A stretch of DNA of 64,000 nucleotides from Promethearchaeia archaeon. Its GTDB lineage: Archaea; Asgardarchaeota; Lokiarchaeia; Sigyniarchaeales; SOKP01. Both the position numbers and the translations under genes were made by a program. Position 1 is the stretch's first letter; each line of letters begins with the position of its first letter. Of this stretch, positions 1 through 64,000 are shown one piece after another. The DNA lies in the NCBI GenBank assembly GCA_029856155.1, contig JAHQWL010000103.1:1-64000 (forward strand). The letters run 5' to 3'. The notes below the pieces were generated by a model. The model was not told where the DNA came from. It did not search any database and was given only the letters and a program-made list of their open reading frames with translations.

Positions 1-1752
1 GTTTAATACACTAATCGTTTCCATTATATCCATGTTTAAATCAAATTCAGTTATATTTTCAAACCCATAATCTGAACAATTAAACTGATATTCAAAATCA
101 ATATCAGGTTTATCAAAATAATAGTAGATATCAATATAATCAATATTTATCCAAGTGACATCATATAGTCCATTCTCTCCAGAATACATTGAAAGCTTCA
201 TTGATTTAATATATCCACCGGATTTCACATGGTTAAATATTGTTCCAGAAGTTAAACTGATATCACCTGAATAATAATGCTGGTTGACTGGAACAGATGC
301 TATTAATGTAGAGGAACTAGTACCGAAGTTATCGTAATAATATAATCTTAAATTAGATCCAGTATCTAATATATTAAGCCCCCATCCCGCTTCTGCCATC
401 ACCTCATAATAGATTCTAATTTCAGTAAGATATTGATGAATTGAGGAATCAAAGTTCTGATAATTACCCCACTGAATGAAAATTGTACCGGGAGTATATG
501 AATGAAGCCTATCAGCCTCAAGGAATAAATTAACGTTATCATTTTCTCTCAAAGCATTATTTACGTCGCCCTCCACTGTTCTTGGAGGGGATGTGCCCCA
601 AACTAGTCCCCGATAACCTAATATAGTATCCGCATGTTGTATATGGATTTGATTTCCATAACCTCCTCCAAAAATGGTTTCATCATATTTTCCATCATTT
701 CCCTTAATGTTATCCTTATCAAAAGATCCAGAAGAACCAATAGTTGTTTGTTTATCAATGTGACATTCTGGTATATCTATGGTGAAATATCTCAATTCTG
801 AAGAATAATTTGTTCCAAAAGTATCGTTTCCAAAAACTTGGATTGAATGAGTTCCATTATTAGGGAGATTTATCGCTGTATTTCCTTTTACTGTTTTATT
901 TGTTTGAAAATCAAGGGAATAGCCAATCCACTTTAAATTAGTAGAATTTTCAAAACTTAACAATAGTCCTTCATACAAGTTATCTCCAAGTTCATAATTG
1001 GAGTCCCATGAATATCCAACGGCATCAATATAGCAGTAATAATTTGATGGATCATAATTCATTCCAACATAGAAGCGGTCCATACTCTGTGGTGTGCCTT
1101 GATAATTATATGGGCCATACTGAGCTCCATTAATCCACAAATACCATTGCCCTGCTACATCAAATTGAACTTTCATATGATACCAAGTATCTGGTAAATA
1201 TTGAGCTATGTTATGTGCAGTACTATCATTGTATTGAATCCAAGTGCTAGATGTATAACTAGTAAGAATGTTGATATGTGCGCTATTATCTGCATCAGTT
1301 ATTAAAAACTGAACCACCTCGGTGTTGCTGTCTGAGCACCACCACCATTCAACTGTACCAGTTGTTTTATTATTATCAAAATAATTTAACACGTATGGAA
1401 AATCAGAATCACTTGTATCATAAAGCTCGATTACTTTAGTGTGTCCATCTAGTTCAGAAACTACATTTACCGTCCCTCCATCTTCACTTACAACCCAATT
1501 ATTAGGATTTTCTCCTACATTATCTTCATCAAAGGAATATGTAGCTGAATAATAACCACTCATAGCTGAAGTGTATGTCTTATTTTCAGGAGTAATAATT
1601 ATGATTTCACCCGCACTGGGTTGTAAAGGGGTTTTTTCTTGATTATTTATATCAGAGGAATAATTCTCAGAAGGTATAAAATCTGTGATGCTCACTAAAC
1701 AAAGGCTAAGAAAAATACCTAGCACTATATATATAATATTTTTATTTCTCAT
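1..1752 (-). CDS. Large secreted/surface protein, partial (runs off window), with beta-sandwich (LamG/ConA-like and Ig-like) segments
   Basis: Not in the ORF track; read manually. ATG at 1752 after GGTGA SD; N-terminus MRNKNIIYIVLGIFLSLCLVSITD is signal-peptide-like; then Y/W/N/S/T-rich sequence (TGTVEWW, DTWYHMKVQFD, GTHSIQVFGNDTFG). Confidence 0.75.
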   Translation of the reverse strand, partial: MRNKNIIYIVLGIFLSLCLVSITDFIPSENYSSDINNQEKTPLQPSAGEIIIITPENKTYTSAMSGYYSATYSFDEDNVGENPNNWVVSEDGGTVNVVSELDGHTKVIELYDTSDSDFPYVLNYFDNNKTTGTVEWWWCSDSNTEVVQFLITDADNSAHINILTSYTSSTWIQYNDSTAHNIAQYLPDTWYHMKVQFDVAGQWYLWINGAQYGPYNYQGTPQSMDRFYVGMNYDPSNYYCYIDAVGYSWDSNYELGDNLYEGLLLSFENSTNLKWIGYSLDFQTNKTVKGNTAINLPNNGTHSIQVFGNDTFGTNYSSELRYFTIDIPECHIDKQTTIGSSGSFDKDNIKGNDGKYDETIFGGGYGNQIHIQHADTILGYRGLVWGTSPPRTVEGDVNNALRENDNVNLFLEADRLHSYTPGTIFIQWGNYQNFDSSIHQYLTEIRIYYEVMAEAGWGLNILDTGSNLRLYYYDNFGTSSSTLIASVPVNQHYYSGDISLTSGTIFNHVKSGGYIKSMKLSMYSGENGLYDVTWINIDYIDIYYYFDKPDIDFEYQFNCSDYGFENITEFDLNMDIMETISVLN

Positions 1753-1921
1753 TAGATTCACCAAAAATTTTTATTAGAAACATATATTTAATTGACAATA
1801 TCGTTAAGATAAAATTCTTTTTTTTCCTAATATAAAATAATAAGGACCAAATTTCTACAAAAGAATAAAATAATTCACTTAATCGAAAAAGAGAATAATC
1901 GATTACGAATGATGAAACTGG

Positions 1922-3244
1922 TTAAATTTTTTTATCAGAATCTATACCATCATTTAAATATCGGGTTTTTTCTTCAGATATTCGCTTAGTTTCATCCATT
2001 AAATTATTATAAAGAGCAAAAAACTCCGAGCAAATACCAAGAGGTGAATTTAGCAGTTCAGTTTTTACAGCTTCATACTCTTTTTCATCTGGAAAAATAC
2101 TTTTCAGTTTATTCTCTATCTCTAATGGTATTTGTGCAAATTTCCCAGTTAATAATAGTGGTTGTTTTTTACTTTTAATAATTTTATAAGGAAAATTAGA
2201 AAAATATTTTTCAATCAATTCGAATGCCCCCACGTATTGAGATATATCCTTAACCGATTTTTTCAACTCTCGTTCGAATTTTTGCTCAAAATCTTGAGTA
2301 AATTGTACAACACATTCCCGTAATAATTTAGAGGTTTTAGATGCGACTAAACCAACTGTAATCAGTTTAGATTCATTTAAAATTAAAATTCCCTTTTCCA
2401 AATTAATGTCTAATAATCCCCCAACATTCATCACTTCTTCACTCATGAGTTGTACGGCATTTACAAAGCCTGTAAATATCTTTTCATCAATATGTAATTC
2501 AGTCCAATCATGATCAAATAGAGGAAAACCACTTCTATCTTTTACAGCAATTCTATAAATGGTGAATGGTAAAATATAAAGCAATTTTGGCTCTTTTAAA
2601 ATTATAATGATAAAAATTAGATTTCCAAAACCCATCATTAAATTTGAATAGATGATAAATATTGGATCCCAATAAAAAAACAAATAAATAATAAGAGAAC
2701 CTGGACCTGTAATTAAAATCCCAATAAAGAAGATCAATGCTTCTCTTTTAATTAAAAAAGGTGCACCTAACCAAGTTCTTAAACCCCAAATAAATAGAAT
2801 AATTACTCCCATAGTTTGAACCAAAACACCCATTATCTCTAATATTCCGACCCAATTAATATTTAGAGATCCCATTTGAATGTTTTTTTCTACTGTTCCT
2901 GGTTGAAATGCTAAATAACATATTATTGCCCCTAAACAACAAATTATAATCAAACTTATAGAATTAAAAGATTCTGTTGATATGTAATTTACACCTATTA
3001 TGAGAGACGTAATAGAAATGAATAGAATAATAGCATTGACTCTTGATAAAATTGTATTCAGAAAAAGAATTGTCATACCATCAACATAAAAAAATATAGC
3101 CATAATAAAAATTCCCAATCGTATAAAAAATAATGATTTAATTTTTTTTGTTTTAGGCTCAAGATATGATAATATTGATGCTATTAAAAGAATCGTCGCA
3201 ACAGCTAAATCTACTATACCTTCAAATGTCCAATTTAAATCCAT
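1922..3244 (-). CDS. Multi-pass (~7 TM) membrane protein fused to a cytoplasmic longin/roadblock-like domain
   Basis: About 7 hydrophobic segments in aa 1-220, then IAVKDRSGFPLF...DEKIFTGFVNAVQLMSEEV...VQFTQDFEQKF, typical of Asgard longin-like domains; GGAGG SD. Confidence 0.7.
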   Translation of the reverse strand: MDLNWTFEGIVDLAVATILLIASILSYLEPKTKKIKSLFFIRLGIFIMAIFFYVDGMTILFLNTILSRVNAIILFISITSLIIGVNYISTESFNSISLIIICCLGAIICYLAFQPGTVEKNIQMGSLNINWVGILEIMGVLVQTMGVIILFIWGLRTWLGAPFLIKREALIFFIGILITGPGSLIIYLFFYWDPIFIIYSNLMMGFGNLIFIIIILKEPKLLYILPFTIYRIAVKDRSGFPLFDHDWTELHIDEKIFTGFVNAVQLMSEEVMNVGGLLDINLEKGILILNESKLITVGLVASKTSKLLRECVVQFTQDFEQKFERELKKSVKDISQYVGAFELIEKYFSNFPYKIIKSKKQPLLLTGKFAQIPLEIENKLKSIFPDEKEYEAVKTELLNSPLGICSEFFALYNNLMDETKRISEEKTRYLNDGIDSDKKI

Positions 3245-3292
3245 CTTTCTTTTAACCTCCCTGATCTAAATTTATTTCACATAATTAAAACT

Positions 3293-4015
3293 TCAATTTT
3301 TTGAATTAAAATCTATTCTTTTTGATATCTGAATAATCTTGTTTTTTTGATTTGGATTTAAATATACAAAATTATCAAATTCTTCTTTTACTATTATTAA
3401 TTTATGTTCAATTAGATTGTTAATTCGATAATATACGTTTTCTCTTTTTTCATTAATTTGTTTATAAATTTCCGACTGTTTAATTGATTCTTTTTCAATC
3501 AAAGTATTTAATATTTTTCTATTAATTTTATCCTTTTGTAAGAAATTTATTTTACCCAATTCTTCATCCATTTCAAACGGTAAGAAGACAGAAAAATTTC
3601 CAATTTTTACTTTTTTTATATATCTGAATTTTAATAACATCTCTAAATGCCAAATTAATTGACCGGAACTCCCTGAATTATCAGGATGATCGGCTATTAC
3701 ATTTTTTCTTATCATTGAAAAATGAGATCCACCAGTTCTTTTAATAAATCGAAAAATGTTATACCTTAGTCTATTTGAAAATAAAGTTTCCTTAGAAAAT
3801 TTAGAACCTTCAATTAATATCTTTTTATTCAGTAAAAAATGGATAATTGATAATAATCCTCTTTTAGGTATCTTTAAACGCTTTTTTGCTAAATTATATA
3901 AATTCTCAACATTAAGCACTTTATTTTTATTCAGGATTTCTTCAGCTATCTCTAAAACTTTCTTTACACTGGGATGTTCTAACCCGAGTGTTTTAGTTAT
4001 AACCTTAGGTTTCAT
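3293..4015 (-). CDS. Multi winged-helix (ArsR/MarR-like) transcriptional regulator
   Basis: wHTH-like motifs GQLIWHLEMLLKFRYI and ENVYYRINNLIEHKLI. Confidence 0.7.
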   Translation of the reverse strand: MKPKVITKTLGLEHPSVKKVLEIAEEILNKNKVLNVENLYNLAKKRLKIPKRGLLSIIHFLLNKKILIEGSKFSKETLFSNRLRYNIFRFIKRTGGSHFSMIRKNVIADHPDNSGSSGQLIWHLEMLLKFRYIKKVKIGNFSVFLPFEMDEELGKINFLQKDKINRKILNTLIEKESIKQSEIYKQINEKRENVYYRINNLIEHKLIIVKEEFDNFVYLNPNQKNKIIQISKRIDFNSKN

Positions 4016-4050
4016 ATTAGAGATACCCTAATTGAGTTTATGAAATAATT

Positions 4051-4419
4051 TTAAGTGTCGTTCTGCATAAGGGATTTTTTACATAATTCTTTTATTATAT
4101 CGTTAAAAAGGTTCAAAAATTCTGAAAATGTTCCTTTAGGGGCTTTTAGAATTTCATTTTTTATTAATTTCTTAAAATTGGCTTCTTTAATACTTCTATC
4201 AAGAATTCTATAAAGATTCTTTCTTAATAAATATAGGTATAAATAATCTCTAAAAAGGTATGGTTTAGATAGAATATATAATTTTTTAGAAAGCGTAAAT
4301 AAGGTGAACTTTTTTTTGTTTATAATTTCAATCCTTTTTTTATACTTTAAGATTAAATATTCTATTATTTCTTTAGTTTTACCTTGTTTTTCAATGTCTT
4401 TTTTTATTTCTAAAGGCAT
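4051..4419 (-). CDS. Hypothetical K/L/I-rich protein
   Basis: ORF fills the gap between two same-strand genes; no motif recognised. Confidence 0.3.
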   Translation of the reverse strand: MPLEIKKDIEKQGKTKEIIEYLILKYKKRIEIINKKKFTLFTLSKKLYILSKPYLFRDYLYLYLLRKNLYRILDRSIKEANFKKLIKNEILKAPKGTFSEFLNLFNDIIKELCKKSLMQNDT

Positions 4420-4512
4420 TTTAAAGAGAATTCAATTAGAAAAAATACTTAGAAGAAATTAATTAAGTTATCCCTATAAAATCATATAGACCAAAATTCT
4501 ACAAAAAGCAAA

Positions 4513-5418
4513 TTATTTTATACTTTTTATAAGACAAAAGTAAAATCCAATGGTATCATGAATATAAGGGTATAACCGTTGAGAGAACTTCAAATCCTCT
4601 CTTAAGTATGTTCCAAAGACCTCAGTTAATCCATTAACACCATATTTTTCAGAAATTTCAATTATAGCGAAATTATTCAACTCATTTAAGACATCATTAA
4701 TAACTAGCTCATTTTCTTCAGGAGCAATTGAACATGTACAATACAATAATTTTCCTCCTGTTTTGAGAGCAATTAATCCTGATTTTAATAATTTTTTTTG
4801 GATTAAAGCCAATTTTTCAATATCTCTCATCTTCTTACTTCTTTTTCTATCTGGATCTTGTCTTATCAATCCTTCACCTGTACATGGAGCATCTAACAAA
4901 ATTTTCTCAACTTTAATATTTAATTCTGATAAATTAACAGCATCCATATTAAGAACAAATGAATTAATAATTCCCATTCTTCTTAAATTGACTTCTAAAG
5001 CGGGAATTCGATTTTGATTTTTATCAATTAAAATAAGTGTGCCTTCATTTCCCATTAGTTGAGCTAAGTGTGTTGATTTACTTCCTGGAGCTGCACACAT
5101 GTCAATTATAGTATCATTTGGTTTAGGATCGAGAATAATAGCTGAAAGCATTGAAGCAACATTTTGTAAATAATAATAACCTTGTAGAAATTCATGAGAG
5201 GATCCCAAATTGGACCCTTCTTTGACGACATTAAACCCGTAAGGAACCCATTCAATTGGTTCTAACTCATTTCCTTTCTTTTCAAGTCGTTTTCTTAAAT
5301 CTGAAGCCGATATTTTAAGAGTATTGACTCGAATTGAAGGTAATAATGGACGTTCATTTGTTTCTAATAATCTTAATGTTTCATCTAATCCTAAGAATTG
5401 TATATACCTTTCTATCAT
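4513..5418 (-). CDS. RsmB/NOP2 (NOL1/sun) family RNA m5C methyltransferase
   Basis: DMCAAPGSKS SAM motif, ILLDAPCTGEG and YCTCS catalytic Cys motifs; frame open upstream to 5481. Confidence 0.93.
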   Translation of the reverse strand: MIERYIQFLGLDETLRLLETNERPLLPSIRVNTLKISASDLRKRLEKKGNELEPIEWVPYGFNVVKEGSNLGSSHEFLQGYYYLQNVASMLSAIILDPKPNDTIIDMCAAPGSKSTHLAQLMGNEGTLILIDKNQNRIPALEVNLRRMGIINSFVLNMDAVNLSELNIKVEKILLDAPCTGEGLIRQDPDRKRSKKMRDIEKLALIQKKLLKSGLIALKTGGKLLYCTCSIAPEENELVINDVLNELNNFAIIEISEKYGVNGLTEVFGTYLREDLKFSQRLYPYIHDTIGFYFCLIKSIK

Positions 5419-5560
5419 ATAAGGGAGATATCTATATTTTTCAGCGAGTTTTCTAACAGTATTAAGTGATTCCGAAATAATTAGATCAACTCTTGTTCAA
5501 TCCATTAATACTAATAAAAAATAGTGAATTATAATTGTTATCAGAAAGGAAATAATTGGT

Positions 5561-6172
5561 ATGATTGAAGTAGAAATAAAAGTTAGAATCTTAGATCCAA
5601 AAATAATAAAAAACAAATTTGAAGAAAATAAGGGTGTATACAAGTTATCTTTACTGCATGAAGATACCTATTTTAATATGCCAAAAGGATTACGAGATTT
5701 TAAAAAAACAGATGAAGCCTTAAGATTAAGAAGAAGTATAGAATTTAATAAAAAAGAACTGACAAGTGAGCAAAGAATCAATCATTATATTACTTATAAA
5801 GGCAAAAAATTAGATGGTTCTACAAAAACTCGTGAAGAGATAGATATTAAGATTGAAGATATTAATAGAATGAAGAATTTATTAAGAGAATTAGGCTTCC
5901 AAGAGGTTCTTACTATTAAAAAGGAAAGAGATTTGTATGAATTTGAATTTAAATCTTTGCATATAGAAGCATTAATTGACTATTTACCAATATTAGATCA
6001 ACATTTTATAGAAGTTGAGTGTTTATTAAAAACTTCTGAAAATATTGAAGCCTCTAAAGAAGTTTTATTCGACTTCTTAAGTTTATTTGGAATTAAGAAG
6101 GAAGATTCTATACGGCAATCATACTTAGAACTAATTGCTGATAAGCTTAAAAACAATTTAAAGAAAAAATGA
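5561..6172 (+). CDS. cyaB: CYTH-domain class IV adenylate cyclase-like protein
   Basis: N-terminal EVEIK (ExExK), DTYF, ALRLR, TYKG, FIEVE. Confidence 0.88.
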   Translation: MIEVEIKVRILDPKIIKNKFEENKGVYKLSLLHEDTYFNMPKGLRDFKKTDEALRLRRSIEFNKKELTSEQRINHYITYKGKKLDGSTKTREEIDIKIEDINRMKNLLRELGFQEVLTIKKERDLYEFEFKSLHIEALIDYLPILDQHFIEVECLLKTSENIEASKEVLFDFLSLFGIKKEDSIRQSYLELIADKLKNNLKKK

Positions 6173-6234
6173 GTATATTCAAAAGAATATACTCATTTAG
6201 GAAATGGAAAAGATATAATCTTGATTTTTAGTTT

Positions 6235-6423
6235 TTATTTAGTTAGTAATTTATCTAGAAATGCTATTTTTTTATCTATTTCGTGCTTAACCTTGTAAAT
6301 ATCATAATTCTCATATATAGTTTTTATAAGATTTTTCTGAATAGATTCTGAATTTTTGGATATGTCTTGAACTAAATCCAAAAATTCATAATAGTTTGTA
6401 TCTATTCTTATTTTAGCTTCCAT
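6235..6423 (-). CDS. Small hypothetical protein
   Basis: 62 aa ORF with GTGAG SD-like element. Confidence 0.5.
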   Translation of the reverse strand: MEAKIRIDTNYYEFLDLVQDISKNSESIQKNLIKTIYENYDIYKVKHEIDKKIAFLDKLLTK

Positions 6424-6564
6424 AATATCTCACTGTTTTACCACTAAATAGAATAAGAATAAAAAAGAATAAAAATAAAATGGGGTCCAATTTTTAAAAT
6501 TAAATTCTTAGTTCAAATCTATTGAAGAAATTACTCCTCAATAAATAGATGCAATTTCTTTTAA

Positions 6565-6843
6565 TTATTTCTTTAAATCTTTATACTGCCCATCTAATAT
6601 TTGTGCGACATAGCGTCGCCCTTTTATAATCCACATAATCTTATGACCCTCTCTTGCTTTTTTACCCCATTCTGATTTTTTATTGCGATTTTGTTCTATA
6701 TATCGATATCCAAAAAGATCCACATATTTTATACCACTTGCAAATTTTTTAATTGGGTATTCAATGTCATCAATTTCAATACTTTTTTTCTGTTCAAATA
6801 TAGCATTAAAAATTTTCAATCCATTTTCTTTTATATTTTCCAT
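6565..6843 (-). CDS. Hypothetical protein, translationally coupled to the HD protein
   Basis: GGGTGA SD; overlaps the 3' end of the upstream gene. Confidence 0.65.
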   Translation of the reverse strand: MENIKENGLKIFNAIFEQKKSIEIDDIEYPIKKFASGIKYVDLFGYRYIEQNRNKKSEWGKKAREGHKIMWIIKGRRYVAQILDGQYKDLKK

Positions 6844-8333
6844 ATTTTTGAATCACCCTTAATAATTATAGTATCTTGCGCTATAATTTTTTCCTTCTGT
6901 TGTTTTTTGTCTTTCAAAATTTCAACATCTTGAAGATTAATCGTAGTCTTAGGAAACATTTCTCCACTATCTAACCTACCAAATGTTTTTTTCTTATCGT
7001 TTGAAAATAAATTGAAATTAAATTCCATGAGAGCTTTAGCTTGTTGATTTTTAAATTTCATTAACCAAGAAAATTCATCTAAACTTAGTAAAAGTTCATC
7101 TAATAGCGTAACTTTTTTCAATTCGGTTGTAAAATATGTATCACGAACTTGTATAGGAATTGGTCTGCCCCACTCCTGCAATTCATCTATTAGCATTAAA
7201 AAAAAAGCTAATGGTTGTTCTTCAAAAACATAATCTTTAAGCTGGGCTTTAAAATTATGTAATGCGATTGCCCTCGCTGCTAAAATATATCCAATATAAT
7301 CATCATTATTTTTAATTTCTTGCGGAGTTCCAAGCCCCTTTAAAAGAGAAAGAGCAGAAATAACGCCATGATCTAATTCAACCGGATCTTTATATTGATA
7401 TTCGGGATGACCATTTGGTTGAGTTAAGAAAATTTGAGTATCTTGAGCAGATAATTTCTGATACTTAAATCCTGCACCTTTTCTTATTAAAGTCCGTGCT
7501 TCTTTAGAAAGTCCTTCTTCTAAAATCTTAAGGTATTCTTCTTGTTGACCGTTCCAAGCTAAACTAATTTCAAAAGGAATAAATTCTAAATCAATAGTAG
7601 GATAGCATTTTAAAAGTTGGTTAACAAGGGAATAGTTTACTGCTGTTGTCATTTTTCCTAAAGGATAACCAATATCATGGATGAGTCCTGTGATCCACCA
7701 AAATTTATCCTTTAACAAATTTTTGTCTAGCTCTGTTAATTCAGAAATCAATCCTTCTAAAGATCCTTGTCCTAAATCTTGTTCTAAGAGAAAATCACCT
7801 AATACAGCTACACGAAGAGCATGTTCAGTATGATCTCGATAATATTTTCTCACGCTAGTACTATAAAGAAATGCCTCAAGGTCTGGTAAAGCCCGTATTA
7901 GATATAATAACCCTTCAGATTCAATTCCCCTTTCTTTAGATACGTCAAAAAGAGCAGTAGATAGATCTTTTTTCTTACCCGTTATAAAGTCCAAATCAAG
8001 ATCTATACCCCCAATATCCTTTAACGATTTTTTAATATGTTTCTCAATTGGTTTTTTAATCCCACTAAGAATTTTCGTTGTAAAACTTGAAATACCTTTT
8101 CCTAAAAATCCTAACTTATCCAATTCTTTTTGTGCTTCGCTTAAATCTTTATCGATATCTTTGAACGATACCATATTTTTATCTTTTTTGAACTCTTCAA
8201 GAGCTTCAGGATTTACTTCCTCTAAAGTTTTTTCTATGGAATTCATTAAATTAGAAAGCCATTGACTAAAACTTTTACTTTGACCCGAAATGCGATTTAA
8301 TATCCAATCATCATCAATCCGATAATCTTTCAA
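6831..8333 (-). CDS. HD-superfamily metal-dependent phosphohydrolase
   Basis: DHTEHALRV, LIHDIG, DHG, ALHN and DELQEW motifs. Confidence 0.75.
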   Translation of the reverse strand: MKDYRIDDDWILNRISGQSKSFSQWLSNLMNSIEKTLEEVNPEALEEFKKDKNMVSFKDIDKDLSEAQKELDKLGFLGKGISSFTTKILSGIKKPIEKHIKKSLKDIGGIDLDLDFITGKKKDLSTALFDVSKERGIESEGLLYLIRALPDLEAFLYSTSVRKYYRDHTEHALRVAVLGDFLLEQDLGQGSLEGLISELTELDKNLLKDKFWWITGLIHDIGYPLGKMTTAVNYSLVNQLLKCYPTIDLEFIPFEISLAWNGQQEEYLKILEEGLSKEARTLIRKGAGFKYQKLSAQDTQIFLTQPNGHPEYQYKDPVELDHGVISALSLLKGLGTPQEIKNNDDYIGYILAARAIALHNFKAQLKDYVFEEQPLAFFLMLIDELQEWGRPIPIQVRDTYFTTELKKVTLLDELLLSLDEFSWLMKFKNQQAKALMEFNFNLFSNDKKKTFGRLDSGEMFPKTTINLQDVEILKDKKQQKEKIIAQDTIIIKGDSKIWKI

Positions 8334-8584
8334 TTCAAATCCTCTTAATTTTGTTTAACTTACATAATAGGTACTTACGATTTTTAAATGTAATAATATT
8401 TGTTGATTCACAATATTAAATAATTTTTATTATTATCTTTTAAATCCTATTTAGTCTAAAAATTTAAATGTATGTTAAGCTATTTTAAACCAAATAAAGA
8501 AAACAAAGAAATTAATTTCTTAAAAGGGTTTGTTTAAGTACATCTAATTTTACATAATAAAACATCTTAAAACTGAAGTGCCCT

Positions 8585-9958
8585 ATGGTTTATTTTGAAA
8601 TTAATAGATTAGGATTTAATTGCGGGAAAATTAAGGAAAAGTGTTCTAAATACCCCAAATTCTGTATGACTTGTATAAAAAATAAATTAAAACAACTTGG
8701 TTTTGAGATAGATTCGAATTTAAAAGTATTTGAAGTTGAATCTGATGAACGTCGTATTAAGATGGAACAGGAATTAATCTTGCGAAAATTTTCAGATGTC
8801 CTCAATATAAGACATGTGATAATTATCGATAAAGAATCAGGGTTAACTCTACTTAACTATCCTGTTTCAGGGGAAGAAATTAATGCAGATTTGTTGAGTG
8901 GATTCATTCAAGCAAATATTACATTTTCTGAGTCCCATGAAGTTTCATATAAGTCTTCACAATCGACAAGAAATCATAAGTATTATGAATTTCAATATAA
9001 AAACTTCAATATCCTCTTAAGAGATGGAGAATTTATTAGACTCTGCTTAATGCTTGATAATAAAGCTTCTGAAAATATGAGAACTCAAGTTTTCCACTTT
9101 ATTCCCGATTTTGAAGAAAATTTCCAACAAGAATTAATTAATTTTAGAACTGCTGGGATGTTTTATTTTAAAAATATGGTTGATTACATCATTGATTCAT
9201 TTGAAATTAAGTTAGTTTTTCCCATGACTTTGACTCAATCGATCGCTCCAAATATTTTGGAAGGTATCAATCAAAATCAAATTCAAAATGCTATTTTTAA
9301 TATTGCTAAGGAATTACTTGTTTCAAAATCCTTCTTTTTTATTAACAATTTACTAAATCGAGTAAAGAGAATCGTTAATTTAGATGCGAATGTTATTTTA
9401 TATGAGATATATCAATTAGTAGAAAATAAAATCATAATTCCTACAAAACTAGAAGCAGCTGTGAGTAATTTAGAAATGCTTCAAGAAGCTCAAGAAGAGA
9501 AGGTTGCAAAATATAAGCCCATTTCGTCTATAATTATTACAGATTCAGATTTTGGAGAACTACAAGAGCAAATAGAAGAAATGGATGAAAATTCTGCAAT
9601 TAATATGATTAGATACCTAATCAAAAAAGGTAAAGCGGCTGAGAAGGTTCTAGCTTATCAAATAGGAGAAAAAGAATATCAGAAAGCTCTATTTCTAGCA
9701 AAAGAATTTAATTTTAAAAATGAAATTGATCGGATCTCAGACATCTTGTTAGAATTAGATAAACAAGTTAAACAAATAGAACTGGACTTTAATATTAAAG
9801 CAGGAGAAAATGCTGAAAAAAGCGGTGATTACATTAGTAGCATTCAGCACTATCAAAAAGCGTTAAAAATTCTCGAAGGTTTTTTAATATATAATATCTC
9901 TGATTCTCGAATTAAAAAATTGAAAAAGAAGATTATTAAACTCCGTGAAGAAGTATAA
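8585..9958 (+). CDS. Longin-like domain protein with C-terminal TPR-like helices
   Basis: IRHVIIIDKESGLTLL...ADLLSGFIQANITFS; C-terminal AENAEKSGDYISSIQHYQKAL. Confidence 0.65.
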   Translation: MVYFEINRLGFNCGKIKEKCSKYPKFCMTCIKNKLKQLGFEIDSNLKVFEVESDERRIKMEQELILRKFSDVLNIRHVIIIDKESGLTLLNYPVSGEEINADLLSGFIQANITFSESHEVSYKSSQSTRNHKYYEFQYKNFNILLRDGEFIRLCLMLDNKASENMRTQVFHFIPDFEENFQQELINFRTAGMFYFKNMVDYIIDSFEIKLVFPMTLTQSIAPNILEGINQNQIQNAIFNIAKELLVSKSFFFINNLLNRVKRIVNLDANVILYEIYQLVENKIIIPTKLEAAVSNLEMLQEAQEEKVAKYKPISSIIITDSDFGELQEQIEEMDENSAINMIRYLIKKGKAAEKVLAYQIGEKEYQKALFLAKEFNFKNEIDRISDILLELDKQVKQIELDFNIKAGENAEKSGDYISSIQHYQKALKILEGFLIYNISDSRIKKLKKKIIKLREEV

Positions 9959-9967
9959 ATAATTAGA

Positions 9968-11104
9968 TTAATCTACATCCAATCTCACGACATCATGATG
10001 ACATACTGATAATGAAGATTTAGGGGGAGCAATTAGACTCACATTATCTAAAACCTCCACAAAAGAAGAAAGAATCACTAAGTTCTCATTATTTCCAACT
10101 AGCTGGACTCCATCATGAAGTAGACAATTATCAGCTATTATAGCCTTTTCACATTTAACATTCTCGGAAAGATAAGCTTCATTATAAATCAATGTATCTT
10201 TAATTTCTGTATATGCTCCGATATATACATTATCTCCAATTATTACATTTGGTCCGATTTGACAATTTTTTCTGATAATAACGTTTTCTCCAATAGCAAC
10301 GGGAGGTTTTAATAAAACTTTACCCTCAACATCTAAATTCCCACCAATTAGATTTTCATTATTTGATTTTTGGTTTTTTAATATATCATTCATTAATTGA
10401 ACATTCCCTTCCAATAATTCTTCTGGTTTGCCAATATCCTTCCAAATGCCCGGTATTGAATAATGATATAATTTATTTTCTCTCGCGAGATGTGGAAAAA
10501 CATTCCTTTCAATTGATACTTTCTTTTGAGGTTTAATATATTGAAAAACTTCGGGTTCTAAAAGATACACACCCGCATTGATAGGCATCGGGATATGCTT
10601 TCCCTCGGAGGGCTTATATTCTTCTTTTTCAAGAAATTTTAATATTTTATTTGTCTCTTTTTCTACAATTAAAACACCATATCTTGATGGATCAGTAATT
10701 ATCTTACTTCCAATTAAGCCTACTCCTTTATGCTTTTCATGAGCTTTGATCATTTCTTTAAAATCAAAATTTATTATGATATCCCCATTCAACATAAAAA
10801 AGTTTTCATCTTTTAGGTAATCTTCAGCTAGCTTTATTGCTCCAGCAGTTCCTAAGGGATTTTTTTCATCGCTATATTTTATATTTACTCCAAGTTTCTC
10901 TCCCTTCCCAAAATAATTTTTAAGTACATTAGACATTACACTAACAGCTAAGATTATTTCATTAATCCCCGCAGTTTTTAATAACAAGATTTGCCTTTCT
11001 ATCACTGGTTTATTAACCACAGGAATCAAACTCTTAGGGATTGTACAAGTTAAAGGACGTAAACGGGTTCCCCAGCCTCCAGATACAATTATTCCTTTTG
11101 TCAT
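9968..11104 (-). CDS. NDP-sugar synthase (mannose-1-phosphate guanylyltransferase-like)
   Basis: GGWGTRLRPLT...PK, PLGTAG, NGD, WKDIG; C-terminal hexapeptide repeats. Confidence 0.9.
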   Translation of the reverse strand: MTKGIIVSGGWGTRLRPLTCTIPKSLIPVVNKPVIERQILLLKTAGINEIILAVSVMSNVLKNYFGKGEKLGVNIKYSDEKNPLGTAGAIKLAEDYLKDENFFMLNGDIIINFDFKEMIKAHEKHKGVGLIGSKIITDPSRYGVLIVEKETNKILKFLEKEEYKPSEGKHIPMPINAGVYLLEPEVFQYIKPQKKVSIERNVFPHLARENKLYHYSIPGIWKDIGKPEELLEGNVQLMNDILKNQKSNNENLIGGNLDVEGKVLLKPPVAIGENVIIRKNCQIGPNVIIGDNVYIGAYTEIKDTLIYNEAYLSENVKCEKAIIADNCLLHDGVQLVGNNENLVILSSFVEVLDNVSLIAPPKSSLSVCHHDVVRLDVD

Positions 11105-11212
11105 TTTAATAATTTAGTGAATTTATAGAAATATTGTTTTCTAAGATATTTTTAAGGAATTAACACAGAAATTAAAATTTATTTAATACTCACCTAAAGG
11201 AATAAAAGAAGT

Positions 11213-12505
11213 TTAGAATTCAATCTGTTCAGGTCTTAGTCTTATTTCTTCTTGTTTTTCTATCATTTCTTTTTTTGATTCTTCATGAATAATTTGTTTA
11301 ATATCAGTAAAATACCATGTTATAACAATGCTTACAACTTGCAAATACAGAACAATAACAAATAGTAAACGAATTCCAAAAAACACTGCTAATGGTCCAG
11401 ATATTATCATTCCAAGTGGAGTAATAGCCGCAGCAATGCTAGTAACAATTGAAAATACTCTACCTTGAGTCTCTGGAGGTACTTTCGTTTGGAGTATTGT
11501 AAGAAACATGGTATTCGCTATAGGGATCATAGACGCATGAATCAATGCTCCAATACCCATCAATAGAAAAAAGCTTTTTGGTGCTAGGGTTGTAATTGAA
11601 TACCCCCCAACGCCTATAAATACAGAATATAATATTATTAATTCCTTATGTTTCCAATGTTTTTTAGTTGAAGCTATTATTGCGCCTATAACTATCCCAA
11701 TCTGCAAAAATGCGCTAACAAGCGCAAAATCTAGTTCTCCTCCAGAGTGATCCAAAAGGACAAATAATGACATCTGGGTAGTAAAGGGCATATTTAAAAG
11801 GTTAATAACTGAAATAAATATAATTAAAATTAGAAAACTCCTCACAGATTTTAAAATATTTAAACCATCCTTAAATTCCTTAAAATATGAAACTTTTTTA
11901 GTTTCTTCCGATTTTGATAAGATCGAGGGAATTTTAATTAATAATAATGGAATAATGGCTATAAAAAAAGTGAAAATGTCAACCCAAAGTATTTGTTCAA
12001 TTTCAAAGAAAGCTAGTAAAAATGCTGCTACTATGGGCCCGATTACTTGAATAACACCTGTGAATAAATAGTTGATTGCATTCATTCTACTCAGATTTTT
12101 CTTAGGAATCATTATTGGAATAATAGCATTCACAGTAGGAAAGTGAATTGCTTGACAAATTCCCCGGAAAATATTTATAGTGATTACAAGCCAAATATTT
12201 GCAATACCAGTAAAAAAGAACAATATTATTAAAAAAGTTAGAAACGCTTGAAGGGAATCTGCTAAGGCAATAACAATTTTTCTATTCCATCTATCGATAA
12301 ACACTCCTATTATAGGTGGAATGATGACCATTGGAAGTGAACCTAAAAAAAATGCAATAGATACAGTTATCGGATTTAGGGTTTCTTCTGCAATCCACCA
12401 GACTATAACAAACCGAATAATAGAGGAGCCTAATATCGAAAATAATTGACCTCCCCAAAAAAATAAATAGCTTTTAAATGTTTGTTCAGAAGTGGTTGCA
12501 TTCAT
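11213..12505 (-). CDS. MFS transporter (DHA3/MefA-like)
   Basis: 12 TM; GVFIDRWNRK motif A; PPETQGRVFS. Confidence 0.9.
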   Translation of the reverse strand: MNATTSEQTFKSYLFFWGGQLFSILGSSIIRFVIVWWIAEETLNPITVSIAFFLGSLPMVIIPPIIGVFIDRWNRKIVIALADSLQAFLTFLIILFFFTGIANIWLVITINIFRGICQAIHFPTVNAIIPIMIPKKNLSRMNAINYLFTGVIQVIGPIVAAFLLAFFEIEQILWVDIFTFFIAIIPLLLIKIPSILSKSEETKKVSYFKEFKDGLNILKSVRSFLILIIFISVINLLNMPFTTQMSLFVLLDHSGGELDFALVSAFLQIGIVIGAIIASTKKHWKHKELIILYSVFIGVGGYSITTLAPKSFFLLMGIGALIHASMIPIANTMFLTILQTKVPPETQGRVFSIVTSIAAAITPLGMIISGPLAVFFGIRLLFVIVLYLQVVSIVITWYFTDIKQIIHEESKKEMIEKQEEIRLRPEQIEF

Positions 12506-12600
12506 GAAAAGTAAAATTAATCATTATTTCAAAAGGTTAGGAAATCAATAAAATAATTTTGGAGATTCAAGACTTCTAAAAAAAGGAAAAAAAAGAAATT

Positions 12601-14367
12601 TTATTTTTTAAATAGTGGATCTGCTTCTTGAAGAGTACGTCTCTCGACTTTTCCCATGATACTTTTAGGAATTTCGTCAATTATATCAATCATAGCAGGA
12701 CATTTCCATTTTGTCATATTCTTTTCTGTCCATGCTATTAACTCCTCTCCCGTGATTTTTCCTTGGTATTCGGGTCTCAAGGCTACCCATGCTTTTGTGA
12801 TTTCTCCAACCTTTCCCGCTGGATCAGGTAGACCTGCAACAGCTGCTTCAGAAACAGCCTCATGACTCATAAGTAAACTTTCAACTTCAGCTGGAAAGAC
12901 TGAATGACCCGCAACTTTAATTAATTGTTTCTTTCTATCTCTTATCGCTATTGTTCCATCTTCATTCATAAATCCGATATCACCTGTAAGTAACCATGTT
13001 CGGCCATCCCATTTTTTCAATGTATCTACTGTTTCCGCTGGTTGGTTTAAATATCCTTTCATAACTTGAGGACCACAAACGCATATTTCTCCAGTATTTT
13101 CTTCTCCATATTTTGATCCAGATGAGCCATTTGCTAGTAGTCCTTTCTCAAATTCGTCTGCATCAAAAATTCCCCAATCCGTGCCTGTCATTGGCATCCC
13201 AATGGTTCCAACCGGGCTCTCACCGAATAGATTCCCGGCACTTACTACAGGACTAGCTTCTGAAAGCCCATATCCCTCCACAATTCTTCCTTGAGTATTT
13301 TCTTGAAATGATTTTTGCACAGGAGCATGCAAAGGTCCAGCACCTGAAATACAAAGTCTTAACCTACCCATTAAATTCGGAAACTTTTCTAAATTTGGAA
13401 AATCCGCAATCCTCTTGAATAATATTTCAGCACCCGCATAAAATAGACCTTTTGGAGCATCAATATGCGTTATTTCTTTTAAAAATTCATCTGTTGGTGG
13501 AGGTCTTGGAAAAAGCATCATCCAACCCCCTAAAGCTATGGCTACATTCATAACTGCTGTCATTGCAAATGAATGATACAAAGGAATTGCCCCAATATCA
13601 CCTACTCCAGGATCTTCACCACCTACCCATAAAACACATTGAATTGCATTAGAAAATAAGTTGAAATGTGTTAAAACTGTGGCTTTAGGAATCCCAGTGG
13701 TTCCACCAGTCATAATAAACGTAGCTGTTTGCTCGGTTGGATCAAAATCCACCTTTGGTAGATCAACTTCAGTATTAAGAAGATCCATAAAATTTATTGC
13801 ACTAGGAAAATCAACTTTTCCTGTGGGTATCTTTCCAACCATTTTCCCTAATTTTTTCTTCATTCCTGATAAACCTGAAGCTAAATCTACGATGTTTGTA
13901 TAAATCACCATCTCAACATTAGTCCTACTAATAATTGGACGCGCTAATTCTCCATATAATGCATCCAAGGTAATTAAAACCTTCGAATTAGTCATTTTAA
14001 GTTGATGCAATACTTCTAAAGGCTTATAAGTGGGATTTATACCAGTTGCAATTGCTCCTAATTTTACAGTTGCATAAAAACAAATAACATATTGAAAACA
14101 ATTTGGCATTAAAAATGCAACAACATCTCCTTTTTTCACTCCTAATTTATCTAAAGCTGTTGCTAAAGAATCAATGGCTTGTCCTGCTTCTTCATAGGTC
14201 ATCCATGATTCTATAAACCACATCATCCTTTCATTAGCATATTTTTTTCTTTGCCTCTCGAAAAACTCTCCTAATGAAATTTTTTCAAACTTGTGATTCT
14301 TTGGTGTTTCCTTTGGCCACCACTTCTTAAACCATGCTTTATCTTCTTTAATTTGCCATTCTGACAT
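12601..14367 (-). CDS. Long-chain fatty-acid--CoA ligase
   Basis: TGGTTGIPK, EGYGLSE, TGDIG and PKSIMGKV AMP-binding motifs. Confidence 0.92.
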   Translation of the reverse strand: MSEWQIKEDKAWFKKWWPKETPKNHKFEKISLGEFFERQRKKYANERMMWFIESWMTYEEAGQAIDSLATALDKLGVKKGDVVAFLMPNCFQYVICFYATVKLGAIATGINPTYKPLEVLHQLKMTNSKVLITLDALYGELARPIISRTNVEMVIYTNIVDLASGLSGMKKKLGKMVGKIPTGKVDFPSAINFMDLLNTEVDLPKVDFDPTEQTATFIMTGGTTGIPKATVLTHFNLFSNAIQCVLWVGGEDPGVGDIGAIPLYHSFAMTAVMNVAIALGGWMMLFPRPPPTDEFLKEITHIDAPKGLFYAGAEILFKRIADFPNLEKFPNLMGRLRLCISGAGPLHAPVQKSFQENTQGRIVEGYGLSEASPVVSAGNLFGESPVGTIGMPMTGTDWGIFDADEFEKGLLANGSSGSKYGEENTGEICVCGPQVMKGYLNQPAETVDTLKKWDGRTWLLTGDIGFMNEDGTIAIRDRKKQLIKVAGHSVFPAEVESLLMSHEAVSEAAVAGLPDPAGKVGEITKAWVALRPEYQGKITGEELIAWTEKNMTKWKCPAMIDIIDEIPKSIMGKVERRTLQEADPLFKK

Positions 14368-14502
14368 CTTTTTTCCCTTATAATTATTCTTATTTGATAA
14401 AAGTATAACTTTTTATGTTTGAATATTAAGTAAAATTAGCTTAAATTTATAAAGTTTATAAAAAATAACATTCATCAAGTTATATAGACATATTCTATTG
14501 AA

Positions 14503-15285
14503 CTAAGAAGTCGATTGTAAATTGAGTATTTGATTTAAATCTCTTAAACGTGAAATAGTCTTAAAAGGTATTATATTTGAATTAAAGCTGAATTTTTTTT
14601 TTTCTTTACCTTTTTTTTTAGAGAAATAATCATTTCCTATCATTCTCTTCTTTAAGTTTTGACGTTGAATTAATATAGGTTTAATACCAGAATTTAGAGC
14701 ACCCTCAACATCTTCTTTACTATCTCCAATAAATACAACTTCTTGAGGTTTTAATTCAAGCTTTTCAAGAGTAATATTAAAGATCTGTGGATCAGGTTTT
14801 TTATAACCAATTTCTCCTGATACAGCTATAAATTCAAAATATTTAATGAGCTTATATTTGGATAAAATTGAATAGATAAAAGGAGGATGATCAAAATTAG
14901 TTATTAAGGCAAGATCTTTCTCGTTTCTTAAAATTCTTAATAATGGAATCGCTTCTGAATCAAGTTTTACATAGCTATGCCAAGAATTAACACATTCATT
15001 AGCAATTCTTTTAATCTCATGTGTTTGAAGCTCCAATTTTAAATTTAATGCAAATTCCTTAATTCTACGCTCATAAATTGTTAGGTTTTTATCCTTCTCT
15101 AGGGGTTCTTCTCTTGTAAAAAAACCACTACATAGATTTGCAAAATCTCGTTTAGATAGGGTTAAACCATTCGTTTTCATGAGTCTATAAAATTTTGATA
15201 ACCAGCTATTCCATGCTTTCTTGTTATTTTCAGGTATTAATATTGTACCATATAGATCAAAAAAAACTCCTTTTACTAACATCAT
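14503..15285 (-). CDS. HAD-family hydrolase
   Basis: FDLYGT, ITN, KKPDP, IGDSKEDVEGA. Confidence 0.9.
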   Translation of the reverse strand: MMLVKGVFFDLYGTILIPENNKKAWNSWLSKFYRLMKTNGLTLSKRDFANLCSGFFTREEPLEKDKNLTIYERRIKEFALNLKLELQTHEIKRIANECVNSWHSYVKLDSEAIPLLRILRNEKDLALITNFDHPPFIYSILSKYKLIKYFEFIAVSGEIGYKKPDPQIFNITLEKLELKPQEVVFIGDSKEDVEGALNSGIKPILIQRQNLKKRMIGNDYFSKKKGKEKKKFSFNSNIIPFKTISRLRDLNQILNLQSTS

Positions 15286-15423
15286 TATTAACTTTAGTAA
15301 TTCTTTTTAATTCATTTAAGAAGTCTGTTTTTTAAAAGTATATTAAAATTATAATAATAAAAAATAAATGATATTATTAATTCGAAATACTTAGATTTAG
15401 ATAAAATAATAATTATTAAAAAA

Positions 15424-15783
15424 ATGCTATGTATTCACGGTTTAGACGAAACTAATTGTCCAACTTGTCGAATTTTAAAATCCACTGTACCATTAAAGGG
15501 TATTAGTTTTAAAAAAACAAATTTTCTTAATATAAATGATTTGATTACTAAAAAAAATATAAATCTTGAAAAAAAATTAATTGAAGAAATAACATCTAAA
15601 AAAGGTACTTCCCCTCCTAATCTTATTCCAAAACCTTTAGTAATTAATCAAATCCCTAATTTTAATAATGAATTTTTTAGAGAAAGATTTAAAGATCTCG
15701 ATATATCCAAAGAAGATAAATATGGAATTACTAAGAAAATACATCTCGAAAACCCAGAATGGGAATTTGAGGAAGAAGAGTAA
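15424..15783 (+). CDS. Hypothetical protein with N-terminal C-x-H...CxxC metal site
   Basis: MLCIHGLDETNCPTC. Confidence 0.6.
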   Translation: MLCIHGLDETNCPTCRILKSTVPLKGISFKKTNFLNINDLITKKNINLEKKLIEEITSKKGTSPPNLIPKPLVINQIPNFNNEFFRERFKDLDISKEDKYGITKKIHLENPEWEFEEEE

Positions 15784-16014
15784 ACTCCAGATCATAATCA
15801 ATATTAATTGAATTTAATAGCTCCGAAATATGTTCCCTTGAAAAAAAAGTTTTGGTGCAAAACCAATTCAATTCTTCTAATATATTTAAATTCATCTTTA
15901 GAAAAATTGAGTTTGATTATCTTTAATTTTGATATGGGGACTATAATATAAAAATCTATCAATTACATACTGTAATCTGATAAATTTAAAGGCTCAATAA
16001 AATTCATCTAATCT

Positions 16015-17301
16015 TTAAAATAGAATCTTTTTTATCTCACTTAATCGCTTAATCAAAATATTCAAAATATCTCTATTATCCTCAACAATGTTGTGATGAG
16101 GAATGCTGAATAGTGAGTGTCCGTGAATATTTCCAGTTTCCTTAAATTTATCTAATACATCAATAAAATATTGTTCTACTGTTCCTACTTTTTGTATAAA
16201 ATCAGCTTCGTCTTTCATTGAATTAAAATTCTTCTTTAATTTCTCAAACACTAAAAAACGCTTATTATTTTCATCAAAATACTTTTCTATATTTCTTCCT
16301 TTATAATAATTTCTTAAGCAATCAATCATGAGATTTTCTAACAACTTTCTAATTAAAATATACATCGAAGTAAAATATTTTTTCCGATATGTACCATTGA
16401 TTTCACTTCTTATTTCATTATAAGCATCTTCTTCAAAATGATAATTGATATCAACAATACGATCAAATTTAAGAGAAACATCAGTTGATTGAGAGGATTC
16501 AATAACTTCTACAATTTTCTCAGGGAGAGCGGACTTTACAACGTAAATAGATTGGTTAAGGTTGATAATTTGCAAATTAGGTTCATCTAAAAATTCTCCT
16601 AAAAACTGTGATATCTTATTGATTGAGGCTTCAGATACATCATCCCATAATTTTCGACCCTTTCCAATCCCCCAAAAATAAATATAAATATTGTTATGAG
16701 GATGATATTCAGGATCATTTAAATTAAAATATATCACAATTGTGACCTCATTTTTAATTGAGGGTTCAAGAGTATGGATATCATGATATTCGACACCTAA
16801 TCCTCCACGCTTAGCACCTATACCTCCACCTATCTTACCAGTGTATTTTTCTAAGATATATGTAGTATTTTCTATTAATTCTTTTAAAGAGCCTTTCTTT
16901 TGATAGATTTTAAGAGTATAAAAATTATAGTGATTTGCATAATATTCAAGTGATAAATCGTTTAGAGAATTGATAAATTCTGATGTTAAATCTCCTTTAT
17001 TTCTAATAATATATTGAGAAATATGATGTAAGTTCCGTGTAAATGCAAATATTGGAAAATGATTATCTTCAGGACATATAGAATATAGATATTCCTTAAG
17101 GTCTTTCTTAAACTTTAAATTTAATAAATTAGATATACCATTCTTTAAGATCTGTATAGCCTCATCCAATTTATTGTTCAAGATATCCTCTAATATGTTC
17201 TTCCTTAAAGTATCTTTTGAATCTGAATAAGGATCAATATCAAAGATAGGAGAAATAAAAAAATTTTTAAAATCATTAAAAATTGGATTCAATTCTACCA
17301 T
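16015..17301 (-). CDS. Hypothetical protein with C-terminal HEPN/DUF4145-like domain
   Basis: Likely start MVELNP at 17301 (the upstream 50 codons look intergenic); C-terminal ILIRKLLENL...KETGNIHGHS. Confidence 0.55.
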   Translation of the reverse strand: MVELNPIFNDFKNFFISPIFDIDPYSDSKDTLRKNILEDILNNKLDEAIQILKNGISNLLNLKFKKDLKEYLYSICPEDNHFPIFAFTRNLHHISQYIIRNKGDLTSEFINSLNDLSLEYYANHYNFYTLKIYQKKGSLKELIENTTYILEKYTGKIGGGIGAKRGGLGVEYHDIHTLEPSIKNEVTIVIYFNLNDPEYHPHNNIYIYFWGIGKGRKLWDDVSEASINKISQFLGEFLDEPNLQIINLNQSIYVVKSALPEKIVEVIESSQSTDVSLKFDRIVDINYHFEEDAYNEIRSEINGTYRKKYFTSMYILIRKLLENLMIDCLRNYYKGRNIEKYFDENNKRFLVFEKLKKNFNSMKDEADFIQKVGTVEQYFIDVLDKFKETGNIHGHSLFSIPHHNIVEDNRDILNILIKRLSEIKKILF

Positions 17302-17539
17302 GATATTAATATATGAAATAAATATTATTAAAATAACATATTTGTATAATAAATAAAATTGTCTTCTGAGAAATTTCAAAAAATAATAAATAATATAACT
17401 TAGTATTATATTGGAAAAGGAGAGAAAAATTAATTTTTTTTTTGGATTCAATTCTTACTTAATACATTATTATTTTAAGCGATTATTTCATAATTATAAA
17501 TTATAACTTTATCTACGAAATAATTAAGTAGTGAAATAA

Positions 17540-18190
17540 ATGGCTCAAATGGAAATTACATGGCTTGGTCATGCAGCCTTCAAAATTAAAACTCATAGCG
17601 GAAGAATTATTTATCTTGATCCTTACCAGATTAAAGAAGGAGAGGAAAAAGCAGACATAATTGTTTCTACCCATTCTCACGGAGATCATTTTGATTCGAG
17701 TAGTATAATAAAACTTAAGAAGGATGATACGGTTCTCATAGGACCCGAGAGTATTGCTAGTAGCTTGCAAAAATTTGATGGTACACCATTGAAATTAGGA
17801 CAATCCTTTGACTATAAAGACCTTTCAATCGAGTTAGTTCCAGCATATAATATTAAGAAGCCTAACCATCCTAAACGTAATGAATGGGCGGGGATAATAG
17901 TAACATCAGAAGATAAAAGTGTATATCATGCTGGAGATACCGAACGAATCCCTGAAATGAAAGATTTAGCAAGTCGAAACATAACTGTGGCATTAATGCC
18001 CTGTGGTGGAACTTACACTATGGACTTTGATGAAGCTACTGATTCTGTCGTCGATGTAAAACCAGAGATTGCAATCCCAATGCATAATTGGGGTAAAGAC
18101 CTAAGCAAATTTAGAGAATTACTGGAGAAAAAGGATCCAAGCATTAAAGTAGAAATACTAGAAGAAGGCGGCGAACCCCTAAAAATCTAA
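17540..18190 (+). CDS. MBL-fold metallo-hydrolase
   Basis: WLGHA, THSHGDH, YHAGDT, IPMH. Confidence 0.92.
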   Translation: MAQMEITWLGHAAFKIKTHSGRIIYLDPYQIKEGEEKADIIVSTHSHGDHFDSSSIIKLKKDDTVLIGPESIASSLQKFDGTPLKLGQSFDYKDLSIELVPAYNIKKPNHPKRNEWAGIIVTSEDKSVYHAGDTERIPEMKDLASRNITVALMPCGGTYTMDFDEATDSVVDVKPEIAIPMHNWGKDLSKFRELLEKKDPSIKVEILEEGGEPLKI

Positions 18191-18263
18191 ATTTTTTTTC
18201 TTTTTAGATTAATTGATTTTTCTAAAATGAATACTTATATTAAAAAAATGTAAATTTAAAGAT

Positions 18264-19164
18264 TTATTTTTCTTCTTCTTTTTTCTTTTCAGATCTTTTC
18301 TCTTTTATTTTCTTTACTCCTTTTAATATTGCATCTCCAGGAGAACCCCCTATAGGACTACCACTATCATAAGTACTTTTTTGAAGCACCTTTTCTGCTT
18401 GAATTCCTCCCCATGTTTTTTGTGTAGTTGATCCTATAGACCGTACAGCTTTAAAATCTTGAACTGTACTTGATACACTAGATTCAAACTGAGCCCCAGC
18501 ACTGGAAATTTGTGAACCATATGCTGTAACTACCGACAATGCTTTTGTAGTTTTTTTCATTGCAGCAGGTAGTAATACATATCTAGCGAAAATTTTAGGA
18601 ACCAATCAATCTTCAGTAATAATTTTAACCCATTGTTTATCACGACCAATTTCTTTCGAAATAAATCGTAATTGGCGAGTATGTTTAAAAAATCCTATTA
18701 TGGCTTTTAGGCGCGCACTAGGTTCTTTTTTATTTCCTAATATTTCCTTAATTTCCTTTTCAAGTTCTTCCTTCACTTTGGATTCAGTTAAAAAATGTTT
18801 CCCCTTTTTGTCTTGAATAATTCCTTTATTTTCTAAGTCCAACCATAGTTGTTCTTGCCACTTCATATTTTTACCACTTAAACCCCTTCAAAAATTCTAC
18901 TAATTTTAGCGTTTTACCAGCTTTCTGAATATTAATAATTTCAAACATTATACCATCCAAAATAGGATTACCCGTAGGTGTATCATCAGATAACGCAATG
19001 CTTACTTTCTTTCCTTCAGATTCAATTTTTAATCTTTCCAAAATCCATAATTCCTCAATAATCGAAGCAGGTATCACCGTTTTTATAAATTATTTTAATT
19101 TACTCGGTGTTTTTCCTTTTTTTTCATCCAAAATGAGTAATAATATTTCTTCTCCAATTAGCAT
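18264..19164 (-). pseudogene. Disrupted GPP34/GOLPH3 (Vps74)-family gene
   Basis: ATG 19164 after GGGTGA gives MLIGEEILLLILDEKKGK; in-frame TAA near 19090; then ...DDTPTGNPILD...; frameshift near 18870; LENKGII; in-frame TGA at 18606-18608. Confidence 0.65.
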
Positions 19165-19390
19165 TATTAATTTCACCCATTATTGTTGAATATTTTTAAT
19201 TTAATAATTTATTAGGTAAAATGATATAAAAAAATTCAAGCAGATCATCATTAATTATATTTTTAAGATGGATTTCCGATCTTAAGAAATATCTTAAAAA
19301 AGATTTTATACTATAGGATTTTAAATGTAATATATAAAATTCTTAATTTTCAATAAAATTAGCAAGATATACCTAAAAATGTGATGATAA

Positions 19391-21106
19391 ATGGAAATTG
19401 ATGAAGAAATGAGGGATAATACTAATGTAGCGTATATTTCTATGGAGATTGCAATAGATAGCAACATTCCTACATACTCTGGCGGGTTAGGTGTATTGTC
19501 AGGAGATACTGTAAGGTCAGCTGCTGATTTAGAAATACCTATGGTAGGTATTTGTTTATGTTACAGTTCTGGATATTTTTATCAATTTTTTAATGAATTT
19601 GGAGAGCAAAAGGAAAAAGAAATTGCGTGGAACTTCTATTATGAATTTGATAAAGTTGAAAAACCAATTACGGTTAAAATTGAAAATAAAGACATTCTTG
19701 TAAGTGCATGGCTTTATCGCGTGATTGGTCAATCGGGTCACGTCCTTCCGATTTATCTTTTAACAACTGATGTTGAAGGTAATGAAGAATGGATGAAAAA
19801 AATGACTGGCTCTTTATATGATAGTACGAGTCGTTGGAATCGAATAGTACAAGAAATGATCCTCGGGATTGGAGGAGTTAAGCTTTTAAAATCTTTGGGA
19901 TATAATAACATTGAAACTTATCACCTTAATGAAGGCCACGGTTCGTTTTCAACTCTTGAATTGTATAAGGAATTAGGTAGTATTGAAAAAGTAAAAGAAA
20001 AATTTGCTTTTACGACCCACACCCCAGTTCCGGCAGGTCATGATCGATTTAAGAAGGATTTAGTTAAAAAAGTATTTGAAAATAGAATGCCTTCTGAAAT
20101 TCAAAAACTTGCTGATGACCATGGAGAATTCAATATGACTTTTCTTGGTATGGCTCTTTCTAGGTACAGAAATGCTGTTGCGAAAAAACATGGGGATATA
20201 TCAAGGAAGATGTTCCCTCAATATGAAATTGATTATATTACTAATGGCGTTCATTTACCCTTTTGGGTTTCTAAACCTTTTCGAAAAATATTTGGAAGAA
20301 AATGGCCCAATTGGCGGGCAAATCCTTCTTTGCTTGAGAATGCAATAGAACTGGATGACTTAGATCTTTTTGATGCTCATATTGAGAATAAATTCAATCT
20401 CATTAATTATCAAAAAGGTCATAGTTGGAACTTGCTTGATGAAGAATTAATCACAATTGGTTTTGCGAGACGCTTCGCAACTTACAAGAGAGCAACACTC
20501 ATATTTCATGATATTGATAGACTAGGCAAAATCTGTAAAAATAGTATTCAATTTATTTTCGCCGGAAAAGCTCATCCAAAAGATCAAATGGGAAAGGATT
20601 ACATTAAAGAGATACATGAGTCAGGAGAATACTTATATGATAATTATGGTGTAAAAGTTGTAATGATGGAAAATTATAATATGGATCTCTCTCATATGCT
20701 TGTATCTGGAGTAGATCTTTGGCTTAATACTCCTGATAGGTATCGTGAAGCTAGTGGCACCAGTGGGATGAAGGCTGCATTAAATGGTGTTCCAAATCTA
20801 AGTGTTTTAGATGGGTGGTGGTTAGAAGGATATAAGATGAATGCACTCTCTGGTTGGGCTATTGGTCCAGATGATTCAAATCCTAATGACCCTGGTGTTT
20901 CAAACGACTGGGATATTGATTCCAATGCGTTATATGAGATTCTCGAAAACCAAATAAAACCTATTTATATGGACCACGATGAGTGGATCTTTAAGCAAAA
21001 AAATGCGATATCTTTAGCTGCTTATTTTAATACACATAGGATGGTATTAGAATATGCTAAAAGAGCTTATCGCCTAATAAAACAAAAATCATGGAAATTT
21101 GTCTAA
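19391..21106 (+). CDS. glgP: Alpha-glucan (glycogen/maltodextrin) phosphorylase
   Basis: YSGGLGVLSGD, HLNEGH, FARRFATYKR, EASGTSGMKA (PLP lysine). Confidence 0.95.
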   Translation: MEIDEEMRDNTNVAYISMEIAIDSNIPTYSGGLGVLSGDTVRSAADLEIPMVGICLCYSSGYFYQFFNEFGEQKEKEIAWNFYYEFDKVEKPITVKIENKDILVSAWLYRVIGQSGHVLPIYLLTTDVEGNEEWMKKMTGSLYDSTSRWNRIVQEMILGIGGVKLLKSLGYNNIETYHLNEGHGSFSTLELYKELGSIEKVKEKFAFTTHTPVPAGHDRFKKDLVKKVFENRMPSEIQKLADDHGEFNMTFLGMALSRYRNAVAKKHGDISRKMFPQYEIDYITNGVHLPFWVSKPFRKIFGRKWPNWRANPSLLENAIELDDLDLFDAHIENKFNLINYQKGHSWNLLDEELITIGFARRFATYKRATLIFHDIDRLGKICKNSIQFIFAGKAHPKDQMGKDYIKEIHESGEYLYDNYGVKVVMMENYNMDLSHMLVSGVDLWLNTPDRYREASGTSGMKAALNGVPNLSVLDGWWLEGYKMNALSGWAIGPDDSNPNDPGVSNDWDIDSNALYEILENQIKPIYMDHDEWIFKQKNAISLAAYFNTHRMVLEYAKRAYRLIKQKSWKFV

Positions 21107-21188
21107 ATTGAAAAGATTAGATTATTAAAAATCCTAAAGGTAAATATAATTTTTTTATTTTTACCTTAATGTTATAATTTTATTTAAT

Positions 21189-21314
21189 TTAACTTGGAGT
21201 TTTTATGCAATTCATTAGTTCAAATGGACGGATTTTAATGTAATCATCGAATTTTTTTTGATTAGTGTAATCTTCAAGGATTTGTTTTATATCATTAGCG
21301 GCTTTCTTCAATAC
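21189..21314 (-). pseudogene. Internally deleted remnant of a paralogue of 21431-21943
   Basis: Reads VLKKAAND/IKQILEDYTNQKKFDDYIKIRPFELMNC*, versus IMKKANE...LKQILEDYTSQKQFDDYIKVCSFKLFNC in the neighbour. Confidence 0.7.
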
Positions 21315-21430
21315 GCATCATATGGTTATAGATTATGTTGAAAGGGCTTATTTACTTAAGAGACAACATCCTTGGAAATATATTGGTTAATTTTTTTTAT
21401 TTTTACCTTTATAATTTAAAAATGGTATAT

Positions 21431-21943
21431 TTAAGTAAGAGAGTTTTTACAATTGAATAATTTAAATGAACAAACTTTAATATAGTCATCAAATTGTTTT
21501 TGACTTGTGTAATCTTCCAGAATTTGTTTTAAAATGGATTCTAAGGTATCTATGCCAAAAACTAATCCTTCCATATCACGTGAAAGGAGAAGCATAAAAT
21601 CTTTATTTGATTCAAGATAAAAACAACCGGGATTTAGTTCTATACTTAAATTAGGTTCTATAACTTCATTAGCTTTTTTCATTATATCAGATATAGTAAA
21701 TAGAATTATTAAATAATTTTCCGAAATGCTTTCTTTTAAATAGGTGTCTCTTATACCTGCAGCTTGTAAAGGTACATTAGTATAAGTTTTGACTAAATAT
21801 TGGAGTCGATTAAGTTCTTTTCTAAATTTACTTTTATTATGAAAAAAAATGAATTCATTATTCAGTTTTAACGGTTCTTCATCGATATATGTTATTTTTG
21901 AAGGTAATTTTTCAAATTTAAATTCTTTGAGGAAAGTGGACAT
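21431..21943 (-). CDS. Stand-alone GH20 N-terminal (zincin-like, domain 2) protein
   Basis: PGCFYLESNKDFMLLLSRDMEGLVFGIDTLESIL resembles the hexosaminidase domain-2 pattern. Confidence 0.6.
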   Translation of the reverse strand: MSTFLKEFKFEKLPSKITYIDEEPLKLNNEFIFFHNKSKFRKELNRLQYLVKTYTNVPLQAAGIRDTYLKESISENYLIILFTISDIMKKANEVIEPNLSIELNPGCFYLESNKDFMLLLSRDMEGLVFGIDTLESILKQILEDYTSQKQFDDYIKVCSFKLFNCKNSLT

Positions 21944-22051
21944 TTTATCTCACAGGTTTAATAGATTTATTTAAGTATAGTAAATTTCATTTAATAAAAA
22001 ACTTCATCATTATAGCTTGTAAGTTAGTCTTGAGGAATAAAAATAAAAATT

Positions 22052-23041
22052 ATGAAAATAGGATCAATTAATTTAGAAAATAGATATATATTAGCGCCTA
22101 TGCTAAATGTTACAACCGCTCCTTATCGGAGATTTTGCAGAAAACTTCAAAAAATTGGTTTAGTCTATATTCCTATGCTATATACAAAAAAAATTGAAAA
22201 AAATCCTAAATCTGTAGAAATAGATTTGCTCAAAATTGAAGAGGAAACCCCTATTGGTGTTCAATTAATTGGTTCAGATCCTAAAGCATTGAAAAGGAGT
22301 ATAGATTATCTTAATAGCTATAAGTTTGAAATATTAGATTTAAATGCTGGATGTCCCTCAAAAAGAGCTATTAAAGCTCAAGAAGGGGGATTTTTAATGA
22401 AGGATTTAGAAAAGTTGAGTATTTTAATTAAAACTGCTGTAAAATATTCTTCTAGACCAGTATCGCTAAAAATTAGAACTGGTTTCGAAAAACCCGTCAA
22501 AATTGAAAAATTGGCTCAATTAATAAATGATTCTGGAATATCTTTGTTAACAATTCATGCTCGCACTGTTTTAAGTAAGTTTTATGGTGATACATTGGAT
22601 TTAGATATAGTAAAAGGCTTAAAGGAAAGATTGAAAATACCTGTAGTTGGAAATGGTGATATTATCAACCCAGTTAGTGCTAAGCATTTTATAGAATATA
22701 CTAATGTTGATGCGTTCATGATTGGAAGAGAATCCATGGGAAATCCTGAAATCTTTAACCAGATTCATGAGTATTTAGTAAATAATAAGAAGGTTTCTTT
22801 CATAAATAACAGAAATATGATGGAAAAAAAGTTGGAAATTTATGAGAATACAATTGACGAGTTCCTTAATGGAATAACACATCCATTAGGTAATCAAGAA
22901 ATAAAGTTTATTGAATTAAAAAGAAATGCTATATGGTTATCCAAAAATATTGATAATTCGACAAAAATTAGATATCAATTAAGTAAATCCAAAACTCTTA
23001 TTCAACTTAAAGAGACTTTAAGTAACTTTTTTAGTCCTTAA
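22052..23041 (+). CDS. dus: tRNA-dihydrouridine synthase family protein
   Basis: LAPM, VQLIG, DLNAGCP, SLKIRTG, IHART, GNGDI, MIGR. Confidence 0.93.
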   Translation: MKIGSINLENRYILAPMLNVTTAPYRRFCRKLQKIGLVYIPMLYTKKIEKNPKSVEIDLLKIEEETPIGVQLIGSDPKALKRSIDYLNSYKFEILDLNAGCPSKRAIKAQEGGFLMKDLEKLSILIKTAVKYSSRPVSLKIRTGFEKPVKIEKLAQLINDSGISLLTIHARTVLSKFYGDTLDLDIVKGLKERLKIPVVGNGDIINPVSAKHFIEYTNVDAFMIGRESMGNPEIFNQIHEYLVNNKKVSFINNRNMMEKKLEIYENTIDEFLNGITHPLGNQEIKFIELKRNAIWLSKNIDNSTKIRYQLSKSKTLIQLKETLSNFFSP

Positions 23042-23072
23042 TCTTAAAAAAATTAAAGTTTTCAAAAATGTT

Positions 23073-23300
23073 TTAGATTTTTTTAATGAAATATAAAGAA
23101 ATCAACAAGCATGCCAACACTCCACCAAAAATAGAAGAAACTATTAAAATCAAACTAATAATTTCAATAGCAGATAGAAAAAGTGGACTTCCAGAATAAT
23201 ATGCATTTGCCACTACTGAAACAATGATAAATATTAATAGACATAATATCGTTAATACGATACAAAGTAAACCTATTTGAAGATATTTCTTTCTTTCCAT
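23073..23300 (-). CDS. Small two-TM membrane protein
   Basis: Two hydrophobic helices. Confidence 0.55.
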   Translation of the reverse strand: MERKKYLQIGLLCIVLTILCLLIFIIVSVVANAYYSGSPLFLSAIEIISLILIVSSIFGGVLACLLISLYFIKKI

Positions 23301-23344
23301 TAGATAAACCTTAGAAAATCTGTAAAGAAAATAATTTTGTATGA

Positions 23345-24367
23345 TTATTTATACTTTTTCAAAAGTTCTTCCGGTGTATAAACGCCATCCTCAGTAATTA
23401 TTCCCGAAACAAGTCTGAAAGGTGTTATATCAAATGCATAATTCAAGCACTCTACACCATCAGGAACGATTTGAACCTTTCCTAAAACATTACTAACTTC
23501 TGAGCTGTCTCTTTCTTCAATGGTTACATCTTTAACAGTTTCATGAAGGGATAAAGTCGATGTTGGTGCTGCAACATAAAAAGGAATGTCATTATCTTTC
23601 GCAGCTAAAGCAACCAAATACGTACCTATCTTATTGAACACTGCATCTGAAGTTACTCTATCTGTCCCAACAATTACTTTGTTTATTTTTCCAAGTCTCA
23701 TAATTAATCCTGAAGACGTATCTGAAATAACTTTTACGGGGATTTTATCATATTGTAATTCATAAGCAGTCAATCTCGCTCCTTGTAACCGGGGTCTAGT
23801 CTCATCAGCAATAACTTGTATTTCCTTTCCTTCCTCTATTGCAGCTCTTATTGGCGCTAAGGCAGTACCATATTGAACAGTTGCTAGAGAACCTGCATTA
23901 CAATGAGTCAAAACAGTATCACCATCTTCGAGTAATGCAGCACCATTCTTACCAATTCTTTTATTTACGTTAATGTCCTCTTGAGCCATAAGTTGTGCTT
24001 CTTCAACAACTAAGTCAGAAAGCATTGGCGGTTCATCTGGGTATGTTGAAAGTATATCCCAAATCCTATTAACCGCCCAAAATAGATTTGAAGCAGTGGG
24101 TCTAGTACTTCTAATAAGGTTTGCGGCTTCCTCCATTTTTTCTAAAAACTTTTCTTTAGGAAGTTCCTTATATTCTATGGTAGCTAACGCCATGCCCATT
24201 GCAGCAGCAACACCTATCGCAGGAGCTCCTCGTATATTCATCACTTTAATCGAAGTAGCAACATCTCTATAATTCTCAAACTCTAAGAATTTTAATTCAT
24301 GGGGCAATATAGTTTGATCAATCATTTTAACTCTATTTTCCACTGTCCATTCTATCGACGGAATCAT
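23345..24367 (-). CDS. mtnA: S-methyl-5-thioribose-1-phosphate isomerase
   Basis: IRGAPAIG, RPTASNL, THCNAGSLAT, ETRPRLQG, NKIGTY. Confidence 0.93.
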   Translation of the reverse strand: MIPSIEWTVENRVKMIDQTILPHELKFLEFENYRDVATSIKVMNIRGAPAIGVAAAMGMALATIEYKELPKEKFLEKMEEAANLIRSTRPTASNLFWAVNRIWDILSTYPDEPPMLSDLVVEEAQLMAQEDINVNKRIGKNGAALLEDGDTVLTHCNAGSLATVQYGTALAPIRAAIEEGKEIQVIADETRPRLQGARLTAYELQYDKIPVKVISDTSSGLIMRLGKINKVIVGTDRVTSDAVFNKIGTYLVALAAKDNDIPFYVAAPTSTLSLHETVKDVTIEERDSSEVSNVLGKVQIVPDGVECLNYAFDITPFRLVSGIITEDGVYTPEELLKKYK

Positions 24368-24519
24368 AATAATTTAAAATATTGCAAGCTTTAAAAAAGT
24401 AAATTAGATTTTAGGTTACTTCGAAAACAATATTATTCTAAACCTTGGTGTTTTAAATATCTGAAATTGTACTAGAAAGAGAAAATTTAAGGATTAGAGT
24501 AGCAGAACAAGATAACTTA

Positions 24520-26853
24520 ATGAGAGAATTTATTGAGATTAAGGATGGAAATAAGTGGCTTCCTATTCTCAGCAATTTGGAAGGATATAGTACATTAACA
24601 TTTTGGCGAAGGAATGAAATTTTTTCAAAAAAAGTTCTTTTTGACAAAAGAAAAAAGAAAAAATTATATTATCAATTATTAGATGAATTTATTTCGCTCA
24701 ACTTAGACTATTGTCTTGAAGAAAATAATATTCTCCATATTAGGTATAAAATGTCTACGAATAGGGATTTAAAGTTATCAAAAATTGCTGTTTATTATAA
24801 GATCTTATTAGGAAAAGATCCTGACTTTACATGGGTTCCACATATCCGACCTAAAAGTAATTTAGTAATAGGAGATCACATCTTTCGATCTCCTGTAATC
24901 ATTTATAAAAAGAATAATATCGCATTTGCTTTTATACCAGATTTAAAAACAATTGGGCAGAATAGACCGTTCCAAACGTATTTAGATTTTAATCTAAATC
25001 AAACCAATTCTAGTCAAGATCCTTATATTGCTTTTGGCTTTGGAAATTATAAACCTTATAAGCACATATATTTCAAACACTTTCCAAATAAAGAATGGAA
25101 CATTAAACCAGATACTGATTTAACATTTAGATTCTATATTATTTCTTTTGTAAATAAAACTATTTCAGAGATTTTAGCTTTTATTAATGATTTCTTCTGG
25201 AAGAAATATATTAGGAAAAATTTATATCATAACCTTGAACCACAAATATTACCTTATGACATTAATGTTAAAGAGAGTTTTAATGCTATTTTTGAACGTC
25301 ATAAATACTGGGGTAATTTAAAAATCAATAACATTGAATGTGGAGGATTTTGGGGGCCTTCATGGTTAGGAAAGGAAAAACTTCCTCTTAAATTTATTAG
25401 TAAAACAGAGATTAATGAATATCTTCAAACTAATTCTAAAAGACATAGAATAGCAGTAATCTTTAATACTGCTTGGTTTTTAAATATCAGATCTGCATAT
25501 GGTTTACGTTATTTTGGTGAAATTTGGAAAGATTCAGAGCTGGTGGAAAAAAGTAATAAAATGCTAAACTTAGTACTAGAATTGCCAAGAACTAAAGGAG
25601 TGTTTCCAAGTTTAGTTTTACCAAAATCACCAAACACCAGTGAATTTTCAACCGCTAAGGGTGTAAAAGCTTGGTGGCATATTAATTATTATAATCTAGT
25701 TGATACATCATTAGCATTATATTGGGCTTTAAAATTTTCAAGAGATTTTAGTATAAAATTGGATTTAGTAGAAGAAAAGAGCAAAGAATTCGTAGATTTG
25801 TTAGAAGAAATTCAATTAGATAATGGTTCAATACCTATTTTTATAGACTTCAATAAAGACGATCAACTAGAAATAGATAATGATTTAATAAACTCTGCTA
25901 GTTCTGGTGCGTACTTAATGCTTTTAACAGAATATTATGAAATTTCGAAAGATACACGTATAATTCAAATTTGTGAAAAAATTTCTGATTTTATCAAAAA
26001 GGAAATAATTCCAGAGGATAAATGGCACGATTTCGAAGCTTTTTACTCATGTACTTATTATAGTTTAGTAGATTATGATAATTTTACGAAAAGCAATATT
26101 ATGAACAATTTATGCATTTATTGGTGTGCAGAAGGATTCTTAGGACTCTATAGGATAACGAAGATAAAAAAATATCTAAATATAGGGGAGAGAATTCTCG
26201 CGATTTTATCATTATTTCAACAAGTTTGGGACATGCCTTATATTAGCTATAACACGTTTGGAGGTTTTGGTTCACAAAATGATGATGCCGAATTAGGCGA
26301 TGCCAGACAAGCATTATTTGTTAAAACATATTTACAATATTATTTAGAAACTGGAAATGAAGAATATATGGAAAGAGGAATTTCTGCGCTAAGGGCAAGT
26401 TGGGCACTCCAGCTTTTGAGCGAATATAAAGAAGTTAGTCCCGGAAACCTAAAGGGTGTTGAAACGATTGATGATATTGATAGGGGCTGTATAAGCGAAA
26501 ATTATGGTCATTCAGGTAGAGACGAAAGGATTCATAATTTTATTCTATTTGATTGGGGAAATGGAACTGCTGGCACTATAACCGCATATGTAAAAAAGCA
26601 TTTTGGAGATTTATATATAGATTTTAAAGAGCAATTTGTTTTTGGAATTGATGGACTTAATATAAAATCATTCTCTTTTCAAGAGGAAGAAGTTAATATT
26701 GAATTAGAAAAAATTGAAGGAAAGGATAATATTTTAATCAAGTGTCGAGAGACCCCTTCATACGGTTCTCATATTATTATTAACAGCATTAATTTAGGTA
26801 AAAAACAGAAGTTTGAGTTAGATAATGGATTTAAATATGAAATAATAATCTAA
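24520..26853 (+). CDS. Six-hairpin (alpha/alpha)6 glycosidase-like protein
   Basis: Repeated LLTEYYEISKD / GLYRITKIKKYL / YYLETGNEEYMERG helical hairpins; frame open from an ATA at 24457. Confidence 0.6.
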   Translation: MREFIEIKDGNKWLPILSNLEGYSTLTFWRRNEIFSKKVLFDKRKKKKLYYQLLDEFISLNLDYCLEENNILHIRYKMSTNRDLKLSKIAVYYKILLGKDPDFTWVPHIRPKSNLVIGDHIFRSPVIIYKKNNIAFAFIPDLKTIGQNRPFQTYLDFNLNQTNSSQDPYIAFGFGNYKPYKHIYFKHFPNKEWNIKPDTDLTFRFYIISFVNKTISEILAFINDFFWKKYIRKNLYHNLEPQILPYDINVKESFNAIFERHKYWGNLKINNIECGGFWGPSWLGKEKLPLKFISKTEINEYLQTNSKRHRIAVIFNTAWFLNIRSAYGLRYFGEIWKDSELVEKSNKMLNLVLELPRTKGVFPSLVLPKSPNTSEFSTAKGVKAWWHINYYNLVDTSLALYWALKFSRDFSIKLDLVEEKSKEFVDLLEEIQLDNGSIPIFIDFNKDDQLEIDNDLINSASSGAYLMLLTEYYEISKDTRIIQICEKISDFIKKEIIPEDKWHDFEAFYSCTYYSLVDYDNFTKSNIMNNLCIYWCAEGFLGLYRITKIKKYLNIGERILAILSLFQQVWDMPYISYNTFGGFGSQNDDAELGDARQALFVKTYLQYYLETGNEEYMERGISALRASWALQLLSEYKEVSPGNLKGVETIDDIDRGCISENYGHSGRDERIHNFILFDWGNGTAGTITAYVKKHFGDLYIDFKEQFVFGIDGLNIKSFSFQEEEVNIELEKIEGKDNILIKCRETPSYGSHIIINSINLGKKQKFELDNGFKYEIII

Positions 26854-26862
26854 TATTTTAAT

Positions 26863-27753
26863 ATGCCTTTAGAGTTAAGTGAAAAGAGACCTATTATAAA
26901 ATCTCCAATAATCTCATGTTCTCGAAGAACGGATATTCCTGCTTTTTTAATGGGTTGGGTTATAAAAACCATTGAAATGGGATATGTAGACGTGACCAAT
27001 CCATTTAATCGAAAACAAATTTCAAGAATATCATTAAAACCTGAAGATGTAAAATGTTGGGTTTGGTGGAGTAAAAATTTCGGAGAATGGATTAAGTCAT
27101 ATGAAAATAACACTAATCTTTTTAATTCATATAAAGGTCATTCATTCCAATTTACGATAAATTCTCCGTCTGAGTTAGAAAAAAATGTAAATATTTCCTT
27201 AGAAGATAGATTTAAGCAACTAGAATGGTTAATAAAAGAATTTGGTTTACTAGCAGTTAATTTTAGGTTTGACCCAATAATCTTGTATAAAAAACATAAT
27301 TCAAACAAAATTCTAAGTAATTTAGATAAATTTGAATACATCATCAAAAATGTTTCTGCATTTGGTTTGAAGGAAATGATTTTTTCTTTCGCGACAATCT
27401 ATTCAAAAGTAAAAACTCGAATGCATGCTCGAGGATATATACCAATTGATCCCTCATTTGAAAAAAAAAGAGAGATTCTCAATAATATAATGGAAATTTG
27501 TAATAAATATGATATTAACATGAAAGCTTGTTGTCAACCAGATTTACTTGAAATAGAGGGTATTGAACAAGCGCATTGTATTGACGCTTATAGAATCGAA
27601 AAGATTGTGGGGGAACAGATTCCTAAAATTAAGGATACTGGACAAAGAAATAATTGTGGCTGTTTTAAATCTAAAGATATTGGTGGATATTCAGGGATTT
27701 TCCGTTGTAGACATAACTGTGCTTATTGTTATGCCTCTCCAGCAAAGAGATAA
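26863..27753 (+). CDS. DUF1848-family protein (radical-SAM/SP-lyase-like)
   Basis: ISCSRRTDIPAF, RFDPI, C-terminal CGCFKSKDIG...CRHNCAYCYA. Confidence 0.88.
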   Translation: MPLELSEKRPIIKSPIISCSRRTDIPAFLMGWVIKTIEMGYVDVTNPFNRKQISRISLKPEDVKCWVWWSKNFGEWIKSYENNTNLFNSYKGHSFQFTINSPSELEKNVNISLEDRFKQLEWLIKEFGLLAVNFRFDPIILYKKHNSNKILSNLDKFEYIIKNVSAFGLKEMIFSFATIYSKVKTRMHARGYIPIDPSFEKKREILNNIMEICNKYDINMKACCQPDLLEIEGIEQAHCIDAYRIEKIVGEQIPKIKDTGQRNNCGCFKSKDIGGYSGIFRCRHNCAYCYASPAKR

Positions 27754-27764
27754 TAGATTAGGTA

Positions 27765-28220
27765 CTACTTTTGTATATCAGAGAAATATTTATGTAATTC
27801 CCAGAAGGGAGGAACAACTCCGAGTTCAAAAAATATATCATAAAAGCAAAACATACCCCATTGATCGAAAATTTTACCTTCAGAGTTTATATATAATATT
27901 GTTGCGCCCTCAAATGTTATTTTTTTCTTAGTAGGTTCGAAACCCCATCCCTTCCCCAGGTGTGTACCATGTCCTTTGTAACGAACCCAGACTTTATCTT
28001 CTTCTCCTCTTATTTCAACTATTTCATAATATAAATCGGGAAACATAGTACGAAAATGTGTGATTTCATGCTTAATTTGAGCTGGACCTATCTTATCTAT
28101 CTGAATCCAACTCGGATTATATTTAGGATCAATAATTTCATCAGCAATAGCTAGATCTGGCTTACTCCACATCACTTCAAAAAATAATTTTGCGATTTTT
28201 TCAGTCTTTTCAATCTTCAT
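27765..28220 (-). CDS. SnoaL-like ester cyclase (NTF2 fold)
   Basis: FPDLYYEI...EEDKVWVRY.G.GTHLG...PT.KK. Confidence 0.85.
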   Translation of the reverse strand: MKIEKTEKIAKLFFEVMWSKPDLAIADEIIDPKYNPSWIQIDKIGPAQIKHEITHFRTMFPDLYYEIVEIRGEEDKVWVRYKGHGTHLGKGWGFEPTKKKITFEGATILYINSEGKIFDQWGMFCFYDIFFELGVVPPFWELHKYFSDIQK

Positions 28221-28394
28221 TTTATATCGTAATTAATTAACTTTTTAAATAAAAAATAGAGTTATAAATTTTAATAAAATCTAATATATTGAATATTAAA
28301 GAAAAACCAAAATAATTATTTAGTAAAAATTTTTCAATTCTGATATTATAGTTCATATTAATGTTGAGGTTTTAAAGAATATAGAGGTTATATT

Positions 28395-29279
28395 ATGCCA
28401 AAATGTAAATTTTACATCGTAGATGTGTTTGCTGAAAGGAAATTTGAAGGAAATCAGCTTGCTGTTTTCATTTGTGATGAAGTACTCTTCGAGGCGGAAA
28501 TGCAGAAAATTGCAAAAGAAATGAATTATTCTGAGACATCATTTATCACTTCAAAAGAAAATTATGATGTTCGTATTTTTACCCCAGAAGTTGAATTACC
28601 ATTTGCGGGACATCCAACAATAGGAACTGCTTATATTATTCAACAAGAATTAATAAAGGGGAGTGTTAAGACTATTCTTCTTAATCTTAAGATTGGTCCT
28701 ATCCCCGTATTATTTAAATATAAATCAGGAAAGCCTGATATCATATGGATGGAGCAAAATGCTCCTATATTCACTAGATTTTTTGACATTGAATTAATTT
28801 CACAAATATTAAATCTAAATGAAAGTGATATTGATGATAGATTTCCAATTCAAGAAGTTTCTACTGGGGGACCATTTATAATCGTACCATTAAAAACTTT
28901 AGATGCCTTGAAAAGAGCAAAAGTAGATGTTGATAAATGTTTTGATTTGATGGAGAACACTGAAGCAAAATCAATATTGATTTTTTGTCCTCAAGTACGT
29001 AATAAGGGAAATGATTTAAGTGTACGTGTTTTTGCTCATTATCATGGAATACCAGAAGATCCAGCAACAGGTTCAGGAAATGGATGTCTTGCCGCATATC
29101 TAGTAAATCATCAATATTTTATTAAAAATAGTATAAATATTAGAGTCGAGCAAGGATATGAAGTTGGACGCCCTTCATTGCTTTATTTAAAAGCAGAAAA
29201 AAGTGAGAGTGGAGCAATAAGTGTATCAGTGGGAGGAAAAGTTTTTCTCTCTGCCACAGGAGAATTATCAAATGACTGA
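28395..29279 (+). CDS. PhzF-family isomerase
   Basis: VDVF..GNQLAV, YSETSF, ELPFAGHPT, EDPATGSG, EQG. Confidence 0.92.
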   Translation: MPKCKFYIVDVFAERKFEGNQLAVFICDEVLFEAEMQKIAKEMNYSETSFITSKENYDVRIFTPEVELPFAGHPTIGTAYIIQQELIKGSVKTILLNLKIGPIPVLFKYKSGKPDIIWMEQNAPIFTRFFDIELISQILNLNESDIDDRFPIQEVSTGGPFIIVPLKTLDALKRAKVDVDKCFDLMENTEAKSILIFCPQVRNKGNDLSVRVFAHYHGIPEDPATGSGNGCLAAYLVNHQYFIKNSINIRVEQGYEVGRPSLLYLKAEKSESGAISVSVGGKVFLSATGELSND

Positions 29280-29307
29280 AAATAGTTTATTTTCAAAATT
29301 TAAAAGT

Positions 29308-30426
29308 TTAAACTTTAGTTCTATATGCTTTAACCATTTTTACTAACGCATTTACCTCTTTAGAATGAGAAAATAAGGCACATGGAGACCCGTCAGTTTC
29401 CAATAAATGTTCACTTTCTCGGATAATTTTAAATAGTTGGCTGTCCAATCCTTCCCTTAATGTATTTTTAGTCAAATTGTGAGTTGCTATGTTAGAAACA
29501 GGACAAGGTGTTAAATCTCCTAAAGGTGTTATATGAGCAAATCCTCTACCTGCTGATACACACCCTCCCATATATTCTTCATCTCCGGGAGAATGGATAA
29601 GAAATAATTGTTTTGTTTCACGATATTGTAAAACTTTTTCTCTAAATTCTTTACTTTCTTCATTAGTAAGCATTAATTCTATATCATTATCTACGGGAAT
29701 ATATTCAAGAAGGAAACCAAGACGTACCCCTTTAGAGATCAAGTCATCTACATTTTTTGAGTCCATCCAAAATTTAACATTTTTTCGGTTTATTGTCACT
29801 GAAATTCCACTAATCACTCCCTTGCTATCTAATTCGTTAATGAGATTAATACTTTTTTCATAAACTCCTAAACCTCTTCGTTCATCAGTTAAATCTTGAT
29901 CTCCTTCAATACTTACCATTATTATCGTATTTCTTAATCGTTTAAGTTTTTCAACATCTTGACTTTCTAAGATTGTTCCATTTGTGAAGATCAAGAACAA
30001 TCTATCTTTGAAGTCCTCACAAATTTTCAATAAATTTGGCATTAAAAAAGGCTCTCCGCCTGCTATTATGAAAGCAAAGACGCCTAGTTCTTTTGCTTCT
30101 TGAATTATTTTTATCCATTTTTCCAAATCCAAAGTGTTTCTTGATTTTTCGTTACATAGTGTGCCTGTTGCGGCAGCATAACAACCAACACATTTAAGAT
30201 TACAATTTGAAGTTATACTTAATATCAAAAATGGAGGTACTTTTAAACCATTTAGCTGCTCTTCTGCTCTGATTTTGCGGGATTTTCTATATGCTTTTGC
30301 TAGTTTCACCATTTTATACATACTTTTTGGATGCTTTAAAATCCAAGGCATAAAGATTTTTGCCATAGTGGGATCTACTTTCTTTAAAGTACGGTTTATA
30401 TAATTTTTATTTTTTTCGTCTATCAT
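29308..30426 (-). CDS. Radical SAM protein with Twitch/SPASM-like C-terminus
   Basis: CNLKCVGC, GGEP, GCVSAGRGFAHITPLGDLTPCP. Confidence 0.9.
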   Translation of the reverse strand: MIDEKNKNYINRTLKKVDPTMAKIFMPWILKHPKSMYKMVKLAKAYRKSRKIRAEEQLNGLKVPPFLILSITSNCNLKCVGCYAAATGTLCNEKSRNTLDLEKWIKIIQEAKELGVFAFIIAGGEPFLMPNLLKICEDFKDRLFLIFTNGTILESQDVEKLKRLRNTIIMVSIEGDQDLTDERRGLGVYEKSINLINELDSKGVISGISVTINRKNVKFWMDSKNVDDLISKGVRLGFLLEYIPVDNDIELMLTNEESKEFREKVLQYRETKQLFLIHSPGDEEYMGGCVSAGRGFAHITPLGDLTPCPVSNIATHNLTKNTLREGLDSQLFKIIRESEHLLETDGSPCALFSHSKEVNALVKMVKAYRTKV

Positions 30427-30683
30427 TTATTCCATTTTCCTTTATCTTATTTGACTAAAATTTACTAATTCTGTTTTATGATTATTAAAAAAAAGATGCT
30501 TAACATATAATTTCAGTAGTCCATTTTTTACTTATCAAAGAAAAATCGTGCTGCTACATAAATGTCTAATCAGAAACTTAATTCTATTAATTATGATATC
30601 CAATGAATTTATTATATTACTTTACATTTCGATAATTATATAAACGCCAAAGATTTTCTTGAAAATTTTAAAATTAAATAAAA

Positions 30684-31190
30684 ATGAATCCTAAATTTGA
30701 AGAATCCTCAAAAGAAAAATTACCTTTAGTTGGAATTGGTCCAAAAATTCTAATAGCAATTTGTCCTTTTTTTATTATATTTGGGATTTTAAGTTCAATT
30801 TATTATCCACTTTTTCAAATTCCGATAAGCTATTATGTATTGATTATTATTGGATCTACTTTAATAACAATTGGGATTTACGTGTTTATTTATTCCGAAA
30901 GAATTTTAAGTAAAGCTTATGGATCATCAGAATTAATTACTATAAAAACCTATGCATATGTGAGACATCCAATGTACGCTTCTTGGGGTTTGGCAATACT
31001 GCCAGGTATTTTCTGCCTAATAAATAGTTGGATCCTCTTTTTTATTCTTGTTATATATTATATACTAGTTAGAATTTTTCTTAAAAAGGAAGAAAGATAT
31101 TTACTGGAAAAATATGGTGAAAATTATACTCATTATAAAAATAATGTAAATGCTTTCTTTCCAAAACTGAAAAAATATAAACCAGAATGA
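30684..31190 (+). CDS. Isoprenylcysteine carboxylmethyltransferase (ICMT/PEMT)-family membrane protein
   Basis: YAYVRHPMY, EERYLLEKYGENY. Confidence 0.85.
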   Translation: MNPKFEESSKEKLPLVGIGPKILIAICPFFIIFGILSSIYYPLFQIPISYYVLIIIGSTLITIGIYVFIYSERILSKAYGSSELITIKTYAYVRHPMYASWGLAILPGIFCLINSWILFFILVIYYILVRIFLKKEERYLLEKYGENYTHYKNNVNAFFPKLKKYKPE

Positions 31191-31206
31191 ATTTAATAAA
31201 TACTTA

Positions 31207-32646
31207 ATGAATATCAAAGTAAAGTATGCTATTTTCACACTGGGGATAATTTTATTCCAGTCAATTTTAAAGGTAATAGGGGTATTACTCACTGGAAGTT
31301 TAAGCTTTTTATCTGAAACCGCAGATACTCTAATAGATATTCTATTTGTCTCAATCACTTTATATTCATTATATTACAGTCAAAAACCGGCGGATTATGA
31401 ACATATGTATGGACATAGTAAAATTGATTCTATTTCTGGATTGATTCAAGGTATTATATTGATGAATGTGTATGTAATATTGATTTATAATGCGATCCAA
31501 GTATTTATATCAAGTAGATTTGATGTTACAAACCCTGAAATTGGTTTAGTTATTTTAGTATGTTCTTTTTTTGTTAACTTTATTTTCTCAAGACTACTTG
31601 TTTCGAAAGGAAAGCAACAAAAGAGTATAACCATGGAAATTCAGGGTCTAAATTTGTTTCAGGATTCTATGAGAGCTATTATAGTCCTGTTAAGTTTTAT
31701 CTTTGCTTACTTTAATGTTATTTTTCTTGATCCAATTCTTAGCATTGTTGTTTCAGTTTGGATAATAATAGGTGCACTTAAATTGACTAAAGAAGGTGTT
31801 AAAGAACTCACAGACACGAATCCTATAAGTACAATTATAATTGAAGATTTAAGACAAAAAATTTTTGTTTTAGATCATGTTATTGGGGTAGAAAATATCA
31901 AAATAAGAACCAGTGGAAAAACATTATTCTTAGAAGTTTATTTATCAGTTGAAGATCACATTTCCATTATCCATGCAAATGAAATCATAAAGTCAATAAG
32001 GAGTATGAGTGAGAAGTTATTTCCCTTATATGAAGTAGAGTGTATTGTAGAAATGAATCCTATGGCCGGAGAGAAATCAATAGGAGAAGGATTAATAAAT
32101 CTAATTTTTTCAATGAAAACTGAATACCCCGAAATTTTAGATTTTAAAGATCTGAATATTTTTAGAATTGAGACTGAATATTTTATTTCTTTAATTGTTA
32201 TGGTCAACGAGAATCTTTCTCTTGCCGAAGCGCATAATATTTGCTCTAATTTCGAAAATGAGATAAAAAAGGAAGCTCCTTTAATATCGAGAGTGATAAC
32301 TCATATTGAAAGTCGGCCTTATAGTGTAGTTCTTGTCCCTAATCAATTAAAATGTACAGATGTAGGACCAGAAATGATCCAACAAATAAGTGAAGAAGTA
32401 GAAGAAGTGTTAAGAAAACATCCCCAAGTTAAAGGATATCATGGATTAGAATTTTGGGCTACGTCTGACTACTGCATTTTGGAAATTCATGTATTTTTTG
32501 ATGGTTCTCTAAATATTTCAAAAACTCATGATTATATAACTCAATTAGAAATTAAAATTAGACAAAAATTAGGGATAGATAACTTAGAAACAATTTTCCT
32601 TCATTCTGAACCGGTCGAAGGAAGGAAGGAAGGGATTATTTTTTAA
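31207..32646 (+). CDS. Cation diffusion facilitator with three tandem C-terminal dimerisation domains
   Basis: KPADYEHMYGHSK; three segments ending VEMNP, ITHIES and FLHSEP. Confidence 0.88.
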   Translation: MNIKVKYAIFTLGIILFQSILKVIGVLLTGSLSFLSETADTLIDILFVSITLYSLYYSQKPADYEHMYGHSKIDSISGLIQGIILMNVYVILIYNAIQVFISSRFDVTNPEIGLVILVCSFFVNFIFSRLLVSKGKQQKSITMEIQGLNLFQDSMRAIIVLLSFIFAYFNVIFLDPILSIVVSVWIIIGALKLTKEGVKELTDTNPISTIIIEDLRQKIFVLDHVIGVENIKIRTSGKTLFLEVYLSVEDHISIIHANEIIKSIRSMSEKLFPLYEVECIVEMNPMAGEKSIGEGLINLIFSMKTEYPEILDFKDLNIFRIETEYFISLIVMVNENLSLAEAHNICSNFENEIKKEAPLISRVITHIESRPYSVVLVPNQLKCTDVGPEMIQQISEEVEEVLRKHPQVKGYHGLEFWATSDYCILEIHVFFDGSLNISKTHDYITQLEIKIRQKLGIDNLETIFLHSEPVEGRKEGIIF

Positions 32647-32659
32647 AAGTAAATTTTTT

Positions 32660-33799
32660 TCAAAAAGGAAAGTTGTAATGATCTAATCCAAGTTCTTTTT
32701 GCATTACTTTAATATCTTTTTGCAAACTTTTATTTAGTGGAATACCCATCTTTCTTCTTTCTAATTCAGAATAGTATTCTTTTTCCCCTGCTGTGTAGAT
32801 TTTTTCTTTCCCAGGTGCTTTTTTAGACCTTCTCAATTCTCGCATGATATTACCCGTTATTTCTTTAAAACGATCGATTGGTATGAAATTTTGAACGTTT
32901 ATTGCCAAAAAGAAATGCCCTACTTTTAATCTTTCTTGACCCTCTTCAATAACTCCCGCTGTATCTTTAAGATATACTCCATCTTGTAATGCAGAGCATA
33001 GTATTTCAGCAAAGGTTGCATAACCATATCCTTTATGACCCGAAGTAGCTTCTCCTTCACCTCCTAAAGGTAGTAAAGCCGCAGAACGGTTAACTAATTT
33101 GTTTAAAACCACACTAGGATCTGTTTTTGAATTACCATTATTAGAAATAATTAATCCCTCTGGTAAAGGCTTATGTAACCTATTATATACTTCTACTTTC
33201 CCTCTTTGAATAATAGAGGTTGCACAATCTAATAAAAATGGAAAACCTTCATCTGTAGGAGCACCATATGTTAGTGGATTTGTTCCTAGTATTGGCTCTG
33301 CTCCGAAGGTAGGTGGAACAGAAGGTCGTGTATTGGTAGTGACAAAACCTATCATTCCCTCTTTTATTGCCATGAGTGAATAATAACCAGCAACTCCAAA
33401 ATGAGAACTGTTACGTACTGCAACTGCTCCGAGACCATAATTTTTTGCTTTTTCAATTGCTAATCTCATAGCTAAATATGCTATAACATGTCCCATTCCA
33501 CAACCTCCATCTAAAACTGCTGTAGTAGCATCATCTCTGATAACTTGAATATTTGTTTTTGGATTATAAATACCCTGTTTAATTCTATCATAATACATTT
33601 TACATCTCTGAATTCCATGTGAATCAATACCTCTTAAATCGGATGTAATAAGAACATCAGCTATAATTTCTGCATGTCCTTCAGGAACTTCCAATTCAAT
33701 GAAAACATCTTTTATAAAATTCTTAAGAGTATCGACATCTACATAAACTATGTCTTCTGTGTGATTTAAGGGTGTTTCCTCTAGTAGTTTTTCTATCAT
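32660..33799 (-). CDS. Ldh_2-family (malate/L-lactate/sulfolactate) dehydrogenase
   Basis: DLRGIDSHG, HFGVAGYY, GTNP, DCATS, GHKGYG. Confidence 0.92.
   Translation of the reverse strand: MIEKLLEETPLNHTEDIVYVDVDTLKNFIKDVFIELEVPEGHAEIIADVLITSDLRGIDSHGIQRCKMYYDRIKQGIYNPKTNIQVIRDDATTAVLDGGCGMGHVIAYLAMRLAIEKAKNYGLGAVAVRNSSHFGVAGYYSLMAIKEGMIGFVTTNTRPSVPPTFGAEPILGTNPLTYGAPTDEGFPFLLDCATSIIQRGKVEVYNRLHKPLPEGLIISNNGNSKTDPSVVLNKLVNRSAALLPLGGEGEATSGHKGYGYATFAEILCSALQDGVYLKDTAGVIEEGQERLKVGHFFLAINVQNFIPIDRFKEITGNIMRELRRSKKAPGKEKIYTAGEKEYYSELERRKMGIPLNKSLQKDIKVMQKELGLDHYNFPF
32738..32825. repeat. 88-bp direct repeat, copy 1 (inside the Ldh_2 gene)
   Basis: 85/88 identical to 38991-39078 by manual alignment. 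Confidence 0.9.
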
Positions 33800-33847
33800 T
33801 TTCTTAAAGAATCAAAAAAAAGGTGATAGCATAGATTAGGAACCTTT

Positions 33848-33891
33848 CTATTTAATTAATATCCTATTTAATATAAGGTGAAAGTTAGTGA
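33848..33891. repeat. ~44-bp direct repeat, copy 1
   Basis: Exact 22-bp core ATCCTATTTAATATAAGGTGAA shared with 37751-37794. Confidence 0.75.
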
Positions 33892-34206
33892 ATAACAAAT
33901 AGTTCTCATTGAAAAGAAAAGACCTTTTTAATTAGAACCTTGAATACTTCTTAAAGGACTTAAAATAGCCTAATAGTCTAATTCTCTAGAATAAAGTAGT
34001 TTTTAACCTTCAATAGATTAATCTTTATCTTAAATTAAAAGTATAAAATTGAAACGATTAATAGGAATTTTTTAAAAATGGGATAAACTTTCTATAGTTA
34101 AAAGAAATTAATTTAATCGTGAAAGAAAACATTCATTTTATATTGGGAATGTTGTTCTGTCAAGGCTAAACAACTCAACTCGACCTTCGAATAGAGGCGA
34201 AAAAGC

Positions 34207-34479
34207 TTGGAAATACGAAAAGCATTTGAAAAAGTTAAACGGTTTGTGGATTGGGAATATAAACAAAAGCGCCCCAAATCAATCCAAGCTTTACGAGTGA
34301 AAAGTCAAACCATATTTACAATAGGTACCCTTCCTGATTATCAAATTAAAAGTATTGGCCCTGTAATTTTTATTGTTGTCTCTGATTATGGAGATTCGTT
34401 AACTGTTTATTTCTTTAATAAGTTTGGGGATAAATTGGGAAGCAAGAAATATGAACCAACCCCTAAATTTATAAATTAA
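34207..34479 (+). CDS. Hypothetical protein
   Basis: TTG start after GAGGCG SD-like element. Confidence 0.5.
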   Translation: MEIRKAFEKVKRFVDWEYKQKRPKSIQALRVKSQTIFTIGTLPDYQIKSIGPVIFIVVSDYGDSLTVYFFNKFGDKLGSKKYEPTPKFIN

Positions 34480-34914
34480 ATAATTTATTTCTTTACTTGT
34501 ATTAACAAACGCTTCAAAATTTTCTAATACACTTATATTAAAATCCTCCTGATTTCCTTGAATGACATCATAATAAGTTTTTCTTGGAGAAATTGGGCCA
34601 TAGTTCTCTACTTTTTTAAAGAAAGTTGCATTTTTTATCTTATTGCTATATTCTTCATAATATCTTAAATCAAGAGATAAGTTAATTCGGAATCTGTTTA
34701 ATTCAAAATACCCATTGTTCGATATACTAAAAGAAATTTTAACATCTGGACTTTCTGAGGAAGGATTTATGATGAAATAACTGTCAGGAATCTTGATACT
34801 TTCAATAGTTTGATATAGTGAAGCTAGCACTGAATAAAATAGAATTGTAAATGATAAACTATAGATTAGAATAGAAGAAATTAATAAATAGCTAATAAAT
34901 ATCTTCCTTTTCAT
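34399..34914 (-). CDS. Membrane-anchored hypothetical protein, probably 3'-truncated
   Basis: N-terminal TM; the last ~27 codons overlap the convergent gene. Confidence 0.45.
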   Translation of the reverse strand: MKRKIFISYLLISSILIYSLSFTILFYSVLASLYQTIESIKIPDSYFIINPSSESPDVKISFSISNNGYFELNRFRINLSLDLRYYEEYSNKIKNATFFKKVENYGPISPRKTYYDVIQGNQEDFNISVLENFEAFVNTSKEINYLIYKFRGWFIFLASQFIPKLIKEINS

Positions 34915-35031
34915 TTTCCTTACCTTAATTAGTATATTCATAGATTTTTAATTAAATTGTTTGTCCTTATTGTAAAATTAAAGTATTGTTGATATATAAA
35001 TATTTTTTTCAAAAAAAATCATTTTATGCTT

Positions 35032-35053
35032 CGGTTTGGTATTTACCAAACCG
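35032..35053. promoter_or_regulatory. Perfect palindrome, candidate operator between divergent genes
   Basis: CGGTTTGGTA-TT-TACCAAACCG. Confidence 0.55.
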
Positions 35054-35138
35054 TTAGTTTGTATTTTTCTTAACCATAATTTTAAATATAAGAACATTAT
35101 AATTAATTATAACTTCGACTAATTAGAAAGACAAACTT

Positions 35139-36329
35139 ATGAATAAGAGAAATTATATTCTAGTTTCTTTTTTATATCTGGCATCATTAGCATCATTACT
35201 CTCAACATATTCAATTTATACTGTTGGTTGGGGAAATGGAGCTGCCGTTTCTGATTATAACCCTTATAGTTATTCTTTTAATTTTCACTATGCGACACAT
35301 GATTGGATCCCTGAATCAGCTCTAGAGATTTTATTTCAAAAACTTTCTGGAGGTGAAAAGGGTTATGCGTTCGTTCAAGATTTGCATAATAACATTGATA
35401 ATTATAAAAATTATTTTCTTTTAGGAACTGAAATCCCTGATCGAAGATACAATCATGGAGCTATTTTTTCTATAAAGACGAAATGTGGATTAATAAGGCA
35501 TGATGATGTTACACAAAATAAGCATCAATTAAGGTTTACAGGAAATATGCTACAATCTGATAGACCATCCCAGTTTTTATGTATAGAGGTTAAAAGAATG
35601 GGTGATTCTGTTGTAAAAGCATTTGGGGAAAGAGATTGTCAAAAAGCTGCCTTTTTCTTAGGTTGTATGTCTCATTATATAGCTGATGCAACATTTTATA
35701 CTCATCTAATTAATAATGAAAACTCTCATACTTCGTATTTAAATAAAGTCCAATCAATAACTAAGACTCGCTATTCTTATGCAGATATTAAAAGACAGCT
35801 TGAATTTTTTAATATCATAGAATCCTATGATTCATTTCATAGTAATATCAAAAAGAAACCTTATGATTCTGCATATTTAGCAGGTTTAGACACCAGATAT
35901 GGCAATTATTATTTACAATCTTTTATTTCTACTCAATATGAAAATGCTGAATGGCTAGATTTTTACGCTCCTTCAGGATCAGATCCAAAATTCTGGAACT
36001 TGCCCGGTTTCAATCCAATAAATAGACCCACTTCTGGAAATGCAAAGAAATATTTTGATACAGTAGAACACAATTTAAATACTGCAATTTATTATACTGC
36101 TGCTGCTATTAATTTTTTAATAGATAATTATAATGGTAAAAATTGTCAAGGAGATGGAGATCAATATAATCCAATGGATCCTTTTGGGGGAGTTGTTGGT
36201 GATAAAGTCGGTGTTAGAGTGAAAGAATATACGTTTTTATTCCTTTGGCAGTTTATGGGAATGATATCAATCATAACAGCAATGACCATAGTAAAGCAAC
36301 TTAAAGTTGTGGCTCCATTACTCTTTTAA
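35139..36329 (+). CDS. Secreted, membrane-anchored Zn-dependent phospholipase C/P1-nuclease-fold protein
   Basis: Signal peptide; THDWI, LGTEIPD, LGCMSHYIAD...H; C-terminal TM. Confidence 0.7.
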   Translation: MNKRNYILVSFLYLASLASLLSTYSIYTVGWGNGAAVSDYNPYSYSFNFHYATHDWIPESALEILFQKLSGGEKGYAFVQDLHNNIDNYKNYFLLGTEIPDRRYNHGAIFSIKTKCGLIRHDDVTQNKHQLRFTGNMLQSDRPSQFLCIEVKRMGDSVVKAFGERDCQKAAFFLGCMSHYIADATFYTHLINNENSHTSYLNKVQSITKTRYSYADIKRQLEFFNIIESYDSFHSNIKKKPYDSAYLAGLDTRYGNYYLQSFISTQYENAEWLDFYAPSGSDPKFWNLPGFNPINRPTSGNAKKYFDTVEHNLNTAIYYTAAAINFLIDNYNGKNCQGDGDQYNPMDPFGGVVGDKVGVRVKEYTFLFLWQFMGMISIITAMTIVKQLKVVAPLLF

Positions 36330-36386
36330 TAGATTAAATTTTTGCTACAGTCTATATATTTATATTCAAAAGATTTCTAGTATTTA

Positions 36387-37475
36387 TTGAACATGTGTAA
36401 AGAAAAATACGTTACATTAAAGGGCGGAGATAAAAAAGAAAAATGTTATATGAAACAAGGAAGACTCCCTAATGAATCATTGTCTGACCCATTAAACCGT
36501 AGCTTTAATTATCTTGATCTTTCTAATAAAATAATCAAAGATATATCATTTATTGAGAATCTTGAAAAACTGAGTGAATTAGAAGCGCTATATCTTGACC
36601 TCACATGTCTTAAGAATATTCAAAACCTTGATTCATTAACTAATCTGAAAATGTTAAGTCTTCTAGGAAATCCAATAACAGAAATTTCAGGTCTAGATAA
36701 ATTTCACAATCTAGAAGTTCTAAATCTAAATTACTGCGAAATCTCAGAAATAAAGAATCTTGAAAAGCTAACTAATTTAAAACAATTGCATCTCATGGGT
36801 AATCGACTTACTGAAATTAAAGGACTAGATAATCTTGGAAAGCTCGAGGTTTTAGAGCTCGGAAACAATCAGATCTCAGAAATCTCAGGGCTTGAAAATA
36901 ATAGAAATCTAAAATGTTTAAACTTTGTAGATTTTGAAGAAGGTAAAGGCAATTTAATTAAAGAGATTACAGGTTTAACAAATCTTAAAAATTTGGAGCA
37001 TTTATTTATTGCGTATAATAGACTTTCAAAAATTACTAATTTGGACTCTTTAGTGAAATTAATATATTTAGATTTGAGAAGCAATCAAATATCTGGAATT
37101 GAGGGTCTAGATAATTTAATTAATTTGCTGGAGTTAGATCTTTCAGATAATAAAATCGTCGAGATCAAAGGTTTAGATAAACTCACTAATTTGATAGTCT
37201 TAGATCTTTCAGATAATTTAATTACTGAGATTAAGGGCTTAGATGAACTCACTAATTTAAGGCATCTATATCTTAGCTCAAATTATATTAAAGAGATAAA
37301 AGGGGTTGCCAATTTGCCAAAATTAATAGAATTGGAGCTTTTAGGGAATGAAGTTTCAAAAATTCCAACTTTCGGGTATCCTCCTCATTTAGAGACGATT
37401 TACCTTTCTTCCAATATGATTTCTCAAGAAAAATTAGAGAATTTGAAAAGTAATAAAATGTTTCATATTTTGTAG
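36387..37475 (+). CDS. Leucine-rich repeat protein (Sds22/internalin-type)
   Basis: About 12 22-residue repeats LxxLxxLxLxxNxIxEIxG. Confidence 0.92.
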   Translation: MNMCKEKYVTLKGGDKKEKCYMKQGRLPNESLSDPLNRSFNYLDLSNKIIKDISFIENLEKLSELEALYLDLTCLKNIQNLDSLTNLKMLSLLGNPITEISGLDKFHNLEVLNLNYCEISEIKNLEKLTNLKQLHLMGNRLTEIKGLDNLGKLEVLELGNNQISEISGLENNRNLKCLNFVDFEEGKGNLIKEITGLTNLKNLEHLFIAYNRLSKITNLDSLVKLIYLDLRSNQISGIEGLDNLINLLELDLSDNKIVEIKGLDKLTNLIVLDLSDNLITEIKGLDELTNLRHLYLSSNYIKEIKGVANLPKLIELELLGNEVSKIPTFGYPPHLETIYLSSNMISQEKLENLKSNKMFHIL

Positions 37476-37750
37476 AAATTAATATTTTTAGAAATTCCGA
37501 CTCTAATGAATGTTGAAAAATGACGTATATATATCAAAAAAAGAACCTATTTAAAGGTTTGATTAACTATATAAAAATTATTTTTAATAATATAAAACTC
37601 AATAATAAGGCAATAAGGTAAGTTTCTCATATTTAATTTCTATTAATGTTCTTTTTATAGAAAAAATAAGGATTATTAGCTGTTTTGGTTGGAATATTCC
37701 TTGCTTATTACTTTGTTACAAGATTTTACGAAAAGAAAAAACAAAGAAAA

Positions 37751-37794
37751 CTATTTAATCAAAATCCTATTTAATATAAGGTGAATAATAGTGA
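37751..37794. repeat. ~44-bp direct repeat, copy 2
   Basis: Matches 33848-33891. Confidence 0.75.
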
Positions 37795-37932
37795 TTCAGA
37801 TGTCTTTTTTAATATTTTATTTTGGTTTTTTTAATAATTTAATATGTTTGAAAAGAGCTAAAATTTTTATAGCAATTTATTAATTTATAATTTATAGGCA
37901 GAAATTTTCTTAAAATGAAATTAAAAAGTAGT

Positions 37933-38080
37933 CAATTTAATAAAAAAAAGGCTCCTGTCAACCCTGGATTTTTGTCTTTTGGTTGTGTAAGTAATTACAT
38001 AAAAAAATAACCTACTATACCTTTTTAAAATTTTTGCCTTGTATTGAGGCTTATTGGCAGGAGCCTCCTTTATTAATTTG
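37933..38080. other. Intergenic element bounded by inverted repeats (MITE-like or structured RNA)
   Basis: AGGCTCCTGTCAA (37949-37961) and TTGGCAGGAGCCT (38054-38066), with imperfect AT-rich outer extensions. Confidence 0.4.
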
Positions 38081-38144
38081 TAATTTTGAACAATTTTTAA
38101 GTTAAAAGAAAAGATCTAAATCTCTATAGAGACTAATATTATCT

Positions 38145-38990
38145 CTATAATAAAAGAAAAGTTCCTAACAGATATGTATCTAAATTTAAATCTTTTAAGA
38201 GTTTCATATTGTTATAAAGATAAGTATAAATGTTTTCCTCGCTAAAATATTTAAAACACGAATTGTTCCCTTTTACTTCCCTTAAGATATTTACAATTTT
38301 AGTAAGTATCTTTTTTAGATTTTTAATAACCAAATCAGTATCACTTTTAATTAAATTAATGTCTCTAATATTAAACCATGATTCTTTGCTAAAAGAAATA
38401 TTCTTTAACTCAGGTTTATCCTGCATATCTTTGTGGTTTTTGAAATCAATACAAAAGTTTTCAATTTTCTCCAGAATCAAATTTTTTGATTTGGTATACA
38501 TTTTGTTTTCTACAACATTTCTTAGCATTATTAAAATTTTTTGGAAAATGCCTAAAATATCAAAAAAGTCAGCTACTTTTCCTAAATTTTCCACTTCTCC
38601 CCATTGGTCATAGTAATCTTCAATCTCATTAAGAAATGGCAGAAAAATATTGATATTTCCATCCCAATTATGTCCTTTTTTCTCCCAAACAGGATCAAAC
38701 TGTTTTACAAATGCGTTTCTAATAACATTTAATCTACCTAACAAGAGTTCAGTTTTTATGTGTTTTGTGTCTGCTGCAACGAAAAGCAACTTATACTTCT
38801 CTTCTAATATATAAACCCATCTTAACCCACCCATTTCTATAGAATCTAAGGATTCTTTAAATTCAACCATTGAGAAGTGGTGGAATGCTGTTAAAAAACC
38901 AGAAACTATATCTTCGTCGGCATCTGTTTTTAAAAAGGACTTATATAATAATTTAACTCCTGATTCAGCATCCATTATCCATATAATCAT
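38145..38990 (-). CDS. Longin-like domain protein
   Basis: MIIWIMDAESGVKLLY...DEDIVSGFLTAF; likely start 38990. Confidence 0.7.
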   Translation of the reverse strand: MIIWIMDAESGVKLLYKSFLKTDADEDIVSGFLTAFHHFSMVEFKESLDSIEMGGLRWVYILEEKYKLLFVAADTKHIKTELLLGRLNVIRNAFVKQFDPVWEKKGHNWDGNINIFLPFLNEIEDYYDQWGEVENLGKVADFFDILGIFQKILIMLRNVVENKMYTKSKNLILEKIENFCIDFKNHKDMQDKPELKNISFSKESWFNIRDINLIKSDTDLVIKNLKKILTKIVNILREVKGNNSCFKYFSEENIYTYLYNNMKLLKDLNLDTYLLGTFLLL

Positions 38991-39078
38991 TGGAATACCC
39001 GTCTTTCTTCTTTCTAATTCAGAATAGCATTCTTTTTCTCCTGCTGTGTAGATTTTTTCTTTCCCAGGTGCTTTTTTA
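38991..39078. repeat. 88-bp direct repeat, copy 2 (Ldh_2 coding fragment abutting the longin-gene ATG)
   Basis: 85/88 identical to 32738-32825. Confidence 0.9.
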
Positions 39079-39295
39079 AAAATATAGGCTACTCTATATG
39101 AGGAGATAAATATGTTAATCTTATAAATTATTTTAAACTTGAGAATCAATATTAGATAGAGGAGGAAACTTTTAAACTTTGAATTTCTCCAATCTAATCT
39201 TTTTATAACAAAGTTTTTTAAATAGAAAATTTTACAGCACTGTCACTATTTTTATATACATGGTATTTTTATAATTATTTTCAAATTTGATATTC

Positions 39296-39550
39296 ATGAG
39301 AACTATTTTTAATATAGCTCCTAATTATTATTGCCCACGGTGTAAATCAACTGAAATCGTTGATCATGGGGAATATATCGAATGTCCAAAATGTTGTTTG
39401 GATTTTTTTAAGGAACACATTGGAGAAATCAATGTTGAGAATATTTTAGCAGAGCAAGAATTAAATGGGTTTATTAATTCATTTGAGGATCTAAAAGATA
39501 ATAAAATTCGTAAAAATTTTTTAAAATCTTTAAAAGATGATAATTTTTAG
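39296..39550 (+). CDS. Small TFIIB-type Zn-ribbon protein with acidic tail (paralogue of 48049-48273)
   Basis: YYCPRCKSTEIVDHGEYIECPKC...ENILAEQEL. Confidence 0.7.
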   Translation: MRTIFNIAPNYYCPRCKSTEIVDHGEYIECPKCCLDFFKEHIGEINVENILAEQELNGFINSFEDLKDNKIRKNFLKSLKDDNF

Positions 39551-39592
39551 TTAAGAAGTAATTAATGATTTCTCAGATCGTTTAAGCTAATA

Positions 39593-41227
39593 TTACTTCT
39601 TTCCATTTTCCCGTATTATGAATTTTCCATTAACATATAAGCAGGTAAGACGATTTCTAAATATCCAATCACTACCAAATTCATCCCAATATTCCCTAAA
39701 TAGATCATTAGTAAGAAATTTAGACTTTTCTGCCTTTGCGACTTCTAAAACATATTCATCGGCTTTCGTGCCCGCGGGAGATTGTACTACAATTCCATCT
39801 TCAATTAGTCCTTCATAAAGACTTTTATCATCCATTTTATGTTTCGTAGAAGCATCTGCTATCATTGTGGGAGTATATCCCATTGAAAATACTGCTCTGT
39901 GGACTTTAATGATATTCTCAACCTTCAATTCCTGATTTTCATTCTTATCTTGGTACAAGATATTTGCTAAATCAACTATAATCATCTTATTGGGACTTTG
40001 AATAGATGTTTTTTCATCATGATTAAATTTTATGTCTACTACTTCTTTTTTATTAAGTAAATTGTCTAATTCTGAAATTTTTTCTAAGAAATAAGAGTAA
40101 TCTTCAGGAGATAAAGTGATTTTTGAAGTACTACATCGTTCTAAATCGTCTAAACAATTAAAAATCCATTGCTCAAATTTATTCCACTCAGTATTGAAGG
40201 ACGGTATTTCTTCTGATGCGATTTTCTTTGTAGTTTTCTTAATTTCAGATATATTGGGTTTTGATAATGATGGTTTCTGTTTTATATCTAACTTTTTTAA
40301 TATCATTTCAAAGTCTAGTTGGTCTGACTCAGTTAATTGATAATATGATATGTTCATTTGGTTCCATTCATTTATGAAATCCTCTGGAATACCATTTTGC
40401 CAATGATGATTTCGCAAATAGTTATAGAGTTTTTGAGGATTATATAACTCCTCTAATTCTAAATGGGCAGGATTCACTCTTTTGGAGCGAAAATTATGAA
40501 GAAGCTGGACAAACTCTTTTCCAATTTGTCTATTTGTAGTTATTATTATATCATATTCATCTGAAAAATCTTTTAATGCTTGTGGCGGTTTAAATTTTAT
40601 ATTTTTAATATCTGGAAGATTGATATCATAATAGCGACTTGTAAAATCCAAAATTGAATTCCAATATTTTTTATTATACTCACGTAATATATCAGGAAGG
40701 GTTTCCAAATTTCCACTTTGATTTAACTCCTTAAAAATTCTACTAGCAACAATTTTAATTTTCTGAATGTTTTCTTGTAAGAGAGTTTCATCTTGCGATG
40801 TTGAGATAAGATGATTTTCAAATTCTAAATCAGAATCATCAATATCATAATTTAGAAATTGATTATTTTTCTTATTAAAAAAAATAAATCTACTTCCGTT
40901 TGCTAAACTACTAATATTTTCATTTGAGTTAATAACACATCGAATCCCTTCTAAATTCATTAATTCCTTCACTTTATCTCGATCTACATTATATATAAAA
41001 TAGAGTGTGGGATTTTGAGAATAAGAATTGGTTGACTCAAACTCCAGTATTTCTTTAAGGTTATGTAGAGCTGTAGATTCAAGATCAACTATGTTATATC
41101 CTGCGGTAAAAATTTCAAGACCATGAAGATGCTTCATGTCAACATAGGGAAATATCACTAAATTTCTCTGTTGAAAAAAAAGGATATTTAAAAACTCTGG
41201 TCGAATGAAATCTGAGCTTGTATCCAT
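39593..41227 (-). CDS. Protein with C-terminal Zc3h12a/Regnase-like NYN (PIN) ribonuclease domain
   Basis: IIVDLANI...IADAS...PAGTKADEYVL...FLTNDLFREY. Confidence 0.78.
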   Translation of the reverse strand: MDTSSDFIRPEFLNILFFQQRNLVIFPYVDMKHLHGLEIFTAGYNIVDLESTALHNLKEILEFESTNSYSQNPTLYFIYNVDRDKVKELMNLEGIRCVINSNENISSLANGSRFIFFNKKNNQFLNYDIDDSDLEFENHLISTSQDETLLQENIQKIKIVASRIFKELNQSGNLETLPDILREYNKKYWNSILDFTSRYYDINLPDIKNIKFKPPQALKDFSDEYDIIITTNRQIGKEFVQLLHNFRSKRVNPAHLELEELYNPQKLYNYLRNHHWQNGIPEDFINEWNQMNISYYQLTESDQLDFEMILKKLDIKQKPSLSKPNISEIKKTTKKIASEEIPSFNTEWNKFEQWIFNCLDDLERCSTSKITLSPEDYSYFLEKISELDNLLNKKEVVDIKFNHDEKTSIQSPNKMIIVDLANILYQDKNENQELKVENIIKVHRAVFSMGYTPTMIADASTKHKMDDKSLYEGLIEDGIVVQSPAGTKADEYVLEVAKAEKSKFLTNDLFREYWDEFGSDWIFRNRLTCLYVNGKFIIRENGKK

Positions 41228-41249
41228 TCCTTCACCATTAATCAGCTAA

Positions 41250-41912
41250 TTATTCTTTAAAATAGTTAAAAATAACTTGAAGTATTAAATCCTTAAAACA
41301 TTGTACAACATTTTTTCCTTGCAATGCCTCTGCGGGATAAACTATATATGATCCATCTGGATATCTCTCTTGAAGCGGAAGTCCTAAATGAAGTTTGAAA
41401 TCTTTCACTGTGATTGCATCTTTTAAGTCTCGTTTGTTTAACTGAATTAAGTATGGGATTTCTTTTGGTTTAGCAAAACTCACCAGCTCTCGAAAACTTC
41501 TTTTATTTTGTTCTATTTTTTCTGGATCTGAATCTCCAATAAACATAATCCCATCAGCCCCATCCAATACATACTCACGAGTCGAAAGGAATCGTTCTTG
41601 ACCAGTGCACGTGACTACATGGCATATTATATTAAATCTAACATCATGTAGACTGAATTTAAATAATAAATATAGAGAATCTTCCCATAGTGTTCTTCCT
41701 TCAGTAGTTTCAATAGAATACCCGCGAGTTAATTTGAGCAAATCGAACTTTTCACGTAATCGAAAAAAATTTGTTGTTTTTCCACTTTCTCCTGGACCCC
41801 AATATACTATCTTAAACTGAATCATATTCTCAGAATCGTTGAAGTCAAAATCTTCACTTACTTCAACTTTTATCTTATCAAACTTACCTGGATTTCTCTG
41901 TTCTAATTCCAT
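41250..41912 (-). CDS. MglA-family small GTPase
   Basis: KIVYWGPGESGKTTN, GRTL arginine finger, TCTGQ, VLDGADG, NKRDL. Confidence 0.88.
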   Translation of the reverse strand: MELEQRNPGKFDKIKVEVSEDFDFNDSENMIQFKIVYWGPGESGKTTNFFRLREKFDLLKLTRGYSIETTEGRTLWEDSLYLLFKFSLHDVRFNIICHVVTCTGQERFLSTREYVLDGADGIMFIGDSDPEKIEQNKRSFRELVSFAKPKEIPYLIQLNKRDLKDAITVKDFKLHLGLPLQERYPDGSYIVYPAEALQGKNVVQCFKDLILQVIFNYFKE

Positions 41913-41935
41913 TTAATCACCTGAGAGGAGGTAAT

Positions 41936-42484
41936 TTAAGAGATAGATCCAATTTTATCTGAGAATATTTGCTTTTTTAAATCTTTGATATGTTCTTTTA
42001 TTTCCTTCTCTGGCATTCTTAAGACATTCTTCATATGTTCATTTCTTTCAATTTCTTCTCTAATTTTCTGAGCGAATTTGCTCATTTGGAGGATCATCAC
42101 ACCTAAATTTACCTCGTTGTCCGTTAATAGAACAATTAGAATATCTCGTTTTCCCTTCTTTTGAAGTTCAATGTTTCCAATCGATTTTACAAACAATCGC
42201 ATATCGCTATAAATTATAGTCGCACGTTCTAAGGATTCTGTATCAAAAAAATCTTGACCCTGTCTTGCTACACCGTATAAGGCTGCCCCGATTGAACTTA
42301 AGTCCCAATAATTTAATTTTCGATCAAATCGAGAATCTATAGCAACAATTTTTGCATCTTGATCGATTGCAATTAGACCATAAATATATCCCTTCCTTGT
42401 TAGTTTTCCATACTGATATCTTATATCATCCAACACTTCAGTTATCTTGTTTTTATATAAAACTTTTGGTATATGAGTTATCAT
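41936..42484 (-). CDS. Roadblock/LC7 (MglB-like) protein
   Basis: GLIAIDQDAKIVA...LSSIGAALYGVA...NEVNLGVM; directly upstream of the MglA-like gene. Confidence 0.75.
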   Translation of the reverse strand: MITHIPKVLYKNKITEVLDDIRYQYGKLTRKGYIYGLIAIDQDAKIVAIDSRFDRKLNYWDLSSIGAALYGVARQGQDFFDTESLERATIIYSDMRLFVKSIGNIELQKKGKRDILIVLLTDNEVNLGVMILQMSKFAQKIREEIERNEHMKNVLRMPEKEIKEHIKDLKKQIFSDKIGSIS

Positions 42485-42535
42485 CTTAGTTTTCCTATAT
42501 AATATATTTTTATTGTAATGATATATCGTGAGGAA

Positions 42536-42550
42536 TATATAAAGAAAAAA
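42536..42550 (-). promoter_or_regulatory. T-tract/TATA island promoter motif (roadblock-GTPase-RNase operon)
   Basis: TTTTTTCTTTATATA, 52 nt upstream of ATG 42484. Confidence 0.65.
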
Positions 42551-42773
42551 TTTGTGAACCCAAAAAACAAAAGCTAAAGCTCTCGATAGCTGAAGTTTTA
42601 AAGAATTATCTTCATAATTATAACCAGAAACAAGAAATATCTAAGGAGTCAAGTATTGTGAGATTAACTAAAAGGAATAGGAAACTTTCAATTAATGAGT
42701 AAAAGAAACAAGAATTAGGTGTCAATCAAATAATCTGACCTACACCTTCTCCTACTCTTAAATTTAAATCAAT

Positions 42774-43727
42774 TTAATAATTATACAACTCAGTTGACAA
42801 GTATCTTTCCCCAGTATCACATATAATAAATACAATGTTCTGTCCGGCTTCAAATTGTTTTGATACTAAATTTATTGCCGCCCAAGCTATTGCACCCGAG
42901 CTAATTCCTGAAAAAATTCCTTCTAATCTAGCTAAATCTCTTGCTGTTTTAATAGCATCTTCATATTCTACTTGAATAACTTGATCATAAATCTTTGTAT
43001 TAAGAACATCTGGTACAAAACCGGCACCGATTCCTTGAATTTTGTGTGATCCGGGATTTCCCCCTGATAAAACAGGAGAGTCTTTTGGTTCTATAGCGTA
43101 CACCTTCAATTTAGCACCAATTTTTTTTTTTAAAACTTCTCCAACTCCGGTAATAGTTCCTCCTGTACCGACCCCCGCGACAAAAGCATCTACATTCCCA
43201 TCTAGATCATTAATTATCTCAATCGCTGTTGTTTTGCGATGAATTTCTGGATTTGCTAAATTTTTAAACTGTTGGGGAATATATACTTTCCCTTTTTCTT
43301 TGGCGATGTCTTCAGCCTTGACTATTGCACCTTTCATTCCTTCTTCTTTTGGAGTTAAAATTATATCTGCTCCATAAGCTTTTAAAATTTTAACTCGTTC
43401 AATTGATACGCTCTCAGGCATGACAAGAATTAATTTATATCCTTTTGCAGCACAAACTAAAGCCAATCCAATACCAGTATTACCAGAGGTTGGTTCCACA
43501 ATAATTGTTTCGTTATTTATTATCCCCTTTTCCTCTGCTGCTTGAATCATAGCAATTCCAATCCTATCCTTTATACTTCCTCCGGGATTAAAATATTCTA
43601 ATTTAGCATAAAGGTTCGGTTTTGGATTTATATTCTCTACAATTCTATTCAACCTAACTAGAGGCGTTTTACCTATTGTCTCAAGTATGCTGTTATATAT
43701 ATTTGTCATTTTAAATCCCTCCCCCAT
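42774..43727 (-). CDS. cysK: Cysteine synthase A
   Basis: [46 protein letters not shown]; start could be 43709. Confidence 0.95.
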
Positions 43728-44556
43728 GTTTTCCGTAATAAATTTGTATTTCCTCTTGTTTTTTCTTAGTTTTATCTAAGACTCTCACTTCTAATTCTTT
43801 TATTCTTTTATCTAGACTAGAAACTGCAATTGCAATTGGATCTGGTAGATCTCCGTGTCTTAAGTCAATTTTTTCGATTTCTTCTCCTTTTTTAGAAATA
43901 ATTTTACCGGGTACTCCAACCACTACACAATGTGGGGGAACATCTTCTACAATAACTGAATTAGCTCCAACTCTAACATTATCTCCGATTTTGATAGGTC
44001 CTAAGATCTTTGCTCCCGCCCCTATTACCACATTATTACCAATAGTTGGATGTCTTTTCACTTTTTCTAAACTGGTTCCACCCAGCACTACTCCTGAATA
44101 TAAGGTGACATTATTACCGATTTCTGTTGTTTCGCCAATTACAACACCTGATCCATGATCGATAAAAAATTCTGCTCCAATATCAGCACCAGGATGTATT
44201 TCAATTGCAGTTAAATCTCTTGCTATATCCGAAATATATCTAGGGATAAAAGGCATCTTTAATTTCCAAAAGAAATGAGCTATTCTATATAAAAGGACTG
44301 CTTTTACTCCGGGATAACCAGCTAATACTTCAATTAAAGTATTTGCTGCGGGATCTTTATTGAAAGCAGCATTGACATCTGATATAAAAAAATCTAAAAT
44401 TTTTTGTAAATTTCGATCAATTTCTCTATTATCTAAATCTTCAGTCTTAAAATTCAAATTTAATAGACATTCAGTACATTGAGTTTGAATATGTTTAGAT
44501 TTAGGACCTAAGGTTTTACCACAGTTTAAACAACGAATAAATTCATCCATTTCCAT
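43711..44556 (-). CDS. cysE: Serine O-acetyltransferase with N-terminal CxxC...CxxC extension
   Basis: [35 protein letters not shown]. Confidence 0.93.
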
Positions 44557-44739
44557 AATTTCTCACATGAATTATTTTTAGAAATCTCAATTGGAATTAA
44601 TTAATTAAAAAGTTTTGAAATTTCATAAAATTTTTGGTTATAAATAATATATTGTACAGAATAAAGGTTTATGTTCAGTTTAGATTCTTGTTTATCTAAA
44701 TTACTTTTCTTCAAAACAAAAATTTGTTTGTTAAAAGTC

Positions 44740-45663
44740 TTAGATAACTTCTAATATTGTTCTTTTCGTAGAACTAAGCTCTTTTTCATTAGAATAAGTA
44801 AATTCTTTTATAATTACATTGGATAATTTGATACTATTACCATCTTCAATCTTTTTAACGCATTCCACAGCTTGCAACCCCCAAATATTAACTCTAATTG
44901 AGCTTGTATCATCACTTAAAATGAGCTTCAATAGAAAAGATTTCTCACCATTCTTTAATGTTAATTCTTTAAATTCTTGAACTTGAACAATACCCTTGAC
45001 AAAACGTATAAAGCCTTCCTTACTATATAATTCCTCTATTGTGAATTTAGAGGGGACTGGTTTAGAAACCCTTTTCTCAATAGACTTGGAGTGATCCACA
45101 TTCTTAACTTCGGGTAAAATTATTCCCTTTGGAGCCAATATTAGCTTTCCTTGCCTACTTAAATGCACTTCTAAATTATCCTTAATTCCTTTTTTAGAAT
45201 AAGCTCCAACAACTTGGATAATCTCTCCTGTCTGAAAAAATTGATTAGAAATAATCTCTGTTTGGTCATTCCACAACACAACCTTAACACAATCAGATTG
45301 ATCACAAATTTGAAATGAGCCAACTGTTCCTGGAGTCCCATCTTTCCTTAAAAATTCTTTTTTCCCCTGAATTTCAGTTATCCTTCCTGCTATGACAATA
45401 TTTCTCATATTTTCAGTAATATTAGAGATAGGTATTGCGAAGTCATTATAATCTATAATATCTTCTGTTATGCGATCTAAAATCTCATTATTTTCTGAAG
45501 AATCAACTTTGACTCCATTCTCTTTTGCGATTAAATATAAGATTGCTTGTTTGTTCATGAAACCTTGGAATTCAGTTTCTTTTTCCTTAACTTGTGCCGT
45601 AAGATCATCCTCACTCATTCCTGCATCCAACAACGCCTGGTAAATTTCTTCAGCTCGTTCCAC
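44740..45663 (-). CDS. RPA/SSB-like protein with two OB folds
   Basis: N-terminal helical domain (LYLIAKENGV); EFLRKDGTPGTVGSFQICDQSDCVKVVLWN; LILSDDTSSIRVNIWG. Confidence 0.85.
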   Translation of the reverse strand: MERAEEIYQALLDAGMSEDDLTAQVKEKETEFQGFMNKQAILYLIAKENGVKVDSSENNEILDRITEDIIDYNDFAIPISNITENMRNIVIAGRITEIQGKKEFLRKDGTPGTVGSFQICDQSDCVKVVLWNDQTEIISNQFFQTGEIIQVVGAYSKKGIKDNLEVHLSRQGKLILAPKGIILPEVKNVDHSKSIEKRVSKPVPSKFTIEELYSKEGFIRFVKGIVQVQEFKELTLKNGEKSFLLKLILSDDTSSIRVNIWGLQAVECVKKIEDGNSIKLSNVIIKEFTYSNEKELSSTKRTILEVI

Positions 45664-45687
45664 TGTATTATTTCACACCTTTCTATT

Positions 45688-45921
45688 TTATTCATATATA
45701 AAAGGAAAATTGCTTTGTCTATCATTCATATTAAATTTTGAAAGATTAACTTGTTCTGGAGTATTTAGAGGATATATTTCAGGATTTATGTTACAATTCC
45801 ATGAATACACGTGTCTATCATTATTAAATACTACACCAAACTCATTAGAGTGATGAATACAAACGGAAAATTTCCTTCTTCCATATGAATTTATACTTCT
45901 AAATTCATGTTCTAATGACAT
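45688..45921 (-). CDS. Small hypothetical protein
   Basis: 77 aa; GTGA SD-like element; preceded by an exact island promoter motif. Confidence 0.45.
   Translation of the reverse strand: MSLEHEFRSINSYGRRKFSVCIHHSNEFGVVFNNDRHVYSWNCNINPEIYPLNTPEQVNLSKFNMNDRQSNFPFIYE
45695..45709 (-). promoter_or_regulatory. Variant island promoter motif (RPA)
   Basis: TTTTCCTTTTATATA, 32 nt upstream of the GTG. Confidence 0.45.
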
Positions 45922-45977
45922 TTTACATCACTTTCTTTTAATTTTAGAATTATTCTGGAAGAATATTACAAGGAGTC

Positions 45978-45992
45978 TATATAAAGAAAAAA
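45978..45992 (-). promoter_or_regulatory. Island promoter motif
   Basis: TTTTTTCTTTATATA, identical to 42536-42550. Confidence 0.6.
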
Positions 45993-46010
45993 TGCAAAGC
46001 CAAAAATCAA

Positions 46011-46619
46011 TTACTCTGATAAACTTTTGATAAATTTAGAAGTCAAACCAATTTTGTTACGAGTTCTGTGAAATGCATAAGCAGAGCAACTACATAATGC
46101 TCTTAAATTTGACTGAATTATTTTTTGAGGTTCACTTTTAGCAATCAAATCAGTTATAAATATAACAATTGTTAATTGAGTCATTAATTGCGGCCAAAAA
46201 AATAAGGTATCTAACTTGTCTTTTAATCTTCGAGCATTTTCTTTTGCTCGTTTGTAATCGAACACTGGAGCTAGCCGGTAAAATCTATGTAAAATAATGT
46301 TAATAATTTGGTTTTGGTCTCTAGCATGGAGCACCTTTGGATTGTTATTGATAAATTTTCTGAAATTTAGCAAACCAATTAAAAATTCACTGATAAACTT
46401 ATGAACAAGTTTAACTGGAATGTTTAAGGCTTCACTTATGCGCTTATTTTCGGAAGTTGTTATGACTCTTACCTTTTCTCTAATTGTTAAAAAAGAAATA
46501 TTTCGAAACAAGTAATTTAATATAATTGGTTTTAATTTATTCTGAGACTTATAAAAGTTATTATAATAATCATTTATACTGTCTAATTCGAAGCTTTCCT
46601 TTTTTAATGTCTGAGTCAT
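46011..46619 (-). CDS. Helical protein, possible TFB-like cyclin/HTH protein without a Zn ribbon
   Basis: KRISEALNIPVKLVHKF and IVIFITD...IIQSNLRALCSCSAYAFHRTRNKI resemble TFB cyclin-repeat HTH ends. Confidence 0.5.
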   Translation of the reverse strand: MTQTLKKESFELDSINDYYNNFYKSQNKLKPIILNYLFRNISFLTIREKVRVITTSENKRISEALNIPVKLVHKFISEFLIGLLNFRKFINNNPKVLHARDQNQIINIILHRFYRLAPVFDYKRAKENARRLKDKLDTLFFWPQLMTQLTIVIFITDLIAKSEPQKIIQSNLRALCSCSAYAFHRTRNKIGLTSKFIKSLSE

Positions 46620-46668
46620 GATTTCCTCAATGTTTCAATTAAATCTTAATAAATGTTTATAACAAGTG

Positions 46669-46683
46669 TATTTAAACAAAAAA
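46669..46683 (-). promoter_or_regulatory. Island promoter motif
   Basis: TTTTTTGTTTAAATA, 50 nt upstream of ATG 46619. Confidence 0.6.
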
Positions 46684-46725
46684 TAAGTAAAAGTGCTAAA
46701 GGTGTTTCATATTAAAAGAAAAAAT

Positions 46726-47820
46726 TTAGAGAAGATTATCTAATGTAATTTGGAATTTTCGCGGTTTTTGTCTCTGATGAATAAAAAATTCTCTAGAAGC
46801 AGTATAATTTTTTTCAAAGATATCCAGGTTTTTCTCAACACGTTCTTTATTGAGATAATGTTCTTCACATAATAAAGATAATACTCTTGTTTTATTTGCT
46901 GGATTCCAAAATATATTGTCAATTTGTTCATTTATATGAGGAAACAAAAATATTTTTCTCACTTTTTTTATTATATCAGGATTTAACTCACCAAAATCGT
47001 AATTATTATATTCTTTTAGAATAAGGGTCTCAATGGATTTGTATTTTCGAATAAGTTGTAATGCTTTTTTTGATCCAATACCATCAATCCCTGGAAAATA
47101 ATCTATACCAACTAATATCCCAATATCAATGAGTTGAAAAATTGAAATCCCTAAATTCTTTAAATTCTTCTGTAAATCAATTGAGACTGGTTGTATCTTT
47201 TTGTATCTCCATTTTCCCTGAATTTTCCTCTTTAACGATTTCGAGAGATTTTGAATAACATAAGGGCATCCAAATAAGAGTGAATCGAAATCTTGGGAAT
47301 TTGAGAAATTTGCGATTTTTTGTTTTACTAAGAATGCACATTGAGATTCTGCTGAAGCGGGAGAATCTATAAAAGGAATACCCAAAGCTCCCAGAAGTTG
47401 TTTTGATTCTTCTATTATATTCTGCCACATATATTCTTTACTTAAGGCAATTTTTCTTGCTAAATCTCTGTTGTGCTGACTTATAGCTTCCTTATACCAT
47501 TTTCGAATAAAAATGAAATCTTTTAACTGATCTTTTGTTATCACTTTTTTCAGTTCAGAAACTTTTCCATCAAAACAAAAAATAGGAAATATTCTCTTAC
47601 TATAATAAAAATTCACTCGATACAATAAACCATATAAGTGTGATATTGGTCTCTGCGTTCTGTCTAAAATCAATCCCGCGTCAGTTCCATCTGAGTCTTT
47701 GCGAGCAAAGGTGAATAGCCCCATTATAATATTCGGAGCATCAATCGCTATAATTTTACCCTTTAAGTCTTGATATTCAAGTTGCTTTCGAACTATAATG
47801 TTTTGAAGTTTAACTCCCAT
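46726..47820 (-). CDS. fen: Divergent flap endonuclease-1 (FEN1/XPG family) paralogue
   Basis: MGVKL, IAIDA, SHLYGLLYR, FDG, SQDFDSLLFG, VGIDY.PGIDGIG; C-terminal PIP-like QITLDNLL. Confidence 0.88.
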   Translation of the reverse strand: MGVKLQNIIVRKQLEYQDLKGKIIAIDAPNIIMGLFTFARKDSDGTDAGLILDRTQRPISHLYGLLYRVNFYYSKRIFPIFCFDGKVSELKKVITKDQLKDFIFIRKWYKEAISQHNRDLARKIALSKEYMWQNIIEESKQLLGALGIPFIDSPASAESQCAFLVKQKIANFSNSQDFDSLLFGCPYVIQNLSKSLKRKIQGKWRYKKIQPVSIDLQKNLKNLGISIFQLIDIGILVGIDYFPGIDGIGSKKALQLIRKYKSIETLILKEYNNYDFGELNPDIIKKVRKIFLFPHINEQIDNIFWNPANKTRVLSLLCEEHYLNKERVEKNLDIFEKNYTASREFFIHQRQKPRKFQITLDNLL

Positions 47821-47846
47821 GATTAAGAAGTGCTACATAGTGTAAA

Positions 47847-47861
47847 TATAAAAAGAAAAAA
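47847..47861 (-). promoter_or_regulatory. Island promoter motif (FEN1, leaderless-type spacing)
   Basis: TTTTTTCTTTTTATA, 27 nt upstream of the ATG. Confidence 0.65.
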
Positions 47862-47878
47862 TGAATTTTAAAATTAAA

Positions 47879-47947
47879 TTACCATCCTTTTATAAAATGG
47901 TAAAGTCGAAAAAAGACATTAAATATATTTAACTTATTATGCTTCAT
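47879..47947 (-). other. Candidate 22-aa small ORF or small RNA under an island promoter
   Basis: GAGGTGAACT-ATG then MKHNKLNIFNVFFRLYHFIKGW*; motif TTTTTTATTTATATA at 47997-48011. Confidence 0.4.
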
Positions 47948-48048
47948 AGTTCACCTCTAGAATATGGTTATAGGTGAACTTATGATCATATGAGGGTATA
48001 TAAATAAAAAAATGAGATTATAAAATTAGTTGTTAATGAATATCGTCT

Positions 48049-48273
48049 TTAAGTTTTTTTAAAAAGTTTTTTTCGTGTTTCTTCGTCTTTAAGCTCATCA
48101 AATGCATCAACAAAACTACTTAAATCTTCTTCTGCTAGAATATTTTCATCCTCGATGTCACTCTCAAGATCTTCAATAAAAAAGTTCAAATGGCAATGAG
48201 TACATTCAATATGATCTTCATATACAATGACATCTTCCGACTTGCACTCTGGACAGTAATATTCTGAAGGCAT
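48049..48273 (-). CDS. Small TFIIB-type Zn-ribbon protein with acidic tail
   Basis: YYCPECKSEDVIVYEDHIECTHC...ENILAEEDL; motif TTTTTTGTTTTTATA at 48355-48369. Confidence 0.72.
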   Translation of the reverse strand: MPSEYYCPECKSEDVIVYEDHIECTHCHLNFFIEDLESDIEDENILAEEDLSSFVDAFDELKDEETRKKLFKKT

Positions 48274-48467
48274 TCTAGGGATAAAAATTAGACATAACTG
48301 GATAGTTACTAATATTATTATAACTGAGAATTTAAAATTATCATTGCTGATAATTATAAAAACAAAAAAAGGGAATTTGATGGGAATTTTTTCTCACCTT
48401 CTAATACTGATTAACTTTTAGTTTTATTTCATCTTTTTAAATAAAAATCGAGTTTTGACAGTACGGC

Positions 48468-48482
48468 TTTTTTCTTTAAAAG
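48468..48482 (+). promoter_or_regulatory. Island promoter motif in a divergent intergenic region
   Basis: TTTTTTCTTTAAAAG. Confidence 0.5.
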
Positions 48483-48599
48483 TGTATGAAAAAATTATCA
48501 CACAAAATTATTAGGTAAAAATGGTGAAACACCATCTCTAAAAAAAGATATTATAATTCAATTGAAGTATTATATGACCAAAAGGCAACCTCGCGAACA

Positions 48600-48920
48600 T
48601 TGATGATGGTTATTTTTGGAATTGCTTTATTTGTACTTATTTTTTTTCCATTCTATGGCATAAGTTTAAGATTTCATCTAGGATATATATTGAAAAAACT
48701 TTTTGATACGATAGGGAGATTTTCTTTGATTGGGGGCGCATTTTTAATAATTTTGTGTTTGATAAGTGTTTTTCTTGGAAGAAAAATAAGAGTAGGATGG
48801 TTTATAGTGGCAATAGTGTTGCTATGGGTCGGTAGTTGGTCTACAGGAATTATTATTGATATCTGGGGTTTTATTATTGGTACTTCTGAGAATACCGGAG
48901 GAGGAAGTGGATACTTCTAA
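48600..48920 (+). CDS. Small three-TM membrane protein
   Basis: Three hydrophobic helices; Gly-rich C-terminus. Confidence 0.65.
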   Translation: MMMVIFGIALFVLIFFPFYGISLRFHLGYILKKLFDTIGRFSLIGGAFLIILCLISVFLGRKIRVGWFIVAIVLLWVGSWSTGIIIDIWGFIIGTSENTGGGSGYF

Positions 48921-48963
48921 TTAATTTTTGAGAATACTTTTCACTTAATTTGATAAAGCAATA

Positions 48964-49182
48964 TCAATAAATTCGAAAATATCTTAATCCTGTATTAATC
49001 CCGCAGACTGTTAATAGAATAATTGAAACAACAACAACTCCTATCATTTTATGACGCTGAAATTGTCCTAAAAATAGCCATCCAAGAATCCCTATAATCA
49101 ATCCAAGCAGTCCGATTATTGAACCTAATGCCAATAGAAATTTAATTGCTTCTCCTATCTGATCAAAATAATCAAACATCAT
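48964..49182 (-). CDS. Small helical-hairpin membrane protein, VirB2/CedA1-pilin-like architecture
   Basis: Amphipathic N-terminus, TM1 LLALGSIIGLLGLIIGILGWLFLG, basic loop QRHK, TM2 MIGVVVVSIILLTVCG. Confidence 0.6.
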   Translation of the reverse strand: MMFDYFDQIGEAIKFLLALGSIIGLLGLIIGILGWLFLGQFQRHKMIGVVVVSIILLTVCGINTGLRYFRIY

Positions 49183-49206
49183 TATACTACTTAATAGGAT
49201 GCTATA

Positions 49207-49251
49207 TTTATAAATAAAAAAAACAAATAGCCGATTATTTTTCTTTAAATA
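49207..49251. promoter_or_regulatory. Back-to-back island promoter motifs
   Basis: Minus strand TTTTTTATTTATAAA (49207-49221, 25 nt from ATG 49182); plus strand ATTTTTCTTTAAATA (49237-49251, 50 nt from ATG 49301). Confidence 0.62.
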
Positions 49252-49300
49252 TTTGAGATTTACTTAAGCTGTAATCAATCAAATATCTTGTATATCTAAT

Positions 49301-49618
49301 ATGAGAAAACTAGAAGAAATTGGTATTTGCCCTAATTGTGATTGTACAATTTCAAGTTTTAAGACCCAAAATTACAAGCGATTTGCTAAATGTGAAATCT
49401 GTGGACTTTCATATGCTTTACCAAAGAAAGGTTCAATAAGTAATTCAGCTTTAATTTGTTCAAAAAATAAATTTCCTTTATTAATTATTGAAAGACAAAA
49501 TCAACCTGCATACTTTTGGACAGATGGTCCATGTTTTAGCTGTGTAAAATATGATAAATGTGAAAATGTGAAAGAATTAATTAATGAATTTAAAGAATTA
49601 CAGGTGTATGGCTATTAA
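49301..49618 (+). CDS. Multi-Cys Zn-finger protein resembling type IA topoisomerase C-terminal Zn ribbons
   Basis: IGICPNC...KRFAKCEICGLSYALPKKG...ICSK...CFSC. Confidence 0.65.
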   Translation: MRKLEEIGICPNCDCTISSFKTQNYKRFAKCEICGLSYALPKKGSISNSALICSKNKFPLLIIERQNQPAYFWTDGPCFSCVKYDKCENVKELINEFKELQVYGY

Positions 49619-50675
49619 GAAGGTCATGTCTATAAAAAATTCTAAGATTCTAATAATACTATTTATAATTATATCTTTCATCTCGCTAACAATTCTCACT
49701 AATTCTATTGGAAACTTTAGTCTTAAAAACAGAGAATCTGTTGAGAAACTACAACCACGTATGAGCGACGGTGAAAAATTAGTGGATAAAGTTTTTAACT
49801 TTACAACTGACAGAGATTATGTGACTTTCTCTAATAATATCTATTTCATTAAACCATATATCTATTATATCTCATTTCAAATCGTAACACCTCATGAATG
49901 TGATATAAATATCTCTTTATGGGATCCTGAAGGTGATAAATATGATATTTATGATAGTCGTCCGAATACAACTCTGTTAACACAATTCGAATATCAAGAG
50001 ATTCCATTCGGAGTATCGCTAACAGGAAATTATACTATAAAATTCCAAGCTCATCTAACAGAAAATCTTAATATTCATATCAAAATTATAAATAGTGGCT
50101 TGCAATGTCTTCAAGATGTTATTGAACCATCAGCTTTTAACAATAAAATTTTTTATCAAGCAAATAAGTTTAAAAATGGAGGGAATAACCCACTACATAA
50201 TGTAACTCTTAAATCAGATACACTATATAGATTCTACTTTGGAAGATATTCCCCTATAGCAGATCTATGTCAGAGTGAGACTAGAATTTTTTTTAATATA
50301 ACATCCTCTAATAATATTGAATACAAAATTTATGTTAATAAAACATTACCAGGTGTTTGTCAAGTAGAATTCTTTGATTTCGGAACTGCCGTGGAAGGGG
50401 GTTATATTATAAATATGACAATTAATTGTATGGTACCTTATGTAAATATTGCATATGCAATTGTAGAGGAAAGTAAAATTGCAGATGGCACTAATCCAAA
50501 TGATCCAGATCCTCCACCTGATGATCCCGTGAATAATACTAAAAGTGGAATCGAAGTTAGTATTCCCGTTCAATTCACTGTCGGAACATTAGCATTCATA
50601 GGATGTATTGTAAGCATACCAATTATAATTGTAGTGTATCAAAAACGAAAAAATCTATCAGGATTGAGTAATTAA
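49608..50675 (+). CDS. Surface protein: signal/TM, two beta-rich repeats, Pro/Asp linker, C-terminal TM anchor
   Basis: ILIILFIIISFISL; PFGVSLTGNYTI and DFGTAVEGGYII repeat ends; DPDPPPDDP; IPIIIVVYQKRK. Confidence 0.75.
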   Translation: MAIKKVMSIKNSKILIILFIIISFISLTILTNSIGNFSLKNRESVEKLQPRMSDGEKLVDKVFNFTTDRDYVTFSNNIYFIKPYIYYISFQIVTPHECDINISLWDPEGDKYDIYDSRPNTTLLTQFEYQEIPFGVSLTGNYTIKFQAHLTENLNIHIKIINSGLQCLQDVIEPSAFNNKIFYQANKFKNGGNNPLHNVTLKSDTLYRFYFGRYSPIADLCQSETRIFFNITSSNNIEYKIYVNKTLPGVCQVEFFDFGTAVEGGYIINMTINCMVPYVNIAYAIVEESKIADGTNPNDPDPPPDDPVNNTKSGIEVSIPVQFTVGTLAFIGCIVSIPIIIVVYQKRKNLSGLSN

Positions 50676-50719
50676 ATATAAGTTAAAAAAATAAATTTCT
50701 TTTTCTTATCATTTTACAT

Positions 50720-51115
50720 ATGGAAAATCTTGAAATTATTTTTTTAGAGTTAACAAAAATCTTAGAAAATAACTCGAGGACCTTTCTAATAAAAGATTAA
50801 TATATTGGTTCTCAAGCTAAGCAAAAAAAGCCCGCATATCATTTGTATGGGAGTAAAGAAGTTAGCTTATTTGGAAAGAAACCGCAACCCACATATATTG
50901 CAGGTGTAATACAACAAAAAAACTATGTAAGCTTTTATTTCTCGCCTATTTATTCGCACCCAGATTCATTCACAGACATCAGTACAGATCTTAAAAAAGT
51001 TTTGAAGGGAAAGTCCTGCTTTAATATGATTAAAATTACGCGTCCTCTTCTCAAGGAAATTGAAGACATCCTAAAGAGGGGAATAGATAAATACAAAGAA
51101 ATTGAGTGGATATGA
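50720..51115 (+). pseudogene. DUF1801/YdhG-like gene with an in-frame TAA
   Basis: ATG 50720 is in frame with the tracked ORF; TAA at 50798-50800; QKNYVSFYF and LKGKSCFN motifs. Confidence 0.6.
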
Positions 51116-51125
51116 ACTTAGATAA

Positions 51126-51506
51126 TTAAACTTTCCCATTCAATTTCAAGGCTGTATTCTGGATATTGGATAAAGAATTGTGGGGATCTGCTTTAGGCAT
51201 GATATAACACACCAGTATCCCTCCCTTAAATGGGACTAACACGACATGCCCATTTCCAGCTTTATCTGTTCCTATTATAGCTTCAGGAGTATTATAGACA
51301 ACCGCAAAATCCACTCCCATTAAATTGAGGGAGTTACTACCCTTGAGTGTATCCAGAATAGTCTTTGATTCTTTGGTTAAATCCCAATTAGCACCTTTTT
51401 GATAAATAATTTTCCCTTTACTCGACATAACGGAAACAGCAGCTACTTTATACCACTCGAGTTCCACTAATTCATCAATGATCTTTTCAACGTCAGTAAT
51501 TACCAT
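51126..51506 (-). CDS. Asgard (Loki-type) profilin
   Basis: IIDELVELE, GKIIYQ..NWDL, GVDFAVVYNTPE.IIGT..GNGHVVLVP, ILVCYIMP; GAGGT SD. Confidence 0.8.
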   Translation of the reverse strand: MVITDVEKIIDELVELEWYKVAAVSVMSSKGKIIYQKGANWDLTKESKTILDTLKGSNSLNLMGVDFAVVYNTPEAIIGTDKAGNGHVVLVPFKGGILVCYIMPKADPHNSLSNIQNTALKLNGKV

Positions 51507-51607
51507 TTGTAATTACCTCAAGTTATTCATTGTTTTTAAACCTAACATAAATAAAATGTAAAGAAAATGATTAGAGAAATTGATAACTAATATTAAAAAA
51601 ATAAGAT

Positions 51608-52837
51608 TTAAGAATTCATTAATGCTTTTGCATTATTTTGCCATTCATTTACTGTCTTTACCGAAGCTCCTGAGATACTAGCTGAAAGTTCTTCTGGATT
51701 TGCTGCTAACAAGTCTGAAACTGTCATAATCCCTTGAGCATTTAAATTCTCTACAGTTCCTTTGCCAATTCCTTTTACTTGAATTAGATTAACTTCCTCT
51801 TGTTCAACAACCTCTTGATCTTGGTTTGTATCATCATCTTCATACAATGTTTCAACTTTAAAATCTAACCCAGATGCCTCTGGAAGCTCACATTTATCTG
51901 TATCTGCGACTCCAGTACCTGTTATGAAAAACTCACATTCTTCAGGGGGTAAGTCGGGAGCATCCACTATAACTGCTCTACGCTTGAGGGAATTATTCGA
52001 AGAGAAACCCTTTGTCTTGAACATGACTCGAAAATGACATCCATGCGCAACAATATTGCCACCAATAGCATCATCTCCGGAAAACATTCCCATCATTCTG
52101 GTAGCTACTTGATTCGTAAGCAAGACCGCACAATTATACGTTTCAGCAACTCGTGATAATCCATGAATCATATTGTTAAGAACTGCTTGACGCGGGGCTA
52201 GCTTTCCAATACCGATGTATTCTGCCCTCAATAATGCCATTAAGCTATCAATTATTATTAAACGAACTCCACGAGTTTTACAAAGAGATTCAGCTTTTTG
52301 GATCATTTGGGCTTGATGATCGGATGAGTAAATCCTTGCATGAAATATTTTTGAAAGTACATCTTTTGGATTTAGTTCAAATCGCTTAGCAATTCGTTTA
52401 ATCTTTTCTTTTGAGAATGTATTTTCAGTGTCAACGTAAGCAACCGCGCCATTTATTCCTCCTTTTTTTTCTGGTAATTGAACCGTTACTGATATTGTGT
52501 GTGCTAAGGCAGTCTTTCCAGACTTAAATGGTCCGTACACTTCCGTTAGTTTTCCAGTTTGAAAACCTCCTCCTAAGATGCGATTTAATTCCGCTGAACC
52601 GGTTGTAAAATATTCTACATTGTCATCAATCTTAGCCGCAGGAGTAAAATCAGTCATACCTAGTGCGTTTCTTGCATTCCATATGAGTTTTTTAGCAGTC
52701 TTATCACCTAATCCATCAATTGTAGCAACAGTTGAATGAGGACTCATCGCTAAAGCTTCCGCTGTGCTTATTCCATTCTCTTGCAATAATTTTATTTGGC
52801 GTGAATTAATTCCTTTCACTTGATCTAAATCTGCCAT
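51608..52837 (-). CDS. radA: RadA/Rad51-family recombinase with an extra C-terminal HhH domain
   Basis: N-terminal HhH domain, FTPA polymerisation motif, GPFKSGKT, YVDTENTF, LIIIDS, TNQV, GGNIVAH. Confidence 0.92.
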   Translation of the reverse strand: MADLDQVKGINSRQIKLLQENGISTAEALAMSPHSTVATIDGLGDKTAKKLIWNARNALGMTDFTPAAKIDDNVEYFTTGSAELNRILGGGFQTGKLTEVYGPFKSGKTALAHTISVTVQLPEKKGGINGAVAYVDTENTFSKEKIKRIAKRFELNPKDVLSKIFHARIYSSDHQAQMIQKAESLCKTRGVRLIIIDSLMALLRAEYIGIGKLAPRQAVLNNMIHGLSRVAETYNCAVLLTNQVATRMMGMFSGDDAIGGNIVAHGCHFRVMFKTKGFSSNNSLKRRAVIVDAPDLPPEECEFFITGTGVADTDKCELPEASGLDFKVETLYEDDDTNQDQEVVEQEEVNLIQVKGIGKGTVENLNAQGIMTVSDLLAANPEELSASISGASVKTVNEWQNNAKALMNS

Positions 52838-52895
52838 TCCTTTTTACTATCAACTCCTTAAAAATAATTTCATTAAGAAGTGTTTCACGCTAGTT

Positions 52896-52910
52896 TATTT
52901 AAAGAAAAAA
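52896..52910 (-). promoter_or_regulatory. Island promoter motif (radA)
   Basis: TTTTTTCTTTAAATA, 59 nt upstream of the ATG. Confidence 0.62.
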
Positions 52911-52936
52911 ATGATGAAAAGAAAAAAAATTAGATT

Positions 52937-53248
52937 TTATGCTTTAGCAATTATTCCTAAGACTCCACCAATTATGGCTAAAATACCTCCAATATGGGCA
53001 GAACTGATAATAACCATTAGGATCCCTAAGATAAGTATTACGACGGGATTATAAGGTAAAGGTTGTCCCGGTTTATACACTGTTAATATTAATAATATAG
53101 TTAAGATGAGTCCAAATATCGCCCACACAATATAATATCCCCAAAAACCATAACCAAAAAATCCAGCAATAGATTCGATTAATCCCACAATACCACCGAG
53201 AATCACAAGAATTTTCATATAATTTTTTAATTCGGCATCAGTTACCAT
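52937..53248 (-). CDS. Small Gly/Ile-rich multi-TM membrane protein
   Basis: Three to four hydrophobic helices. Confidence 0.7.
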   Translation of the reverse strand: MVTDAELKNYMKILVILGGIVGLIESIAGFFGYGFWGYYIVWAIFGLILTILLILTVYKPGQPLPYNPVVILILGILMVIISSAHIGGILAIIGGVLGIIAKA

Positions 53249-53338
53249 AATTCATCAGCTTTTTGGATAATAAGAAGAATTAGAATTTGTATTATTTAAG
53301 AGTAGCTTTTATTGATCATAAATTTTTCAGGTTTTTTA

Positions 53339-53518
53339 TTAATCTTTTATCAAAAAATATGAGATTCCTCCCTGCTCTGAGTCTATACTGAATATTTTAA
53401 AACCGGATTTATCTACATACTTTTCAATATATTGTAACGCTTCTTGAAAGAAATTCTTTTTATCTATTTTTGTTATCTTTGTCTCACTTGAACTGTGGTG
53501 TATTAATTGTTGAGCCAT
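53339..53518 (-). CDS. Small hypothetical protein
   Basis: Likely start MAQQ at 53518. Confidence 0.5.
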   Translation of the reverse strand: MAQQLIHHSSSETKITKIDKKNFFQEALQYIEKYVDKSGFKIFSIDSEQGGISYFLIKD

Positions 53519-53690
53519 TCTGGCTAAAAAAATTATTTCAATTTTTATTTTTATCACATCCTTTTAATATAAATAATTCAATTTGATTTTTTTAACATCA
53601 ATAAGAGAAAGTTAGATATATATTTTTATCCTAAATTTCTCTAAACACAAATAATGTCAATGAAGAGAAACAAATTATAATTTTAACTGT

Positions 53691-54377
53691 TTATTGAAAC
53701 TGATTTAATATATCAAAAAGTTTATCTATTTGTTCTTTATTAGCAGTCAGAGTCGTCTTCCCATCAACTAAATCATAACTTATTTTTCGCCCACTCCTTC
53801 TTAAATTAGAGAGTTGTTTTACTGGAAACATATATCCAAAACATTTTTCTGAAGTGTCATATAAAAATTCTTTTTCTTTTTTATTTTCTTCATGTATATC
53901 GCGTCCAGTTAGAAGTAAACCATCATCGGAAACATCTACAAGTGTTTTGGTTTGTATAAGTTCGTTAATAGTAAGTTTCCCCTGTACAATGATTCTTTGA
54001 TTGGTAATAAAAATTACTCCCAAACTTACTGAGATTTTAATGGACGGTGCTTTTAATGGTCTTTTTTTCTTAATCGACCCCTCACATTCATACAGGATTT
54101 GTTCTCCACCATGTAAGCAAAAATTTTCAACAATATATCGTTCTGCTCGAATTCTCCCTTCTTTTCCTAGCAGTTTGCCCATTTTTTTCCAAATATTTGA
54201 ATATAATTTATTCATAAAAAATAGAGGATTTAGTTTATATGTCTCACCTATGCTATTAAGAAATTCAAAATCATAAAGTTGTAATTTATATAAAAAATTG
54301 AGAATCTTTTTCTTTGAGGGATACGTCTTTTTAAGTTCTTTTTCAATTTTATTCATAGCTAGACTGACATCACTCAT
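53691..54377 (-). CDS. Hypothetical protein with PH/GRAM-like region
   Basis: GEQILYECEG...GVIFITNQRIIVQG. Confidence 0.55.
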   Translation of the reverse strand: MSDVSLAMNKIEKELKKTYPSKKKILNFLYKLQLYDFEFLNSIGETYKLNPLFFMNKLYSNIWKKMGKLLGKEGRIRAERYIVENFCLHGGEQILYECEGSIKKKRPLKAPSIKISVSLGVIFITNQRIIVQGKLTINELIQTKTLVDVSDDGLLLTGRDIHEENKKEKEFLYDTSEKCFGYMFPVKQLSNLRRSGRKISYDLVDGKTTLTANKEQIDKLFDILNQFQ

Positions 54378-54550
54378 TTTGATTCCCTACTAATTATTTC
54401 GCCAAACAATGCAAATTCCACTATATAAAATTATAAGATTATTTTTATACATTTTGGCTTTATTTGGACAATTTAAATCCGAATCCTGTGCAAGGATTAT
54501 CATCCAATAATTACCATTTTTTTATTGGAATCATTTTTTTGGGAAAATTT

Positions 54551-54778
54551 CTAAGATTTTTCACTATCTATCAATAAATAAATCACAAATAAACCAGCTA
54601 CTATGATAAAAAAAATTCCTGCCCAGATTGCACCCCACTCTACAGGCTTTACAACCGGTTCGCCTGGAAGGTAGATTCTTCAACTCACCGTGCCTAGAGT
54701 AATTAGCCCCCATAAACCTGCGATTATGAATATACCGATAAATAATAAAACTAAATTTTTAATGATTTTTCGAGACAT
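54551..54778 (-). pseudogene. Small two-TM protein gene with an in-frame TGA
   Basis: MSRKIIKNLVLLFIGIFIIAGLWGLITLGTVS-TGA(54680-54682)-RIYLPGEPVVKPVEWGAIWAGIFFIIVAGLFVIYLLIDSEKS*; TATA about 20-25 nt upstream. Confidence 0.55.
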
Positions 54779-54854
54779 CTGAATTTATTGTTTTATATAT
54801 AAATTTGAATTAATTTATTGAAAGTTGAATAAAAATATAAATTCTGACATTAAT

Positions 54855-54929
54855 GAGAAAAAGAAAAGAAAAAATCACCCCCCTTTTTCCCTGCAGAGGT
54901 GATTAAATGGGTTGGGAGGAAGTTATATT
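54855..54929 (-). ncRNA. Candidate small RNA with C-rich/anti-SD segments, hairpin and U-tail
   Basis: Island motif at 54953-54967; CUUCCUCCC; stem AAUCACCUC/GGGGUGAUU; UUUUCUUUUCUUUUU. Confidence 0.4.
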
Positions 54930-54976
54930 ATAAATTAAATTACTATTAATTGTATTTAAAGAAAAAATAGGCTAAC

Positions 54977-55363
54977 TTATTCAAGTAAAATTCTCAGACC
55001 TTGAACAAACTGCTTAGGGGTAATACCATTTAATAAAGCTTGATGCATATATTTGATGTGTAGCTCTTCAACATTTTCTTTATTTTCAACTTTAGAAGCT
55101 ATTTGTTTTAGTAGATTATATAGTGAGAAATCTGAATTTTCTAACATACCAAAATACCCTCCATATGCCAGGAACATGTTAGCCATAAGCTCAAGATCCT
55201 CTTGTGAGTTTTTTTTATAGCATTGCTCACAGACAACTCCGAATGTAAGACCTTCTTGATATATTGACGCTCCTCGCTTAAGATTGTTTCTGCAAATCCC
55301 ACATCTTACTGCTTCTTGAGTAAGATGGGGTGTTGGTTCCGTACTTAGGGAATTTATTTCCAT
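54977..55363 (-). CDS. Zn-finger (CxxC...CxxC) protein
   Basis: CGIC...CEQC; motif ATTTTTCTTTAAATA at 55385-55399, 22 nt upstream. Confidence 0.7.
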   Translation of the reverse strand: MEINSLSTEPTPHLTQEAVRCGICRNNLKRGASIYQEGLTFGVVCEQCYKKNSQEDLELMANMFLAYGGYFGMLENSDFSLYNLLKQIASKVENKENVEELHIKYMHQALLNGITPKQFVQGLRILLE

Positions 55364-55406
55364 GAAGTATCTATATAACCAGAGTATTTAAAGAAAAATT
55401 AATGGA

Positions 55407-56114
55407 TCAACAGAGGGATAAGCCATTATTACCTATTAAGAATTGAAAATTCCACTTTAATCGATTGAATGAAATGAACATATTTTTTTTTTCACTATTA
55501 CAAACATTGCTTAAGACAACATCTATTGTTTCTAATCTATCGTATAATTTATAAAAGAAAGGCCTAACTCTTTCTTGGCTAGGACTATAAGTAACTTCAT
55601 GAATCAAAACCAATACAATATCATTTCGTTTACAAAACAATATTAATGGTAATAATTGTGTTTCATAAAAGCTATCTAGTAATACTAGGCAATTCAAATT
55701 AGTGAATTGAGTAATTTCAAATCGTAAATGGTGAGAGATATTATCAATAACGATACATTTTAAGTCTGGAGGAAGAACTGTAGAGGGTGATGTAATTTTT
55801 TGTAGTATTGAAGATTGTTCTAAATATGTAGGAATAGGATTATCTTGAGGGATAATAAACACATTCTCCGTAATATAATCCAATTTCTCAGGATAATCAG
55901 CTAAAATTTGTCTTAATCGCTTTACAGGGAAAGCTTCATTTGCTTGAACCCAGATACATGATTCTTTATAAGGTTCTTCTGATGTTAAAAGATTCCCAAC
56001 TAATTGAAGGGCAAGAGTAGTTTTACCAGTACCAGACTTTCCAGAGATAGATAGTATATTATTATGAGATAGTAATTCCTTAATCCCTATGAAAAATCTT
56101 ATTTCTGAGAGCAT
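55407..56114 (-). CDS. RadB/Rad51-paralogue-like RecA-fold ATPase
   Basis: Walker A GKSGTGKT, FPVKRL, Walker B CIVIDN; no N-terminal domain. Confidence 0.78.
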   Translation of the reverse strand: MLSEIRFFIGIKELLSHNNILSISGKSGTGKTTLALQLVGNLLTSEEPYKESCIWVQANEAFPVKRLRQILADYPEKLDYITENVFIIPQDNPIPTYLEQSSILQKITSPSTVLPPDLKCIVIDNISHHLRFEITQFTNLNCLVLLDSFYETQLLPLILFCKRNDIVLVLIHEVTYSPSQERVRPFFYKLYDRLETIDVVLSNVCNSEKKNMFISFNRLKWNFQFLIGNNGLSLC

Positions 56115-56115
56115 C

Positions 56116-56460
56116 TTAGTTTTCTTCTAGTAATTCAAGCACTTCTTGTTTTATCTTATCTATTTGCTTATCCTTTTCTGCTTTTTCATCATTTCTGTTT
56201 GTATTATCATTATTTTGAGAAGAATTATTCATTAATTGCTGGATTACCATCAAAGTAATTAAATCATCCATTCTACTGCCTTGCTGAGCATTTTTTCCAC
56301 TAAAGAATCCAAAAACTCCATTATTTGACCCTGAAGATCTGGATTTAAAAAATAAATATACTCCAATAAACAACACTATGAAGATAATAGAATAAACTGG
56401 ATTTTGCTGGTAAAAGATAAAAAATCCTAAAATCAATACGATATAACAGAATCCTTTCAC
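56116..56460 (-). CDS. Membrane protein (two N-terminal TMs, cytoplasmic coiled tail)
   Basis: Tightly packed between the peptidase and RadB-like genes. Confidence 0.7.
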   Translation of the reverse strand: MKGFCYIVLILGFFIFYQQNPVYSIIFIVLFIGVYLFFKSRSSGSNNGVFGFFSGKNAQQGSRMDDLITLMVIQQLMNNSSQNNDNTNRNDEKAEKDKQIDKIKQEVLELLEEN

Positions 56461-56467
56461 TTTTTAA

Positions 56468-57208
56468 TCACCATTCGGTATGTGGTTTTTTTGGTTTATA
56501 ATGTTTACGAGTAAAAGGTTTCATTCTGACCTTTGGGGGTTTTTTATAATCTCTCGAATGTAATATATCCAAAGTTTTGTGTATGCCAATAAAACTGAAT
56601 TTCAATAATAAGTAAAGTCCGGCAATTGCTAAATAATAAAAGACATCTAATAAGAAGTAAATCTGAAAGGTTGCTAAGATCAGCCATAAGATTATTGTTG
56701 AAAGGATAACAAGAAATATCTGATACCATGAATGTGTAGAGTCATCCCTGAATGCTCTCGAAATCATTCTAAAATCTCCTGAAGATGGTGCTGCCGTCAA
56801 AAGTAATGAAAAAGAAATAAATCCCGCAAAAACTCTAATAATTGGTAGAAATTGGGGATTGAATACCACTCCAAACCACAAATAAAAAATAAGCCATGTA
56901 CTTAAATATAGGGGAGCGAAACTTATTAGAAATGTCTGTAGAAAACTTAGAGGTTTTCCAGGTTTAACTAATCCACGCGGATTTCTAGATCCATCTTTTT
57001 CATTATGCCACTTGATCTCGATACGATCGGGAACATGTCCAACTACCAAGCTCATGAAATAATGACAGAATTCATGAAAAATAACTCCTATAAAAAATAA
57101 ACGTATAGTAATGGATTTAAATAGACCTGCGTTGTCACTCAATAAAAAACGTGATACAATAAGAGATATAATTAAGATGCCAAGGAATACTAAAGGTTCT
57201 TCAATCAT
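56468..57208 (-). CDS. Membrane zinc metalloprotease (M50B/DUF3267-like)
   Basis: FHEFCH (HExxH), ISFAPL, APSSGD; likely ATG 57208, 22 nt from motif TTTTTCCTTTAAATT (57230-57244). Confidence 0.75.
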   Translation of the reverse strand: MIEEPLVFLGILIISLIVSRFLLSDNAGLFKSITIRLFFIGVIFHEFCHYFMSLVVGHVPDRIEIKWHNEKDGSRNPRGLVKPGKPLSFLQTFLISFAPLYLSTWLIFYLWFGVVFNPQFLPIIRVFAGFISFSLLLTAAPSSGDFRMISRAFRDDSTHSWYQIFLVILSTIILWLILATFQIYFLLDVFYYLAIAGLYLLLKFSFIGIHKTLDILHSRDYKKPPKVRMKPFTRKHYKPKKPHTEW

Positions 57209-57598
57209 GCAATAATATAGTACCAAAGTAATTTAAAGGAAAAATCCAATCTTTTTGTTAAATTTTTGTTTTTTTTTGGGGTGATCTTGGATATTATATT
57301 TCTGAAGCGGGAGAATTCTAATAACAAGGGTTTCATATTTTAATGACAGTGTATGTAAAATGCAAAACGAATTAATGAGCTATATTAAGCTTGAATGGAG
57401 AATTGTCTATAGAGATTGTTCCCCCATGAAATCTGGTCAATTATTGGCGAGATAATTAAGAATCGCAACCTCTAGTTATATTGACAAAAATGTCAGTGAT
57501 CGATAAAATGCAAATTTTCTAGAAATTTTTGTGAACAGTTGAAAACCACCTCTCAAAATTTAAGAGAAGAAGCCTTCTTTTCACCGTTCAATTTTTGA

Positions 57599-57613
57599 GG
57601 AAAAGGTTTAAAA
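57599..57613 (+). promoter_or_regulatory. Canonical purine-rich BRE + TATA upstream of the tfb paralogue
   Basis: GGAAAAGGTTTAAAA, ~45 nt upstream of GTG 57658. Confidence 0.55.
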
Positions 57614-57657
57614 TCAAAACTCCTACCTTATATTCTTTAGTAAAATAAAAAAAAATA

Positions 57658-58911
57658 GTGATCAAAACATTGGCAACGTATAAAACACTACAAGAAAGTA
57701 GACTTTCTCCTGATTTGGCACACTTATCTTGCGATATTTGTGGTTCTGCTGATATTTTAGAAACTAGAGAGGGGTATGTGTGTAAAAAATGTGGTGTAGT
57801 ATTAGAAATCCAGAAATTGCAATATGATAGACCTTATAATGAAGACATAATCCAATATGCAAAGGGCGTAGGCACAACTCAAATAGGAACAAGGCGAGAA
57901 AGGGCGATCTCGCCTCTTTCTATTAAATTGCAAAGAATAAACAAATACAATTCTATAACCACCACTGAACGAGCTGTAATTGAGAAAGCTCGGATTGAAA
58001 TTGCGAGAATCTTTAATTATTTAGGTTTAGATGGTGGATATGATGCTATAAAAGAAATGGTATTATCCAAGTTCAAAAGCCTTAGAGCTCACATTAGGTC
58101 AGGTTCAAAATATAGAAGTGTAGAGAAGTTAGTTTCAATCACAATTTATTTCTGTCTTAAACTTAGGAATGTTTCTATTAATCCATATGAGTTGATTGAA
58201 ATATCGAAAATTACAAAAAAGGAGTTCAATGATTTCAACTTACAACTTCAAAGATTTTTACCCCATTATGCCGAACGTAATAGGCAGAAATATATTCTAC
58301 AGAGGATTTTTGAACTTTCTGAACATTTTGATTTAGGAATGCCTTTTTATTATCTTTCTAAAAAGATTTTATATAGATTGTGGCATGGAATCAAAAATAC
58401 GACAGATAATGTAGTAGCAGGATTAATCAGTTCTATTTCAGTTTTATGTTCATGCAAAGATAAGGTAAGTATAAGTTCTATTTGTAATCGTTTAGGAATC
58501 AGAATGAGTACAATTCAATCTCAGGTCAAGAAAAGGATCTTTGAAAGGTTTCAAGGTGAAGGATTTATCAGTCTAATAAAATCGTCTGATATTTTAGTAC
58601 GATTAATGAAAAGGTTAGGACTTTTGGGAGAACAAGCAATCGAAACTCAAGAAGAGACTTGCATATCTGATAAGGAAGAGATTATAATGGGTAATGCTGC
58701 CAATATATTTAACGGTCATGATAATTTTGACTATTATTATTACGCGATGAGGGGAGAAAACAAAAAACCCTTAATCGTCACTTTAAAAATTAATGAATTT
58801 CCTTTGATGTTTAAATCTGAAAAAAAGTCGAAAATGAAACCCGATTATTTACTTAATTTTGAAATATTTCATTATTATTGTTCAAAAGATCCTCCTAAAA
58901 TAGGTACTTGA
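57658..58911 (+). CDS. tfb: Divergent transcription factor B (TFB/TFIIB) paralogue
   Basis: Zn ribbon CDICGS...GYVCKKCGVVL; cyclin repeat 1 (RSVEKLVSITIYFCLK...ELIEISKITKKEF); cyclin repeat 2 with HTH SISSICNRLGIRMSTIQ; ~100-aa C-terminal extension. Confidence 0.8.
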   Translation: MIKTLATYKTLQESRLSPDLAHLSCDICGSADILETREGYVCKKCGVVLEIQKLQYDRPYNEDIIQYAKGVGTTQIGTRRERAISPLSIKLQRINKYNSITTTERAVIEKARIEIARIFNYLGLDGGYDAIKEMVLSKFKSLRAHIRSGSKYRSVEKLVSITIYFCLKLRNVSINPYELIEISKITKKEFNDFNLQLQRFLPHYAERNRQKYILQRIFELSEHFDLGMPFYYLSKKILYRLWHGIKNTTDNVVAGLISSISVLCSCKDKVSISSICNRLGIRMSTIQSQVKKRIFERFQGEGFISLIKSSDILVRLMKRLGLLGEQAIETQEETCISDKEEIIMGNAANIFNGHDNFDYYYYAMRGENKKPLIVTLKINEFPLMFKSEKKSKMKPDYLLNFEIFHYYCSKDPPKIGT

Positions 58912-59032
58912 CAGTCAGTATAGATAAGAACTAATTTTTAAAATTTTTTTTATTTTCTTTGATTCCTACTAAAATTCTGATTTAATTTTTTAAGTTGGAG
59001 GGATCTACCTTTATATCTTTATATAAAATAAA

Positions 59033-59389
59033 TTACTTATCCTGGTGTTTCTTTTTACTTTCTACTAAAATTTCTTCTATCATGGTTTTTAAATTAGGAA
59101 TACTATTTTTGATTGTTGTCCAAACTAACTTATAATCAATACCAAAATATGAATGAATTAATCTATCTCTCATTCCTGCCATTTCTTTCCAAGGAATTTT
59201 GGGATATTTTGTCCTTGTATCATCAGTAATATTTTTTGTAGCTTCTCCAAGTATTTCAAACTTCCTAATAACTGCACTTGAAGTTTTATCATCTTCTTGA
59301 AATTCTTCGAATGTCATGTTTTCAACGAACTCTATAATTTTATTAATAGATTCAATGATATCTTTTAAATATATATTTTGATTTCTCAT
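59033..59389 (-). CDS. HEPN (DUF86, HepT-like) toxin
   Basis: IPWKEMAGMRDRLIHSYF (RxxxxH). Confidence 0.92.
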   Translation of the reverse strand: MRNQNIYLKDIIESINKIIEFVENMTFEEFQEDDKTSSAVIRKFEILGEATKNITDDTRTKYPKIPWKEMAGMRDRLIHSYFGIDYKLVWTTIKNSIPNLKTMIEEILVESKKKHQDK

Positions 59390-59688
59390 GAATAGATTAC
59401 CGTTTTTAAAATCGAATCTTTTAATTCTTCCCTTAATGCATTTATTGGTACAACATCCACTTTACATCTAAATTTTTCCTCAAGAAATAGAGAAAGCCCA
59501 ATGAAATCAAATAGATCTGCATCTTCTCCAAATTCAACAAGTAAATCGATATCACTAATATCCTTATGTGTTTCACTCGCATAGGATCCAAATAAACCTA
59601 ATTCTTTGACTTTATACTTATCTTTTAATATTTTTTTCAGATTAGTAAGTGTCTTAAGAATCTCTTTTTTGCTTAGCATCTTTAACAA
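59386..59688 (-). CDS. Minimal nucleotidyltransferase (MntA-like) antitoxin
   Basis: LFGSYA...SDIDLLV...KVDVV; ATGA overlap with the toxin gene. Confidence 0.92.
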   Translation of the reverse strand: MLKMLSKKEILKTLTNLKKILKDKYKVKELGLFGSYASETHKDISDIDLLVEFGEDADLFDFIGLSLFLEEKFRCKVDVVPINALREELKDSILKTVIYS

Positions 59689-59902
59689 ATCATTTTATAC
59701 TCTGTTATTATAAATATACAATTTTTAATATTTTAATGATACATGTTTAGATTGTAATGCTAATGTTATATATTATCCTTTTTAATTTCATAATTAAATC
59801 TATAGAAAGAATTATTGTATAGATAGTTTGGATTAGATATTGGATTTCTTTTGTTATCTCTCTTTAATTTTTTTATTTTCTATGAATGTTGTAGCGTATT
59901 GA

Positions 59903-59917
59903 TTTTTTGTTTAAATA
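59903..59917 (+). promoter_or_regulatory. Island promoter motif in a divergent region
   Basis: TTTTTTGTTTAAATA, identical to 46669-46683; 55 nt upstream of ATG 59972. Confidence 0.62.
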
Positions 59918-59971
59918 AGTTCGCTATAATTCTAACAGTAACCTCTTATAACTTATGTAGAATCGAAGAAA

Positions 59972-62950
59972 ATGAATAATAAAAAAGTCCTTTTTGTGAG
60001 TATTATAGTTGTTTTGATGTTAAGCATTAGTATATTTCACTCCGATATTTCTAAGAGTTTCACTCTAGCAAGTGAAAATTTTGCATATGGCGAAATAGAG
60101 TATCCAGAATTAGCTTCTTCAAGCAATAATGAAATCATCAATTCTATTTTTGATGCAAGAGTATCTGACTATTCTGATTTGGGGTATTTCCCTCAGATCT
60201 ATGAACCTTCAATACAAGCAACCTATTATGCCCTCTTCATTTTTGATGCGATTGGAAAACTGAACCACATAAATCAATCTGAAATAATCAATTACATTAT
60301 GTCTCAATATGATGGAAGTTCAAACAGATTTATGGATACATTAGCATATCGATATTTAGATACTGACTTCTCCAAAACGTATTTTCCCTTAAATTCTATT
60401 TTAGAAGTTAATTGTTATGCTATTCTTTCTTTAAATATATTAAATCGCACAGACTTATTTAATACGCAAGGAATGATCGATTTCATTTGGGATTGTTATA
60501 ATCCAGAAACAAGTGGCTTTATTGGACAGCCTTACAGTGCAGAATTAGAGGAGGGATTTAGAGTTTCAACAGCAGATAATACATTTTTTGCGGTATTTAC
60601 ACTCAACTTATTGATGGATAATTGGGTGGGGTACTCCTCTAAAATACAAGATATAATTCAATATATAAATAATTTACAATATCCTGGAGGATTAGGTTGG
60701 ATGGGAGGGGGATTTCGAAATGATGATAATACTTTTGTTGATACTTTGAATCCCTTTTTTGAGCCCAATCTAATTTCTTCTTATTACTGCATAAAAGCAT
60801 TAGAGATATTTGGTATGGAAGAATCTATAAATATTGTTGATTTTCACCAATTTCTTGATTATCTGTATGATTCAAATTCTAACTATTTTCGAATATCTGA
60901 GTGGGATTACGGTGTGAATTATACTAACGTAGTTGCAACCGCTCTTGGATTAGAACTTTCAGATATCACTAGCTATGGAAATATCGATAGAGATGATGCA
61001 ATTGCGTTTATTATGGGGAATCGGAATTCTTTTGGAAATTGGGATGAGTCCACCATAGTTAAAATTCATGAATTAATTGATACCTTTCAAATTATCCGAT
61101 CTCTGAGAAATAGTAATGAAACCTCTCAGTTCTCATTGGAAGCAAAAAATCAAATAGGAAACTCAACCTTAAGTTACTCTTCTTATGAAGTGTATTCTCT
61201 GCTTTCAGATGATTACACTTCTATGAGTTATTTGCACACGATAATTTCTTCATTTTCATTATTTGATCGTATTTCAGATTTAGAGATTCAAGAGCTTTAT
61301 ACGCGTATTAAAAATTCTTATATTGATTTTGCTGATTTTGGGATAAGTCGATATTTTTATGGTTATCTCTTAGATGAAACTGAGATACTTTGGTTCCGAT
61401 CTCATCCAATTGAATATTATACTTCAGGCCATAAAAATTACCTTAAAGATATTTCTCAGCTGAATTCTCATAAATCCACATATTTCGCACTAGAGTCTTT
61501 GCAAAAGCTCTTTAAGTTGGATGATTTTGCTACAGAATTTGATCTTATGAGTTTAGTAAACGATATCGTTGATACTCAATTTTTAAATGATACGTATTAC
61601 GAAAATTATGGGGGTTTTTCACCGATTTTAAAGTATGATGTTGACCGATCAGAGTACCTCAATACGATGATTTATTGCGAATATACTTATTATGCTTTAA
61701 GATGTTTAGAGATCCTTTCTAATTATCTGACTCTTAATATTACCGATTTAGGATTCGATATTACAGCATTATATACATATCTTAATAGAAATACTATCGA
61801 GAATACTGAAACTCTTTACTTCAATCCAAGTTATACATCAGATGTTGAGACTATCTTACAAAATACCTATTACATGATCTATATTATGAAAATGTTGAAT
61901 TTATATGACAAAAATACTGAAAAAATCGAAAATTACGTAGAAAATAACCTCAACTACAATAATATTAAGAATATTTATTATAGCTATAAGATCTCAGAAA
62001 TATTAGGCTTGGATATTAGTTTTGATATTAGCTTAACTCAAGATTTAATACAAAGCATCTATTCTGAAGAAAGAGAAGAATTTTACTTAACACCTGATAA
62101 AATAAAAATAGAATTAGACACTTTTTTATGGATCTCTGAGATGGCGAGGAATAGTCAAATTGGAATTAATGCTCAATATTGTAGTCAAGTTCCATTAGGG
62201 GGAGTTAACCACATGGAAGTCTCGCTGTCTAATCTTATTGTGAGAGATTTTGGTTCATATATTTCCTTTAAATTTGAAAGTGACCAAATAGGGACTATTA
62301 ATTTTAATAAACTAGAAAATAATATTTATGTAGCAGATGTACCAATTCCAATGAATTCTGAAAATTATCCTATAGTTGCAGGAGTATTGTATGCCTATGA
62401 AGGAGCACGGGTAAAAGCCGAGTATAACGTCATTTTTAATACCATATATTCTTTAGCCTATAATCTTAATATATCAAAAACTGCGTCTAAAGTAAAATTT
62501 GAAGTAAATGGTTCAATATTAGCCAATGAAAATGAATACGCCTTAATTAATGGAAGTGTTTATACTGTGATCTACAAAGATGACATAATAATTGCCACAC
62601 AAAATTTCGGGCATATTAATCTCAATGAATCGAGTATATTTATTCTTGAATATATACCAATAGAAAATGGTTCTTACTATTTTGAGATTTACCTTGAAGA
62701 TGGATTTCAAGAATCGGAAGTCGAAATCGGAAACACATTATTCATCAAAAACGTCGATAACCCCCATGATCCCGATGACCCTGATGATCCCGACGATCCT
62801 ATTAATTCACACCAAAATTATGAAGAGAGCATTAAAACAGCAATCCCTCTCATGATTGCTTTTATAGGAGTACCTGGATGTGTTATCGCGATATCCTCTA
62901 AACAACTTGGTAAGGTTAAAAAACGACCAGAATACAACAATTCAAAGTAA
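59972..62950 (+). CDS. Large surface protein with prenyltransferase/squalene-cyclase-like alpha/alpha repeats and C-terminal TM anchor
   Basis: Signal peptide; repeated TYYAL..L, GGF, SGF motifs; DPHDPDDPDDPDDP linker; C-terminal TM plus basic tail. Confidence 0.8.
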   Translation: MNNKKVLFVSIIVVLMLSISIFHSDISKSFTLASENFAYGEIEYPELASSSNNEIINSIFDARVSDYSDLGYFPQIYEPSIQATYYALFIFDAIGKLNHINQSEIINYIMSQYDGSSNRFMDTLAYRYLDTDFSKTYFPLNSILEVNCYAILSLNILNRTDLFNTQGMIDFIWDCYNPETSGFIGQPYSAELEEGFRVSTADNTFFAVFTLNLLMDNWVGYSSKIQDIIQYINNLQYPGGLGWMGGGFRNDDNTFVDTLNPFFEPNLISSYYCIKALEIFGMEESINIVDFHQFLDYLYDSNSNYFRISEWDYGVNYTNVVATALGLELSDITSYGNIDRDDAIAFIMGNRNSFGNWDESTIVKIHELIDTFQIIRSLRNSNETSQFSLEAKNQIGNSTLSYSSYEVYSLLSDDYTSMSYLHTIISSFSLFDRISDLEIQELYTRIKNSYIDFADFGISRYFYGYLLDETEILWFRSHPIEYYTSGHKNYLKDISQLNSHKSTYFALESLQKLFKLDDFATEFDLMSLVNDIVDTQFLNDTYYENYGGFSPILKYDVDRSEYLNTMIYCEYTYYALRCLEILSNYLTLNITDLGFDITALYTYLNRNTIENTETLYFNPSYTSDVETILQNTYYMIYIMKMLNLYDKNTEKIENYVENNLNYNNIKNIYYSYKISEILGLDISFDISLTQDLIQSIYSEEREEFYLTPDKIKIELDTFLWISEMARNSQIGINAQYCSQVPLGGVNHMEVSLSNLIVRDFGSYISFKFESDQIGTINFNKLENNIYVADVPIPMNSENYPIVAGVLYAYEGARVKAEYNVIFNTIYSLAYNLNISKTASKVKFEVNGSILANENEYALINGSVYTVIYKDDIIIATQNFGHINLNESSIFILEYIPIENGSYYFEIYLEDGFQESEVEIGNTLFIKNVDNPHDPDDPDDPDDPINSHQNYEESIKTAIPLMIAFIGVPGCVIAISSKQLGKVKKRPEYNNSK
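62761..62800 (+). repeat. 9-bp-period coding repeat (Pro-Asp-Asp linker)
   Basis: ccccatgat cccgatgac cctgatgat cccgacgat cct. Confidence 0.7.
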
Positions 62951-63004
62951 GAATAACAAATTCTAAATTTTTTCTTTTTATTTTATCATTTTATTCTTCT
63001 GTTA

Positions 63005-63607
63005 ATGACTTCAGATATGGATTCCTACGACAATAAAATATCACATCGGAATACAATTCACTTAATCACCCAAATTTTGGATATTTTGGGAAAATATAGT
63101 GATAATTATGAGAAAAAGTTAAATTTTACTAGATTAATGCAACACCTAAAAATCCCAACTTCTGAGATTGACGAATTTGTTTCTTTAATATTACATTTTC
63201 AAGAAACATTCGAACATGTCTTTAAGGAATATCGAATAAAGAAAAAAAGACAAAATAGCCAAGTATTTCTAACCGTAGAAAACAAAATCAAAGATAAAAC
63301 ACCAAGAATAATTAAGATTTTGTCTTCTCATTTAAATCTTTTTAATGACATTGTCTATACATTCAAATTTGTAAAGAGGGGAAAAGGTTTTGATACTTCT
63401 AAGAACGATTCAGAATTATTGACAAATCTAAAAGAGTTAAAAATTAAACATCCTTATCTTTTTGATCCACATGAAAATGGAGTTATTTATCCATCAGAAT
63501 TAGGGCTCAAGTTTGGGGAACTCATCATTTCATATAACAAAAGTAATAGAAAAATTAAAAATATGCAAATCGAAAATTATACGTTTATTGTGGAGGATGA
63601 TGGGTGA
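63005..63607 (+). CDS. Hypothetical protein (possible winged helix), coupled to hef
   Basis: 200 aa; overlaps the hef start; motif-like TTTTTTCTTTTTATT at 62968-62982. Confidence 0.6.
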   Translation: MTSDMDSYDNKISHRNTIHLITQILDILGKYSDNYEKKLNFTRLMQHLKIPTSEIDEFVSLILHFQETFEHVFKEYRIKKKRQNSQVFLTVENKIKDKTPRIIKILSSHLNLFNDIVYTFKFVKRGKGFDTSKNDSELLTNLKELKIKHPYLFDPHENGVIYPSELGLKFGELIISYNKSNRKIKNMQIENYTFIVEDDG

Positions 63608-64000
63608 AATAAAAGAAGTAACAAATGAGACATCAAATCTTAATTCTAATGAACTTCAAATACGAGATTATCAAATAAATATCGCAGATAATTGTGTGAA
63701 AAAAAATTCGTTAGTAGTATTGCCAACTGGACTTGGAAAAACTATAATTGCAGTGTTAGTGGCAAATAAAATATTGAACATTTTTCCTCCTCATAGCAAA
63801 ATAATAGTGCTCGCTCCTACACGGCCTTTAATAAATCAACATTATGAGACATTTTTGCGATTCTTAAATATCCCGAAAGAAAAATTTGCAATTTTAACAG
63901 GGAAGATTCTTCCTGAAAAGAGAATAGCTAGTTTTAATGACCATGAGATTCTATTTTATACTCCTCAGACATTACGAAATGATTTAGTTCAAAAAAAATA
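63600..64000 (+). CDS. hef: Hef/FANCM (ERCC4-related) SF2 helicase, partial (runs off window)
   Basis: Read manually: GGAGG SD, MGEIKE...IRDYQINI...NSLVVLPTGLGKT...LAPTRPLINQH...TPQTLRNDL. Confidence 0.9.
   Translation, partial: MGEIKEVTNETSNLNSNELQIRDYQINIADNCVKKNSLVVLPTGLGKTIIAVLVANKILNIFPPHSKIIVLAPTRPLINQHYETFLRFLNIPKEKFAILTGKILPEKRIASFNDHEILFYTPQTLRNDLVQKK

Follow-up and report, generated by a model that had tools for sequence, protein, structure and literature searches.

A divergent TFB and a distinct promoter class mark a candidate recombination-gene regulon in a Lokiarchaeial genus

Results and discussion

Gene content and organization of the island

The window analyzed here, i.e., the first 64,000 nucleotides of contig JAHQWL010000103.1 from a Promethearchaeia archaeon, holds up to its own end a gene island that starts at about 42.5 kb and continues to the end of the contig at 71.7 kb. 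About 16 transcription units share an extended promoter of 15 nt, in which six thymines and a C or G (T6C) abut an 8-bp TATA box (TTTAAATA or TTTATATA) with no spacer, a conserved A lying 22 nt after the TATA box. The first-pass annotation, made from the letters of the window, had attributed this motif to almost all units; the motif is real and the share was somewhat overstated, since about 16 of about 27 island units carry it. The RadA-family recombinase, FEN1-like nuclease, RPA-like protein and Hef-like helicase named in that annotation were all found in the island by Pfam and NCBIfam, which also identified the small GTPase and NYN RNase, HepT/MNT and cysE/cysK. Rfam found no known RNA family in the window and contig end.

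An 84-aa Zn-ribbon protein without clear motif (39296-39550, plus strand) precedes a minus-strand operon (39593-42549; motif 42536-42549) encoding a 182-aa protein, a small GTPase (Pfam Arf/Ras) and an NYN RNase (Pfam RNase_Zc3h12a), with 22-23 nt between genes; the motif also lies directly upstream of the ortholog in G006, G013 and G003. The cysE-cysK pair (42774-44556, minus) falls outside the proposed regulon, lacks the motif and is absent from the islands of G016 and G002. Further along the minus strand lie a 77-aa gene (motif 45978-45991) and then a divergent RPA-like protein with Pfam OB folds (44740-45921), a 202-aa protein with a C-terminal TFIIB-like cyclin box (46011-46619; motifs 46669-46682 and 46710-46723), the FEN1-like nuclease (46726-47820; Pfam XPG_I/XPG_N; motifs 47847-47860 and 47997-48010) and a 74-aa Zn-ribbon protein with its motif at 48355-48368 (48049-48368). 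The latter (48049-48273) and the 84-aa protein had been described as two stand-alone TFB-type Zn ribbons: they are indeed paralogs (43% identity), and their resemblance to the TFB ribbon is only weak (hhalign of the 84-aa protein with the ribbon of the island TFB: 50%, E 1.7e-4).

Four small or membrane genes on both strands (48469-50675) stand under three motif copies. They encode a 105-aa protein with three transmembrane (TM) segments (motif 48469-48482, plus), a 72-aa two-TM hairpin (motif 49207-49220, minus), and a 105-aa triple-CxxC protein followed by a 363-aa doubly anchored protein (motif 49238-49251, plus). No family match was obtained for the genes of this stretch, the 363-aa protein included. 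A third, divergent RadA/Rad51-family recombinase (RadA3, 409 aa; 51608-52837, minus) has its T6C-TATA promoter at 52896-52909 (minus), 58 nt before the ATG. Within 54953-55398 (minus), a 128-aa Zn-finger protein has its motif at leaderless spacing (55385-55398), and a further copy of the motif (54953-54966), an orphan without an ORF immediately downstream, was not detected in G005. The minus-strand operon at 55407-57247, divergent from the TFB gene (dtfb) and preceded by a variant motif (57228-57247), encodes a 246-aa HExxH protein with five TM segments, a 114-aa TM protein and a 235-aa RecA/RadB-like ATPase. The HExxH motif in a five-TM protein and the two-TM hairpin agree with the earlier description, whereas the RadB-like assignment stands as a lead drawn from Atlas features (Rad51/RecA clusters at 0.95-0.98), the Pfam AAA_22/KaiC match being weak.

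Beyond dtfb, the HepT/MNT toxin-antitoxin pair (59033-59688, minus) is likewise outside the proposed regulon, without motif and absent from the islands of relatives. A 992-aa surface protein with a prenyltransferase-like alpha/alpha toroid domain in Pfam (59904-62950, plus; motif 59904-59917) is, like the 363-aa protein, anchored by a TM segment at both the N- and the C-terminus. A motif at 62969-62982 then precedes a 200-aa gene, the Hef-like helicase (63597-65753) and a 158-aa Zn-ribbon protein, in a plus-strand unit (62969-64000) that runs beyond the window. The suggestion that the island serves DNA import or cell contact gained no support from this content: neither Ced/Ted nor an ATPase of the pilus or secretion type was found, and the supposed pilin amounts to the two-TM hairpin. 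No island protein had a Pfam or NCBIfam match to CedA/CedB (HerA/VirB4-like) or type IV pilus genes, some small membrane proteins being without family.

Most repair genes are additional, divergent copies

RadA3 has an N-terminal HhH and a RecA-fold ATPase core, which place it in the RadA/Rad51 family (Pfam Rad51 at residues 76-312), and an atypical extra C-terminal HhH (HHH_5, 351-401). With the NCBIfam RadA models it scored 325 bits (NF003301, above the cut-off of 259) and 289 bits (TIGR02236, below the cut-off of 361), as against 456/434 and 435/415 bits for the two universal copies of the genome; among PDB proteins, it matched P. furiosus RadA at 214 bits and Rad51 at about 210. Since the FEN1-like protein has both XPG_N and XPG_I and scores 273 bits with fen_arch, below the cut-off of 352 (the copy on contig C1 reaches 423), it is considered a divergent FEN1-family nuclease. 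The RPA-like protein obtained 95 bits as NCBIfam replication factor A, far under the cut-offs, and its gene is absent from the island in G016 and G002. The Hef-like protein reached 568 bits (cut-off 610) over profile positions 6-565 of 781 of NCBIfam Hef: the helicase part alone matches, with no match to the C-terminal ERCC4/XPF nuclease, while a copy on contig C4 has both helicase and nuclease (798 bits). Whether these were second copies had been left open in the first-pass annotation; they are not the sole housekeeping copies, as better-scoring RadA (two), FEN1, Hef and RPA proteins are encoded elsewhere in the genome. The Hel308 of the island set, on the other hand, may be the main copy of the organism rather than a spare one. 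Its suspected N-terminal truncation was rejected, the 843-aa open frame including the Walker A motif. A defense island was also considered and rejected, because the PADLOC matches reflect generic helicase and P-loop similarity (HamB 88 bits vs. Hel308 298 bits).

A promoter class tied to the island gene set

A distinct and conserved promoter class is tied to the island gene set. Whole-genome counts of the motif showed no excess over a reversed-pattern control in G000 (48 vs. 51) and varied among relatives; hence, only promoter position and clustering were used as signal. Twelve of the 91 genome matches fall within 29.7 kb (Poisson 8e-12), and the motif occupies promoter position at 10 of 31 island genes vs. 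14 of 3294 genes elsewhere (Fisher 2e-15). It is therefore rarer outside the island than within it, in keeping with its first description as unusual, and its absence from cysE/cysK, tfb and the putative profilin gene was confirmed and extended to HepT/MNT. In a logo built from 83 sites of seven genomes, an A is present at +29 in 83% of sites; this position lies outside the scanning matrix, and its conservation fits an initiator role. Across 11 genomes, the motif upstream of RadA3 stays fixed at 58 nt while its flanks diverge.

The motif could instead be a strong or generic promoter of this organism standing before ordinary housekeeping copies, given that no TATA box is commoner across the genome than TTTAAATA. 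However, generic TTTAWATA promoters have no T-run upstream and the strict motif is rare elsewhere, so that this reading was rejected as very improbable. The better-scoring repair genes outside the island speak against it as well, as does the distribution of RadA3, which was found in 11 of the 18 genomes of the genus and not found in the other seven, including a complete one (in G010, it is a short fragment only).

A divergent TFB with an altered recognition helix

The 417-aa divergent TFB paralog (dTFB; 57658-58911, plus strand, GTG start) is located mid-island and combines a Zn ribbon with two cyclin repeats and, at the C-terminus, a beta-rich extension of about 100 aa. The Pfam TFIIB model PF00382 matched nothing on the contig, dTFB included, and Zn_Ribbon_TF gave 24 bits, under its cut-off of 29. 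Nevertheless, hhalign against the canonical TFBs of the genome gave 97% with an E-value of 8e-11 over residues 25-291, which bears out its first description as a TFB. The top Foldseek matches of its AF2 model (core pLDDT of about 80) are all TFIIB, TFB or Brf proteins, e.g., P. woesei TFBc (1ais_B, TMt 0.75, rmsd 3.3) and 1d3u_B (TMt 0.72). In its Zn ribbon, which aligns to the canonical TFB ribbon, C25, C28, C42 and C45 are invariant across 25 homologs; more than 340 homologs of equal length were counted. In contrast, dTFB lacks the canonical BRE-recognition helix of repeat 2 (VTEVT-x-R-x-R-Y-K), of which VTEVT(L/I)R(S/N)R is kept in all of the 9-11 canonical TFBs of the genome. The corresponding helix of dTFB, LGIRMSTIQSQVKK, has RMSTIQSQ in place of TEVTxRxR and is near-invariant inside the dTFB family. 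As the fold is present and the helix residues differ, the change was taken as altered specificity and not as non-membership; judged on sequence and model, dTFB appears to be a true but extremely divergent TFB whose BRE-reading helix has changed.

The control region of dtfb (57483-57640, plus) carries no T6C motif. It contains a palindrome (GACAAAAATGTC, 57483-57494), an imperfect palindrome (GAGAAGAAGCCTTCTTTTC, 57564-57582) and a canonical promoter with purine-rich BRE and TATA box (GAAAAGGTTTAAAA, 57600-57613). Six genomes, with dTFB proteins 45-83% identical to the present one, share these conserved blocks. Island copies of dTFB keep STIQSQV, so that their recognition helix offers almost no variation to set against the motif. 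A solo copy (contig C9 of G018; 40% identical, STIHAQV) has no island genes or motif nearby.

From the co-occurrence of dTFB with the motif and from the altered helix, we infer that dTFB reads the T6C element. Another factor might do so instead or share this role, such as a Zn-ribbon protein, the cyclin-box protein, an alternative TBP or a regulator of the Orc1/Cdc6 type, dTFB being then a mere member of the set or a co-activator resembling TFB3 of Sulfolobales. The conserved set does hold several small Zn-ribbon proteins along with the cyclin-box protein, and the genome has three TBP paralogs. Besides, it is Orc1-2, rather than a TFB, that binds the 5'-ANTTTC-3' element of damage-response promoters in Sulfolobales (PMC6061795), and TFB3, which consists of a Zn ribbon and a coiled coil only, acts together with TFB1 without reading DNA itself (PMC6101594). 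We nevertheless consider another reader of T6C rather unlikely, since the element abuts the TATA box exactly at the TFB-DNA contact position. In addition, dTFB differs from the truncated activator TFB3 in keeping both cyclin repeats together with a conserved altered DNA-reading helix, and the minimal module of G006 holds dTFB with motif-bearing neighbors.

The Sulfolobales system remains instructive: there too, a TFB paralog is tied to a discrete set of DNA-damage and recombination genes, a short T-rich element marks the targets, and the gene of the paralog itself is regulated separately. Its ANTTTC element does not adjoin the upstream side of the TATA box, however, and its targets are the Ups pili and Ced import, neither of which was found among the island proteins, and no sign of common descent between TFB3 and dTFB was seen.

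Conservation and chromosomal context

The dTFB gene was found in 14 of 18 genomes of the genus and in none of 13 genomes of other genera. As dTFB and the motif occur together in one genus, their association amounts in effect to one evolutionary event, which counts against dTFB being the factor dedicated to these promoters. An apparent absence of dTFB in G004 was rejected, a contig break inside the neighboring 992-aa gene explaining the gap; G009 has RadA3 and no detected dTFB (94% complete, fragmented assembly). The cluster is conserved across the genus, and the motif lies upstream of orthologous genes in seven genomes, including G005, G016 and G002. It also travels with the genes where the set is scattered, as in G003, G004, G013 and the complete genome G006, in which the genes are spread over at least four loci with the motif kept at each. 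In a minimal module of G006, dTFB is still flanked by the 246-aa and the 992-aa gene, each of which has a motif; the 992-aa gene adjoins dTFB and has the motif in G003 as well. An older RadA3/FEN1/Hel308/Hef/GTPase cluster occurs in other genera (G025, G029, G030) without clear motif, and a scan of five genomes from other genera (G019, G024, G026, G029, G030) showed no motif clusters.

The first-pass annotation had named, as observations that would speak against its proposal, sole housekeeping copies, a motif as frequent elsewhere and an unconserved cluster; instead, mostly extra copies, a rare motif and a conserved cluster were found.

The island might also be the relic of a mobile element, plasmid or virus, or a domesticated one, that had brought in its own TFB, Zn-finger proteins, replication/recombination genes and uniform promoters, the last being a typical virus trait; a host program for stress or recombination would then not be at issue. 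Asgard viruses and CRISPR-targeted elements such as WyrdV1, 10H_0 and 7H_42 encode TFB homologs beside multiple small Zn-finger proteins and replication or repair genes, PCNA among them (bioRxiv 10.1101/2021.07.29.453957), a neighborhood that recalls the island. Moreover, gene content differs between genomes, many small ORFans and a toxin-antitoxin pair lie inside the island, and some assemblies have several dTFB copies (three in G001, two in G018), although those of G001 may come from mixed strains because the assembly has 460 contigs and 9% contamination. In contrast to these viral or extrachromosomal elements, the Loki set has a fixed chromosomal context, with the same flanks in G000, G005 and G016 (a 1275-aa far-side protein of G005 had no Pfam match). 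No tRNA was found, nor any integrase-, capsid-, terminase- or replication-initiator-type domain among the proteins scanned, many of which are ORFans; PHROG matches were limited to weak P-loop ones for the 235-aa ATPase, and dTFB has no relative in IMG/VR. Together with the dispersed, motif-bearing loci of G006 and the older core cluster of other genera, these observations make a mobile origin improbable in our view.

A proposed dedicated-TFB regulon and its relation to known systems

Recombination genes behind one rare promoter and beside a divergent TFB look like a sigma-factor-like switch. On balance, we lean toward a dedicated-TFB regulon of recombination genes with its own promoter class, which would be chromosomal, partly dispensable and specific to one Lokiarchaeial genus. 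The regulon part of the first-pass proposal thus remains plausible, while no finding of this analysis speaks for DNA import, cell contact or induction by DNA damage. According to this scheme, a signal would act through the conserved palindromic sites upstream of dtfb, whose ordinary purine-BRE/TATA promoter could be read by a housekeeping TFB. As dTFB accumulates, it would bind with TBP to T6C-TATA promoters that ordinary TFBs use poorly, through the changed helix-turn-helix of cyclin repeat 2; with T6-(C/G) occupying the BRE position, transcription would start at the conserved A. RNA polymerase would then be recruited to the 16-20 or so units, providing a second recombination and fork-repair toolkit with RadA3 and its two HhH, the RadB-like ATPase, the FEN1-like protein, the nuclease-less Hef, Hel308 and, in some genomes, the RPA-like protein. 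Small Zn-ribbon proteins, the cyclin-box protein, the GTPase/NYN-RNase operon products and membrane or surface proteins would be made as well. The set may accordingly be inducible and presumably acts in recombination or repair. A stricter form of the proposal, in which the rewritten-helix TFB and a T6C "anti-BRE" ignored by housekeeping TFBs make up an orthogonal pair controlling facultative recombination machinery and surface proteins, is a tentative one that we regard as possible but doubtful.

In Sulfolobus acidocaldarius, the full-length paralog TFB2 acts at the promoters of a cell-cycle regulon (bioRxiv 10.64898/2026.09.06.749720). As proposed for dTFB, a full-length TFB paralog has a defined regulon there, and its abundance is the regulated quantity. 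However, the BRE and TATA box of TFB2 promoters resemble those of TFB1, with spacing as the main difference, whereas the BRE-position sequence of the Loki promoters is quite different. Furthermore, TFB2 activates its own gene, while dtfb has no T6C motif, and its targets are division genes, unlike those of the island.

In Halobacterium, Turkarslan and co-workers reportedly described in 2011 how the general-factor paralogs TFBa-g divide promoters among overlapping regulons, in analogy to sigma factors. Multiple general-factor paralogs partition promoters in the haloarchaeal TFB/TBP families as proposed for the Loki case, but the halobacterial TFBs are clearly canonical, with overlapping regulons and subtle promoter differences. 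In contrast, dTFB is missed by the Pfam TFIIB model, and the associated promoter class is sharp and limited to about 20 units. In bacteria, alternative sigma factors (e.g., ComX/SigH) run competence or SOS-like programs. The proposed logic is the same, in that a dedicated initiation factor would serve a discrete DNA-metabolism regulon through a distinct core-promoter element; neither the proteins nor the promoter architecture are related, however, and the likeness is an analogy only.

Archaea are known to have alternative general transcription factors, the promoter specificities of which are however subtle or indirect. A very divergent TFB, a sharply different BRE-position element and a compact conserved regulon together offer a clean case in which sigma-like promoter partitioning can be tested, the archaeon in question having a eukaryote-like transcription system. 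If the orthogonal TFB/promoter pair is true, it would be the first clear sigma-factor-like core-promoter switch in archaea, and the 15-nt motif with dTFB is a candidate orthogonal promoter/factor pair for archaeal genetics. For Asgard archaea, it would mean that RadA/Rad51-family, FEN1, Hef and Hel308 proteins form a parallel, separately controlled set. Such cargo bears on the origin of specialized recombination programs and of Rad51/Dmc1-like paralog sets, in which duplication would be followed by regulatory separation.

Genome setting and a rare promoter element

The island studied here lies on a 71.7-kb contig (C103), of which the window covers the first 64 kb, in a 4.1-Mb genome (104 contigs, roughly 30% G+C) assigned to a Loki-type Asgard genus on the basis of public protein names (Promethearchaeota/Lokiarchaeia) and of its relatives; 18 other species genomes of this genus served for comparison. 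Its DNA is present in samples from marine-sediment and salt-marsh sites, and no RNA data set was found to contain it. From about 42.5 kb to the contig end, recombination and repair genes stand mostly behind one promoter motif, T6C, in which six T and a C or G abut the TATA box. Reading of the upstream regions gave this motif as TTTTTT(C/G)TTTAAATA or TTTTTT(C/G)TTTATATA. With both genome strands counted, the pattern TTTTTSTTTWWAWA had 91 matches, and 12 of these fell in the last 29.7 kb of C103, where 0.66 were expected (Poisson 8e-12). When sense-oriented matches at most 160 nt upstream of called genes were counted, the motif was found before 10 of 31 island genes versus 14 of 3294 genes elsewhere (Fisher 2e-15). 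Beyond the island, matches were dispersed and mostly intragenic. We rejected the possibility that T6C is an ordinary promoter of the organism: although TTTAAATA is the most frequent upstream 8-mer, the generic TTTAWATA boxes found upstream of genes (459 in all) showed zero base preference across the 14 preceding positions. In the island, T6C precedes ~16 of ~27 transcription units, those without it being cysE-cysK, HepT/MNT, dtfb (the gene of a divergent TFB, dTFB), the putative profilin gene and a few small ORFs. The first-pass annotation had described an unusual promoter motif shared by nearly all units and lacking before cysE-cysK, profilin and tfb; the second statement was borne out, and the first is slightly overstated in view of the ~16 of ~27 units. 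No description of the island was found among the papers searched.

An alignment on the motif of 83 sites from seven genomes gave a logo with T at positions -7 to -2, C (77%) or G at -1 and TTTAWATA at 0 to 7. Position +29, outside the matrix used for site finding, was A in 83% of these sites and was preceded by pyrimidines; ~22 nt past the TATA box, this is where an archaeal initiator would be expected. The start codon followed the TATA box either by 21-26 nt, which would yield leaderless or nearly leaderless transcripts, or by 42-58 nt, in which case a ribosome site of the GGAG type is present. Upstream of the gene for RadA3, a third, divergent RadA/Rad51-family recombinase, the motif always lay 58 nt from the ATG in eleven genomes (protein identity 76-100%) and was the best-conserved block, the remainder of the upstream DNA having diverged. 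This architecture marks the T6C copies as real promoters.

Besides, within 54855-54966 (minus strand), an exact promoter copy has no ORF behind it; a hairpin rich in GC (AUCACCUC...GGGGGUGAU) and then a U-run come next, so that this copy could yield a small RNA of ~80-90 nt. This region had no Rfam match, the copy was not seen at the corresponding place in the comparison genome G005, and an ORF for a 33-aa TM peptide follows at ~54777. Beyond the island, the strict motif in the correct position was found in the source genome (G000) at C64:3825-5180, C83:15301-20680, C94:12683 and C97:34092; the genes concerned encode small proteins of unknown function and are possible outlying regulon members.

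Island genes and their paralogues

Most of the gene content listed in the first-pass annotation was recovered by Pfam and NCBIfam. The genes identified comprise an operon encoding a 182-aa protein (a putative MglB) together with an Arf/Ras-like small GTPase and an RNase of the NYN (Zc3h12a-like) type, the cysE-cysK genes, a divergent RPA-like OB-fold protein, a FEN1-family nuclease and a HepT/MNT pair. RadA3 (409 aa, 51608-52837, minus strand) carries, in addition to the customary HhH at the N-terminus, another HhH at the C-terminus behind an acidic linker, an architecture absent from the solved RadA/Rad51/Dmc1 chains that it matched. A 235-aa P-loop ATPase has RecA/RadB-like clusters as language-model neighbours, and a 992-aa protein combines a prenyltransferase-like toroid domain with TM segments at its N- and C-terminal ends. 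A Hef-like SF2 helicase without nuclease domain extends beyond the window end and, further out, the contig encodes an 843-aa Hel308-type helicase with an intact Walker A (C103 67854-70385, minus strand; L001:7854-10385). The first ATG of its open frame occurs only at residue ~148, and hence a non-ATG start codon must be used. This gene probably forms one operon with the upstream gene of an 88-aa CxxC protein, whose promoter carries T6C in two comparison genomes (G016 and G003); in G000, the promoter has a variant of this motif. For the HExxH membrane protease, the two-TM hairpin (a putative pilin) and the anchored surface proteins, simple sequence features agreed with the annotation, while family membership could be shown for none. 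The two stand-alone Zn-ribbon proteins exist and are paralogues of each other, their likeness to the TFB ribbon being weak.

A tblastn search of the same genome returned, besides the island copies, another pair of RadA genes (38-40% identical), one more FEN1, additional RPA genes and two Hef-like genes. When scored against NCBI curated models, the copies outside the island exceed the equivalog cut-offs, with 456/434 and 435/415 bits for RadA, 423 for FEN1 and 798 for Hef (with nuclease); the island copies have lower scores than these (RadA3 325/289, FEN1 273, Hef-like 568 without nuclease). The other two RadA types occur in 31 of 31 genomes; RadA3 was found in 11 of the 18 genomes of the genus and is missing from one complete genome. 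The island repair genes are mostly spare copies, with better-scoring copies elsewhere for RadA, FEN1, RPA and Hef. An exception is Hel308, whose best match in the genome is the island gene itself (298 vs 196 bits). Being also the most conserved island protein, the latter may be the only true Hel308 of the genome. The putative label of recombination/fork repair for the set is based on the family membership of divergent paralogues. The cell contact and DNA import that had been proposed alongside it found no indication in the sequences, and a defence-island reading was dropped, generic helicase similarities being all that backed it.

A divergent TFB as candidate reader of the motif

In Pfam, dTFB (417 aa, 57658-58911) gave a Zn-ribbon match below threshold and nothing else, and the PF00382 model detected no TFB gene on C103 but about ten canonical ones on other contigs. 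More than 340 dTFB homologues have the same length. A profile built from 25 homologues aligned with the genome's canonical TFBs over the ribbon and the two cyclin repeats (97% probability, E 8e-11). The AF2 model (core pLDDT ~80) had TFIIB, TFB or Brf structures as all its top PDB matches, and was comparable to the Pyrococcus woesei TFB core with a TMt of 0.72-0.75 and an rmsd of 3.3-3.8 Å. The presence of a divergent TFB beside the gene set was thereby upheld. In TFB-TBP-DNA structures, the last helix of repeat 2 touches the BRE. This helix reads VTEVT(L/I)R(S/N)R in all canonical paralogues versus IRMSTIQSQV, almost invariant, in the dTFB family. At its C-terminus, dTFB is extended by a beta-rich stretch of ~100 aa.

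The canonical TFB genes of G000 (C1, C14, C26, C34, C59, C71, C72, C75, C84 and C88) fall into two sequence classes, one with a Zn ribbon of the CPECGG type and one with that of the CC..CLNCG type. Together with the three TBP genes (C28, C71 and C88), they form a large repertoire of general factors for an archaeon other than haloarchaea.

The best-supported reading, towards which we lean with modest confidence, is that the dedicated dTFB reads the T6C element in the BRE position. Another factor may do so instead, for which Sulfolobales offer a precedent: there, Orc1-2 binds the T-rich element ANTTTC, and the TFB paralogue TFB3 does not read DNA itself; however, T6C adjoins the TATA box, exactly the TFB binding place, and dTFB, unlike TFB3, has a full core with an altered BRE-contacting helix. 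The dtfb promoter itself consists of a conserved purine-rich BRE and TTTAAAA, and is preceded by two palindromic blocks (57483-57494 and 57564-57582), both conserved in six genomes. This arrangement would fit a factor whose gene is transcribed with a housekeeping TFB under the control of a specific regulator, the palindromes being candidate operators for a regulator switching the whole set.

Conservation, dispersal and origin of the island

Gene order and the motif before orthologous genes were both kept in the comparison genomes G005, G016 and G002, with island proteins 37-97% identical. The motif-bearing stretch spans ~40 kb in G005 and ~36 kb in G016, and the left-hand chromosomal flank is common to G000, G005 and G016. 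The cysE-cysK and HepT/MNT genes are missing from the other islands, indicating later insertions, and RPA is restricted to G000, G005 and G003. The set is dispersed in the complete genome G006, where it occupies at least four loci, and is divided between two loci in G003; at each of them, the same genes still stand behind the motif. This is illustrated by a minimal module in G006, comprising a 246-aa membrane protein, dTFB and the 992-aa protein, with the motif on both flanking genes. Such retention despite dispersal argues for a regulon with a trans-acting factor rather than just a run of adjoining genes imported together. The island could conceivably be a domesticated mobile element, as Asgard viruses and MGEs encode TFB homologues and many Zn-finger proteins. 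Against this origin, no integrase-, capsid-, terminase- or initiator-type domain was found among the proteins scanned, no tRNA was found, the PHROG signal was limited to weak P-loop matches and dTFB had no IMG/VR relative; moreover, the chromosomal flanks are identical in three species and the dispersed genes retain the motif.

The far side of the island, corresponding to DNA past the end of C103, was seen in G005 (C5:21500-35500; L014, L015, L037). The proteins encoded there are large and conserved but belong to no known family (1275 aa, 692 aa with an HhH domain, 641 aa with DUF998, 401, 381, 289 and 219 aa), and their orthologues were not found in the G000 assembly. Several of these genes are under T6C, and the same genes are retained in G006 and G003.

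Of the 18 genomes from this genus, 14 were found to encode dTFB, whereas the 13 genomes examined from the order's other genera yielded none. Its apparent absence from G004 is accounted for by a contig end that breaks the neighbouring gene; in G013, fragments of the island lie where a contig ends, the RadA3 of G009 is on a small contig, and G008 seems devoid of most of the set. Three genomes of other genera (G025, G029, G030) hold an older cluster, in which a RadA3-like gene (48-58% identical) is accompanied by various of the FEN1-like, Hel308-like, Hef-like, ATPase and 182-aa/GTPase genes. No clear T6C-TATA motif was found in these three clusters, nor were motif clusters seen in five scanned genomes of other genera. 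Hence, the target genes predate the genus, and T6C and dTFB make a joint appearance within it; as this represents one evolutionary event, their co-occurrence is suggestive and not a statistical proof. A solo relative of dTFB in G018 (C9:66298-67482; 40% identical, recognition helix GMSTIHAQV), with no island genes and no motif within 16-23 kb on either side, may represent a second specialised TFB lineage.

The observation of a motif-marked island is robust and confirmed. The island would belong to the alternative general transcription factor regulons, a known type, and stands out by its cis/trans signature, which is unusually clean, and by the interest of its cargo.

Follow-up and report, generated by a model that had tools for sequence, protein, structure and literature searches.

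The window, a 64,000-nt stretch of a contig in a Lokiarchaeia (Promethearchaeota) MAG, raises the question of why many genes in one part of it are preceded by five to six T, a C and then a TATA box, and which factor would read such an element. The first-pass annotation had reported about 16 copies of this T-tract/TATA motif. All 16 listed 15-mers were found where it had placed them, on the same strands, and six copies indeed lie in divergent intergenic regions (48355/48468, 49207/49237, 57230, 59903). The tally was incomplete, as one copy had been missed (46710-46724, minus strand) and two more lie past the window on the same contig (~66622 and ~67816). The promoters and genes discussed below are listed in Table 1.

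Between 41.9 and 64 kb, we counted 17 intergenic copies against a dinucleotide-shuffle mean of 0.52 and a maximum of 3 (300 shuffles), a ~33-fold enrichment for a pattern taken from the very sites counted. Less circular evidence therefore comes from a PWM built on relatives and from flanking positions that the pattern does not include. The PWM trained on relatives alone scored high at 10/28 cluster genes vs 9/3057 elsewhere (p = 5e-17), and the PWM with flanks at 11/28 cluster genes vs 10/3125 elsewhere in the genome. The first 39.5 kb yielded 2 intergenic matches against a shuffle mean of 1.28. The earlier statement that the first 39 kb holds a single partial match did not stand, since three more loose ones occur there (4312+, 6156-, ~28243-), at background level. 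The T-tract motif is a local promoter class and not the general promoter of the genome, and it is confined to one conserved regulon.

Table 1. Cluster genes and promoter features in the window; promoters are of the T-tract/TATA type unless described otherwise.
Coordinates	Strand	Feature	Remarks
39593..42484	-	182-aa protein, Arf/MglA-like GTPase, NYN nuclease	one shared T-tract promoter
42536..42550	-	promoter, 182-aa protein-GTPase-NYN operon	predicted start ~42514; motif upstream of 15/17 orthologues
44740..45663	-	RPA paralogue (OB folds)	
45695..45709	-	weak variant upstream of RPA paralogue	no initiator; weakest site; uncertain
45978..45992	-	promoter, 77-aa ORF and RPA paralogue	predicted start ~45956
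46669..46683	-	promoter, 202-aa conserved protein	predicted start ~46647; 12/13 orthologues
46710..46724	-	extra copy overlapping FEN1 stop	found too in L001, L015, L018
46726..47820	-	FEN1 paralogue	
47847..47861	-	FEN1 paralogue promoter, near-leaderless	21 nt in many relatives
47879..47947	-	22-codon ORF with Shine-Dalgarno site	C-terminal 9 residues nearly identical in 5/7 relatives checked
47997..48011	-	promoter, conserved 22-aa micro-ORF	predicted start ~47975
48355..48369	-	promoter, 74-aa stand-alone Zn-ribbon protein	divergent pair with 48468
48468..48482	+	promoter, small membrane protein	divergent pair with 48355
49207..49221	-	near-leaderless promoter, 72-aa two-TM hairpin protein	divergent with 49237
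49237..49251	+	promoter, 105-aa Zn-ribbon protein and 355-aa membrane-anchored protein	15/15 orthologues
51608..52837	-	RadA paralogue, C-terminal HhH domain	
52896..52910	-	RadA paralogue promoter	predicted start ~52874
54953..54967	-	exact copy with initiator	hairpin and U-tract next, no long ORF; not conserved in closest relative
55385..55399	-	leaderless promoter, 128-aa Zn-finger protein	21 nt to ATG
57230..57244	-	leaderless promoter, HExxH membrane protein/membrane protein/RadB-like operon	21 nt
57564..57582	+	conserved inverted repeat upstream of TFBx promoter	operator or hairpin candidate; pairing kept although the arms vary (by eye)
57599..57627	+	TFBx promoter: TATA preceded by a purine-rich element; T-tract absent	conserved C-rich box at 57617-57627
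57670..58911	+	TFBx, divergent full-length TFB paralogue	ORF opens 57658; likely start TTG at 57670
59903..59917	+	promoter, 992-aa membrane-anchored alpha/alpha-toroid protein	
62968..62982	+	leaderless promoter, 200-aa protein/Hef/Zn-finger operon	22 nt

The copies could be poly-T terminators or chance matches, given that the intergenic DNA is ~83% AT, that T-tracts serve as terminators in archaea and that the whole genome contains 232 loose matches. The enrichment over shuffles, a fixed 21-nt spacing and an initiator signal leave this reading a negligible probability. Among 16 relatives, whose sites are not independent of one another, we found 92 matches in 89 divergent regions, 81 sense vs 9 antisense matches in tandem regions, and 5 matches in 68 convergent regions. 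The divergent-to-convergent asymmetry refuted terminators and chance matches, and the promoter reading of the first-pass annotation held up in these positional counts.

A spacing of exactly 21 nt to the start codon, the peak of the leaderless-ATG spacing, was observed at 26/129 sites and agrees with the leaderless TATA peak of the genome at 21-24 nt. Two classes of motif-to-start distance had been proposed, at 22-27 and 50-59 nt; the classes remained, with values corrected to 21-26 nt for leaderless genes and, in most other cases, 45-58 nt. In the 79 leadered sites, a pyrimidine-purine step was located at nt 21-22 after the TATA in 66% (background 20%), and nt 22 was A in 84%. This initiator, seen at 15/18 sites on this contig, stands in leadered genes at the same distance as the leaderless ATG. 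Moreover, the 6th nt after the TATA was a purine in ~87% vs 46%, across 12 gene families, and A was found at -11 in ~63% vs 36%. Counted from the predicted start site, the T-tract spans -36 to -31, C follows at -30, and the TATA octamer occupies -29 to -22. Downstream, position -16 is any base but T and mostly a purine, -11/-10 are A/W, and a pyrimidine-A initiator comes last.

Judged from this layout, the motif behaves as a core promoter: as expected of archaeal TBP/TFB promoters, the TATA lies in sense orientation 20-30 nt upstream of the predicted start, with an AT-rich -11/-10 region and a pyrimidine-purine initiator. The canonical archaeal BRE-TATA promoter read by TFB/TBP (P. woesei complex, PDB 1D3U) shares the last two features, many leaderless mRNAs and the position of its TATA octamer, roughly -29 to -22. 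Unlike in that system, the class is limited to one regulon, and the purine-rich BRE directly upstream of the TATA was absent at the motif sites, which carry the pyrimidine T-tract plus C instead. The T-tract was correctly assigned to the BRE position. The two purine-rich promoters chosen earlier for comparison do exist (at 19297 and 57599). A purine-rich housekeeping BRE in the host was only weakly resolved (purine fraction 0.54 vs 0.47).

An element at this position may also be the operator of a separate repressor or activator overlapping the BRE, like an SOS box against the TATA. Binding over BRE/TATA is common among archaeal regulators (PMC12993045), and the cluster encodes several small uncharacterised basic or Zn-finger proteins (202, 200, 158 and 128 aa). 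Nevertheless, we consider an operator quite improbable, as the element forms no palindrome, keeps one strict orientation and abuts the TATA with zero spacing, exactly where the second helix-turn-helix of TFB binds. Pfam and NCBIfam searches assigned no cluster protein to a regulator family, and the candidate 202-aa protein had no profile similarity to TFB.

A candidate reader of the T-tract, the TFB paralogue TFBx, is encoded inside the same cluster. It aligned with the TFB profile over 251 columns (hhalign 97.4%, E = 1.4e-11), and all top Foldseek matches of its AlphaFold model were TFIIB/TFB/Brf, with TM 0.78 and rmsd 3.6 for the P. woesei TFB core (1d3u). The Zn ribbon matched Pfam PF08271 with E = 2.8e-5, below the curated cut-off, and its four Cys are conserved at 90-100%; PF00382 gave no match to TFBx. 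By profile and predicted fold, TFBx is a TFB/TFIIB-family protein. Like canonical TFB (PDB 1D3U), it contains a Zn ribbon and two cyclin repeats that end in a helix-turn-helix, but its recognition helix (residues ~280-290) and B-reader are rewritten and it carries a tail of ~100 aa.

The BRE-reading helix of TFB binds the upstream BRE (PMC4581349). Its canonical form is kept in all ten other TFB-core proteins of the genome (plus one fragment) and replaced in TFBx, where the helix is near-invariant among 108 homologues (M283 107/108, S284 108/108, Q287 107/108, Q289 106/108). The second helix-turn-helix of TFBx lacks the residues common to all ordinary TFBs, and the canonical B-reader motif was absent from TFBx, a different conserved segment taking its place. 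Lacking that motif, and being ~16% identical to solved TFBs, TFBx might not support initiation alone. Tyr164, Lys168 and Lys187 are kept at 90% or more and presumably match the TBP contacts of TFIIB.

Since the genome also encodes these ten TFB-core proteins and three TBPs, the core promoter could instead be read by an ordinary TFB (or a particular TBP) plus an activator. The T-tract would then be a deliberately poor BRE that keeps genes silent until TFB is brought in by the activator, in the manner of TFB3 or Lrp-type activators, and TFBx would be a co-activator or a mere regulon member. Sulfolobus TFB3 is able to activate although it has no DNA-binding helix (PMC6101594), and the stand-alone Zn-ribbon proteins of the cluster recall truncated TFB3. 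Some genomes lacking a TFBx match also contain motif copies; in near-complete ones, strict-motif counts exceeded the control (30 vs 9 in G037, 16 vs 6 in G025, 15 vs 9 in G030). In G037, cluster fragments lie at contig ends, which makes an assembly gap likely. In G030, cluster-type genes are preceded by strong sites, but no TFBx and no RadA paralogue were found. We still regard reading by an ordinary TFB as unlikely, because a merely poor BRE need not stay near-invariant across 12 gene families and many genera. Furthermore, the canonical helix of all ordinary TFBs contrasts with the different, almost invariant one of TFBx, and helix and element change together between families.

TFBx and the T-tract cluster co-occur across genera of the family. 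Sister-family genomes have a different helix with an ASTVY core and a T-rich upstream element with G at -3 from the TATA. The sister motif, which was derived from cluster sites later counted, had 5/19 and 5/21 of its genome-wide matches inside sister clusters and 0/18 on this contig, while the home-family motif gave 0/5 and 0/7 in sister clusters. On these matches, motif specificity is reciprocal between the two families, which amount to one evolutionary contrast.

Taken together, these sequence comparisons suggest that TFBx probably reads the T-tract promoters of the recombination cluster as a sigma-like regulon. TBP would bind the TATA box, as in archaeal transcription generally, and TFBx would read the T-tract in place of the purine BRE and recruit RNA polymerase. 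The promoter of TFBx has conserved operator-like boxes and no T-tract, so housekeeping machinery could turn TFBx on, perhaps in response to a signal. TFBx would then activate ~18 transcription units together, in a two-step cascade resembling that of an alternative sigma factor. Our literature search found no paper on the T-tract promoter/TFBx system.

The cluster comprises second copies of RadA, RPA, FEN1, Hef and Hel308, plus membrane proteins. This gene content points most likely to DNA exchange with homologous recombination or to damage repair, the two being about equally probable. In relatives, the cluster also encodes a membrane-anchored VirB4-fold protein of ~1,270 aa with multi-TM partners (TrwK/VirB4 match, E = 6e-13). 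We did not find the VirB4-like operon in this assembly, where the contig ends at the point at which relatives run on into it. An integrated provirus or conjugative element with its own late promoters and TFB would fit the VirB4-fold protein and the patchy distribution (TFBx in 92/126 family genomes, the cluster in 2-3 copies in some assemblies). Such an element is, however, very improbable: the GC content of the cluster equals that of the genome, the sole integrase-family gene lies on another contig, the window holds no tRNA, no long flanking repeat was found, and similarity follows host taxonomy. Moreover, the Walker A motif of the VirB4-like protein is degenerate, and the regulon, its promoters retained, is scattered: one closed genome has it at five or more chromosomal sites, a second one at two. 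A domesticated mobile-element origin of the cluster is possible.

Sulfolobales TFB3 is likewise a TFB paralogue in control of genes for DNA transfer and repair, among them one for a VirB4/HerA-like ATPase, and its DNA-damage regulon contains Ups pili and Ced DNA import (PMC6101594). TFB3 is a truncated protein made of a Zn ribbon and a coiled coil; it has no DNA-binding helix and acts through TFB1, whereas TFBx retains both cyclin repeats and is paired with a promoter element of its own. Recombination genes are TFB3-independent in Sulfolobus, whereas the RadA, RPA and FEN1 paralogues belong to the regulon here. Genes for Ups-type pili were not seen here, nor were any for ComEC, DprA or type IV pili identified. 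A full-length TFB paralogue also drives a defined gene wave in the Sulfolobus TFB2 cell-cycle regulon (bioRxiv 10.64898/2026.09.06.749720). At TFB2 promoters the BRE is similar and its spacing is altered, whereas here the element sequence itself is different, and TFB2 activates itself, while the TFBx promoter lacks the T-tract.

The expanded TFB families of haloarchaea and Thermococcales were also proposed to be sigma-like. However, the TFB regulons of haloarchaea overlap, with only subtle differences between their BREs, and Thermococcus TFB1 and TFB2 have no apparent promoter selectivity, whereas the present cluster physically links the paralogue to a sharply different element and to the target genes. 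In streptococcal competence, one alternative factor, ComX/SigX, acts at a rare promoter (cin-box) to express a recombinase, a single-strand binding protein, a helicase and membrane genes. By analogy, TFBx may be one alternative initiation factor that governs a similar gene set through a rare promoter, although it is not homologous to ComX at the sequence level.

We tentatively extend this to a sigma-like switch in Lokiarchaeia, a possible but doubtful scenario in which the re-specified TFB would induce cell contact, DNA transfer via a domesticated VirB4-type machine and recombination with the second recombinase set. If true, relatives of the eukaryotic host lineage, including both cultured Lokiarchaeia, would have a regulated parasexual state, and the system would parallel, in archaea, the way in which TFIIB split into factors specific to promoter classes. 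Ced/Ted DNA import (PMC9905601) is similarly chromosomal and resembles the clusters in the membrane-anchored VirB4-fold protein with multi-TM partners of relatives and in the small two-TM hairpin protein of the window. It differs from them in the size and degenerate Walker A of the VirB4-like protein, and the counterparts of the pilin (VirB2) and of VirB6, a channel with 6-7 TM helices, are at most candidates here. The 72-aa hairpin protein had no significant match in PDB or Atlas and is a pilin candidate, VirB2-like by anatomy. The proteins neighbouring the VirB4-like protein of relatives contain 2-4 predicted TM segments.

All 15-mers listed in the first-pass annotation as copies of the T-tract motif (T5-6, C, TATA box) were found at their coordinates and strands. 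The copies are enriched: 41.9-64 kb of the window has 17 intergenic matches, where 300 shuffles averaged 0.52 and never exceeded 3. The first 39.5 kb, described there as nearly motif-free, contained 2 intergenic matches versus 1.28 expected by shuffling. Genome-wide, 57 matches lay within 100 nt of a start, and 14 of these belonged to the recombination-gene cluster. As the original search pattern was derived from window sites, we retrained a weight matrix on the sites of other genomes only. At a threshold of at least 14 bits, this matrix detected 10 of 28 cluster genes versus 9 of 3,057 others (p = 5e-17); with flanks included, the counts were 11/28 and 10/3,125. This specificity for cluster genes makes the T-tract motif a regulon-specific element. 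To judge from matrix scores, perhaps five to ten regulon members are located elsewhere in the genome, where gene calls came from a self-trained hexamer model and start codons are approximate. The match at the SnoaL-like gene is probably incidental, with no initiator-based support.

The motif showed core-promoter behaviour. Across the cluster regions of 16 relatives, 92 copies occupied 89 divergent gaps, 81 sense versus 9 antisense copies were found in tandem gaps, and 68 convergent gaps contained five. These gap-type and orientation counts exclude the reading of the motif as a terminator. Upstream of orthologous genes, the spacing to the start codon was exactly 21 nt at 26 of 129 sites, in agreement with the 21-24 nt at which TATA boxes of leaderless genes peak elsewhere in the genome. 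The strongest evidence for core-promoter behaviour lies outside the search pattern. We used leadered sites, whose position is not fixed by an ATG and whose initiator the pattern does not cover. At 79 such sites, a pyrimidine-purine step was present at nt 21-22 after the TATA octamer in 66% (background 20%), and nt 22 was A in 84%. The same step was found at 15 of the 18 sites on the host contig (binomial p about 1e-8). Moreover, the sixth nucleotide after TATA was a purine in about 87% of cases across 12 gene families (46% in the background), and the eleventh was A in about 63% (36%). The layout thus reads, from sequence, as a T-tract at -36 to -31, C at -30, TATA at -29 to -22, a purine at -16, A/W at -11/-10 and the initiator, which bears out the earlier placement of the T-tract in the BRE position, directly before C and TATA. 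In orthologous promoters, the layout positions were retained while the flanks dropped to background identity. With enrichment, orientation, 21-nt spacing and initiator all backing the proposed core-promoter reading, the T-tract motif is almost certainly a core promoter. The ordinary BRE of the host was weakly visible (purine fraction 0.54 versus 0.47), because intergenic DNA is about 83% AT; tRNA upstream regions were uninformative for the housekeeping BRE. The small-RNA candidate at 54953(-) gained no support from its promoter, which is not kept in the nearest relative (L001), where the hairpin is.

The cluster contains a divergent TFB paralogue, TFBx, with a Zn ribbon. Profile-profile comparison with the ordinary TFBs of the genome gave 97.4% probability over 251 columns. 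The AlphaFold model (mean pLDDT 72, core about 85-95) matched TFIIB, TFB and Brf best; the TM score to the P. woesei TFB core was 0.78. Searches of the PDB by sequence, single or profile, returned no match, and the TFB relationship is therefore visible only by folding and profile-profile comparison. TFBx has no canonical B-reader. The canonical recognition helix, as in 1D3U, is retained by all ten other TFB-core proteins of the genome, whereas the helix of TFBx differs and has lost both arginines. Its own sequence is near-invariant, with M283, S284, Q287 and Q289 present in 106-108 of 108 homologues, which form their own clade. The second helix-turn-helix of TFB contacts the upstream BRE (PMC4581349).

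TFBx was present in 92 of the 126 genomes of the host's family, and the cluster and its motif were found again in every family genus examined. In the other sampled Asgard families, TFBx was not found, except for one partial tail match. In the sister family, two closed genomes (4,324,194 and 6,035,313 bp) both have the cluster and a TFBx. The TFBx helix of these genomes carries an ASTVY core in place of the host-family sequence, and their cluster promoters, mostly leaderless with 21-22 nt spacing, read T-rich, G, any, T, TATA. Of all matches to the sister motif in the two genomes, 5 of 19 in one and 5 of 21 in the other fell inside the clusters (expected 0.09 and 0.22), whereas none of 18 was on the host contig; the host-family motif was absent from the sister clusters. 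The distinct promoter class and its linked TFB paralogue, in which the recognition helix is altered, are conserved jointly and have changed jointly between families. This co-change of helix and element supports, and does not prove, a link between TFBx and the T-tract, since only one evolutionary contrast underlies it and the clusters counted were also the source of the sister pattern. In the host's family, a genus represented by four genomes with His for Gln287 shows C at -31 at about half of the sites (about 10% elsewhere), an association that, among close kin, is a hint only.

Two findings count against TFBx as the reader of the motif: its lack of a canonical B-reader, and motif copies in genomes where it was not found. 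Five near-complete genomes lacked a TFBx match and had 30, 16, 15, 9 and 4 strict motif copies versus 9, 6, 9, 7 and 12 for controls. In the genome with 30 copies, the RadA paralogue, Hef and Hel308 were broken over contig ends, so its TFBx is probably missing through assembly. Two of the five had the motif at background and no RadA paralogue, one had a few cluster-type genes with strong motif sites, and another showed an excess over its control. In Lokiarchaeia families further removed from the host (G010 and G012; L213-L215), neither the T-tract motif nor TFBx occurred in the stretches read; their related cluster has FEN1, RadA, Hel308 and a homologue of the VirB4-like protein that is short, at 530 aa.

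Spanning ~39.6-70.3 kb of its contig, the cluster includes genes for RPA, FEN1 and Hef, for a RadA paralogue that ends in an HhH domain, and for a RadB-like ATPase and a Hel308-type helicase. A GTPase-NYN nuclease operon, Zn-ribbon proteins and a set of membrane proteins (72, 105, 246, 355 and 992 aa) are encoded there too. Genomes without the cluster retain two other RadA-family genes, so the cluster recombination genes are extra copies. The 72-aa protein gave no significant match to CedA1/VirB2 pilin, and searches with the 355- and 992-aa proteins gave no specific assignment. The idea that the 202-aa protein is a cyclin-only TFB was not supported, as profile comparison showed no resemblance to either TFB or TFBx. 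In relatives, the cluster runs on into a four-gene membrane operon past the point where the host contig stops. Its 1,270-aa protein occurred in 98 of 126 family genomes; neither it nor the operon was found in the host assembly, and the host copy probably lies beyond the contig end. The best match of the model of this protein was VirB4/TrwK (E=6e-13), followed by HerA, and its Walker A motif is degenerate. Features with their coordinates are collected in the table.

Coordinates of features in and around the regulon (no prefix, window; C, contigs of the host genome; L, loci of relatives)
Feature	Location	Observation
SnoaL-like gene	27765-28257 (-)	Loose T-tract match 21 nt upstream, retained in one relative
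cysK/cysE pair	42774-44556	Breaks up cluster, no motif; missing from most relatives' clusters
22-codon ORF, unannotated	47879-47947 (-)	Shine-Dalgarno site and own T-tract promoter; final nine residues near-identical in five relatives
126-aa protein, profilin-like by eye	51126-51506 (-)	3' of RadA paralogue, without motif; no match in Pfam or NCBIfam
Possible ~70-nt non-coding transcript	54860-54931 (-)	Exact promoter at 54953(-), initiator, hairpin, U-tract
tfbX promoter	57564-57627 (+)	C-rich box conserved downstream of TATA, ahead of the start; conserved inverted repeat at 57564-57582, upstream of both
TFBx ORF	57658-58911	Likely start 57670
HEPN toxin-like gene and neighbour	59033-59688	Break up cluster, no motif; missing from most relatives' clusters
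High-scoring motif copies outside cluster	C83:15301-15759, C83:70031-71596, C64:4710-5180, C26:119801-120082, C83:19948-20664, C44:1054-2760	Mostly unknown proteins; C83:19948 protein has homologues in other genomes' clusters, motif 21 nt upstream there
Membrane operon of four genes (HhH protein; small proteins of 250 and 290 aa; 1,270-aa protein)	L182:10868-18277, L196:1985-9487	Same promoter, most relatives
GNAT acetyltransferase, QueC/HUP-domain protein, 408-aa protein	L085:6847-10773, L182:3474-7154, L197:14134-19452	T-tract promoter in several relatives
Core-only TFBx copy, 232 aa, no Zn ribbon	L085:6135-6833 (+), L116:14253-14951 (-)	Leaderless T-tract promoter; two genomes, one genus

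The cluster is very unlikely to be a mobile element. Its GC content is unremarkable, att-like repeats are absent, the sole integrase-family gene sits on another contig, and in closed genomes the regulon is dispersed over several places with its promoters retained. The cysK/cysE pair and the HEPN toxin-like gene look inserted into it.

The tfbX promoter has no T-tract; its TATA box is purine-rich or mixed on the upstream side. The arms of its inverted repeat differ among relatives yet still pair, and the 450-nt length of the upstream intergenic region is conserved. The repeat and the C-rich box were found upstream of no other gene in the host genome, and thus no wider circuit was found. We propose that a signal would act at the tfbX promoter, with tfbX transcribed by the housekeeping TFB, and that TFBx with TBP would then recognise the T-tract promoters and switch on about 18 units. 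We consider TFBx the likely reader of these promoters. The core-only TFBx copy could be a feedback element, a candidate feedback inhibitor. Its gene content suggests that Lokiarchaeia have an inducible state of recombination or DNA exchange, which the regulon would serve. As to its purpose, DNA exchange with recombination has a little less than an even chance; damage repair with no exchange is possible at a lower probability, and another role, e.g., in dormancy or a developmental state, is unlikely.

For two decades it has been debated whether the several TFBs of archaea work as sigma factors do, because the known paralogues either read similar BREs or have no DNA-binding helix. Here, a rewritten helix, a sharply different element and the target genes are all co-located and change together between two families, which offers a clean in vitro test of a sigma-like TFB. 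We regard the promoter class as real and its code as unusually clear; the genes are proposed to form an alternative TFB regulon that works in the manner of an alternative sigma factor regulon. In contrast to TFBx, TFB3 is truncated and has no DNA-binding helix, and recombination genes are outside its regulon (PMC6101594). Sulfolobus TFB2 is also unlike TFBx, since in its promoters the BRE stays similar and the spacing is altered (bioRxiv 10.64898/2026.09.06.749720). Comparison with the Ced/Ted systems (PMC9905601) is through the VirB4-fold protein of relatives with its degenerate Walker A motif. Our literature search returned no report of a T-tract promoter or a TFBx paralogue, and no published description of Asgard promoters was found in the literature searched.

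The window is positions 1-64000 of contig C103 of the host assembly (4.1 Mb, 29% GC). Judging from the RadA-like protein of the window, which is 69-95% identical to proteins mostly from Promethearchaeota, the host is a Lokiarchaeia-type Asgard archaeon. Rfam and tRNA searches of the window gave no match. Just 15 tRNAs are assembled in the genome, and ARAGORN called a selenocysteine tRNA on contig C44. Ten ordinary TFB-core proteins and one fragment are encoded in the genome, as are three TBPs; haloarchaea are known for expansions of this scale.

Follow-up and report, generated by a model that had tools for sequence, protein, structure and literature searches.

Several TFBs per archaeon are common, but to our knowledge there are few clear cases in which one paralogue recognizes a core-promoter element of another kind. 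In the Sulfolobales, TFB3 is a TFB paralogue of the DNA-damage regulon, with its Ups pili and Ced DNA import, and it acts though it is not a full initiation factor. In Sulfolobus acidocaldarius, TFB2 drives a wave of cell-division genes from promoters in which the BRE resembles that of TFB1 promoters and the main difference lies in BRE-TATA spacing (bioRxiv 10.64898/2026.09.06.749720).

By analogy, the gene described here would belong to this known kind, the specialised TFB paralogues exemplified by Sulfolobus TFB2 and the haloarchaeal TFBs. It was found in a 64,000-nt stretch of DNA from a Promethearchaeia archaeon (GCA_029856155.1, contig JAHQWL010000103.1, positions 1-64,000, forward strand; GTDB lineage Archaea; Asgardarchaeota; Lokiarchaeia; Sigyniarchaeales; SOKP01), hereafter the window. 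What draws attention to it is that the DNA-reading helix of the factor and the BRE slot of its neighbors both depart from the norm, and that the two travel together in many genomes.

The gene is part of a conserved island whose length is 31 kb or more. The island occupies 39287..64000 of the window and continues to ~70.7 kb of the contig; the contig stops before the right border. Island genes encode an NYN RNase, an Arf GTPase, an RPA-like OB protein, a FEN1-like protein, a RadA paralogue, a KaiC/RadB-like ATPase, a 992-aa prenyltransferase-toroid protein, and two SF2 helicases, along with small conserved proteins without assigned function that include zinc-ribbon proteins, and a 202-aa protein. 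We propose that the divergent TFB is a dedicated initiation factor for this recombination and repair island, and we give the proposed mechanism as a whole about an even chance of being right.

Anatomy of the divergent TFB

In the list of open reading frames the gene spans 57658-58911 (+ strand) and encodes 417 aa counted from GTG 57658, the numbering used for residues throughout. The true start is most likely TTG 57670 (CDS 57670..58911, + strand), because an invariant Shine-Dalgarno-like AGTGATC precedes it (57657..57663, + strand; 6 nt 5' of the TTG and unchanged in 12 orthologues) and because the orthologues, which carry ATG, GTG, or TTG at this codon, open there with MATYK.

The protein belongs to the TFB/TFIIB family and has diverged strongly within it. 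The earlier note had described an intact Zn ribbon and two cyclin repeats, and both stand. The ribbon, C25-x2-C28 ... C42-x2-C45 (57730..57792, + strand), has four cysteines (CDIC...CKKC) that are invariant among 89 relatives, and its strands are modelled as beta at residues 33-42 by AF2; the Pfam model PF08271 gives it 24 bits, below the cut-off of 29. Since PF00382, the Pfam model of the cyclin repeat, is absent from the protein in a Pfam scan, the repeats are invisible to the standard sequence model, and searching PDB sequences directly with phmmer turned up no useful match. The AF2 model (mean pLDDT 78, core >90) places five plus five helices at residues 103-200 and 209-295. Together with structure alignment it defines a first cyclin fold at residues 103-205 (57964..58272, + strand); profile and structure define a second at residues 209-295 (58282..58542, + strand), with a helix-turn-helix at 272-295. 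Superposed on Pyrococcus woesei TFBc (1d3u_B), the model scores Z 18.4 with an rmsd of 3.0 over 196/201 residues (VIA-align), and its best structure matches are all TFIIB, TFB, or Brf. An hhalign comparison with the 10 canonical TFBs of the same genome agrees (probability 97%, E 8.6e-11), covering residues 22-291 and thus ribbon, linker, and both cyclin folds, with the ribbon paired to canonical TFB ribbons.

A double-cyclin, TFIIB-like fold is also found in Orc6 (8s0b_F, Z 12.4; 6kvg, Z 11.5), and with RadA, RPA-like, FEN1-like, and helicase genes as neighbors, the protein could have a role outside transcription, for example as an Orc6-like DNA-binding adaptor of the island's replication and recombination machinery. 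We regard this as very improbable: matches to TFB and TFIIB reach much higher scores (Z 16-18), and the protein has a TFB-type zinc ribbon and linker, both of which Orc6 lacks.

The linker that occupies the place of the B-reader and B-linker (57799..57957, + strand) has the sequence LQYDRPYNEDIIQYAKGVGTTQIGTRRER, against GPEWRAF...G.xT.I in canonical TFBs. Though rewritten, this linker is very strongly conserved within the family, and its length is similar to that of the canonical one. No canonical (G)PEWRAF-type B-reader motif is present, the stretch that hhalign aligns to it being YDRPYNEDIIQY; with the EWRAF consensus lost, function at the start site may differ. Model residues 60-324 superpose on TFIIB of initially transcribing complexes (8s51_M, Z 17.4), with the reader and linker region included.

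Beyond the cyclin folds lies a C-terminal extension (58585..58908, + strand) composed of a helix at 310-319, an acidic low-confidence linker, and three beta strands within 359-405, with a near-invariant K(D/G)PP at the very end. In the divergent TFB, 125 residues follow the recognition motif and ~98 follow the last core helix, compared with 7-15 residues after the motif in the seven canonical TFBs that our search pattern matched. The extension, ~100 aa in the earlier note, thus comes to about 100-125 residues. Searches with the extension found no Pfam or NCBIfam match and no usable Atlas feature match, and Atlas and PDB fold searches with the whole protein were dominated by the TFIIB core, with no fold match for the tail. 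The beta domain could possibly serve for signal input or for binding a partner.

An extra domain without known function and a lost B-reader consensus would also suit a protein that does not initiate, such as a decoy or modulator competing for RNA polymerase or TBP, or a co-activator of a canonical TFB, for which TFB3 of the Sulfolobales is a precedent. This protein differs from TFB3 in having retained both cyclin folds together with a conserved helix-turn-helix, and the strong conservation of a linker that has been rewritten suggests a specific retained contact. On balance, we find a role without initiation improbable and continue to favor an initiation factor.

The helix-turn-helix of cyclin fold 2 also departs from that of the canonical TFBs in the same genome. 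The altered string quoted in the earlier note, SISSICNRLGIRMSTIQSQVKK, corresponds exactly to residues 271-292 and is paired by hhalign with the canonical RTQKEISIAAGVTEATIRNRYK. Its recognition-helix segment GIRMSTIQSQVKKRI (residues 281-295; 58498..58542, + strand) takes the place of canonical VTEVTxRNRYK. The (V/I)TEVTxRxRYK consensus of cyclin fold 2 is absent from the divergent TFB, and (V/I)TE(V/A)TxRxRx(K/S) is kept by all ten canonical TFBs of the genome, consistent with what the earlier note had seen. In place of the consensus stands IRMSTIQSQVK, near-invariant in ~340 relatives. Across 89 sequences with identity down to 27%, residues I281, M283, S284, and Q289 reach 90% conservation or more, and position 285 is T in 80. 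The best-conserved parts of the protein over the same 89 sequences are the ribbon, the linker, and the cyclin fold 2 helix, a pattern that points to a working factor in contact with DNA and RNA polymerase and argues against a decaying copy. As the genome encodes 10 canonical TFBs with standard helices and 3 TBPs elsewhere, the divergent copy is not the housekeeping factor.

T-rich promoters of the island

Promoters in the island fill the BRE slot with T5-6(C/G/A) directly before the TATA box, giving T5-6(C/G/A)TTTAWAWA; on the opposite strand, the T-run element reads as a GAAAAA-type BRE. The strict form TTTTT[CG]TTTAWAWA occurs 44 times in 4.1 Mb, and 8 of these copies fall at 42.5-60 kb, where 0.24 would be expected (P ~2e-10); ~35 copies sit outside the island. 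T-runs outnumber A-runs before TATA by 11:2 in the island, against 62:202 elsewhere (Fisher P 1e-5). For most copies, a gene start follows at a distance of 21-58 nt.

Two of these promoters flank the divergent TFB gene. On one side, TTTTTCCTTTAAATT (57230..57244, - strand) serves the divergently transcribed operon from 57208 to 54977; on the other, TTTTTTGTTTAAATA (59903..59917, + strand) serves the downstream 992-aa gene. Another, TTTTTCTTTAAATA (55385..55398, - strand), lies 21 nt before ATG 55363, a leaderless spacing, and the RadA paralogue has its own at 52896..52911 (- strand). Further copies are found at 42536-42550, 45978-45992, 46669-46683, 47997-48012, and 49207-49223 on the minus strand and at 49238-49251 on the plus strand.

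TFB touches 6-7 bp with the helix-turn-helix of its second cyclin fold (PMC4581349), and the T-run fills exactly those positions. One reading is a private promoter code of this Asgard lineage: an inverted, T-rich BRE, of which the ten ordinary TFBs make poor use, would be recognized by a TFB whose DNA-reading helix has been rewritten and which has gained a sensor or partner domain. We hold this specific reading tentatively, at somewhat less than an even chance. Covariation between helix and promoter motif was sought in a genus with the helix variant INYQ and in metagenomic outliers, and the motif was unchanged: relatives whose helix reads INYQ, ASTVNAR (VNAR), or YTVQGY (TVQGY) adjoin the same T5-6C-TATA motif. 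The altered helix residues may consequently not be what reads the T-run; recognition could instead depend on its shape, on other residues, or on a different protein. The earlier proposal of a TFB rewired for T-rich promoters is partly supported: the TFB fold, the rewritten helix conserved across the family, and the co-occurrence with the T-run island stand, and the search for covariation was negative.

The missing covariation also lends some weight to the view that the protein is an island transcription factor whose helix does not read the T-run at all. The T-run could then be a structural or "anti-BRE" tract that bars canonical TFBs or sets DNA bending, an exclusion role that suits the reverse complement of a purine BRE. 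Alternatively, it could be read by one of the island's several other small conserved proteins, such as a zinc-ribbon protein or the 202-aa protein, with the TFB-like protein acting alongside or afterwards. Against this stand the fit of the T-run to the base pairs contacted by the helix-turn-helix, the conservation of the helix, which ranks with the best-conserved segments in the family, and the finding that the divergent TFB is the island gene most consistently found near motif clusters. We consider such an arrangement unlikely, if less so than a role as decoy, and retain as our working model a divergent TFB that joins TBP at the T-run promoters.

Distribution across genomes and control of the gene

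The divergent TFB family is present in 53/68 genomes of the window's own GTDB family and in 0/233 genomes from other families of the phylum. In 19 other genomes from several genera, we counted 100 strict motif copies no more than 20 kb from the orthologue, where 4.0 are expected, and the same enrichment is seen beside very divergent members. The refuting condition named in the earlier note, retention of the motif in genomes that lack the gene, did not refute the proposal: 8 of the 10 gene-negative genomes examined have no cluster, and in the 2 that have one the contig breaks off within the island, right where the gene would lie. An island marker gene was also absent from 4/5 gene-negative genomes checked, and no intact island without the divergent TFB gene was found among the genomes examined. 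Background numbers of the motif persist in genomes without the gene, and gene copy number shows a weak correlation with genome-wide motif count (Spearman 0.36), to be read beside 0.25 for a reversed-pattern control and with kin that are not independent. Co-location and co-occurrence of this sort are equally expected of any island gene. In the sister family, which includes a closed 4.4-Mb genome, the family profile matched canonical TFBs only, and a search for the 992-aa neighbor did not find it. As a single anecdote from that family, one orthologue of an island gene has a promoter without a T-run.

Several genomes hold more than one copy of the divergent TFB. One (G171) carries four 90%-identical copies of the gene with its upstream region outside any island, with few motifs nearby, and the deepest-branching member of the family (P0209) has neither an island nor the motif around the gene. 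Such dispersed copies of gene plus promoter, the great diversity of a family confined to one taxonomic family, and the genes left of the island, which are not conserved between genomes, would suit a mobile element, either the island or the gene alone, with the factor as a take-over tool in the manner of a phage sigma factor. We think this highly unlikely: no integrase, capsid, or replication-initiator genes were seen inside the island or at its left border, and gene order in the island is kept across genera while identities drop with distance from the window's genome. A resident factor that serves the island remains our preferred reading.

The gene's own promoter differs from those around it. 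Its core (57597..57614, + strand) joins a purine-rich, BRE-like GAGGAAAAGG to the TATA box TTTAAAAT, is kept in 12 orthologues, and is neither T-rich nor a carrier of the island motif; from the usual archaeal spacing, transcription is predicted to start near 57637. The canonical BRE-TATA claimed earlier for this gene holds in the window's genus, where the BRE is purine-rich, and fails in the most distant genus. "Canonical" here refers to purine-richness and to the genome-wide ratio of A-runs to T-runs before TATA, as tRNA upstream regions, crude ORF starts, and TFB and TBP genes yielded no clean signal for a general BRE consensus of the organism.

The upstream region, first put at about 450 bp, measures 431 nt if counted to the start that the ORF list gives the divergently transcribed gene, and 461 nt once the starts are corrected. 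The box CTCCTACC(T/C)TATATTC (57620..57635, + strand) lies downstream of the TATA box and ahead of the predicted start; it is retained even in a genus whose protein is 34% identical, and it could act as an operator or belong to the stretch of DNA that melts first. About 110 nt 5' of the TATA box, the palindrome TGACA-N4-TGTCA (57482..57495, + strand) is a candidate regulator site: its arms are conserved among orthologues, its spacer varies, and only one other TGACA-N4-6-TGTCA match exists in the 4.1-Mb genome. An imperfect palindrome, GAGAAGAAGCCTTCTTTTC (57564..57582, + strand), sits 5' of the BRE-like element at a position conserved in orthologues. Rfam had no match in 57100-57750, and for the 230 conserved nt upstream RNAalifold gave a weak consensus (-5 kcal/mol) with little covariation; with no support for an RNA structure, we read the palindromes as DNA sites.

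The divergent TFB and known initiation factors

Because the gene sits in an island whose promoters share a T-rich box, the divergent TFB is probably the island's own on-switch, judging from sequence. In the mechanism we propose, the ordinary machinery would transcribe the gene from its own purine-rich BRE/TATA promoter with its conserved operator-like boxes, and the near-cognate start codon and conserved 5'UTR suggest that it is probably held low or repressed. Once produced, the factor would pair with TBP at island promoters bearing T5-6(C/G/A) in the BRE slot and use its zinc ribbon and its rewritten reader and linker to bring in RNA polymerase, and the island would thereby be turned on as a single unit. 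The purine-rich promoter and the conserved operator-like boxes fit a cascade of this kind. The terms "master regulator" and "sigma-like cascade" used in the earlier note still express what may be inferred from location, co-occurrence, and anatomy, and we likewise infer the binding to TBP, T-run, and RNA polymerase and the direction of regulation.

If the reading as a private promoter code is true, no archaeal TFB before this one would have been shown to differ in BRE specificity. The host group comprises the archaea closest to eukaryotes, and confirmed binding would provide a simple example of promoter-class switching by a eukaryote-like basal machinery. It would also mean that spare recombination genes are co-regulated, with DNA damage or DNA exchange as conceivable triggers, and would offer an orthogonal promoter-factor pair for archaeal genetics.

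The best structural match is the core of P. woesei TFBc bound to TBP and BRE-TATA DNA (1D3U, 1AIS). Identity to the archaeal TFB/TFIIB core is only 13-16%, and the Pfam TFIIB model misses the protein. Compared with that core, the divergent TFB has IRMSTIQSQVK for VTEVTxRNRYK, DRPYNED for the B-reader EWRAF, and about 100-125 extra C-terminal residues, and its likely target promoters bear a T-run in place of the purine-rich BRE.

Like TFB2, it is an additional TFB that has both cyclin folds and a probable special task; service to a defined gene set and tight regulation of its own are, for the divergent TFB, predicted. It differs in that the BRE slot of the island promoters is of another sequence class, and in that TFB2 activates its own gene, whereas the promoter of the divergent TFB is free of the island motif. 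The function of TFB2 is experimental; the divergent TFB is known from sequence and predicted structure. Like TFB3, it is a TFB-family paralogue tied to a DNA-repair or DNA-exchange gene set, but TFB3 is truncated to a zinc ribbon plus coiled-coil, without the cyclin-fold core, whereas the divergent TFB has both folds and an added domain.

In having a ribbon, two cyclin folds, and a C-terminal extension, the protein also recalls Brf1/Brf2 and Rrn7/TAF1B, and Brf1 and Brf2 chains score Z 13-16.5 against the model. Its tail, in contrast to that of the Brf factors, is beta-rich with a K(D/G)PP end, and the BRF1 homology block PF07741 had no match in it at E up to 1. The family is confined to a single Lokiarchaeia family and is accordingly an innovation of that lineage, not the source of the eukaryotic factors.

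Bacterial and phage sigma factors are a different protein family with a different mechanism, initiation here being TBP-dependent, and the analogy to them is functional only. What would be alike is an extra initiation factor, a change in the element that is read, and a class of promoters that the housekeeping factor uses poorly. If true, the divergent TFB would amount to a sigma-factor-like switch for a recombination and DNA-exchange program built from a spare RadA, RadB-like, RPA-like, and FEN1-like proteins, helicases, and a small GTPase.

A divergent TFB and its rewritten parts

The window is AT-rich (G+C about 29%) and belongs to a contig of 71.7 kb, in a genome of 4.1 Mb that is 97% complete. 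Its ORF at 57658-58911 (+) encodes 417 residues that standard sequence models barely detect. Pfam placed the TFIIB zinc ribbon below threshold (24 bits against a cutoff of 29) and gave no match to the TFIIB cyclin repeat, an NCBIfam search left a trace of PRK00423, and a PDB sequence search returned no useful match, so the two cyclin repeats claimed in the earlier note needed proof. They were borne out by an AlphaFold2 model built from an alignment of 89 relatives (mean pLDDT 78; core above 90), in which a ribbon and a linker lead into two sets of five helices and one additional helix, followed by three C-terminal strands modeled with lower confidence. Its best structural matches were without exception TFB, TFIIB, or Brf, headed by the Pyrococcus woesei TFB core in complex with TBP and BRE-TATA DNA, 1d3u_B (Z 18.4, rmsd 3.0, 196/201 residues), and a family profile aligned with the genome's canonical TFBs from ribbon through last helix at 97% probability. 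The protein is a real, very divergent member of the TFB family.

All ten full-length canonical TFBs encoded elsewhere in this genome keep (V/I)TE(V/A)TxRxRx(K/S) in the last helix, and the seven that our search pattern matched end 7 to 15 residues past it. At the aligned position the TFB-like protein reads IRMSTIQSQVK and then continues for 125 more residues, so the altered recognition helix and C-terminal extension described from the sequence are real. In the profile alignment, the canonical reader motif GPEWRAF has become YDRPYNED. Across 89 relatives with identity down to 27%, conservation reaches at least 90% for the four cysteines (the zinc ribbon is intact, as had been noted), parts of the linker, I281, M283, S284, Q289, and a C-terminal K(D/G)PP, and position 285 is T in 80 of 89. 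This conservation argues against decay of the rewritten parts.

In a TFB phylogeny, a single branch with full support and great length (about 3.8 changes per site) splits the TFB-like family from three canonical subfamilies, each of which the sister family also has. The tree sets the family apart, but its origin cannot be read from it. The basal-factor repertoire of this genome is itself large, with ten full canonical TFBs in three subfamilies (contigs C34, C75, C59, C26, C72, C1, C88, C14, C71, and C84), one TFB fragment, and three TBPs (contigs C28, C71, and C88).

The gene island and its T-run promoters

The island spans contig positions from about 39.3 kb to at least 70.7 kb, and its genes are found again beside the ortholog in up to 20 other genomes. 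They encode an NYN RNase protein, an Arf-family GTPase, an RPA-like OB-fold protein, a FEN1-like nuclease, a RadA/Rad51 paralog, a KaiC/RadB-like ATPase, a 992-aa protein with a prenyltransferase-toroid domain, two SF2 helicases (one with archaeal helicase domain 4), and several small uncharacterized proteins. The island annotation showed neither an integrase nor virus-like genes. Directly behind the TFB-like gene, a HepT-like RNase and MNT nucleotidyltransferase toxin-antitoxin pair (59033-59688, -) is a strain-level insertion, since none of the 20 genomes compared has it there. The PLP-dependent enzyme (PALP) and hexapeptide acyltransferase at 42774-44556 (-), shared with the closest relative only, are likewise an accessory, strain-level insertion.

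From 42.5 to 60 kb, at least 10 transcription units are preceded by T5-6(C/G/A)TTTAWAWA, in which the T-run plus C/G occupies exactly the BRE slot; read from the sequence, TTTTTTC is the reverse complement of a GAAAAAA-type purine BRE. Most copies lie 21 to 58 nt upstream of a start codon and point toward it, and two have leaderless spacing. In the genome as a whole, the strict form TTTTT[CG]TTTAWAWA has 44 copies, eight of which fall within this 22-kb stretch (0.24 expected; P about 2e-10); a ninth is found past these on the same contig. Before the same TATA pattern, the ratio of T-runs to A-runs is 11:2 in the island versus 62:202 elsewhere (P 1e-5). Two island-type copies, at 54953-54967 (-) and 47997-48012 (-), lack a sizeable ORF immediately downstream, one lying about 570 nt from the next gene; their products may be small RNAs or small peptides.

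Of 68 genomes sampled from the window's GTDB family, 53 had a match to the TFB-like protein as query (E up to 1e-10), under varying public labels (Lokiarchaeota, Promethearchaeota, and others); the 233 genomes sampled across 29 other families of the phylum had none. A search of the sister family turned up canonical TFBs only. Within 20 kb of the ortholog in 19 other genomes, the strict motif was present 100 times, where the totals of the individual genomes predict 4.0. The test proposed in the earlier note, whether genomes without the factor retain the motif, did not refute its model: among ten match-less genomes examined, eight had no motif cluster, and in the two with clusters the island contig ends exactly at the expected gene slot. 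A marker gene of the island was also missing in four of five cluster-less genomes tested, and the fifth, G252, carries part of the island on a short contig, where the motif precedes the marker gene. No intact island without the TFB-like gene was found among these ten. Such an absence is a prediction of a dedicated-factor model, and any obligate island gene would equally show it. In G094, a sister-family genome without the TFB-like family, an ortholog of island gene 41936-42484 (L091, 1460-1497) has a leaderless-spaced TATTTTAAG box with no preceding T6C element, a single case.

The promoter of the TFB-like gene

Orthologs start MATYK with ATG, GTG, or TTG at the codon equivalent to TTG 57670 in the window, and most use TTG or GTG, not ATG (A3 alignment). 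An invariant AGTGATC lies 6 nt 5' of the start codon in a highly conserved 5'UTR, and together with the near-cognate starts this suggests that translation may be low or controlled.

The gap upstream of the gene measures 431 to 461 nt, in agreement with the roughly 450 bp claimed earlier, and its last ~190 nt are 72 to 80% identical in DNA among orthologs whose proteins share just 57 to 74%. Conserved elements include a palindrome, TGACA-N4-TGTCA (here TGACA-AAAA-TGTCA; 57482-57495, +), with invariant arms and a free spacer in close orthologs and a single further TGACA-N4-6-TGTCA match in the 4.1-Mb genome; a second, imperfect palindrome at 57564-57582; the gene's own core promoter, GAGGAAAAGG plus TTTAAAAT, at 57597-57614; and a CTCCTACC(C/T)TAT box that separates the TATA box from the predicted start (57620-57635, +; also at loci L066, L058, and L074), retained even in a genus whose TFB-like protein is 34% identical. 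Because the CTCCTACC box is a GC-rich block in a region that must melt, it may be an operator or built-in brake. These conserved elements give the TFB-like gene a promoter of its own that is purine-rich, not T-rich, and carries likely regulator sites, which fits a factor that is itself switched. The BRE-TATA that had been called canonical is purine-rich and conserved at 57597-57614, but in the most distant genus the TATA box is preceded by a stretch that is not rich in purines.

Possible readers of the T-run and comparison with known factors

Covariation of helix variants with the promoter motif was sought in one genus and in metagenomic members, and none was found. The genus with helix MSTINYQ has the T-run-C/A-TATA motif alongside, unchanged; a metagenomic member with ASTVNAR sits in a typical island beside the same motif, and a member with YTVQGY adjoins it. 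Because different helices stand beside one motif, the residues singled out in the earlier note may not be those that read the T-run, and the missing covariation somewhat weakens the proposal that the rewired helix does so. Conserved S284, T285, and K291 could read the T-run instead, as could recognition through the narrow groove of the T-tract or another protein. Two small paralogous zinc-ribbon proteins, at 39287-39550 (+) and 48049-48273 (-) and conserved in the island in 6 to 7 genomes, are possible alternative readers or partners.

Genome-wide motif counts rise weakly with gene copy number. Genome G171 carries four copies, about 90% identical in DNA, dispersed on four contigs outside any recognizable island, each including 300 to 700 nt of upstream DNA (L043/L044, L101-L104), a pattern that looks like a small mobile cassette or a recent duplication of gene and promoter together. 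Near the deepest-branching member, there is no island and no motif.

The best reading, at about even odds, is that the TFB-like protein serves the island as a dedicated initiation factor and is itself expressed from a promoter that is ordinary but regulated. The sigma-like cascade first proposed is partly supported: the separate non-T-rich promoter and the co-occurrence with the island hold up, and the reading of the T-run by the helix stays a proposal.

No published description of this family or of the T-run promoter class was found in the literature. Likeness to Brf- and Rrn7-type factors is limited to having a tail: the TFB-like protein has no BRF1 block, and its family is confined to one Lokiarchaeial family. 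It is also unlike TFB3, because it keeps both cyclin folds. The protein would work most like a specialized TFB paralog, and the closest experimental case is Sulfolobus TFB2, which serves a gene wave and is itself regulated (bioRxiv 10.64898/2026.09.06.749720). Promoters of TFB2 have a housekeeping-like BRE with altered spacing (bioRxiv 10.64898/2026.09.06.749720), whereas those of the island carry a T-run in the BRE slot.
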